Source of the DNA: Seison nebaliae
Lineage: Eukaryota
Assembly: GCA_023231475.1 (NCBI GenBank)
Contig: JALJEE010000449.1
Span: forward strand, 1 to 64,000
Direction: 5' to 3'
Length of the DNA: 64,000 nucleotides
Position 1 is the first letter of the stretch; each line of letters opens with the position of its first letter. Below the pieces are notes generated by a model. That model saw nothing but the letters and a program-made list of their open reading frames with translations. It had not been told where the DNA came from and did no database searches. The translations under genes were made by a program, and so were the position numbers. Below are positions 1 to 64,000 of the stretch, piece by piece.

Positions 1-488
1 ATCATCATCATCACCATCATCATCATTAACAGGCGATAAAAGTATCGGTTCCATAATCATTATTACACTTCAATTTGTAATTTGAATATTAATTTAATAT
101 TTAACGGATATTTTATGACAATAGAATTTTAATAGTCATAGTTTAAGATTATGTCATTGACTCCCTAAACTTTCCCAACGACTTTCCCATAAGTCGTCTT
201 TTATTTCTGCTTTGAATGATTGGGAGAATTTGAGTAGAAATTGAAAACAGTCTTTTCCGAGGAACATGTCATGCAGCATGAAATATAAAAAGAAAAAAAT
301 AATAAATTGTTCTCCTACTAAACAAACGTAAGAAAACTATCTCTTACTTCCATTAATGAGATATTAGTGGACATTTTTCAAATAAGCGACATTTTTTTTC
401 TGGTTTAATTTTTTATCATTTCATAACAAAAACACTTTTTATAATTCCAATCATTAAGAACGGAAAAGAGAATAAATTAGACTTATAC

Positions 489-2273
489 ATGTTTCATTTT
501 ATGAACGAAAAATTGGCGAAATTTGTCTTTCGTACTTACCTCCTCACAAGTCTGCGCCATATCTCTTTCGTATTCTTCCTGACATTCCTCCTCATATTCA
601 ATTTCCTTTTCCAAACTACCACCATATTGAGAGTAGATGATTATTCCGAGAGTATTATCATCGGATATGAGAGACACTCCGGTTGTCTTTTTAAGACGTC
701 TAAAGATTTACTCCATGGAATTATTCTTCCGTCCAAATCTCACAAATTAAAAACGGCAGTTCATGAATTATTTCGGGCCCATTCTCTTAAGAACCATTCC
801 CGGTTTAATAGTACGATATACGAGATGGAACTATTCAAAAACAAATTAGACTTTTCACGTATTTTATGTTACGGGAACGAAGGAGCAGATAATCATTCGA
901 CAGAACATCAACAATTTCAATATATCGATAGCAAACCAGATAAATATGGATATCGATATTGGAAATTAATCGATTACAAGTATAATAAACTTCGCGGTTG
1001 GTCTGTCAAACAGGAAGATGATATGACACGTCTATGTAAATTGTCTCAGACATGTCGAAAGAAATGGGAGTTTAAAGATCATGGTTTAACGGTAATTAAC
1101 CATTTCTTATATATGATTCTACTGACCGCATTAACCACCGTTTTCGAGAAATACAAATTGACTCATTTCCTTCATCAAGGATCACTCATCGGATCAGTTC
1201 GTCATCATGACGTAATTCCATGGGATGATGATATCGATATTGCAGTGACGGCGGAATATCCGACAAAATTATTCGTCGCATTAGACGAATTATGTCGAAA
1301 TGGCTTAATCACTTTTCGTTGTGGTCGTTCAACACCGATCAAACATTCATTTTTGAATAAACTCATTATGGATTCTCCGCTCTTATTTCGGAATTGGGGT
1401 GAACACGAAAATTTGTTGAATCGAAAAAAAACAAATTTAACGAAACTGTTGTTGTTGGAAGAAGAATTTTATAAATTACCAGAAAATAATAAAGAACCGA
1501 TTGACATTTTAAAAAGATCGATAAAAGATCAGTTATATCTTAATAGCAGTTCGAGATTAATTCAGAATATAAAAATATATTTTAACGACATCTCGTCATT
1601 TAAACCGTTTCATCGATTATTGAAGGTTTGGAATAAGAATGAGAAATATTCATTAACTTTTCCCGCCATCGATTTATGGATAATTTATCCGTCTCATTTG
1701 CCGAATGAGACTAAATATTTCGCTAATCTACATCCATTATGTCCGACGAGCAAACGGTCCGGTGGAATAATTTTCAAAAGAAATATTATTCTTCCATTAT
1801 ATCGAAGACCATTTGGACCTTTATGGATACCGGTCCCACAAGACATTCCGATTTATTTACTAATATGTTCGATACGACAAAAGATCTTGAGAGTGATGCA
1901 GGAATGCATCTCATCCAGATGGAATCATAAGACTCAATCATCGAAGAATTCTGTGGATTTTACGTGCGATAAATTATCGACTTTTTTCCCCTTCGTCCAA
2001 ACAAGAGACTCGGTCGCAAGACACTCTACGTCAATTCTTTGCTATGACAAATTATCGATTGCTCAATCATTTCTTGACTTGAAGTGGTTGGAATCGTCTT
2101 TCATCAACGAGAAGGACAAGAAAGAGAAGAAAATTATTCAAACATTTTTGAAGTCGCGACGTCATTTGAAGCTGTTCAATCTGCCCAAATATTTAAATCC
2201 TGTAAATGCATGTATTGAACATTTGGTGAAAGATACGACACTTCTCCAAACACTCACTATTCGGAGGACTTAA
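489..2273 (+). CDS. LicD/fukutin-related nucleotidyltransferase-fold protein, type II membrane anchor, intronless (594 aa)
   Basis: Single ORF; N-terminal hydrophobic segment ISFVFFLTFLLIFNFLF; LicD motif GSLIGSVRHHDVIPWDDDIDI; downstream FPAIDLWI and LPLYRRPFGPLWIPVP match the LicD/FKRP C-terminal pattern. Confidence 0.85.
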   Translation: MFHFMNEKLAKFVFRTYLLTSLRHISFVFFLTFLLIFNFLFQTTTILRVDDYSESIIIGYERHSGCLFKTSKDLLHGIILPSKSHKLKTAVHELFRAHSLKNHSRFNSTIYEMELFKNKLDFSRILCYGNEGADNHSTEHQQFQYIDSKPDKYGYRYWKLIDYKYNKLRGWSVKQEDDMTRLCKLSQTCRKKWEFKDHGLTVINHFLYMILLTALTTVFEKYKLTHFLHQGSLIGSVRHHDVIPWDDDIDIAVTAEYPTKLFVALDELCRNGLITFRCGRSTPIKHSFLNKLIMDSPLLFRNWGEHENLLNRKKTNLTKLLLLEEEFYKLPENNKEPIDILKRSIKDQLYLNSSSRLIQNIKIYFNDISSFKPFHRLLKVWNKNEKYSLTFPAIDLWIIYPSHLPNETKYFANLHPLCPTSKRSGGIIFKRNIILPLYRRPFGPLWIPVPQDIPIYLLICSIRQKILRVMQECISSRWNHKTQSSKNSVDFTCDKLSTFFPFVQTRDSVARHSTSILCYDKLSIAQSFLDLKWLESSFINEKDKKEKKIIQTFLKSRRHLKLFNLPKYLNPVNACIEHLVKDTTLLQTLTIRRT

Positions 2274-2579
2274 CAATCTCTATTTGAAACGATTATATTA
2301 TGTTTCTTTTTCTTTTCTGGTTATTGGCGAAAGAATTTCGTTTGTTATTTCTTTTATTGAATAAATATTTTTAAGTGAAACTTTTTCTTCCTTCATACTC
2401 TTGGAGGAAGTTTAATCGATAAATTTATTTGTTCAATCTTAATTATTCATGAGATTGAGCCATTTACATTCGACATTGATCCATATATATCTTTCAAACT
2501 AATAACAAATAAAATCTGCTCTCAACTTTCAATAACAATTCAAAAATAATTTGGAAATTGCTAAGAAAGAAATAGCCGA

Positions 2580-5500
2580 ATGAAGATAATTAATCGTTTT
2601 TCGATATTCATCTTCCTATCGATCATTGTCGCTCTCCAATCGATAACAGTCGATGTCGATTGGAGGAATCCGTCCGACAAATTACATTTCGAAGATAATC
2701 TTGTGATCGGTGTCACGGTAACTGGAATCGCACTCCCCTCCCCGACTTCTTTGATTTGTGCTGTACAAACACCACTCCACAAATATCATCAATTCTATTT
2801 AAGGAAAGTTTATAAAAGATCAGATGCAACGACTGCCGTTCCATCAGTCGCAATCAATGGAGAACGTACATATACAAACAAAATAAAATATTCGGTTGGT
2901 CTTTAAAAAGTCATCGAAATTTAAATCTTTTTTTTTGTACAGACGATTGTTGGAAGTTTCACTGTGGACGTCACATCCGGTAGATCGTTAAATTTCGATT
3001 TTGAAATGTATTTCAATGTGAGAATTACTTCATATGTGCTAAGTAAAACTTCTTTACTAGTCAGTCCAATTTATGTCACTTGTGCATTGGGCGAAGAAGT
3101 TTCCATGCAAATGATTGATGATATTACATTAGACTTTACCGATCTTTTAACGGTTTCTTATTTTATTTAAACATTTTATTTTTTATATTTAAATCATATC
3201 ATATAGTATGTTGGTTCGTTAACCCCTCCGAGTTACCATGTGGTTCCTGGACCTAAACATTCCGTTGGTGCTGGTAGTTATATCGATGTCATAGTCAATT
3301 TACGACATCGAAAATTTCTCAAACTCTTAACCATCAGAGGTTACGACAGTGTCTCCACGAAATTACGAGGAGTATATCGAATTCGAACTGGAAAAAATTT
3401 CCATTACGAACCGTTCAGTTCCGTTGCTGCTTATTGTTCTGGTACATGTCCCAGTCTAGTTCGTACCGATCGATATATCAATAATCATGGTTAACGGCCT
3501 TTTATTTTTAGTTGAAGATATGATTTTGTTACCATTTTCAGATAGAACTCGAGTTTTAACTGATAATACGATAACTTATCGTATATTTTATACAGTTCAA
3601 CCAACTTATATCCAACATGCTGTTTATCATTATGGTGTAACATTTAATGACGGATCGGAATTTAAGACGACTTATGCTGCTGCTTTGGGGCCACCATCTT
3701 CTTGTGACTTTAACGTTACATCGGATTATTTGACGGTGAGTGAAGTGGATGGACCGACTCAAGGTGTCTTCCCCGAACAAGTTCTCACCAATCATGTCAT
3801 TCGAACCGCTTTGCCAATTATGAAAACTGACTCCGACAAAACTGAGTGTATGGAATTATCTTATCGAATTATTCCAAATCCGTCATGTACGATTGAAACG
3901 TATTCATATCTCTATAAATATTACACATTTACACCCGTCCCGATTGTTATCGAAAATGTTTGTCTTCAGTTTTTATCAGATATTTCAAATATCATTTTAG
4001 AATGAAGTATTTTTGGATTACACAAATGTGCTGAAAACATACTCACTTCCTGTATATCATAGTTCTTATACACATTACGCTTTAGTGTTGAGATGTGAAG
4101 GTTAGTGAGAATTTGGTTTAAAAAAAAAATTAAAAATTTATCAGGAAACAATCGTGGTTATCGATTGGAAGGAATGTCGAAATCGACCGACGGTTTCCCT
4201 TATTACATCAATTTCACGAAAGATATTGATGTGGTAGACACACCCGATTATTCATTGATGACAGTGACGGTTTTCCATTTTCATTGTTTTGCTTATTATT
4301 ATTTTACCACTTTAACCTCATTTTAGTTGTATACACCAATTCAAACAATCATTACTGGTACTTATTTCGCAAGTCAAGCGGGTGTTGACGGACTTACGAA
4401 ACCGCCATCTCCCTACGATGTCCATTATATTCGAGTGGATATAGATGACAATATGTGGATGAAAGATTGTGAGTTGAAATTCGAGTTAACGACGGGGAGA
4501 GATGTTTTGTGGAAGAATATGAGAATTTATTGGACTGGTTCAAATATCAAAATCAGTTCAGATGCAGTTGAATGGACAATTAACGGTGTGAGAACTATAG
4601 GCAGATTAAAACTGAACAACATAGCGACACTTCGGGGATATTATTCTCCATATCCTTCTTCGTTCATATTTTTTTAAATTTTGAATTTAAACTATCTAAT
4701 TGGTATTTTCAGATATCATTCACAACTTATTCTTGAAATAACAATGGAAGTTAATCCCGCCAGTGACCTGCCATCGGCCGAACCGATCGAACGACCTTAT
4801 ACCATGTCGATGACTTGTCAAGGCATTTCTGTAGGATCCACTGTATCTGGAACTGCTCGAGTTGTCCCCAACTATATCATCCCACCAATGTCGATAGTTT
4901 ACAACTTATCTAAATTTCCAGTTAAATTCCATTTTATTTTAGGCTCAAAATGAATTCACAAGTTCGAAGATAGCGGCCATGTCTTCGATTACTTGGAAAC
5001 ATAAAGTGGTTACCGGTTCTCCAAACTACGATATTTGGTTGTCGTTTGGGAAATTTTATTTCCCAAAACATTTCTATACAGAGCGATTGCTGTTGAAAGG
5101 AAGTACAACCGGTAATGTTGAACAACACACTTGTTCTGCAGGAACTAAAAGTATCGGATTCTCTATGCCGGCAGCTGGTAGTCTAATTTATGGGACTGGA
5201 AATGACAGTTTGATTCCATATACAATGGATGACGCCATAAAATTTCAACGAGATTACAAAGAAATTGATGGCGATTACTTTACTCAACAATTCGTCAACG
5301 ATTTGGGATTTGCTATTTTTGTCAGTTCATAATTATCATCTTCTTCTTTTGAATTAGTGTAATTTGATGTTAATAATAGGAAATTATCCGTCATATGAAC
5401 GACGTGAGTATCAGGTTGAATTTATGTTTACGAATATGGTGAAGAAGAATTTGAAACCATCAATGGAACTATCTGTAAATTTCTATGACGCCGTTCTCAA

Positions 5501-8500
5501 AAGTCCAATAACTTTATCTGATTCGACCACAGTGGAAACAACGGAAAATTTAATTAATACAGTTAATTCTTTTGATGGAATTGAATACAAAAATAATTGA
5601 ATTTGCAGGAAAGTGAAGCACCATCAACTGTAACATCGAAATGGTTCGATGGAAATGAAATCTTTCCTGGAGAAACAAAAGTTTTACTTTTATGGACCCA
5701 ACTGAGTCCAGGTAAAGACTATTCGGAAATTGGCTTTTCTGTTGCTGTTGAACGTTTATCTAATTTTAATTTTAATTTCATAACAATATTCGAATATTAG
5801 CGAACCATTTCAGTGTTGTTGATATCATGCTGGTACAAGCAGGAATAAATGTTCCATGTATTACCGATTATATACCATCAGTGAGAGAGTTCGTATATAA
5901 AGACTTCAATGGTCAACCCTGGAGCACGTTAGATATTCCAAAAAAGAATTATATTATGAAAGAATCGATTCCTTTCAATAACGATGATAAAGTGATAAAG
6001 AAAGCGGTTATAAAATTCACAAACACCATAACAATTCCCAATCAATACGAATATGGTCATTCAAATAATTCGAACAACGCCGAACTGAATAAAGTTATTT
6101 GAATTCCATTAATAATTTCTATTCCATTAATAATTTCAATTTTCAGTTATATTTTGAAGTTCATATTCATGCTTTGGAAAGTTCCAATGTCGTTGATCTG
6201 ACGAAACAGGTCACTTTAGATTGGCATGGAACGCAACGGACACCGACGCTCAAGAAGAAGACTTCTCTCAAATCGAGTAATAAAAATGGGGAAATCTCAG
6301 ACGTCGTCATTGGAATTGCTGATAGTAATGATGCATGGAAGATAATAGAAGATATTCCATCAGTTGCAGTTGGACAATTACTGAACATGAGAATAAAATT
6401 TCGATATTCGGATAAAATAATTTCGAAAAATTATTATGACACGAGACCGATTACGGCCAATTTGCGATTTAAATTGACAACCGCAGTGGAAACCGTCAGC
6501 GAAGAACATGGCGAAGAAAGTTTACTCGATATCAAATCGATCAGAATTGGCGAATTGGGAAAGAATGTTGAAACGATCAGAAAAAATTATATTAATTCGG
6601 CCAACATACAATTTACCGTAATCAATGACGATACACCACATAGTCATACCGGTCTGGTGGATTGGTTCATTATCACTAATACGGAATTGAGTCATCGTAA
6701 TACGTTTATGGATGCGACGGATGAAGATGATGAGATAATAGTGGATTTCCAAGTGAAAGTGTCTGATCATTGGTCATACGCGAACGCCGAATCCACAAAT
6801 ACTTCGATTGGATTGAAAGTTCAGCTGAAAGATAAGGATAATGTTGTAACAGCCGTAGAAACTACCAAAACTGTAACTGTCACGTTGAACGATAACAAAA
6901 TCCCACAAATTCAAGTTGATGCAGAATTATCTTCACCAACTTATTTGGTGAAGTTCGTAATTTAAATTTATTAATTTTAATAATTTTTTCTTAAATTTTA
7001 AGTGAATTGATAAATTTGAATGTTAACCTGGAACATAAAACCGAATCGACGGCGAATGCTTATGAAATCGAAACTCGAATTCATGTTCCGTATCATCTCG
7101 CTTATAATACAACTTCATTAATCAAGGGACGGAATAATATCCAAACAGAAGTTGTTGACAATGAATATATCAATGTGAAAGTTAATTATAATTCATAATA
7201 AAATAATTAGTTAAATTTATAATATTATTATTTCCAAAGGTGAAATCACTTGTTCTTGGAGAGAAAATTAATTTCAGTGTTCTATTTATGATCGAAGAAG
7301 AGAAGTATATCAATTTAAAGGATAGAAGTACAAATGATGATAATACGAAATATTTGAATACCGATTTCTCGATCGATGTCATCAGTCATCGATCAATCGT
7401 CACCACATCAGAGTCGACCACAGTCATATTGGATGAAACGGAATTCTTCGAGGAGACCACCTTCCTTTCATGTAATATCACAACGACCTGTTAGGAAATT
7501 TTCAATGACGAATAAAATTTGATTTTTGTTGCAGTCAATTTTTATCAGGAATCAAACTCCTATAATTTGTGTTATGAAACGGCATCGGAATCTGCTACCA
7601 ATATTAACCATATGGGTAAAGTACAAACGAAACACGACACACCGGCATGGTTAGGAGATCAACCGGCGAACGATTATAATCATCAATATTTACAAGTTAA
7701 TAATAATTAAAATTTCTCTCATTCTTATCGATCAGGTGCAAATGGGATATAAAAAATTTAATGTTCAACGAATTAAATTGGAAATGAAAAACGATGACTT
7801 CCTACCAACGAGAGTTCTCGTTCGATTTACAAAGAATAATATGATACCGGTTTGGTATCCATCAACCACATCAAATAATCGGGATCGATATCTGATCGAT
7901 ATACCTGCAGGAAGAAAGGAATATTTGATTAATATCGTTGAAAGTGATGTGGATGGAGTTCGTGTTTATCCGATAATGAATGATGGAGAATCGATTCCAT
8001 ATTTCACTATCAAAGTTTTAGGCGTACCGATCGATGAGACAAGTTTTGAATTTTATTTTAAAGTTTCTTTTTCATAATTTTTTCAACAAGAGCTCGGTTG
8101 TAGAATGGAGAGGACGTGGTCTCGATTATTATTGACGAACGAGAAGAATTTAATTGCTTCCTGTATGAGATCTACATCGAAGTTATTTGAAAATTAAAAA
8201 AAAATTTTTTTTCAATTTTATTTTTAGTGATCCATCACAATGTTCGATATCGTTAGACAACGGAAATAAATGGATAAGTTTTCCTTCTTTTGTTTTTCAT
8301 CAATATTATTGAATCGAAATAATTCAGAGATAAATGAACATATTGTAAATCTACATTTTATCGATTCTAAATCGAACGTTGCGTCATGGAGCAATGGAAG
8401 AAGTACAGAGAATGAGAATATTTATGGGACGTTCGATGATGGTACGATGAAAATGAGAATTTCTCTTTATGAAGAAATGGAGAATCCGATTTTCTATGAG

Positions 8501-8820
8501 GAATTAAATCTATTACAAGATAATTTGGATGTGACTACTAATCTTTTCTCCTTCTCTGGTTATCTCACTGAACAATACGACAATCACTGGACAGCGGCTA
8601 CGAAACGAAAAAAACATATTCCTTTCAAATCCATGGTTTTTTCTTATCACCTATTTTTTAAAATTTACTATTAACATCTCATTTGTAGAGTGGGAAGACG
8701 ATGGATGAATTAAGTTCATATCATTTATCATACAATTCCACATTAATCGGTGTGGACGGTGATGGAATTAAATTGAAAAATGATGATGCCACTTGGGAGA
8801 AGATCGCGAACTGGTTCTAA
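2580..8820 (+). CDS. Large putative secreted protein (~1748 aa, 21 exons) with possible F5/8 type C (discoidin)-like domain near C-terminus; function unknown
   Basis: Signal peptide MKIINRFSIFIFLSIIVALQS; successive ORFs join in frame via 20 AT-rich GT-AG introns (2895-2942, 3153-3206, ~3454-3511 donor ambiguous, 3958-4000, 4101-4144, 4270-4326, 4662-4712, 4897-4942, 5325-5379, 5562-5608, 5754-5800, 6094-6146, 6953-7002, 7181-7239, 7490-7534, 7696-7735, 8043-8090, 8182-8227, 8278-8327, 8636-8688); spliced length 5247 nt is divisible by 3; ends EKIANWF* at 8820. PAWLGDQPANDYNHQYLQVQMG resembles the discoidin AW...QWLQVDLG motif. Confidence 0.75.
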
Positions 8821-9247
8821 ATTATGACGAATAATTCATAATAATTCAACGTAATAATAATATGAATATTTCCCTCATTCTTTCCTCGTATCTGATCTAC
8901 GAATTTTTGATTTGTTATTGAAAATATTAGGAAGTAATCGGATTGAATGGAAGTGGATTGTTTAGAATAAAATCATTTCTTTCTCTCGAATTTCCTGACA
9001 AGAGAATGTGAATGAGAAGTTGATATTAGATGAGAGTTTTAGCGCGCTACACAGAATCGGGAGAGAGAAAGTCAAAAGACTAAAAGAAAAAAAAATGAGA
9101 ATTTATTTAGTTTGAGAATTTGAATATGCCAACAACAACAACGTGAGAGGGAAGTATATTTGTTGATAAGAAGAATTTCCCTTCGAATTAGTTCGTTTCG
9201 TTAATTCTGTTTATTTATTTATAAATCAATCGACATATTATTGTTGG

Positions 9248-11159
9248 ATGGAAGATTCTCAACGTGATTCAATGGAGGAAGTTGAAGAGAAGATGATAAA
9301 AGTTTATGTCACTTCCATTTCGTCTAGTAAGGACGTTCGAATGAATCAGCGGAAAATGTCTTATGTTCTCATTTCGAATAACATCGAATTTAAAGAGATC
9401 GATATTTCCGATCCATATTATGGAGAAGAGAAGGATCTGATGTGGAAACGTGTCCAATCGATTTATTCCGAATCCAATTCGGATGATAGTGGAAGTGAAG
9501 GTTGTACTCGAATTCATAAAAATGTCGTCACTCCTCAAATATTCAGTGATGGCAAATATTGTGGAGTTATTTGAATTTTTTAAAAATAATTAATTTTAAA
9601 TTATTATCATTTTATATTAAAAGGATTATCATTCGTTTGAAGACGCGATAGAGAACGATGAATTATACAAATTCTTATTCTTGGAAGAACCGGAACCGAT
9701 TCGGAATCCAAATTTAACTCCGATCGAAACATCTGTTAGATAATGAGAAAGAGATGCAAATTCCGTTCCATTCTAACTCGACATGTTTTCAGAACTAACG
9801 CAGAACTCCATTCCATATATGAAAGATTTCCTTTTTTTTTAAAAAAAAAATTATTCCACCAAATTCAATTCCTGTAAATTCTCATTCTTATTTTGAATAT
9901 TCAATTATTTCGATTGTTACTCATTTCTCAATTTGTTTGTCATTCACCTCTCACTTAACCTTCATCGTCTCTAACAAACTGTTTTATTGAATGTTTCAAA
10001 TATATCTAATATATTTTGAATTAATAAATGAAAGGAAAACGAAGAAGAGGAGAAAGAGAACGAAAATGAAGATGAAATTAAAAATTCTGATGATGAAGAT
10101 GAAATTAAGAAATCAGATGATGAAGATGAAATAAAAAATTCTGATGGTGAAGATAAAGAAGATGAAGATGAAGAAGATAATAAGGAGGATATGAATGTAT
10201 CAGACGAGGAAGAAGAAAAAATGGAAAAAGATGCGACAGTTAAAGATCATGAAGATGGTAGTGGTGATGATATTTCAAGTGGAAAAGAAGAAGATGATGA
10301 AAATATGACGGAGAAAAGAGATAGTGAAGAAGATGATGAAAATATGACAGAGAAAAGAGATAGTGAAGAAGATGAAGATATGACAGAAAAAAGAGATAGT
10401 GAAGAAGAAGAAAATTCCAGTGAAGACGAACAACCAACAGAGAAAGACGAAGAATCGTTAGATGGAAATGAATCGACGACTATAAATGAGATAGAGAGTG
10501 ACAACGATGAAGATAAGAGTGAAATTGATGCTTCTTCCATCCATGAAGATGAGGAAGAAAAGAAGAATGAAGAGGAAGAAGAAGTTTATTCGCGATCAAG
10601 ACGCCGAAGACGTGAATGGGCAAATGAAGAAGAAAAAGAGAGTTCAGAAGAAGAAGAAGAAGAAGATTCAGCTGATCATGAAGATTATGTGGAAGATGAA
10701 GATGATGATACTCCAAATCCACGTCTATCGACAATAGCGGAAGATGAAGAGGAAGAAGAAGAATCGAATCCTCGTTTAAGTTCCGATAGTAACAAATCGA
10801 GTAAACCAAGATTAAGTACAGAAGATGATGTCTCATCAATATTCGAACCAGATAAATCGTCGATAAAAGACGATGTGGAAATGAAGAAGGAAACGCCGAA
10901 ACGACGAGGTCGTTTTGATTCGGAAGAGAAGGAATCAGTCGAACCGAAAGAAGAAAAGAAATCGAACGATTCGTCGATAATTGAGGAGACGGTGGAGAAA
11001 CCGAAAAGAAGAGGACGATTCAGTTCGCCCGAACCAACAGAAGAAGTTCACGAAAGACCAAAACGTCAAGGACGTTTCGACGATGTGGAAGTACCGACCG
11101 ATGTGGAAAAAGTAGAAGAAACGCCAACTACGACCGGCCGTCGTCGTCGAGGATGGTAA
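9248..11159 (+). CDS. SH3BGR-family (thioredoxin-like fold) protein with long acidic C-terminal tail
   Basis: Exons 9248-9565, 9624-9734, 10035-11159. MIKVYVTSISSSKDVRMNQ...IEFKEIDIS...TPQIFSDGKYCG|DYHSFEDAIENDELYKFL matches SH3BGR/SH3BGRL; last exon is in frame with the E/D-rich ORF 10191-11159. Confidence 0.85.
10068..10410 (+). repeat. Coding tandem repeats in SH3BGR tail: ~27-bp unit x3 (EDEIKNSDD) and ~39-bp unit x3 (ENMTEKRDSEEDD)
   Basis: gaagatgaaattaaaaattctgatgat repeated ~10068-10150; aatatgacrgagaaaagagatagtgaagaagatgatga repeated ~10290-10410. Confidence 0.85.
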
Positions 11160-11297
11160 AAATGGAAATTTTTAAACATTTATTTAATTTGCTTCTCCTT
11201 TCCATTTGATATTCATTACGATTAAACAAAATATTTTGAAAATTTTAATTTAAACTGAAATTTTATCTGAAGAAAATAATCTAAAATTTAAAAAAGT

Positions 11298-12908
11298 TTA
11301 AGAACAAAGAAACATTCGTTTGAGTTCTCTTCTAAATCGTGCGCCACTCAGAATGTAAATGTAGAAATTGAAAATGTGAGTGAGGCATTTGATGTTGGAG
11401 AGAGATTCGCGAAGGAAAAAATTGACATTAGAACGATTTGATTTGGATTGTGTAGTGATAAGGAAAGTGAGGGAATATGGCATATACATGAGAATGTAAA
11501 AAAAAGACAATAAAAGTAAGAGACTAGTCGTTCGAGACAACTTCCTCACATACGCCGTTCCCATTAGAGATGTGTGAATTGGTGAATGTTTCCCAATCGA
11601 TCGATGATATGAGGCCATGGGAGAAACGGCAAGGAAATAAGTGACGAGATTAAAAAGAATTAAAAGAAGACACGGAATGAGTAGACATAAAATAATGTAA
11701 ATGTTGTTGTGCACAAACGAATTCTCTTCGAGCACATGACAATGACCATAACGGAAATTCATATAGTTCAAAGTTATGGACGAAGTGATTAAGATGGAAA
11801 TGAGGGTGGAGAAGAGAACAATCAAAATATTATATAAAACTGCACGATGGATATTTGATGTGTTATGAATTGATGACGAGAAACATGGCGAACGGAAACA
11901 TCTCGTACCAAACGGTGTCATTATGGCGATGGTCCGTTGAATGGTAAATGAGACGAGTAACCAATTACGGATACTGGTGAAACTTCTCATACAAATGAAC
12001 ATAGTTTGACATCGTATTAATGATGTCATCATCGAACTAAAATCAATCCGTAACCATGGAAACACTCGTGCCCAATAAATGAACAATAAAATAAGATCGA
12101 GGACAGCGATTTCTAGGAGAAATAATTCGAAGGCGATTGCCGCACCTAAACGACTTCGATTGACAGTTCGTTTTTTAGTCATCGTATTATTCATTTTATG
12201 ACTGATATTCCGTCGTGGCAATTGAATTGACGATTGAGAGATTCGATATTTTCTTTTTGAAGTATTCGCCGAATATTGGAAAACAACATCGTTCGATGTA
12301 CTGTTGTGAGTGGTTTGCATATTCGGTTTCTTCTCTTGAATATAAGTCACCGATTTGGTACGTTGGACTCGTTTCGGTTCGTTTTTCGGCGACGGTTTCA
12401 CCGATTTAGTTTGGAATAGTTTATCGGAATTACTAAATGATTCATTATTGAATCGAAATAATTTGATTTTCTCATTCGTCGTTTTCGCTAGAGAGAATTT
12501 TGAACAAGTGCTCGATTTCATTTCGTCACCTTCGTAGAATATGGAACTACTATACCGTTTTTTCTTTTTTTTCGTATCAGTTCGTAGTTGACAGGAAGTG
12601 GAATCCGATTCCTCTGAGGATAATCGATCGCTCATTTTGCAACGAGTGAAGAGACAATTCTTCTGTCCATTACTAAACCGTTTCGTGGCATTGTTGATGG
12701 ATTGTATGAGGACTAGGATCGTAATTATGTTACTTGGTAATCCGAATATCAAGGTAATATATCCCACCATATTATACACATACCATAAAGTAGTTTCAGG
12801 GAATGAGCTCGTATAATTGGATGTTGACAAATTTGAAAATTGTGTAAAATTAGGGAATTGTGTAAAATTGTGGAATTTTGTAAAATTGGGAAATTGAGAT
12901 CGATTCAT
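11298..12908 (-). CDS. Class A (rhodopsin-like) GPCR, probably orphan peptide receptor, intronless (536 aa)
   Basis: Seven hydrophobic segments; TM1 FGLPSNIITILVL, TM2 LEIAVLDLILL, TM3 WLLVSFTIQRTIAI (DRY variant), TM6 FYILMYMPY, TM7/helix 8 NFYIYILSGARFRRELK; multiple N-terminal N-glycosylation sequons. Confidence 0.88.
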   Translation of the reverse strand: MNRSQFPNFTKFHNFTQFPNFTQFSNLSTSNYTSSFPETTLWYVYNMVGYITLIFGLPSNIITILVLIQSINNATKRFSNGQKNCLFTRCKMSDRLSSEESDSTSCQLRTDTKKKKKRYSSSIFYEGDEMKSSTCSKFSLAKTTNEKIKLFRFNNESFSNSDKLFQTKSVKPSPKNEPKRVQRTKSVTYIQEKKPNMQTTHNSTSNDVVFQYSANTSKRKYRISQSSIQLPRRNISHKMNNTMTKKRTVNRSRLGAAIAFELFLLEIAVLDLILLFIYWARVFPWLRIDFSSMMTSLIRCQTMFICMRSFTSIRNWLLVSFTIQRTIAIMTPFGTRCFRSPCFSSSIHNTSNIHRAVLYNILIVLFSTLISILITSSITLNYMNFRYGHCHVLEENSFVHNNIYIILCLLIPCLLLILFNLVTYFLAVSPMASYHRSIGKHSPIHTSLMGTAYVRKLSRTTSLLLLLSFFYILMYMPYSLTFLITTQSKSNRSNVNFFLRESLSNIKCLTHIFNFYIYILSGARFRRELKRMFLCS

Positions 12909-15104
12909 TGTGAATTATAAATTTCCATTGCAACAAACAAATTGCCTTTAAATAGTTGAGCGGGTGGAAGTGGTGTGAAGACTAATAATTTCCTCTTTCA
13001 ATTAGTTATAGATGAAGATGAAAATAAGATGATTTTTGATTAGAATAAAACATGCGAAACGTATGAATTTCCATAAATGGTTCTGTAGAAATGGCAGGAA
13101 TCAATCTGAGAAATGGAATGGAAAGAATTTGAAGAAATAGAAACGAGAAAATTATATGTAATATCTGGAAAATGGGATACAATTATCTGATATTCAGGCG
13201 AAGAATTCTTACAGGAATCGAAATGGTCAAGACATGTCCGGAATTCAGTGTAATGGTATTAAATTCTATCTCTGAACGTAATCTTCGGGTACTTCATATC
13301 TCTGATTCGTAAGTGGATAAGTGGACCAATTTCGAAAAAGAAATCTGACAAACTCTTAATTCTTTCAAAAAACATCGACATAATTATGATGACGAATGAA
13401 TTATATTAATAAAATGCCAAATTAACAATTGTAGCGAATGTTGACAGAGGATAAATTCTTTCAACGGAAATATTCAATTGCAATTCGTCCACCTTTCATT
13501 CACCTATTTACTGTTCGCTGGTTCTCCAACCGTTCGGAAACTAATCGGACACTTGCCCAACTCTTAAATAACATAAAGAAATCGAATTTCAGCTTAAACA
13601 ATTTGAAATAATTGAGTCTAAATTATAATTATTTGTTTTTTTATTATCACTAATACTAGTTTGTCTAATGATTGGACCGGAGGTTATCCCAATCGAGCTG
13701 TGAGCAGACAGTATGTTTCCATTCTATTTGGCTGATTTCCCTTAAATAGTACTATAACGTCATTTGTTTGAGGCGAAATGCACGCTTACGTATATATTTT
13801 CATTCAATATCATTCTAATAAGTCACTATCAAATTACTCCCATTGGGAATTTAAATTATATTAGACATGAGTATTAGACATATTCCTCCATTCTCAGAGC
13901 GATGAATAAAGAAGAAGTGAAATTTAGAAATTTGTAGAATTTTTTTAATTTTTTCAACAAATTCTCTTACGCCATCAGTTATGAAATCGATAAAATTGTA
14001 CTCCCACACTCAATTTAATGAATATTACATATTACTATGTATTAGCTATCCATTTATGTAAAATGAAGATAATGTGAATGTTTATCTCAAGTGGAGTAAG
14101 GGATAGTAAAGAATGACCAGTTCAGACAAACGAAAGAAATCGGAGAAGGAAAGAAGTAATTTTGAGGAATATACTTATGGAATAATTCGTAAGATATATT
14201 TGTTAAATACCTTTTCTGTATAAAAAATCATTTGGAATAACGAAGGAAGTAAAAAAGAGTCTATTGACATTAAATTCGTCTGTTATTCTGTCAAGAAACA
14301 ATGGTTAAATATCAACAAGCACATCCAAAAATTACGGAAGAAAAATTATTTTATTTTAGAATTTTATTTAATCCATTCAAAATGCCATTTTAATATCTTG
14401 ATGGCATGATATGGTGATACTTACATATATATATTTATCACTCGAGAGGAGGGGGAGGTGGGGAAAATGTTGCTCATTTATCACCGCATCCTGGTATGGA
14501 ATTTATGTCCAGAAATTGAGTTAAATTCAAATCATTCTAACATTGTATGTTCGCATTAATCTCTGTCTCTCAATTTATAGTCCATAATTGAAAGATCGCT
14601 GTTAGTTCATTCATCACCAAATTTTGTATTAATTCACTTCCGACATATATTCGTCTGGTGTTACTGGCGATTACAACAGATCACATCTCCTCCACTCTCA
14701 TAAACATCTTCCACAATTTTCACGACGAATGAAAATGGTATGAAAATATTTATATAAATTCGTAGTCATCCCTGAAGGATAGAAACGAAACAACATTTTT
14801 TTGTTGTTCCATTACATAATGAATTAATAATGTTTCATCGAAGAAGAAATTGTAAGAAATTGAAATTGAGGTAAGGACGACGAGAAGAAATGGGAAGAGT
14901 AATATTATCTGAAAATGACACATAGTAGTGGTAATTTTTCAAGTAGTTTTAAATGGCAACAATTCCGTCGTAGATTAGATTTATCGAGATTAGGAGAAAG
15001 AGATAAGATTTATTTCATTTAAATACGCAATTCTTGTCGATTCTAGTTAGTTGCTAATTCCTTTAGTGTTTGGTTAAGGAATAAATGTTTATCAGTCTAT
15101 TATT

Positions 15105-18100
15105 TCATGCGCATGATAATCGTTTGTTATGCCAATTCAACAATCGAAATTGATTATTTCTCAATGTTGTGTTGGTGGTGGATTGGAGTTGCTTAGGTTC
15201 CTTCCATTGATTAATTGGACAATTAACATTCTGATTAGAATTTCCTTTATAATAATTCTTCGACGACGACGATAATGAATCGAGCGTACTATGGAAAGCA
15301 ACTTTCGACATTGGCGATCGACTACATGTTCGCATATCCCAATCGACTAAAATATGAGGTAACATTAATGAGGAACGAGAGGGAATGATTCGATGTTTCG
15401 CCTCTACATAAGTAGTCGTTTTGTGATGAGGTTTATCGTCTTGTGCCGAATGGTCAACCTCCGAATTGTAGTCGAAGGAATAGAGACTCCCATCTGATTC
15501 ATGAGGCCTTGATGATTGTTGGCGTTGATGGTTGGCGCGCTTAACACAATTTACAGGCTCCTTAGATAATTCGATTACATCAGTATTAGTTGATTTGGTG
15601 ATTTTCTTTTCCTTCTTACGTAAGAACTGCTCTTTATTCTCACTGGAAACCGGTTCGTTTTTTTTAGTGTACATAGAAAATGGGAAAACATAAAGAATTA
15701 ATTCAAAAAACTTTTATTTCTCATGTTCTTACCAATTCTACTTTATTATCTTTCCATTAGAATTATCCGTCTTTCAAAACGAGGGGAATTATTATAAAGG
15801 AAATCGCACATAATCTCACCAGCTTATTTCCAGACACTAATACTTTAGATTTGAAGTACATTCCTCTAATTGGGAATGAAAAGAAGAAGGTAACACTTAA
15901 CATAGTTGGAAGCGAGTTGGAACGAGACTGAAACTAACACAATATTAAGTACTTTCTCCTTCAACAAATTCATCTGCTTGGACATCGTTCGATTCATTTC
16001 AACTTGCGAATGTAATTGTATTTCCTTCTCCTTCATATCATTTACTTGTCGTTCCAATTCATGTTGAACTCTCGAGAATTGTTCTTTCAATTTCACATAA
16101 TTCTTTGATATTCTCCCAGTTTTCTTTTCCAATTCCTGGTATTGTTTCGTCAGATTTCTCCTTACCTTAGTTTCTTTTATATTATCCAGCTGAGTCGCCT
16201 CATCCTTCACATTCTTCTCTTTTCTCGGACTTCTTAGTTCGTTTATGGAACATGCCACATTTTGAGTTGGAATCTTATCAGTTTGCAATTGTACATCATT
16301 CGTCTCTATGTGTACTTTCGTCGTCTTTGTTCGTTTGGTGAGCAATTGAGATAACTCTGCAGAAATTATTTCCCTCACAATTTCCGAATTATTCATGAGA
16401 GATGATCGTTCCAATTTATCTGTTGAGTCGTTGGCAGTGCAAATACATTTGCCCCTCCAATTACCAGATCGAGGATATTCATTACTAAAATAAAAGTAGG
16501 AAACAAAATAAAAGAAATGAACAGAATAAAAAGGAAATGAAAAAAAAATGTTGTACACAATTAATTGTGAACTTTAACAATCGAAATGGAAGGAAATGTG
16601 AATAAAATATATTTTGAGGAAAACGAGCCCTCAGGCATTTTATTTTTAACGGAATTTCTCTCATCATCTAATTGGATTGCCAATGTCAATAATGAAAAAG
16701 AATTTCCGAAATATACTCCGAAATAATAATAATGTCAATTATATAACACCATCGAATTTCTCTAACAATGTTTCAAATTTCAAATTTAACTAAACTCTAA
16801 AGGTTCGTTATTGTTGTTTGGAATAATTCTCTTCGAATCCTTTTCCACACTTTTCTCTTCCAGTTGTTGTTTTTGTTCGTTCGTCTCCGACAACTTTTGT
16901 TTTAATTGCCCCAATTCCTCTTCTAATTCGATTCGTTCTCGACGTTCTCTCTCAAGTAGATCCTTTATGTTAATCGTGATGGAGAATCGATTAATGAAGA
17001 AATGGAATTAGAACTTTCGTTTGTAATAATTCGTACTTCAATTCGGCGAATCGTTCTTGAGAGATTGTGTAATTCTCATTAAAGATCGTCGAACGATGAA
17101 GTTCATTCTTTCCATATTCGATTTGATTCACTTTCCCGATCGTTTGCATGAGAAGGTTAGAAAAGAATTCCTGATTCTTGTCAATTTCGATGGATAACTT
17201 CGAGAATTCTTCCTGTAAAGATAATGAATATTCATTCAATCTCCATTATTATCATTATCATCTAACTGTGAGAATTGACGAGACGATATCATTTATTTTA
17301 TGTCTTAGCGATTCTTCGTTGGACAGTCGATCTTCCTGATAAAGTAAATTGTCAGAATTTTGTTTCTTTCCCTATTTTATTTTTGAATAATAAATTCAGA
17401 TGATAAAAACGAACTTTAATTTCCTCATATTTCTTATCACGGAGAACATGTAAATTTACTTTCTCTATTTCACTCCATTGCGTCTCATCGTCCGTTGTGT
17501 CGATGACCGTTTTCTTCGAGGCACTCCCTCCTTTATATTTGTTTGGAGAACTGCTATTGTTTTGCTTCCTCGATCGATGACGAATTCGTCGTTTTACCGT
17601 ATCGGTACTTCGACCACATCGTTTGATTGGGGGAGAGGGCGTGTTGGGTATAAATTGTGCGGTTGTCTGAGCATTCGTGTCGTCTATGGACGAGACTAAT
17701 TCGGACGTCGCATTTATTATCGTACTAATATTAGTCAATTGTTGATGTGGTGGTGGCTGAGGAAGTGAAGTGGGTGATAACGGTGGAAGGTTCTTCCTCA
17801 ACGACAATATTATTGGTCGATCAGTGACTGAAATATCACCATATTCATCACCTGTCGTGGTGGCTGTAACGTAAGAACAACTTTGAACACCAGAATCGAT
17901 TGGTAATAATGATACAGGTTCTTTCTTATTCATATCGGTCATTTGACTGATTTTATTTTCTTTAAATTTATTTTGTTTTATTTTATTTTCTGAAATTGAT
18001 TCATTTTCAGAACTCTCAAAAATTGGCTCCAATGACTCTTTCTCCACAATTTCCAGAACGGCAGAACCAGTTCCGTCATTTGAATACGGCGAATAACTAC

Positions 18101-19137
18101 TACCGATATATGGCATGTCAAATAAATTTTCGCGATGTTCATCAATTCCACTGATAATCATATCTAGTTCCTTCGTTTCTTCTATTTAGGAGAATGATGG
18201 TGATAATGATGGAAATGAAGGAAATGAAAACGAGGGAAGTCATTGAAACGATTATTAATTTTCAGTTGTAATAAATCGTGTTCAAGAACATATTGTTTCT
18301 CACATGTCTGATTTAATTGACATGTGAGATTGTTCACAATCTCGTCTGCTAATACTGGTTGTGATTCCTTCAAAATATGATAAGGAAACTTAAAGTAAGA
18401 TTAATGGTAATAACTGTTACAATAACTTCGATTTCGTCTCGATTCGTTTCTAATTTATTCGGTTCCTTCTTTTTGCTCATTTCATTTTCTTTACCTTTAT
18501 TCATTATAATGGACAGAAGATTATATCTATGAGAAGGGAGATGGAAAATAAAATGAGAAATTGTTCATTAAAATTCACAAACTTCTCATTCGCTTCATTC
18601 ATGTCGTCGATCGTTGTCTCTTTTCCATTCAGTATTGACAGATTTGGCATTCGATATAAGATGTAATTACGACACGTTGTTCTCTCGTTGATTGGCGTGT
18701 CAATGATGGAAAGAGTACGAAGTGGGGAGATCTTAATAATTTGTTCGATCGAGAACCATGATGAAAGTTTCGTCGACTCCAAATACAATTCTCGTAACGA
18801 GGGAACATATCGATAGAAATCATATGGAATCTCAACCAACGGATTGACTAGAATGAGGAGAATTATTAAAATTAAAATTAAATTTTATTATGAAATTTTT
18901 ATAAAGTGGAATTATTAAATTTTAATAACATGATAAGTCTAAAAATTGCAAGATGGGAAAATCCAATCGATGAGGTAGATGTTCGATGAAATTGTCACGT
19001 AGATGTATTCGCTCTATATAATTCCCGTCGATGAGTTCGGTGGGGAGACTCTGTAATTTCTGATTGTTTCCGTTGAAAAGTTTCTCGTTCACAAAAGGAA
19101 TCAATTTATTACACTCGTCATTATCTTTCAAAGACAT
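15105..19137 (-). CDS. Multi-exon leucine-rich-repeat (LRR + LRRcap) and coiled-coil protein, possibly centrosomal/ciliary type
   Basis: N-terminal IERIHLRDNFIEHLP, LQFLDLS|FNPLVEIP, LRELYLESTKL, LRTLSIIDTPI...CRNYILYRMPNLSILNGKET; later exons coiled-coil (DLLERERRERIELEEELGQLKQKL, LTKQYQELEKK). Intron 1 18929-18848; later ORFs join by short GTT..AG introns; 3' exon junctions less certain. Confidence 0.7.
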
Positions 19138-19761
19138 AATTTCGACAGACGAAACGATTTTTTATCTGACATAAATTTATTGAAATTAAAGTTTCTGACT
19201 TAACCAGTCGATGAAATTGATGAAGGAAATTTTCATAGACGAGCTAACGATCAAGTTCCTCATATATTCTTTTTATGTTCCTAACAGTTATTGATTTTAC
19301 GTCTTGATAGTGGAAATTTCGTCTCATACGGAAGTCAATATTGACATGAAAACAATTAAAATATTTTGATAAATTCAAAGAAAACTTTAGGAAGAAAATG
19401 ACCAAAAAAATAAAAATGTTCAAAAGAAAAACATCTGACAATTGGTCTGTTAATAACAATAATTATCTGCATTATTCCACACAAATTAATCTACTCTTCT
19501 TTTGTTGCGGAAGATAATTGAAAGAGTCGATATTGATATAGTTACCGTCTCCTTGGTTATAAATAAAGAAATGACTTTTCCTTTGAACTTTCATAAAATA
19601 CAAAAATAAAAGCTTTCAAAAATTATTTCAAATTTCAAATAGTTAACAACAACAGTTTCTCTCATCTTAAAGTTTCCACATTTTTTTCTCAGTCAGTCTC
19701 TCCATTTCTATATCTTTTTATTATACCTCCTCAGTAGAAGGATTCAAAATATTTTAAAGAC

Positions 19762-20668
19762 ATGGTTCGTTATTCTCGAACGGTTGACAGCAACCGAGTG
19801 GTCAAAGCTCGTGGCAGTTATTTGCGGGTACATTTTAAAGTTAGTTAATTCTCCTACCATTATCAATGTTCAGAGACGGAATCTGATGAAAATATATCCG
19901 TGTTTCATCTGCATTCTATTGAAATGAAGACAACTGATTAACTGATAATTCCCTCATAATTCTCTCATATTTTTATGATAATTTTATTCGATCTTCAATT
20001 ATATTAATTTCCATCCTCTTTTCCATTAGAATACCAGAGAGGCGGCACATGCCATTAAAAAAATGCCGTTAGTTCGTGCACAACGTTATTTGAAGCACGT
20101 TATGGATAAGGTGGAAATCGTTCCATTTAAACGATTCAATGGCGGTGTAGGACGCAAAGCTCAAGTTACTTTTGTTTTTTATAAAAATTTTTAAATTAAT
20201 AATTATAATTTTTCCAGTGTAAAAATTGGAATTGTAACCAAGGTAGATGGCCAGCCAAATCCTGCAAAGTCTTATTGGAATTATTGAAGATTGCGGAAAG
20301 TAATGCCGATTATCAGGTTTATTTAACCATTTATTTTTCCATGAATTTTTAATTTAAATATTATTAATTTTTAGGGAATTGAACAAGATAAATTAGTGAT
20401 TGATCATATTCAAGTGAATCAAGCTCCGAATATGAGAAGAAGAACATATCGTGCCCATGGAAGAATTAATCGTTAGGGAATTTATTAGAGACGGATGGAA
20501 ATAATTAACTTCTTCTCTTCAGCTTTTATTTCTCATCCATGTCATATTGAGATGATTCTTGGTGAGAACGATACGATTGTGAGTAGTAAGCCGCAGCAAG
20601 ATATGCCAATTAAGAAGAAGAAGGAATCGCGAAAGAAGATTAAACGACAAATGATGATGGGAAAATGA
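19762..20668 (+). CDS. RPL17: 60S ribosomal protein L17 (uL22), 5 exons
   Basis: Exons 19762-19839, 20030-20164, 20218-20316, 20375-20471, 20523-20668 translate [40 protein letters not shown]...[31 protein letters not shown]...[53 protein letters not shown]; missed by the ORF track. Confidence 0.98.
19878..19952 (+). ncRNA. Intronic C/D box snoRNA with a U18/SNORD18-like antisense element to LSU rRNA
   Basis: In RPL17 intron 1 (190 nt, much longer than the other three): terminal stem GGAAT(19878-82)/ATTCC(19948-52), C box cTGATGA 19883-89, 11-nt TCCGTGTTTCA 19897-907 complementary to conserved 28S UGAAACACGGA, C' ATGAAGA 19924-30, D box CTGA 19942-45. Confidence 0.8.
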
Positions 20669-23600
20669 TAATATTTCTTTCGTTTCTCCAAATCAAATAA
20701 AAATTGAGGTAAAAATAAATTTTTTCTTTCACCTTGGCCTGCTATCCATTCCTGTATGGTGATGCTGATGACGAAGACGATGATGATGATTATGATGATG
20801 ATGATGATGATATTCATCTACTATTACTCTCAATTTCATTCGATGGGAGTAATTCGTGATTCTCAGGAAATCGCTTCCATCTTCAAGAAAATAGTTCGAT
20901 GATAATTCCCAATGTTTGACGAACTTCATGGAAATCTCTTCACTTGACGAACTTTCTGTTGAGGAATAATTAATTTTTTAAAAGAAAATACTAGTTTAGA
21001 TAATCTCAAATTCTTCTACATACAAAATAATACGAATTTTGTTTAGAGGATAAATAAGTGATAGAACTTAAACAAGGTAGTAGGGAAATATGAGGGACTT
21101 ATTAATGATGTATTTAGTGAGTTTGGTATGAGTGAATTGTTAGTCGAATGTCGAAAGAAGTTGTTGTTTGCCTATAAGTTACTCTTTCATTTTGCACGCT
21201 CTACATATGTATAAAATGAAGAGAAATTGTACGGATCACTTAAGAATCGTTCATCTGTTCAAACCGTTTGATATGGATATGATACTGATCAAACAACAAC
21301 AAACTTGTTATTTAAATTGATTAGAATACTAATAATTGTTTCTTTTGAACAAGTATGTGGAAGTTATCTGTTTTTCCAATACGTAAAGTTAAAGTGTGCC
21401 TGACAACAACTGTCCGAAGAATTTCGTTAACGGCTGTTTATTGATTAGACTTAATTTATTTTTGTTAATTAATTCGGACGATATTTAAATTGACTATTCT
21501 GGGGAGAAATGTTGACCGAAGTAGAAACAGTAAATGGAAATTAAAAGAGAAGTTGGAAGAGAATTTGAAGATGAACAGAAGAAGATGATGAGAAAAATGA
21601 TTGTTGGAACGTCAATCCTTCTCAACATCCTTCCACCTTTTTTTTCACTCCTCCACAGAACTCGTTAAAGGTCGTTGATGAATCAGTAGTAGTAGAAAGA
21701 AAAAGTGTTTCGTCATGTTTCTTGTCAACAATAGATCCTCGATCAGTGAAGGATTAGTTATCATATTCCCGACAACATCCTTTACCATGTTGTGACTGGA
21801 AACACAACTAGAAATCGGTCAGTTCAAATGGGAATATTCTTCTGATAATTTTATTCACAATTCTATTCTAATTCGAAAAATTTCTTCTTTTTATTGTCTT
21901 TCTAATTTAGTCCGGTTTTTCTTCCTCCCATATCTTCCAAGTCTTTCCATTGTAGATATGACCTGAACGATCTATGTTTATTCATATTCATGAAAATGAA
22001 CGTTCTTAATTATTTTTTTTTGTTTACATCTTTCTCCCTGAAACGACGGAAACGGGAAAAAATGTTTTCTCAATGAAATTTTTTCTTTCATTTGATTTTC
22101 ATATATTTTCTCCATTTCGATCATTTTTACAAATTCATTTCTTTCCAATATTTTATACGTGATAAAAAGATGATGGTGTTAAGACGAAAAATCATATTGG
22201 ATTGGACTACATCATTAACATGTAAATCGGATAGGAAATCACCATATTCCTTCCATCCGTCTTTAACCAACCGAATTTATTTTAAAGAAAATTCATATTA
22301 TCCATCTGGTCTATATGATGATGACGGTTGTTTAAATAACAAATTCATATTATTTGAATTGTTTTACGTTACTAACTTATAATATTTTTTGCACAACAAT
22401 TAATTTGAAGTTTTTCTTATGAAACTAGAGAGAATTCGTCTATAAAAACAAGGTGATTTCTCTCCTCGTTATTATGATATGTGAAATGTTTATGTACAAG
22501 TCAAATAGTCGAATGTGTAAGTGAATGAAAGAAAGTTAGAAGTTAATTAATCGTAAGAAGAAATTGACCAAGAGTTAGGACAGCGAGTCGAAGTCAATTG
22601 TGTAGTAACGGAAATTATGAAATGGAGAGGAATAATATTGAACGAATCCAATTCTACTCATTCGTATGACATTTCTAATCGTCGATTAAGTCACATGAAG
22701 AAAATCGATTTTTATTCAATTTCATTAATTATTTTCCTAATTGATTGTATGTTGAAATGTCGATTATTGGTTGTGGAGAATGATTGATGATTTTGATATC
22801 GTATTGTTTTCCTATTTAAAGTACAATTCTTTTAATTCAATTATCACCGTTTGGTCAGTTTTCTCACATTATTACACCTCCCGGCGATTTTTTGTTGTTC
22901 TTGTCCATTAAAAGAAAGAAGAAGATGAAAGAAGGAGGAGAAAAATTGATTGATTGTTTCATCGATTGAATAATAGGATTGCTTTCTCACCGTCTCATAC
23001 GTGAAGAGCGTAATGATAATGGAAATGATTTTATGAGTAAATGAGAAAGTAGGTCACAAGAACACTTACGTAACTTGTCACATTGCCAATTTTGACATAA
23101 TATGAATAATCGAATAGAAATTTTCGTTTAGTTAATAAAAGTACCAAAATAATTGGCTTCGTTTATTACGATCGCTAATTTTCTTCCTAATTCATAAGAG
23201 AAATTCATTCAAAAGAATTTTGGTTATTATCAGGAAATTTTGATTTTTTCAACAATTCGAAAGATTTCTTGTTGAGATGTGTTGTTGAAAATTTTCGTTT
23301 ATTTCCTTTCTTTTTTTTTAAATTGTATTTTTATCGAACATTTTTCGATAATAACTAACAAGAAATTAATATCGAGAAATTAATTTTTCAACTGTTTCAA
23401 TACATTTGACTGATGCGGTTATGTAAGAGGAGAATTATTAATTTCACCATTTAAATGAAATAACAAAGGATTGAATCGATTGTTCGTCTCGTTTGCATTT
23501 GACCATAGACAATATGATCATAGAATTGATCACGAACGAAACAACATTCCATTAAGAGACATAACTTGTTGATAATTCAAAATGTTTCGGGAGACATTCT

Positions 23601-26596
23601 TGATAAACGACCAATAAACTCGAGAGAGAAATGTAAGAGTGACGGAGAAGAATTTAACTGATGAGTCATGACATCGATCAATAATTGATATCGATATTCC
23701 ACCCATAGAAACATGTGGGATGGTTTCCCCCTTTTCTTCCCCCTCAACACCAACGTAACATGTTTCTAGCATTTTTATTGAAAAACTTTCGATATTTCCG
23801 TTCGCCCAGTACATGACGAAAGAAATGGAGAAATAGTAGCTATTACGTCGATTGGGAAAGAAGATCTTACGAGAAGGAAAGAAGAAAGTTTTGAAAGGAA
23901 TTTATGACGACGAAAATAGAATCGATTGATTTCTTTCAAAATATTATTGTCTATAACTTTCCACTAGTAATTGTTTGTGTGTGAGTTGCCTCACAATTTT
24001 ACTGTTCTACAATTTTCCTACAAACAAAGAGAAATGTTTGTTCGTAGAACATTTCATTTTGAGCATTCTCAAGATTACATATCTTCGTTTAATTTGCACC
24101 TTTCAACTCCTATCAACACGATTTTCGTTAAATTCGTCCAAAGCTGCACTAAATTTCTTTCTCCAAATGTTTTCCTTCAATTCTCCATCACAGACATCGC
24201 CTTGTTTCCATCGAACAATTTTCATTTTTGTTTTACACAAAAAAAAAAAGAAACTGTTATAGTTTTTATGATTCCCTTTCATTGAAATTCGTTTCCGTAT
24301 GAAAAGTGTAATTTGCATGAAAAACTTTCGAAACTTTTTCATAAAATCATATTATTTTTATGATATTATTATCAGAATTCTCATAAATAGGAAATTATAT
24401 TAATCTTTCTCGTTAAGTGGAAGGAAGTTTTGTTTTTAAGAGTTTGTTCTCTATTGAATATTATTGATTTTCTTCTTTGTGGCGAGGAAGAATTTGAGAG
24501 TATTCGAATATATTCCTCAAAGAAATTCTCTGACATTTTTTTAATTTCTTATCACACTAATATCGATCGAATTGTTACTCATTCTAATAATGATAATTGG
24601 CATTTAATAATAATTATTTAGAGAATTGATGTATTATTGTTGAGTCAAGGTGAGATGGAATGAAATGCCATCCTAAAAAATAGTTATCACAATCTTTATC
24701 AACGAACCATTTCTCCAGCTCCTCTTAACAGACGACAAGAATTTATTGGAGAAAAATCTTATCTTATTTGTTCTCTCATAATTTCTACAATTAATCATTT
24801 TGCCTCATTTTATCTGATTCTTCATCATATTGAAGAGTCACTAGAATAATAGTTTCATTTTTCTAAATTTACTTCTACTCTCAAACAGATTTCCATTGCC
24901 ATCTGTGCGGTTCCTGCAGTTGCCGTAATTAGATGGTAATTGTTGAGGAATCCACTTTGAATTGATACCTTGAACTACGATGACGGAGTACCTGGATATT
25001 TCTTTAAAATAACGACATTTGTAACTACAAATTTTCCACATTTCTCTTCGTAATTTTTGGACATTTTTTCTTCTCCTTCGTAATTTTTCATATTTTTTCT
25101 TCTTCGAAATTTCTCGATGATTTTCTTTTAGAAATTTAACTATAAAAATAAGTGAGGTGAGAACTTGAATGGAAGAAAAGTTCCAGAATTATTTTATTTA
25201 AATTAATTATTGATAAATGTCCCAAAGTTCCATTTACCATTCGTCCGTATTGTTGGTTGGGGAAATGTCTTTTTTGTAAGGGAATTGAAAAGGTGAAAAT
25301 CTTGTCTAAAAGTTGAGTGAATGGAATAAAGAGAATGACGATGAAATAGTAGTTGTTGAAGACAAGTAAAGTTGTTGCGGGGAAGACTTGGGTAGAATAC
25401 TGTTATTAGATTTGAGGATAAGTGGGAAAACAAATGAGAAGTAATTGTTGGGAGGAATGATGATTTGTGTCATGTGAAGGTCAATGAAATAATTTTTGCA
25501 CAATACAATCATCACGTTTAATTGAAAGAAGTGAGAGAAAGAAGTTTATTCGTCTAATTCTTCCATTTAGTCGATGATATAACTAATCAGCGATGAAGGA
25601 ACCATCAGTTACTTTTATTGTCATTATGGTGGGCGAATGGGTTGTTGTGAAAGAATAGTTAGACCAAAACATATTGTCTGCAAACATCTGTGAGTAATTC
25701 GTCGATTATTTTTTCTTGGGTAAATAATCAGATGGAATTCTTCTCCTCACAGCTTTCCTCACACTTATCTCTAATAATGTTCATCGTCTCGCTCATTTTC
25801 TTACGTTTTTTCCTTATACTTTCGAACGTTTCGGGAACTAGTTCGAAAGAAATTCATGATAAGAAAAATTGATGAAAATACATTTCGAGTATGACCCGAT
25901 GTAGATGGATGGAGGAGGAGGAGATATCGTAATATTTCCTCCTATAGAGGTCATCATCCTCATCATGCTGATTCATTTAAATAGTCGTCGATGTTGAAAG
26001 AAGATACAAATAAAAAAAATTGTCTTTCCACAAGAAAGAAGTGGAGGAAGAATGAGGAAGATGAAGACGTACAAAAGTTTCGATAAACAACTCGATAATG
26101 GAATTGGCGATAGATGATGCCAGATGAAAATGTTGTTCGATATTTTTAGGATATGAGATAGACGGAAGAAATAAAACTCTTTCTATTTCATCTTCACAAA
26201 TCAAGTCGTAAAAATTCGAGGGAAAAAACATTATTCCTGGTAGGAAATTAGTTTCCATTATTACTCGATTTCCACCGGATAAGATCAATATTATCATTTT
26301 CGCTCATTCTCTCTTTTTTGTGGAAGTTGTGAAACATCAAGCCAAAAACTGTTTTTTCCTCCTTTCATATTTTCGGAAACAAAAGACTTACCCGATTCTT
26401 CCCGTCAATCATTTAATTTTTCCTTTCTAAATCGATTTTTTTGGCCATTTTCCATATTTTGTTCACAGAATTTTATGTGCGAAACAAATTTTATTTATTT
26501 TAATTTTTTTGATGTTTAATTAATCTTTTTTTAGAATGATTTTATTTTCTTAAGATTTATACTTTCTCAAAATTAGAAGACGTCAAATTAGAAGAA

Positions 26597-29500
26597 ATGA
26601 CGGAATGCAATATTGAAATTAGAGAGACAGGAATGTTATTCTTTCCAAATGTCATTCGACGATCAATGAGGAAAAGTGAGACATTCGCAAATCATTCTCA
26701 ATTGACAGAAACGGAAGAACAAATAGCCAACTTCCCCAACGACATGAATTGTTTGACGAGAGATGAGGATAACTGGCAACCTTCCTCCACCACCACCACA
26801 ACAACAACAACAACTATGATGGATAATTCGAAGAAAGATGGTTTAATTGATGATGAGATGGATCGTGAAGAAATCTATCAGAATTTGCAAAAAAGTTCCA
26901 TTTCTTATATGATTTTGTGTTTGAATTTTATAATGATCGTATCTGGATATGTTAATAAGAGAAGTTAATCGGTTATGCCATTATTCGATGTAATCGTAAA
27001 TTGAGCGTCGTTTAGCGGTTATTAGTCGTCGAAGAAAGGAAACTTCGTCGAATCGATCAATGTCTTATGTATTTGGGAGTTATAATATTGGGAGAGTATC
27101 GACGATGTATATCCTCTTCCCAATGGAAGGGGAACAGGAAGAAGATATTTTTATGAAAAGATTTCTTGCTGCGGTCGTTTTACTGCATTTCCTCATTGAA
27201 TATTTCAAATCTCTTCTCCCTCTCTCTTCCCTCCGTCTTACAAATTATTCAGAAGGAATCATTTCGGTCAACATATAAATCATAAGGGCGAAGCATGTTA
27301 CCCATCTCGGTTTGGAGGTGACGGTGATAATTCCACGCTTCCCATTTGCTCGAATAAACAGGAGCGTCTTATGTGTGTGTCTCATTCGATTCGGTTCGAT
27401 TTAAGACAAAAGGGAAATGACATTATTCTTTCGTTTCCATTAGAAGAATTCTGAATAAACAGAAGATGATTCCCATGTTCCACATACGTACCATCAAATG
27501 TATGGTATTTAAGTGAAGGAAAATCATAAGATCTCAAGCAATCATTAACCAAGTTCGACGACTGATAAATGACCCAGAATTGGGAATCCTCCTCCCACTC
27601 CCCAACGGACTTACTCCTCCGTTTCGTATCGATTGATGTAGATTGTTTTCGTATTTTTAGAATTTGTCGAATTTTTTTATGGAGTTCTTTTGTACTACAA
27701 TTCTGAAAAGAAAGAAAGAAAGAAGTGGAACGATAAACGATGATTCCATTCTTATTATCAGATGATGGAAGAGAGAAGAGGCACCTGTTCTTAATCGTAT
27801 GTTAATTGTGTGCTAGAATTGATATTTATGTTTCCTTTCATTTGGGGAAGGCAATGCTTATGTCGAATTGCATCGTTAGAGTTGCGGTGTGAAATTGATG
27901 ATGTTTCCACTTTCATAAGGACGTCCTTGAATGCGAACCAATTATGGAATACTCATTCAGATGATCCATCTCCATCCTCCACTAATAATCATCATATGAG
28001 TACGGGAATTGGCAACTGATGACTTATTATTCGGAAATTTTATTATATCATCATTTTGGAAACATCATTTTGCGATATCCGAATTATTGTTCCCCATTTG
28101 ATGAATGTCGAAGGATGATATGTTGAAAAAATTCTTTTTATTCTCTCCTAAATTAACCTTCGTCATTTGATTAATGATGGAATGTAATTACCGTAAAACG
28201 GTTTTTTAATTCGATTAATTGAGAGTGAAAGATCGAGGGAGAATGACAAAATGGTTGAGACATCACATCTAAAATCTTTTCAATTTCTTTCCTTACAGTC
28301 CCATCGATAATTGAAGACGATAATTATGAGGATCGATCGATAACTGATGAGAAAGTTGATGATAAGGAACGACTGTTTACTAGATTTAGTGGTTGTGAAA
28401 GTAGTATCGTATCGACCACGAAAAACAATTTAGATCATATCAACAAACGGATATCAGGAACGTGCCGAGCAGAAAGCGTTGATCTGAAGAAATGGAATAA
28501 TTGTATTAGTCGACGGAATTGGAAAGAGATTTCCGTACAACCCAATCGGCTCTCCTTATTAACAATTCAATCAACTCCTTCGCCGATAAGTTCCTATTTC
28601 TCCGAGAACGAATTGCTCAGTGAGCGATATCATCGACAAAGAACTAAACCACTTACGCCATATCAGATTCCGGAAGTTAGTACAATTCAACATTTATTTA
28701 TATACACCACATTTTGCATGATGAACGAATTGACCACGATTGAAGAAATTTATTCCATCTCAATGGATTCATCGATTATTTCCTTTCCACATTTATTCTC
28801 CTCTTCCGGTAATGATGATGTTCTCTTAATCAAATCGAAAACAATTTAGTCGTCTTCCCATTCTTACAATTCCATTATTCTTTCCAGATACTTTCTGCAA
28901 TTAAAATATTAAACCGCAACTATCTCCCTAAACACTAGTATTACGTATTCCTCCTCCAATTATCAATTTTACTTTAGAATAATTCGCTTAAATGGACAGT
29001 TGTTGTTCGATTTCTATTCCACAAAAATTTGTTCTTCTCATAAATGTTCTGTAGAAAAACGATAATCATTTAATTATCTGATGTGGTAGATGATGATGAT
29101 GTTGGATACGTGTAGTATTTAGATGGAAATCCAAATTGGAGTAAGGATTTGTATGTTCTCGAACAATGATCCTTTTTCCATTATACTTTTGTTCGTCCAT
29201 TTCTATCGATAATTCTTTAGATGATGTGGGTTGAATGTGGTAGTCAATTTGGTTGTGAAGAAAGTAAAGATTATTGATTTCATTCATTCTTTATGATTCC
29301 TCCATTTAATAGTTTAATACTATTCATCAGGAACACGTAAATTTACATATGGAATTATTCCAATAAAATTACACCTCCGAAAATTTGTTTTTTATGAAAT
29401 TTTATTAATTCTTTCTCCTCACTCAGTTTACATGTGAAATTGTGTGAACTATGAATATAAGTGTGTTTGTGTGTGGAATGTGAATATAAATGTGTGTGTG

Positions 29501-32500
29501 TGTGTGTGTGCTCGTGTCTGTCGACATATAAATGAATGAAAAAGTTCAATATAAAACGATTAAGTATTTTGTTTGGAAACATATCACAAACTCTTCACAA
29601 TATGGCGATCATAATTAGTTCTTTCTACTTTTGAATTCTTTTCCATCAATCCTCTCCTCTCATTTGTCGTCATCTTACAACTTAATGGATCATATTCGTT
29701 CTCTCACTAATTCCAAAGGAGTGAGTAGTTGCGATTCTTTCGTCACATTTCATGAATGGATTTTTACTTATCGTGTACGTGTAGTGGGAGGAATACCGTC
29801 GGTTAATGTCAGGTGACTATTCCTTTAATTATCAAAAATTGTCTGACGAAAAGGCAGGTTGTTCTTACGAAAATGGATGAATAATTGATGAAGACTTCGT
29901 AATTTACTCAATTACTCCATTCTACGCACACAAGCACAAAAACCTGATTTTGGGAATAAGTCAAACCAAAAGAAAATTAGCCGTTCGCAAATCATTTTCC
30001 GTTGGAGACCAGTCCCCTCCATACATTGGAAATCTTAACAGATCGACAATACTTTTCTAAATTGTTTAGTTTCTGACGTAACTTAATGGGAAAAGAAAAA
30101 AAGTTTATTGAAGATTTTCACTCGATATCAAGGAAATTCTCTTATTCATTCAACAACTTCTCCCTACAATTTTCTATGTTTATATTCACTGTTTATATCA
30201 ATATCTACAATCATCATTTTCCTATATACTCTATCAAATATGGAAAGAAACGGAGAATTGGGAAGTGTCTTTTTGGACACTTTCAAGTTGTCCGTAAGAA
30301 AGTTGATTTTTAATCGAACTAAAGATAAACGAGAAATAATTAAATGAAAATTAACTGAATAAAATTAGTAAATTGGACGAAAATAGAATTTGTAGTAATT
30401 TCAATAATGTCCGGACAGATCTCCCAATCATCTATCAAAAAGGACAGTTCTCAATTCTCATTGTGAACTTTTCTGCATTTTTTTCTCCTTAAATTTCTCA
30501 ATTCTAATCTGCCAATATTGAGACACATAAATTTTCAAAATGTTATTTTAGGCATCTCACAACTAGTACAATCTTCCCAATAGTTACAATAGTATCCAAA
30601 AATTCTGCCTAATTTTACAACACCAATTTATAGTGGCAAAAACCAAAATCGGTCAATTTACGATTATAAATTTAAAAAATTAAAAAAGTCCAAGAATGTC
30701 CCAAATTGGGATTGACAATTGTCCGGTTTCGTAGGAGCTTGGAGGATTGACAAATGTCCGTTAATCATATCGACATCATCTATTTTCATTAGATGATTTG
30801 TAACACTTACGGTTCTGTTCAACAAGGTTATGATTTTCTCCAAATCAAGTATTTACGTTGCCACTTGATTAGTGAAAGAATGTCTTGAAGAAAATTTTTT
30901 CTGAATTCATTCCATATTTGATCATTCTATTCGCCTCTTCACAAATTTCTCATAGAACGGTTGGTAAGAATACCAATAAAGTAAAGTCAATAAATTGAAT
31001 TTCTCTCTTGATAATACAAATAGAATCGGAGGTGTACTATTCACATAATTATTTCCGAATGGGAATTCATCCACGATTCAGTCCACCAACTTCTGCACTG
31101 CACAACAATAAGGAAGAATTGTATTATTATCTTCTTAAGGAATGTTGTGGAGAACGTCAATTATTAAGAGAAGTAGAATATGCATATTGATTATGAGGGA
31201 AAGCGGAAGTTATATCAAATTATAATCAGAACTACAAGACGACAATTCCTCTGTCTTCATGTCGATTACGTCAACCTATGGCTAATTTAGTTGGAGATAT
31301 TATTCAGTTTTCTCATCAGTTTCCATCCCAATACTTCTCTGCAATCGGAGAAGAAATATTTTCTCCACCTTTTCTTTAAGAGAAACAATTCCATTCATAT
31401 CACTCTATTAACCGATAAATATAATTTTAATTTTTTATTAAAGAATTAATTAACAAAGGAAAAAAGAATTAATTGTAAGTAAAATTTATTAATGTTTCCA
31501 AGCTGATCTATTCAGATTCTTTTCGTTAACTGTGGGAAACTGATATACCATCTAACAAATTTCAGTCAGTACCATGCTATGTGGAATATATTTCCGTTTC
31601 TCATTTATCAAAAAACGAACGAAGTAAATGGACCAAAAAGAATAATTGATAATTTTCTCCAGTTATCCTCCCGCTTTCTCTGTGGTTTTCTTTTTATGTT
31701 TAGTAATTTGTATGAATAAGAAGAAACTATAAATCTTTCAATGTTTCAAAAAAAAAATAAAGGGATTTTCTACTTAAACAAACTCCCACTTTCTTTTCAA
31801 CATACGAAATCATTCATCTTATCCCATTTTGGCCTTTTCTTCATTATCATTTTTTTTTGTCTCCAAATTTTCTCTCCATATCCCGAATTCGATGAATTTC
31901 TATAGAATTCATTAACATTCGTGACTGTGGAGATGAGAAAGTGAATTGACGCATCGAAATTTATGAGATGAGACCCAAAAAAATGAGATGATAACAATAA
32001 GTGAATTTGATGGATTTTGATGAAAAAAATTAAATTCAAATTTATGAGACAATTCTGAAAAGAGTCCTCGTTTATTATTCATAGAAGAAATGAATATCGT
32101 CAAATGATGATTGATTGTTCATGAATCGTTCAACCATTTGATCGAAATAAGTTGCGGCAAATTGTCTTTTCTTTCTTCTTTCTATTTATCTATTCAATGA
32201 ACTCCACTCCATCCATTCTCTAACACTTCTGGAAAATAAAGGTCTTCTAAACATTAATAGTAACGAACATGATCTAAATCAACAACATGAATAATTTCAA
32301 CATTAGATGATAATTTCTTTTGTTCTAAAAATTCTAGTGCCAAACCAATTTGTTTGGTAAATGCAACGAGAATGAACAAGTGAATTTATCAACACCTTTA
32401 TATGAATCACTGAGTGTTTTACACAACTCTTCCAAAACCCATTTAACAAACGATTCTACAATGATTACATCTGAATTCCATCAATCGCCCAATCCATCCA

Positions 32501-34463
32501 CCTACCACAAAATACGACGAACTGGGTTAGATTTCCTCGAAATTCAAATTTTCACAATCTCATTCTCCTTTGAAGTTGGTTACATTTCCGTAGTTGGTTA
32601 TTACCGAATCATAAATCACATCGATTATCATCTCCCAATAATCATGGAACGATTTTCGATTTTGGAAAGAAACAACAAAATTCCGAAGATTGTACCGATT
32701 ATCAGACAGTTCATGAAACATTCGCCAATCGACAAGACAATTGGAAATGGCACGGAAATATTTTCTCGATTCGTTGGAAGAAATATTGGGTGATACTTCG
32801 GGGACATTATCTCATGTTCTACGAATCGTCCGATGTGGACAATGAGACGAAACCGAAATTAATTTTAGACATCTACCAATCTTTAGCTCAATCGATGCCG
32901 GAACATCCGAAACGGGAGAATGTCTGGTGCCTCTCCACCGCCAAATCGAGTGTGTTCCTTTTCCAGGTAAGATTATTTTGTTTTTTTAAATAAAGAAAAA
33001 CATTTTCCTTAGTGTTCGACGTATCAAGAATTGGAATTATGGATTAATTCCATTCATTCGGTAATCGCTCATAAGATGTTGGAAGAAGTAACATTGGAAA
33101 CGGATTATGGGAGTGGAGAGAAGAAGAAGCAGCAGCAACTGATTATCAATGTAATTCAAGAACAGATCAACGATTTGAATAGCTTATGTTATCAGGAGTC
33201 AAATATGATATCATTAGCGGAATTACAACTTTCGAAGATGTATGAGAAGAAAGGAAACGGAACATTCTCATCAAGTGCTTTATCGCCTCACGAGGCAGTG
33301 AATGATAGAGTACGTCAACAGAAAACAAAATGTTCGATCGAAGAACAAATTAATGAATGGCATTTGCGAAAAGAATTGATTCTTCTTACCATTTTCCGCT
33401 ATCGATGTTATGCTTCGGCTCTCTTAGATAATGAGACGCCAAATCCTAAGGTTTTTTCTCTTATCACTCCTCTCATCCTTGATGTATCTCTCTTTCGTCT
33501 TATTATAATTTAATGTATTATTAGAGTATACTAGTTTCCGTATCGAAATTAACGAAGAATAATTTGAATCGAAGTCAAACGAACCTCAACATCTGTCCAT
33601 GTTCCGTATTCAATGTCTCCTGTCTCCATGCTTACATACATTTCATTCTCAATCTCTCCAAAATATTCGACATCTCCAAATACCTCAATTCGCCTCTAAA
33701 CAAGTCGACTGAACAACAATCAACAAACCGACAACAATCTATGCGAAATATTCCCATTGATAACATCAACCAGATCTGCCGAGTAAATACAGATGAATCA
33801 GTTTATGAGAATTATTATAGAAAAGACTATCATCGTATTTCTTTGTCGTCATTGAACAATGAACATGGACAGATTACGAATGAGGAGAATAAGAGCAACA
33901 AACTTCCTATTTTCCCAGATAGTTTCAGTGCTCAATTTAACAGTAGGAAATTGGTAGAGAAACGTTTTTCCGATTCATCACAGATGCGTCCCACTGATAT
34001 GGAGGGCGAAGGAATAAGATTTCGAAAGCACAATTCCAACAAACCATATGATAAGGATCGTTCTAGAAGCAAATCCCAAGAAATAATACATCACCTTCAC
34101 ACAAACCATCATCATCAACCGACAAATCGATTGAATCATCGTTCTCGTCAAGAAGACGCCGTACCGACTTCTGACTCAACTCAACGAATGTTCTATACGA
34201 TGAAAATATATGTGGTAGAACTGAAAGAGGTTTGTTCGTTTAGCATTCGATGTGCTTTCTTTCTTTTTCTTCCTTCCAAAAGTTCATTCCTTTTATTTAC
34301 TCCAAATAAAGTTGTAATTGTGTAGGAATGTTTACATACTCGTTGGGAACTATAGTGAATAATTTGATTGAGCAATGAAGGAAAGTAACGTCTTCGTCTT
34401 ACTATTCTTTCGAGGGATATTCATATTTATTTTCAAGTTTCTTCCTTTAACTTATTTAGTTTG

Positions 34464-34494
<31 letters not shown>

Positions 34495-37400
34495 CGTTCA
34501 TTGGAACTTCGTTTGTTTGTCCAATGTGAATTGAAAGAGAGAGAGAGAGAGAGGGAGAGAGAAAGAGAAAGAGAATGAAAACAACCACAACATATTCATA
34601 AAACGATTATGTCAAATCAGATCATTCCATCTAGATCATGAGAAGGAAGAAAAATTTGTTTTTAGTCGTTTAAGAGACGAAAGTAAATTCTCTTGATGTA
34701 TATCGATACATGTTACAGGTAATAATGGAAATGAGGAAGACCAGATTAACGGTGGCATCGTACGAAAAGGAAAAGAAGTGGCACTTCTTCCCATTTGTGT
34801 TTGATTGAATTAGGTTGATGAGACTAATCGAATTAATTTCGACACGACATTCAATTTCATAATGGAAACGATTAATCCTTTTAAATCGTCAAATTTACAC
34901 TCATATCAATAAAGAACTGACATCCATTCAAACCGATATTACAAAGAGATATAATCGATAATTATTAGTTTTCTTAAAAGGAGTCAAAGCGTCAAATCAT
35001 TTCGATTAACTGAAGAGGCAAACGTAAAATCAGTTGGGAGATATTTGTTGAGAATGAGGTAGAAGAGGAGATGATGTACTTCTAAAAAATATGTCTGTTA
35101 ACAAAGAAAAACTTATTCTCTCCCATCATACACACCACCAACTCTCATTATGATTATCTTCCTGTTCTTTCCGTTTACTTCGATTATCGTTCATTGGAAC
35201 ATCATTCATCATCATCCTCCACCACTCTTCCTCACTCGGAGGAGAAGAAGAAGAAGATCAATTTGAACTCAATGAGAAAAATGTTGAAAAGGAGAAGTTG
35301 AGTGAATTTTGTAAAATTGTTCGCAAATAAATACGGTGAGAAGTTTTAGGAAGCACCGGAAATAAGGAAGTTAATGGAATGGAGATAGAACGAAAATTTT
35401 TTCTGCAAAATAAATTTTTTTCTTGACATAATTTTTCTTCTTCACATAAATTGTCAATGAAAAATTTATGATAGTTATGAATTAATTCTCTTAATTTGAT
35501 GTGTTGCAGCATAAAGAAATCGATCTTGACATCGGTGATAGAATTGGAGGAATTCATGAGAAAATTTGCACCGAATGTCAATTTTGTTTAGATGATTATT
35601 TCATTCGATTACGACATCTTCGTCCAGCTACTGATCAACACTTGAACGATGAGGAGAATGATGATGAACAATTGAATTCATTCTCTTGCTCTTCAAACGG
35701 AAACAAACGAATAAATCATTCGGATTGTTGGTCCGTCTTGAGAGACGAGAAATTGTGGTGCAATTATTATTTTGATGCGATTCAACTACAACGAAAGTAT
35801 TTTATGTTGATCAATCTTCATTTGCCATTCAAAGATACTGGTGTTGTCTTCTTCATCAAACGAAAGGAATCGATGCAACAATATGGTGTTTATGTGAAGA
35901 AAGTGGAGAAACAATCGGAGGCGGAAGCGAATGATCTTCGTGAAATGGATGAACTCGTCCTCTTCAATAACAAACAAATCGACAAGATGTCCTTACAACA
36001 ATTACAATCGTATTTTATCAGTTTCTCTTGTCGAACTGATATGACGCAACCGATTCAAATCGGTTTAAAAGTGGTAAGGTTAACTATGTCACATTCATTT
36101 CCATTAGGCAACGATTCTCTTCCACATCCATTCCTCTATGTGTCTCTGATTCAACAGAAAAAATAATTCGATTCATTATACAATTAGGTGGGGAAGTGTT
36201 TTTTAGCCATGATATAATTGTAAGGAAAAGAATTTGCCGTCTGTTAACCAGAAATAATAAATAGAATATGTAGATTTTCAGAAAGATTTTTTGTAAAGAT
36301 GAAACAGGATTAATCAGTTATTCTTCTTCTTCTTCTTCTCATCCAGATCTCGAGCACCACCAAGCACTATGAGCAAATCTGAAATTAAGCAGATTAATTT
36401 GGAGAATGAACAAACTGGATGTGGCGGAACAATGAGGAAGCCGCCCACCGATAAGAAATCTCTATGGAATGCCAATGACAATCGTCAATCTCTCCATCGC
36501 ATCGATCAAACAAAAGTCAATTCGAACAGTAATCGAAGTAGTGGAATTAGTTGTAATGGATCCTCTTCCACCAATTCTAGCATCAACTGTGCACACATGA
36601 ATGACAATGTCAGTTCGAATGGAAGTGATACAAATTATGATCATTACGGCAACTATCAACATGTGGCGTCGAAAACGCCTAATAATTACACTGCTTATCG
36701 TTCTCAATTGATGAATAGGACACTAATGAAAAAAGATGAATCGTTTACTGATCAGAAGTTCAATCGAAAAATTCGAACTGAAGATAATGCTTATGACGAA
36801 TTACCATCATCCGAATACAATCATTCGAGTAACATGTTAATTAATCAAAAGAAAACAAATACTAACTACTTATCATCAATACCGAATAATTCGAGGAGAT
36901 ATGCTTTCCAATTCAATCATCCATCAATCAATTCATCACATAATCGTACATCGAACTATCAGAAACAACAACAACAACAACAACCAAATACTTCCAGATC
37001 CAAATCACTCGTCACTTCAATAAATCAGAAGAATATTTCGAGACCTAATCGAATTAGAAATCAATTGTTCGACAATACCGTCAATTCAAATAAGAACGAT
37101 ACAACAATCTCTTATGCGTGTGTGAATCGAATATGTGACGAGAATCATCGTCAGACACCCGCCAAACAATCGATAAATGCGAATAAGATTCCCATTCAAA
37201 AATCTCAATTTTTACAGCCAGTTAGTTTGTTCTCTAATTATCATTCATATCAATTCATATTTTATCCGTCTCAAAACGGAAATAAATTGAAATTCAAATA
37301 ATGGGAAGGATATTCCGTTTTTTCCGAAGAATTTTCCTCCTCTTTTTTTTACAATTTAAATACTTTTCCTACGAGACATTATTTCTCCATTGAGTAAATG

Positions 37401-51184: not shown

Positions 51185-53695
51185 TCACAAACATTTATAA
51201 ACTTTCCTAATACGGCCACATTTCTCACATTCGTAACGACAACACCAAATAAATCGACAATTACATTCTTCCTCGACATGTTCGTACGAACTGATAATTC
51301 CTCGACCGCAACAAACGTCCTCACAAATCGGAATTTCCACCCGATTACTTTTCGATAACGGAAATTTCTCTCGGTCATTTATCGATTCAATTAATTGTAT
51401 TCGAACGAATTGTCTCGGAATACATCTCAGTGATCTCACCATTGAGGTGGAGGTCAATGTCACTGATGGTTTTCCATCAGTAAAATAAATTTTCATTTCT
51501 TTATCGTCTATTTTACGTTTTGTTCGATGTTTTCGAGTGAGAGTAGTAGAAGAATTTCCTTCTCTCATCGAATGGTTGTGGAAGAGTATTTCTGTCACAT
51601 TTTCAAAAACATGAACTGAATCGATATTCCGTCGTTGTCTCACATGTTGTCGTAATCGATGGAGATTCTGTCGATTTCTGATGACTATTCGACCGAATTT
51701 CTTTTTCTCTTTTCCCTTCCTCGAATTACTTTTGAGATGATTCACATTATTATGACGATATGTTCGTTCATTAATTCGATGATTCCGAACGATAATTTCT
51801 GATGATTCTTTCCTCTTATTTTTCTTCTTGTACATATATCGATGCATATCTAACGAAGGCTTCCCACAACTATGTTCCTTCACGTTCATCGTTTTACTCT
51901 CCTCGAAATAAATAAATTCATCTCGAACGTTATCCAATTCATTTCGTTTGTTTCGTTTCATCGACTCATCTTTCCTCGCCCAATTGAAGCGAATGGCGAA
52001 AATTTGAGCAAATCTCACAAGTTGTCGACGATTTTCCGATCTGGGTCTCCGTAACATTCCTCGTTTCATCATCAATCTTCCTTTCGGTATCACTTTTTGA
52101 CGTAATCTCAATCGATGAGATAATCGAACATGATACGAATTAATCGTTCGTTCCATCAACGAATTCGCTATCAATTCAAACGAGGGAGATTGGAGGAAAC
52201 ATTTCATCTGATCATTCGGACAATCAAATCCTGAATCGTCATACGAAAATGGTTCGATATATTCGTTATATTTCATCAACGTATCATTCGTTTTCATTGT
52301 ATCAAATAATCTCAACGATTGAACACAACTACAATTGACGGTTGTCATCGATAATAATTCCTGATAAAAAAATTAAAAAATAATGAAAAATAATTAATTA
52401 TAAAAATTAAATAAATAATTGAAACTTTATTAGCCAGTTCGATGTTGTGTAAATTCATTTCTGCCTCTTGTATTCTTCGTTCGATATATGTCGTTAATAC
52501 CGATTTGATGTTCACCATTTTCTTGATATTTCCCAGCAGTATGGATGGTGGTGATCGTTTCCGTTTAAATGATTGTTGACGGTTTTTACCGAATGTCGAA
52601 CTATCCGAATATTTCCGATTTCTAATGAAAATTCTTGAATTTTTTTGTCGTTTCACTCGATATGGCATATTCATTTCTTTCCTGCCATTCACTTCGTTTT
52701 TTTTGAAATGACGAGAGAGAAGATGGAGATGTTCCTTCTCCTCCAACTCCTTCGTAATCTCTTTCATATATAAATGATTTTTGTGTTGCTTATAAATTTG
52801 TTTGAACATCGTTTTTTGTTCGGTGTACATGTCTTGGAAGAATGCATGAACAAATCGTTTGATGAATTTCAAATCATCAGAACATGTTATTTCCGGTATC
52901 AATAAACTGTCTTGATATACGTCCTGATATTGTGACGACGTTGTTAAACATGATCCACAAAGATCATTCAATTTCTGCTGTTTACAATACTCCATTAATG
53001 TATGCATAACTGAGGAAGTGAGAATTGAATTGATGAAAACTAATTCTTTCGAATTCCTGTAAAGAATCTCCCCAAATAAATCGGACGAATTGAAAATTTG
53101 ACAATTCCATGTTACACTTTCATCATTTATCGATCGCATCGATCTCATTCGACCAAATTGCTCCCATAATCGTTGACAATGATTGACTGCCCATGCTACC
53201 GAATCCACCAAAAGATTCGCCCAAACATTCTTAGGGGGAAATCGATCGACTGATTTGATCGATCCCAATAGTTTATTCGATTTCTCACATAATAATTCGA
53301 ATTGGAATGGAGATAAGAGGAAATAATTTTCAACAATCATCCGAATTTGAGAGGGCAATATTCGACTGTCCTTTACTAGACTATGAACTTTCGATGATTG
53401 ACGAACATTTCTGACAATGAAACGGTCGTTTAATTTCGAATTTTTGTTACTCAATTGATGATATCGTTTAAGGAACATATCGGTGGGTTGACATATTTGT
53501 TGTTCGAACAAATATGGATTGTGATTAATTGAATTATGATATAATAAGATACTCCTAGAAAATGAATTTGACGGAAAATTAAAAAATCATCAAAAATGAT
53601 ATTAACCACCATGGTTTCGTTTTGCCGATACATGACGTTGTTGAGATGAGAATGTAAAAGAAAACGATTAATTTGAAATTCATTTTTCCACTCAT
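51185..53695 (-). CDS. Highly divergent, enlarged Wnt ligand (~797 aa, 3 exons); subfamily not assignable by eye
   Basis: Exons 53695-53607, 53554-52426, 52360-51185. Signal peptide MNFKLIVFFYILISTTSCIG then PW|WSIL; HCQRLWEQF..WNC..FGEILYRNSKELVFINSILTSSVMHTLMEYCKQQKLNDLCGSC; CSDDLKF; MNLHNIELANK; C-terminus CEDVCCGRGIISSYEHVEEECNCRFIWCCRYECEKC...YKCL is the canonical Wnt index finger. Confidence 0.93.
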
Positions 53696-56600
53696 CACAT
53701 TCTAGAAAGATTGAAAATAATTCTAATTCGAAGAACAATGAAAGAAATTGAATTAATTAATTTTGAAAGAATTTTTAAAATAATTCCGGAAATTTCAATA
53801 TAATGGAATAATATAATTCCATTATTGGAATGAGATAAAGAATGGATGAAATTCTCGAATTATATGAATTTTATTCTTAGAGAGGAAGTTAAGGAAGAAT
53901 GAATGTGATTTGAATGAAACAGTTGATATAGTGGAAGATTTGTTTAATTGTCATTCGACCATCAATTCCACATGAATAAATCCAATCAAATAATTTATGA
54001 TAAACAAAAACGATTAAAAAGTATGCTAATCTATCTTAATCTGAAGAAGTCTCTTGACATTCTCTTTAATCGCAAATGAATTAATTCTTATAACAGTTGA
54101 GCGCGATATTAACGATTCGCAAATTTTGATTCACCAACCGTCTAAAGTGACAGTAGCACCTTCGGAACGTAACACCAACTGAATCCCTTCCACAGTCGAG
54201 ATAGAGTAAACAAGTTGTAAAAGATAAAACATTTCTCCTTTCACATTCCTCGCGTGTAAAGGTGATATTTTGTGAGGGGAAAAATGAAAATAGTTTCATG
54301 ATCAAGAGAATGTGATTATCCGACGAACAATTCGAGAATTGTTGTTACGAAACACAATTGAGTGAATTGAATCAAAAAGTATTCGTTCCATTTCTCTCTT
54401 GTCCTTTCTCTCATGGAATACTTACCGATTGTACGGAGGAATTGAAGATGAGAAATTTATGTAAATATATTCAATTGTTGATATTGATCCATTTTGGTTG
54501 TTGTATGGTGCGGCAACAGGTCAAACTAATAGTTTACATAAATACCACAAGAGAATGCATGGCACTATTAGAAGATTTGATTGAGGTCATTCGATTGGAA
54601 AGAAAGTTTTTCTACGGATTTTCCAAATATCACCTGGTCATTATTTTCGAATAGATCTTCTCGTTTAATTATTTTCGCTCCATAGAAAGTACTTAATGTC
54701 AATACGAAAAGAAGAAACAAGAAAAGTTTTCAGAAAAATTAAATGTTCCCATTGTCTCCAATTCGAACAATAGAAATGGAAGAAGATTCCCTAAACTCAC
54801 TCCACAATGATATTAAGTGGATTGACGATTTATATTCATGTGGATATCGATAATTGATGAAAATACAGTTGCGTGGATGTGCAACATACTCCTCGTAAAT
54901 CAGAGGGACAAACAATGCGGATGTGACGGATGGAAAGGAAATCCTTTCTTCCATTGATGAGATATTAACGAGAATAATTGTTAATCTTCAATATTCTCCG
55001 CCAACATTTTCCTTTATCTCTCCATTCATGGATTGTGTTAACCTGTCCGATTTGAGTAGCAGCGTTGAAAGAAATAAAGAAATTCTTTTGTGAATGATCG
55101 GGAGGATGGGGAAAGCAAAGAATAAAACGAGACTTACTCACCAACTTCCGCCTTAAGTGAAAATATTGACTAATTGAGTTTCGGTTTCTTCCCCCGCGTA
55201 AAAATCTAGATATCTCAAGTAGCAGTAGGTACGTAGTAGTAGTAGTAGTTGTTGTTGTTGTTGTGTGGATCGATAGTGATTAGAAGACGAGACGAGTGGG
55301 AACTGTGGAAAAATTGCTATTTCAATACTTCAAAATGAGATGTTAAAAGTGTTTACTTTGAATATCAAAAGAAATCGGTTAAAATAAATTTATCTAATTT
55401 CCTTCATCTCAATTAGGAAGATATTAATACACCGAACAATTTTAATTTATTCCTAAAAAAAATTCGAGCACTGTGTAAAGGAAAAATGACAAACGAACCG
55501 AATTATTCAGCTCATCCTCTCAGAAATAAAAAGAAGAAAGGAAGAAACGAACATTAAGAAAGAAAGTTCAACAAATTAATTTTCAACTCTAACAAGGTCT
55601 GTCTCATGTGCAAGGAACGATTTATAGGAACGGTATGATGATAATGACGGTGGGAAATGAAAGGATAAAAATTAATTAAACATCTTAACAATTCGAGTGA
55701 GATCGCAAGGTTAATGGTTTTATTCTCATTGTTACATTATTTATGGAATAACTTCGTTCAATTTCCAAAGAAATAACATGTTGTCTTACCATCAGATGGA
55801 AATTTTGGTAAGGAACTTTTCTTTGAACTTTCATTCAGGACAGTTCCACTATCTTTGGGTTTTTCAACTAACACCTCTCACAGCGGACAGACTTACTCCA
55901 ACTTAAACGGACAGATCTACTCCTCCTTTCCAAAATTCAACAATTCCACTTCCTCTTTCTTCTGATTTTCATTCTTCTACTTAAATTCCATTAATACCAC
56001 AACAACAATACACATCTACATCAATTCTTTCAAATATACTTATATATCAAAGGGATATTGAAGTACCAAAAATGATATTTAAAAATAAAAATTATAATTA
56101 TTATTATAAAAAATTTACAATCACAAAAAAAAATTGAGGGGAATAACATTTACTGGAAATTGAAAGAAACGAAAATAGCTTTGACCGGTTTTTTTGAAAG
56201 AATTTGGTAGAATTGTCCGGCATCTTTTTCTTTCGTTTCTTAACAAATCATTTCAACCACAACAATTGCTTGAGACATAATACGAACATTAGAATGAGAA
56301 GAATGATGTGATTGTTTCGAAAAGTAAATAAAAGTTTCATGAAAAAGTTTATCGTAGTGAGGAGGAGAGATTGCTCGAAAAGTATGCTCATTATAATTTT
56401 ATGTTAAATTAGAATGAGTGAATATTTATAGTGATATCATATGATATAAGACATGTGGGCAACCTTCTGCTTCCCATCAACACCAGTTGATCATATCATT
56501 AATAGAAAGTGGTTGTATTCTCGTCTAACTATTTTTGTTTTTTTGGGTTTATTTCGATTTATAATTATTCAACTAATTGCCTTTGATTGAGATATGATAC

Positions 56601-59600
56601 ATGTAACCGATAAAGAAAATGTAAAATTTTTAATTTTATTGATCGGTTGACAATGAACATGTTGTCGATATTACGCAATTACGTTAAGACGAGTTAGAGT
56701 GGATTGAATGAAAATAGTCCGATAATACGAAACGAATGGCGGAAATTTGGAGGAATTTAATTCGTCGCGATTGTTGAACGACGAAAGAATGAAACAAATT
56801 CGAAAGTACTTTTCGCTAATTGTCCTCGAAGTAAATTGTGTTATGAAAAGTTAGAAAGCTTCCGCTATTCTAATGGCTAATCTGTGAAGAAGGATTAGGC
56901 GAATGCGGAAGGTAAACATCGTAATTTAAAACTGAACGAATGACACCATCTTGTGTGGTTGGAAGATCTGCGTTTGAGCTAATCAAGTCATATCTTATTT
57001 CTTTTTGATTTATGATTATCCGAAGAGAAACCTCCGAATAGTTTTAATCATAACCAAACCGGAAGTTACACCTTCCCAAACTGTTTTATGGACAATAACG
57101 TCAATCCATATTCTTTGTTGTTACGTCAATGAACGATTATATTCCAACAACTACCCAATACATTAGCATCGTTTAATTGGAGATAAAAATAACATACTAA
57201 TCATCCGATCTCCTTTTCTGATGGTTTTATGGTGAACTTTTAATGATTTGTGAAAAAAGTAGAAAATTACATAACGATGCAAAATATGAAATAATTAACA
57301 TAAATCATTAATTTCTCGAAATTTATATTTAACTTTTTTCCTTAGATAATAATTTGTTATCTCTCGGAAATTTGACATTGATTAACTTCCATAAAAGTTA
57401 CAGCTACGTACTAGAAGATTTAGAGTTCTAATAACCATTTCATGATATAACCATTTCTATATTTCCTTCACACAATAATCATCTCAGCAGATAATTGTAA
57501 CCTTGTGAAATGGAGAAGTTTATTCCGTTCTTCCTAATTCGGACATTTTTACTTCCATTTTTCTTTTTCTTTTTCGGAAATTTCGAACAATTCTACTTCA
57601 AATTCAATTTTTTTGACATTTATTCCACTTCCTTATCAGAGCCAACATCAGAAACCTGATCATTTAATGGAGAAATTTTCGGACGTTCCAATTTTTCTAT
57701 CATCTCAATTTAAACAGATATTTATATCATTATGATAATCATTTTCATAGAATACGGTGAAGTTAACAGACGTTTAGTTTAGGGGACAAAAAACTCAATC
57801 GTCCGTATTTATTCATTGAGAAAAATGTTTGTTTTGGTGAAGGATTATCTTCTTGCAAGAAAGTAAAACTAACAACATTTTTATTATAACCTAATAAGAA
57901 AGGAGGAATAATGAGAAATAAGATAAATGAGAAGTCTAATATTTGATTTGGAAATTGAGGAGATGTTCCCGAAAATCTATTACCTCATAAACTTTATTCC
58001 TTGGAGTCTTATGCAGATTGATGGGAGTTGATGTGCATCAATACCTTGTAATTGAGAAAAGTTGGAGGAATGAATTGTGTCTAAACAATGCGAGTGACTT
58101 GGAAGCTGATGAAGGAGGAAGTTCATTAGTTTTGGAACCGCCAAGTCTCCGTGAAAGATGGGAAATAATCGGAAATTAAAGTGACAATACCCAAATATTT
58201 TCTTGTCTTCGATCAATGTGCAAATGGTGCACAAGAAAAAATGGTGGAAGAATATGGGGGAAATGAGCATCTTATTCATTTGATAAAGGTAAAGAAGTTG
58301 CTCTTTAGGAAACGATGGAAATATTCATTAAATTTTACAGTATATTACAAGTGTTTCCTTCCTACTGTTTGATATGTTCCGAGTTGCCATTAATGGACGA
58401 GTGTCGAATAAATTGAACAAACTTCACACTAACAAAAATTAGTGGTTTATGCAACATCTGATATTTATCATTAAAGTCCAGGAAAATGGACGATTACGTG
58501 CCGACAGTACAGATGTCATTCTCATTCTAAACAAGAATTGGCTACTGACCATTAAATGGATGATGACTGCTGATGATCATAATAAATTTAAGGGTCTGCT
58601 CTTAATCTCCTACAAAAATATCATAACTAATCCATTTAAATGGTGATATCATCACTCAAATAAACGGTAATTTCCTCACTAAATTCTCGAACATTTCACT
58701 CAACATTTTGGAAAATTTCTTATCGTTTATTATTATATAGAAATTAATAAAACTTAAAAAATAAAATTTCTCATTTTACGTTTCTTATTGTTAAGAAAGT
58801 TTTCTCATTTTAATTTTTTCACTTATCAATAGTGTTCTATGGAGAAACGGTGATGAAATGACAGAGAGAAAAAAAGAGGAGAATGAAGAAATTGCCGATT
58901 TTCAAAATGAAGAAATGTTAATTTTGGAAATGTTTGAACAAGATTTCATAAAGACTAAAATACAGTCAATAAGAGACGAAGAATTGTCAGTTTTTAATGT
59001 AAAACATTTCCCCTTTAAATGATCCGTCTTCACCGAATATAATGGTAAGTTATTCGGTTCGTCATAATAACAGTCATTATTATCGTTATCGTATTAATAA
59101 CAAACTTTATACATAATAGGTGATGAAATATATGGAGAAGATGAATATGATCGTAATAGATTTCAACTTCAAGAGGTTAAAAATCTGATGCACAAAGAAT
59201 GCACACTTCCTATTCAGACAATTATCTTCGCCACATTCACGAATTATTTTCACAGCTAAATTGTCTTAACAAAATTATTTTATCTTCCATTGCTACTTCA
59301 CTTCTAAATAACAAACGAGTTTGAATGATATTGTTCAATTTGGACGGTAAACAAATTCCAGGAAAGAACAGGAAGAATGAACATTTGCGCATGAACGACG
59401 CACTTAAACAGTAGGAAATCCAGTACCTTAGCAAACAGAACGTGCTTTCTTTCCCAAAAAATTTTTCTCCTCCACAATTATTTTCTTCCACCCAAACATT
59501 ATTTTCTTCCAGAAATCATTACATAATTCAAATATCATCTTATATCATAAATTTAGGGAATAAAATTCTCAATACAAATATGTTATTCTCATTATTTATT

Positions 59601-62461
59601 ATTATTATTGTTTCCTTCCTAAAATTAGGAGATAAATTTGAACAATTACAAAAATTAATTGAAAACCATCAATTCCATTATGGTGATGGTGAGTATTGAA
59701 ATTTTATCATTATTCTCTTTGGGCTCTCTTTCATTGAAAGAGAAATACTGGTGAACAATCAAAAAGTTGTTCGACGTTTTCCACCTAAACTCTCTACCGT
59801 AGCCGATCGATTTTCTTAATTGAACAAGAAAGTGAAACAAGTTCGTAGTGCAACGGAAGAACGACTCCAATTTCGACTAATGGGATTTTATTGTCGACAA
59901 ATTATTGACGATAACCTCACAAAAATTGTCGATGACAACATAATGACATTTCTCATTCAACTTTTTAGAGGATTACAAAAAATTTGTGACGGCCGAATTA
60001 TTCTAATAATAGATGTTGAGGAGAATAATTGTTTTATTGAGTCATTCAATCTCATTGCATAATCGATTCTTTCGAATGACAAGAATTATTTCTCTTAATC
60101 CTTCTCTCCGTCTCCCAACGGACTAGTCGGATTTTCATTATAAAAATATTCATATACACATTTGACATGGACATTGGGATGATCGTCGTTGTCGAATAGA
60201 TAAACTGTTACGAAAATTTATTCGCACATTCATTATCTAAATCGAAAGCGATGGGATAAATTAGTAATAATATGGTCGATATATCGAAACTTAATTTTTT
60301 GGAGTGAAAAAAGAAAAGTGTGAGTTGATCGTTGACAAATGGTCGCGAGAAATTTAATTCGCTTTCCTCTCCAAACATGACGTGACGATCGTGTGAAAGT
60401 ATTGACCGAAAAAGACGAATCTTACTTCTCCTCATTAACTACATTTCTAACGATGTCGATCATTTATGAAAATATTACTGGGAGCGCAGAAGGCGTTCTT
60501 GGAATGATTATTTCTTCACCGCTCTCCTTATTTACATTAGAATAATCCTTTCACATTAATCTTTCGTATGTCCATAGAAAAGGTCAGTTGGACTTGCCAA
60601 TTGAACTTCTTCTTCTTCACAACAGACGAATTTGTTCTTTTGTCGTCCGGAACAATTGATTGATATGTTTACGCTTGACGACCTTCTTCTCAATTTCCCC
60701 ATTTACTGTCCGACAAAACAATTCCACATGATGGCAATAAATTCTCTCGACAATATGTTAGCGGCATTTTGAATAAGGAAAGCCTCAGGCCATCGTTGTT
60801 CATTAATGAAAAAGAAAACTTATCGACTGAATATGTCCCAAATTCATTCCATCCGTTTATTTCCTCAAGTCGATACTTCTCATTTCCACCATCAAATTCC
60901 TGGAGATGACGGTAATTAATCCGATGAAAAATATTTGCTTAAACATTTCGGCAGAACATTCTACTCTTCTTTCTCTCCCCAAATAGAATTATGAGAATAA
61001 TTGAATGAGAAAACACATGAATCAGATTAACCGAAATAAACGATCATCACCATCATTCTTCCTTCCATTGGAAGTGAAAGAATGCTGGTAAATCCTGTAA
61101 ATCCGTCAATATCATGGAAATGATGACAATGACGAAGGACAGAAAAAGAAAGAAGAAACGACAGATGGAACGATAACCATGTCAGTTGATGTCATTAATG
61201 ATGACGGTAGTAATAAAATTTCATTGACTTATTAATATTCCATATTGATTTACTTTCTATAATTCCATTAAAATCTTTCATTATTATCACTCTTCGTTTT
61301 CTTTTACTATTAATTTGTTTTCTTTTGCACTTTCAACTCTTCTTCCCTCAAACCATCATCATCATCATCATCATATGAAATTGATGTACATACTTCTTTT
61401 TTTTCTTCTTTTGGATTCTTTCTTCTTTCATACGTGATTAGTGAGTGACGATGTGTTAAGAAAACAATTTTCAGGTTTTATTATAATTCCTGTCATTTTT
61501 CATCGTTCGCTTAATAGTTCTTCTTCGAAAGGTACCATCAACAATAATCGAAACATTTTACGATTAGTATTTAACAACACAAAAATTTGTTGACCGTTGT
61601 CCATTCCAATTTCCGGACGATAACATCATAAGACAAAAGAATCATATTTAAAAATCCATAAATTGACAAAAAAATCATGTTGGAAAAAAACCATCATCTA
61701 ATTAAAAAGATGATATGATGAACGGAGTGAAATGAACAAAAATTTTGTCTGGTGGTCATTCAGTCCAAAATTCTCGTTGAACGATTATCGAATGATATGT
61801 ATTGTTAGGATGATCGAAAAAATGGTAAGAAAGAAACGGAATAAAAATGAATTATTACAAGTGGTCTAAATTTATCTCTCTCTTTCTCTCTCTTTAGTTC
61901 AGTTCATAAATATCGGAATACGATGACTGAAAGGAAGCTGTTTGCTTCCATTGTCGACGTAATATTTAGACTCTCGAATTACCATGATTATTGTGAAAGA
62001 ATTTCCATTAACCACAAGAGAAAAGATTTAGGAAAGGAACAATAAAGTAACGGGTAGATGATCCAACATTCGAACCGATTTTAATTGAATGGGCCCGATG
62101 GCAATATTTCTTTCCAAAATATTTTGCAACGCGACAACGACACACGACGAACAAGCCGATTTAGTTCTCGAAAGGAAATAGGCGTTCAACATAACTTGCC
62201 TCCAAACTAAAAAAACACAATAACTCTTTCCCAAATCTTCGACACCGTTTGACGTGTTGTTAGATAAGAAAGGAAGGGTTGGTCTCCTTTTCAATAATTA
62301 TGAAATCTTGATAAATATGGAAAGAAAGAAAAAGGTCAAAAATTAGCGTTATATCTTTCTCCTCTCTCCTCTTGCGAAAGGAGAAAACATTATTTTTTTA
62401 ATCTGATCTTCACATTCATATTCTTCCTACATTCGCTCGTCGAAGTAACTTATCTCACTTA

Positions 62462-62481
62462 CACTAACTAACTAACTAACT
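62462..62481. repeat. (CTAA)n short microsatellite
   Basis: actaactaactaactaact seen directly; reverse complement of the GTTA repeat at 34464. Confidence 0.75.
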
Positions 62482-63491
62482 GATAGACAATAAATTTAAA
62501 AATAAAAACTTTAAAACTATTTTCCTATAAAGAAAGATGATGGAGAATATTTTGATAGTATTCAAGAATTAGATGAGGAAAAAATGAAGAATTTGCATTA
62601 AATTTGTCCATAAAAAATTTAATTTTCTTTGTAAATTGGAAAAAGAATGAAGATCTGAAGGACGAAAAAATTTATTGAGAAACAATTCAAAAATTAAACT
62701 AATTTACTTGAATAGTAGGAAGAAAATAAGCAAAATGAATTACAAGGACAAATCATGACATGACAATCGAATGGAGAAGTCGCGACTAGTTTGATTTAGT
62801 CGATGAAGAAGTGAAGTTGAATTCTTTGAAGAAAGAAGAAATTTAATTGAAAAGTTTAGTTTGTTTCCTAAAGAAACTGTTAGGAAATCGTAAGATCATC
62901 AGTTCCTGCTTCGATTGTTATTTTGAAATTGGTTCGTCGCTCATGTAATTAGGAGAACAGTTAGGTACGAAAATACTCGGTAGTCTTTCTCGTCGAACAT
63001 TTAGTTTCACGAGTTAAACATTTATCTTTGCGTCAAATTTCTTACCAATTGATCGGACAGCGTAATGATATTTTTATGATTGAGGTCCGTTGTTGGCGGA
63101 AACTATTATTATAAGAAGTATATCTTCAATCGTTTTTTAATACTGACCAACATAAATTCCTATCTCCCAATTATATCTTGATTGGGATAGTGTTGAAGAT
63201 GAAAATTAATTTCCTCCAGCTCAATTGCTCAATTGCTCAATTTCATCGGACAAACAACAAAAAATCAATAAATAGTCAAAAAATATTATGAAAATGTGAA
63301 ATGTTTGTGAAGATAATTGAAAATATTTTGGTTTTCAGAAGATTTTCATGTTTGACCAAATAAACGGACATCGAGGGAAGGAGAAATGGAATAACAATTC
63401 TATTCCATTTCCTTATGTTGATGATAAGTGAAGAACAAATAAGAAATTTGAAATATAAAGAAGAAAAGAAGTTTTGAGATATTTAGGAAAT

Positions 63492-63982
63492 ATGAAACTT
63501 CTATCAAAATTACAAATACTATTTTTCATCATATTCTCTTCGATTGAAGTGAATTGTAAAAACCGTTTGACCAATTCCTCTAAACCTTTTTGTCTGTATC
63601 ACATTCTTTCTATCAGACGATGAATTACATATCGGATCATTCAATATTCAAGTACTCGGTACGAAGAAAATGGCGAATGCAGATGTGGTGGATGTGATTA
63701 TCAAGGTTAGAAAAAGTGAAAATAGAAAATCGTTAAAAAACCGTCGAAAAAGATATTGAGACGATATGATTTGGTTTTGATTCAAGAAATTAGAGATACA
63801 TCTGATACAACTGTCCCGAAATTATTAGAATTACTTAATCGGTTAATAATATCATCTTTATTCTATGAATATGGTTTTCTTTCAGAAATGATGGAATTCG
63901 TAAATATTCCGCAGTCGTTTCTCCCCGATTAGGACGAACAAATAGCAAAGAACAATACGCTTTCATTTTTGATATGAATAAA
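63492..63982 (+). CDS. Deoxyribonuclease I family secreted nuclease, 5' partial (runs off window end)
   Basis: Exons 63492-~63564, 63617-63705, 63753-63841, 63886-63982: signal peptide MKLLSKLQILFFIIFSSIEVNC; LHIGSFNIQVLGTKKMANADVVDVIIK|ILRRYDLVLIQEIRDTSD...LLELLNR|NDGIRKYSAVVSPRLGRTNSKEQYAFIFD match DNase I motifs FNIQ, RYD...QEIRD and LGR..YKEQY. Missed by the ORF track. Confidence 0.93.
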
Positions 63983-64000
63983 GTTATTATATTAGAAAAA

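Follow-up and report, generated by a model that had tools for sequence, protein, structure and literature searches.

The window analyzed here is a stretch of 64,000 nt of DNA from the marine rotifer Seison nebaliae in which we curated 56 introns in eight genes. Four of the window's genes are matched exactly by public protein models named Seison nebaliae; the 5′ end of one of these models is mispredicted. We also ran a self-trained gene finder in which donor bases +3 to +6 received zero score. The first gene (positions 2580 to 8820, plus strand) encodes 1750 aa with no Pfam match and has 20 introns of 40 to 59 nt (2895 to 8688). An earlier note on this DNA had counted GTT at 19 of the 20 donors; mapping the public model (P0070) letter for letter corrected the count to 20/20, and the donor-blind finder also placed a GTT donor at 20/20, offering one further GTT candidate at intron four. 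An SH3BGR-family gene (Pfam PF04908) follows on the same strand, with introns at 9566 to 9623 (GTTATT) and 9735 to 10034 (GTTAGA). Both donors had been read by eye, and both were recovered, with finder posteriors of 0.98 and 1.0 and an open joined frame. A leucine-rich-repeat/coiled-coil gene on the minus strand (16485 to 18929; Pfam LRR_9) has seven curated introns, all GTT (finder, 0.84 to 1.0), and an extra donor that is either GTT at 18426 or GTA at 18420.

RPL17 (plus strand, introns 19840 to 20522) has four introns, with donors at 19840 (GTTAGT), 20165 (GTTACT), 20317 (GTTTAT), and 20472 (GTTAGG), and each of the four junctions was the top-scoring join under a hidden Markov model (HMM) of 36 homologues, which bears out the original reading. 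The Tiam/still-life RhoGEF gene (plus strand, 26895 to 38924) has 13 introns in the exactly mapped public model P0076, which is the sole source for the five long ones; 12 of the 13 are GTT, the same count as in the earlier note. With an HMM of 34 homologues, 8 Tiam junctions were scored, of which 2 (32526 and 38879) were excluded from homology tests because conservation around them is poor; GTT was chosen at 5 of the 6 informative junctions. The sixth is the lone clear exception in the window, a GTAAG donor noted earlier and upheld here: CAG/GTAAGA (32967 to 33012, plus strand), which has full canonical context, is used in the public model, and scored 50.7 versus 26.8 for the next donor. Homology thus fixes the junctions, as had been claimed, in RPL17 (4/4) and Tiam (6 informative), the two genes tested.

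In the RasGAP-domain gene (plus strand, 48657 to 49484), the mapped public model P0226 gives six introns, 6/6 GTT, as first counted; the retrained finder agreed on five of them (0.83 to 0.99), and the first was called at 0.94 in another finder run. An exon of this gene contains a canonical-looking CCG/GTAAGA (48800 to 48810, plus strand) that is unused according to the gene model and lies 65 nt upstream of the used AAA/GTTCCA. The Wnt gene (minus strand, 52361 to 53606; Pfam PF00110) has two introns. The donor at 52425 (GTTTCA) was called at 1.0, while the one reported as GTTAAT at 53606 has a rival, GTG at 53609, 3 nt upstream, which the finder called at 0.76; we prefer 53606 on the basis of a presumed Wnt N-terminal motif. 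The last gene (plus strand, 63706 to 63885), putatively DNase I-like, had no Pfam match in the one exon scanned. Its two curated introns, with donors at 63706 (GTTAGA) and 63842 (GTTAAT), rest on frame closure by eye and were kept; its first intron could start at either a GTA near 63556 or a GTT near 63565, and the last donor proposed earlier, near 63984, meets the window end and may be exon. Left out of the 56 were, as ambiguous, the donors at 18426/18420, those at about 63556/63565, and, near 15950, the final intron of the leucine-rich-repeat gene; 63984, where the window stops; the GTT at 11313, which has one line of support (finder, 0.8); the finder calls at 35474 (GTT) and 40602 (GTA), which clash with a public model or sit at the end of an intact open reading frame; and three GTT introns that the public RPL17 model places at its 5′ end, which clash with the homologues.

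Across the eight genes and both strands of this one 64-kb window, +3 was T in 55 of the 56 curated introns (95% confidence interval, 0.90 to 1.00), and the purine of the usual consensus was found at +3 in one. When all ambiguous donors were scored as non-GTT, the share was 54/59. T makes up 0.484 of intron interiors (p about 1e-16 for 55/56) and follows 0.40 of all GT in the window. At +4, by comparison, T was depleted (18/56 versus an intron background of 48%) and A was enriched and the commonest base (28/56). The earlier note had described +4 to +6 as degenerate. These positions are indeed loose, with 24 distinct hexamers among the 56 introns, GTTAAT being the most frequent (8/56) and GTTTGT occurring in 3/56, but they still carry signal: G at +5 was found in 19/56 donors versus 5.8% in intron interiors, a 6-fold enrichment (p 1.5e-10). 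G at +6 was not enriched (5/56; p 0.22), A at +5 (17/56) did not exceed background, and -1 was A in 28/56. Five tests for dependence between positions of the curated donors gave no significant result, and -1 G and +5 G showed no sign of compensating for each other (Fisher p = 1.0).

Since 40% of GT in the window are GTT, T-rich introns combined with hand-picking or with a biased predictor might have created the pattern. The public model is indeed biased toward GTT, as it assigns GTT to three RPL17 introns that are probably false. However, among short introns the donor-blind finder called GTT at 34/34 donors at posterior >0.9, 42/44 at >0.7, and 43/47 at >0.5. When +3 was set in silico to A or G at the curated donors, the finder still called 34 or 30 of them, respectively, compared with 34 originally, indicating that it has no T bias. 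HMMs of non-Seison homologues selected GTT at 9 of 10 tested junctions (4 in RPL17 and 6 in Tiam). We consider an artefact highly improbable. The claim of near-universal GTT donors is confirmed for this window: they are genuine and far above chance.

The introns otherwise look ordinary. All 56 have GT-AG ends, joined frames are open in all seven of the eight genes that were joined, and the 3′ end is pyrimidine rich (T at 71% at -6 and -5). The median length is 53 nt, and the density is about 2 introns per kb coding (55 introns per 28,086 nt in 10 modelled genes of the window), so the window is not intron poor. A candidate branch-point motif, TT[AG]A, was present in 44 introns versus 34.4 +/- 3.3 in base shuffles (nine motifs tried); CTAA was not enriched. 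Minor (U12-type) introns have donors of the GTATC/ATATC type (PMC7367187), and this identity was rejected because none of the 24 hexamers is of that type. An Rfam scan of the window gave five chance-level matches and no snRNA. Within the modelled coding sequence, canonical-looking GTGAG was not depleted (25 in 28,086 nt versus 18.5 expected). Exonic depletion of donor-like motifs was strong under a plain synonymous shuffle but mostly faded under a null that preserves the next base (16 motifs tested; A[AG]GTTA, 3 versus 7.2 expected, P 0.038; GTTAG, 7 versus 7.2).

The data come from a single contig, and the four RPL17 introns are missing from the RPL17 genes of likely bdelloid rotifers, as would be expected if the introns were recent copies of a GTT-ended mobile element (introner) or the bias were confined to this contig. 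Against recent copying, comparing each of the 56 introns with all the others turned up only A/T-rich matches of 13 to 23 nt, terminal inverted repeats were not in excess (6.3 versus 6.2 matches), only 10/56 introns follow an exonic AG, and two RPL17 introns (20165 and 20472) sit at positions that also carry introns in a distant eukaryote locus (L012); against a local bias, eight genes across both strands agree. We regard both ideas as very improbable. We infer that the window holds ordinary introns of the major spliceosome, part of them at old positions, in which +3 appears to have been converted across the gene set.

For comparison with related taxa, which had been proposed as a check, we used 4 of 12 loci (L002, L004, L005, and L006) as likely bdelloid; L005 yielded zero calls. 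L001, L003, L007, and L008 were excluded as near-copies, and L009 to L012 were excluded because their best matches are not bdelloid. In the three informative loci, the donor-blind finder called GTA at 47/59 and GTT at 9/59 donors, compared with GTT at 34/34 here (Fisher p 2e-17), even though the GTT background is higher there (0.445). The likely bdelloid donors resemble those of Seison in belonging to introns of about 55 nt, in a weak -1 G (about 1/3), in a +5 G share of about 1/3 (21/59 versus 19/56), in loose +4 to +6 positions, and in a common -1 A (25/59); they differ at +3, where A predominates. Positions -3 to -1 and +7 to +9 were indistinguishable. Position +5 did differ (p 0.013 and 0.0003), as did +4 and +6 to a lesser degree, with pyrimidines replacing A in Seison. 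The likely bdelloid loci are mostly GTA although their AT content and intron sizes are similar, and +4 T here falls below background; these results support a +3 T preference that is lineage-specific, selected, and not compositional.

The enrichment of G at +5 and not at +6 indicates a normal register in which +3 has flipped from A to T. Canonical U1 pairing one base downstream (a GUUAAGU-like donor) would fit the A at -1 and at +4 in half of the donors and GTTAAT as the commonest hexamer. It predicts +6 G and +5 A, however, and neither was enriched; -1 A is equally common in the likely bdelloids, and among GTT sites this register separated used from unused ones poorly (area under the curve [AUC], 0.591). 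A shifted register is very unlikely. The same comparison gave AUCs of 0.757 for the normal U1 register and 0.661 for the U6 box, and the normal-register pattern fits the U1 variant suggested in the earlier note and speaks against the shifted register.

With 55/56 GTT donors, unlike the introns of the likely bdelloid relatives, an altered donor reader is likely. Judging from sequence, it is probably a one-base change in U1 snRNA opposite +3, to which we give about an even chance. The U1 base facing intron +3 would change from U to A, giving a predicted pairing arm of ACUAAC in place of ACUUAC that would match GUUAGU without leaving the usual register. With such a U1, A or G at +3 would be a mismatch, tolerated only where the remaining pairing is good, as in CAG/GTAAGA; the sole exception indeed carries CAG before and AAG after GT. 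The 15% GTT minority of the likely bdelloids could have been a bridge to +3 T, and U6 G44, opposite +3, could contribute a G-U wobble without itself changing. Also favoring a U1 change, a single position is nearly fixed while -3 to -1, +7 to +9, and the +5 G share match the likely bdelloids, canonical-looking GTGAG is not depleted from coding sequence, and in Entamoeba, the sole lineage with +3 U donors that we found in print and a precedent absent from the earlier note, a matching U1 change is described (bioRxiv 10.1101/2022.06.08.495308). Against it, lineages with a switched +4 are reported to keep canonical U1, including 227 Saccharomycotina and 9 outgroups (PMC10581693), and Thecamonas and Micromonas U1 are likewise described as canonical despite a changed +4 preference, suggesting that snRNA compensation is generally the exception. 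The shift from A to pyrimidine at +4 to +6 relative to the likely bdelloids also hints at a preference for U wider than one base pair.

That wider preference is what would be expected if both snRNAs were canonical while an altered protein of the U1 snRNP (U1C, LUC7, or a TIA-1/Nam8-type binder of U-rich sequence) read +3 U and preferred downstream pyrimidines. Entamoeba U1C is described as strongly diverged, and about 35% of metazoan BUSCO genes are reported missing in Seison (PMC8351084), so its spliceosome may be reshaped. The downstream shift is nevertheless weak beside a near-fixed +3, and +7 to +9 are the same as in the likely bdelloids; we think this explanation improbable. Hardly more favored, though still unlikely, is selection of +3 U with a canonical U1 at the handover to U6, by G44 wobble made stricter via tri-snRNP proteins (SNRNP27K, SNU66, and PRP8). 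U6 G44 faces +3 and is reported to interact weakly with A or G there (PMC11732430), Entamoeba GUUUGU is described as improving U6 pairing (bioRxiv 10.1101/2022.06.08.495308), and yeast +4 switches have been linked to METTL16 and SNRNP27K rather than to snRNA sequence (PMC10581693). However, depletion of +4 T and enrichment of +4 A are the reverse of a donor optimized for the U6 box, the U6 model sorted GTT sites worse than the U1 register did, and a wobble pair would be weak ground for 98% fixation.

In our search of the literature, mostly outside subscription journals, GTT donors were not described for Seison, for rotifers, or for any other animal. Transformed donors have so far been described mostly in intron-poor protists and yeasts, with snRNA compensation reported only in a few amoebozoans, and it is as an intron-rich animal that Seison stands out. 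A general question is how a signal common to thousands of introns changes along with the machinery that reads it, and a near-fixed +3 U in such an animal, beside +3 A relatives with a GTT minority, offers a before-and-after pair in which the route of each intron can be followed. It is conceivable, at somewhat less than an even chance, that one U1 base changed and that tens of thousands of introns, ancient ones included, went from GTA to GTT genome-wide. If so, Seison would become the first animal with genome-wide U1/donor coevolution and would break the rule of prior massive intron loss; if U1 is canonical, the donors would point to an unknown +3 reader at the level of U6 or protein. Genes of this lineage would be miscalled by gene-finding and splice-alignment programs built on ordinary animal donors; genome and mRNA sequencing of S. 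nebaliae has been published (PMC8351084).

Among known systems, the closest is Entamoeba, for which Roy and Bowser (bioRxiv 10.1101/2022.06.08.495308) describe GUUUGU(U) donors and a U1 snRNA that coevolved with them. As in Seison, nearly all of its introns are reported to have +3 U in the normal register with +5 G retained. Unlike Seison, Entamoeba is intron poor, its hexamer is fixed (88 to 90% GUUUGU and 97 to 98% GUUUGN), and its U1 change is reported rather than only predicted; in Seison, an animal whose coding sequence in this window carries about 2 introns per kb, only +3 is fixed, A is the commonest +4 base, and hexamers are diverse. In the amoebozoans Mastigamoeba and Physarum, the same report describes a single altered base in the U1 pairing arm that complements an altered donor base, like the change proposed here, but it faces +4 instead of +3, and Physarum is said to retain standard U1 copies. 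The Saccharomycotina share with Seison a lineage-wide A/U switch at one donor position (PMC10581693). There the switch is at +4, U1 and U6 are described as invariant, and the change is explained by U6 m6A status (METTL16 and SNRNP27K), whereas Seison has kept A at +4 and switched +3.

T occupied position +3 in 55 of 56 hand-checked introns from eight genes on both strands of the window (confidence interval, 0.90 to 1.00). These introns had a median length of 53 nt, and their interiors were 48% T, which gives the excess of T at +3 a P value of ~1e-16. Counting the Wnt donor and three left-out ambiguous donors all as non-GTT would lower the share to 54/59. On the exon side, A was most common at −2 (35/56), and −1 was A (28/56) or G (18/56). 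Downstream, +4 was A (28/56) or T (18/56), and +6 was mostly T (34/56) and seldom G (5/56). The consensus, AAR/GTTAGT (slash, exon-intron boundary), became loose beyond +3, as the earlier note had described for +4 to +6, and the donors comprised 24 different hexamers. These positions were not signal-free, however, since G stood at +5 in 19/56 donors versus 5.8% of interior bases (P = 1.5e-10). Among the short curated introns, lengths that are multiples of three formed the smallest class (11/48; the other classes numbered 15 and 22).

Donors were also called by a self-trained semi-Markov finder that required GT...AG and left donor bases +3 to +6 unscored. The first run on the window gave GTT at 18/18 donors at posterior >0.7 and 29/32 at >0.5. 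After retraining, GTT accounted for 34/34 short-intron donors at >0.9, 42/44 at >0.7, and 43/47 at >0.5; weighted by posterior, the GTT share was 0.86. Both non-GTT calls at >0.7 were GTG: in Tiam, close to the genuine GTA exception, and in Wnt, 3 nt from a GTT. When +3 was replaced in memory by A or G, 34 and 30 curated donors, respectively, were still found, versus 34 in the unaltered sequence, so the finder has no preference for T. The claim of near-universal GTT donors thus stands on both the curated and the donor-blind sets.

Homology scoring covered junctions in RPL17 and Tiam. At each junction, all frame-keeping GT-AG pairs within 45 nt were scored against HMMs built without Seison. GTT was best at 4/4 RPL17 junctions (36 homologues) and at 5/6 informative Tiam junctions, one of them without an alternative (34 homologues). 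At the sixth, at 32967 (+), CAG/GTAAGA won by 50.7 versus 26.8 bits. For these two genes, the homology-fixed junctions asserted earlier were confirmed, as was the single clear GTAAG exception.

An RPL17 exon of the window was 100% identical to a protein named Seison nebaliae at NCBI (Seison belongs to the rotifer order Seisonacea, in Gnathifera), and three further models under that name matched letter for letter: the gene at 2580-8820 (+), Tiam, and the RasGAP-domain gene. Mapped back, these gave GTT at 20/20, 12/13, and 6/6 donors, respectively, although these counts depend in part on a trained predictor. The last two agree with the earlier counts; for the first, near-universality held but the exact figure of 19/20 did not. 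The public RPL17 model (P0001; 19416-19840 [+]) has three extra 5' introns, all GTT, at odds with the homologues, which back a start at ~19763 (+) and one exon to 19839; the 5' end of this model is probably wrong. That these conflicting introns are also GTT shows that the public predictor is biased to GTT, and hints weakly that it learned this from the genome at large.

Metagenome contigs scanned by rotifer-like RPL17 alignment yielded 12 loci. Eight, which collapse to four distinct loci, had named Rotaria or Adineta proteins as their best RPL17 match (76 to 87% identity) and were therefore treated as likely bdelloids. With the same finder at posterior >0.9, +3 in the likely bdelloids was A in 47/59 donors and T in 9/59, against exclusive GTT in Seison (Fisher P = 2e-17), and their GTT background (0.445) was above that of the window. 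No difference was seen at −3 to −1 or at +7 to +9, and G was as frequent at +5 in the likely bdelloids (21/59) as in Seison. Overall, +5 did differ, from A toward pyrimidines in Seison (P = 0.013, curated; P = 0.0003, finder set), and +4 and +6 moved in the same direction more weakly. Looseness after +3 is thus common to both, and the +3 flip is the special part. The GTT-donor feature is real inside the window and absent from the likely bdelloid relatives.

Donors of two likely bdelloid loci, L002 and L006, showed a distinct form of weakness (G nearly absent from +3, 1/59; −1 G, about one third; +5 mostly A or G). At acceptors, A at −3 (AAG) occurred in 12/56 curated introns, and in 7/34 introns of the Seison finder set versus 4/59 of the likely bdelloids; the 3' splice rule has possibly loosened in Seison too.

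Compared with one another, the 56 introns shared only 13- to 23-nt A/T-rich matches, with no excess of terminal repeats. Two RPL17 introns lie at exactly the same positions as in a distant, unplaced eukaryote locus (L012), where the donors are GTTGGT and GTAAGT. Old introns therefore appear to bear the new signal, and this speaks against a burst of introners.

The usual model, as given in passages of bioRxiv 10.1101/2022.06.08.495308, has the U1 arm ACUUAC base-pairing to GUAAGU. A U-to-A change in U1 opposite +3 would predict a near-fixed +3 U with +4 A and +5 G kept, and we put the chance that such a change underlies GTT donors at about even. The Rfam scan found no snRNA within the 64-kb window. 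Across 10 modelled genes (1,645 GT sites, 55 used), used and unused GTT sites were separated with an AUC of 0.757 by the normal U1 register. A +1-shifted register separated them less well (0.591) and predicts a +6 G that was seldom seen (5/56). The U6 box gave 0.661, below the normal U1 register; a check of +3 at the U6 stage, where this base faces U6 G44 and U could wobble-pair (passages of PMC11732430), is an unlikely explanation. Changed U1 proteins, to which the milder pyrimidine shift at +4 to +6 could point, are rather unlikely, and the remaining explanations are, even together, quite unlikely.

As to the U1 change, the exception CAG/GTAAGA stands in full canonical context, and by the gene models the canonical-looking CCG/GTAAGA at 48803 and AAG/GTGAGA at 47721 are unused within exons. 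GTGAG occurred 25 times in 28,086 nt of modelled coding sequence of the window (expectation, 18.5) and was absent from 20,649 nt of exon pieces of the likely bdelloids (expectation, 2.4); such exonic counts are only suggestive. GTTAG was not depleted in coding sequence (7 versus 7.2 under a null keeping the next base; 16 motifs tried). Counting against a U1 change, yeasts and several protists with changed +4 preferences have canonical U1 (passages of PMC10581693 and bioRxiv 10.1101/2022.06.08.495308), and no −1/+5 compensation was found among the donors.

Several window genes have features of their own. The 2580-8820 (+) gene encodes a 1,750-aa, probably secreted protein and is split by 20 introns; no Pfam match was obtained for five of its exon ORFs, and the sole match in one exon search was the Seison protein itself. 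The RasGAP-domain gene opens with a single low-complexity exon of ~4.5 kb (44186-48656 [+]) followed by six short introns, and its two public isoforms use acceptors 6 nt apart (48730/48736). The Wnt gene (51185-53695 [−]), at ~800 codons, greatly exceeds the Pfam profile of 305 positions and carries long insertions of basic and low-complexity sequence, and the SH3BGR-domain protein (9248-11159 [+]) carries an acidic C-terminal extension of ~375 residues. Genes that have one intron at most, namely, LicD family (489-2273 [+]), RPL34 (40591-41090 [−]), and a multi-pass membrane protein without a Pfam match that we take to be receptor-like (11298-12914 [−]), sit among intron-rich neighbors.

The literature searched, in which few subscription journals were covered, gave no account of near-universal GTT donors for Seison or for any other animal. 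Passages of the Seison genome paper (PMC8351084) and a term search of two of its supplements gave "intron" twice, "snRNA" never, and no donor analysis. Background was also drawn from parts of PMC10125929, PMC11347140, and PMC7367187. In passages of Roy and Bowser (bioRxiv 10.1101/2022.06.08.495308), homogeneous donors are linked to intron-poor genomes, and Entamoeba is described as having GUUUGU in 88 to 90% of introns and a U1 arm of ACAAAC. The Seison donor resembles that of Entamoeba in its +3 U and would work in the same manner. Unlike Entamoeba, however, Seison has no fixed hexamer and its gene set is intron-rich, which places it outside the Entamoeba type as described.
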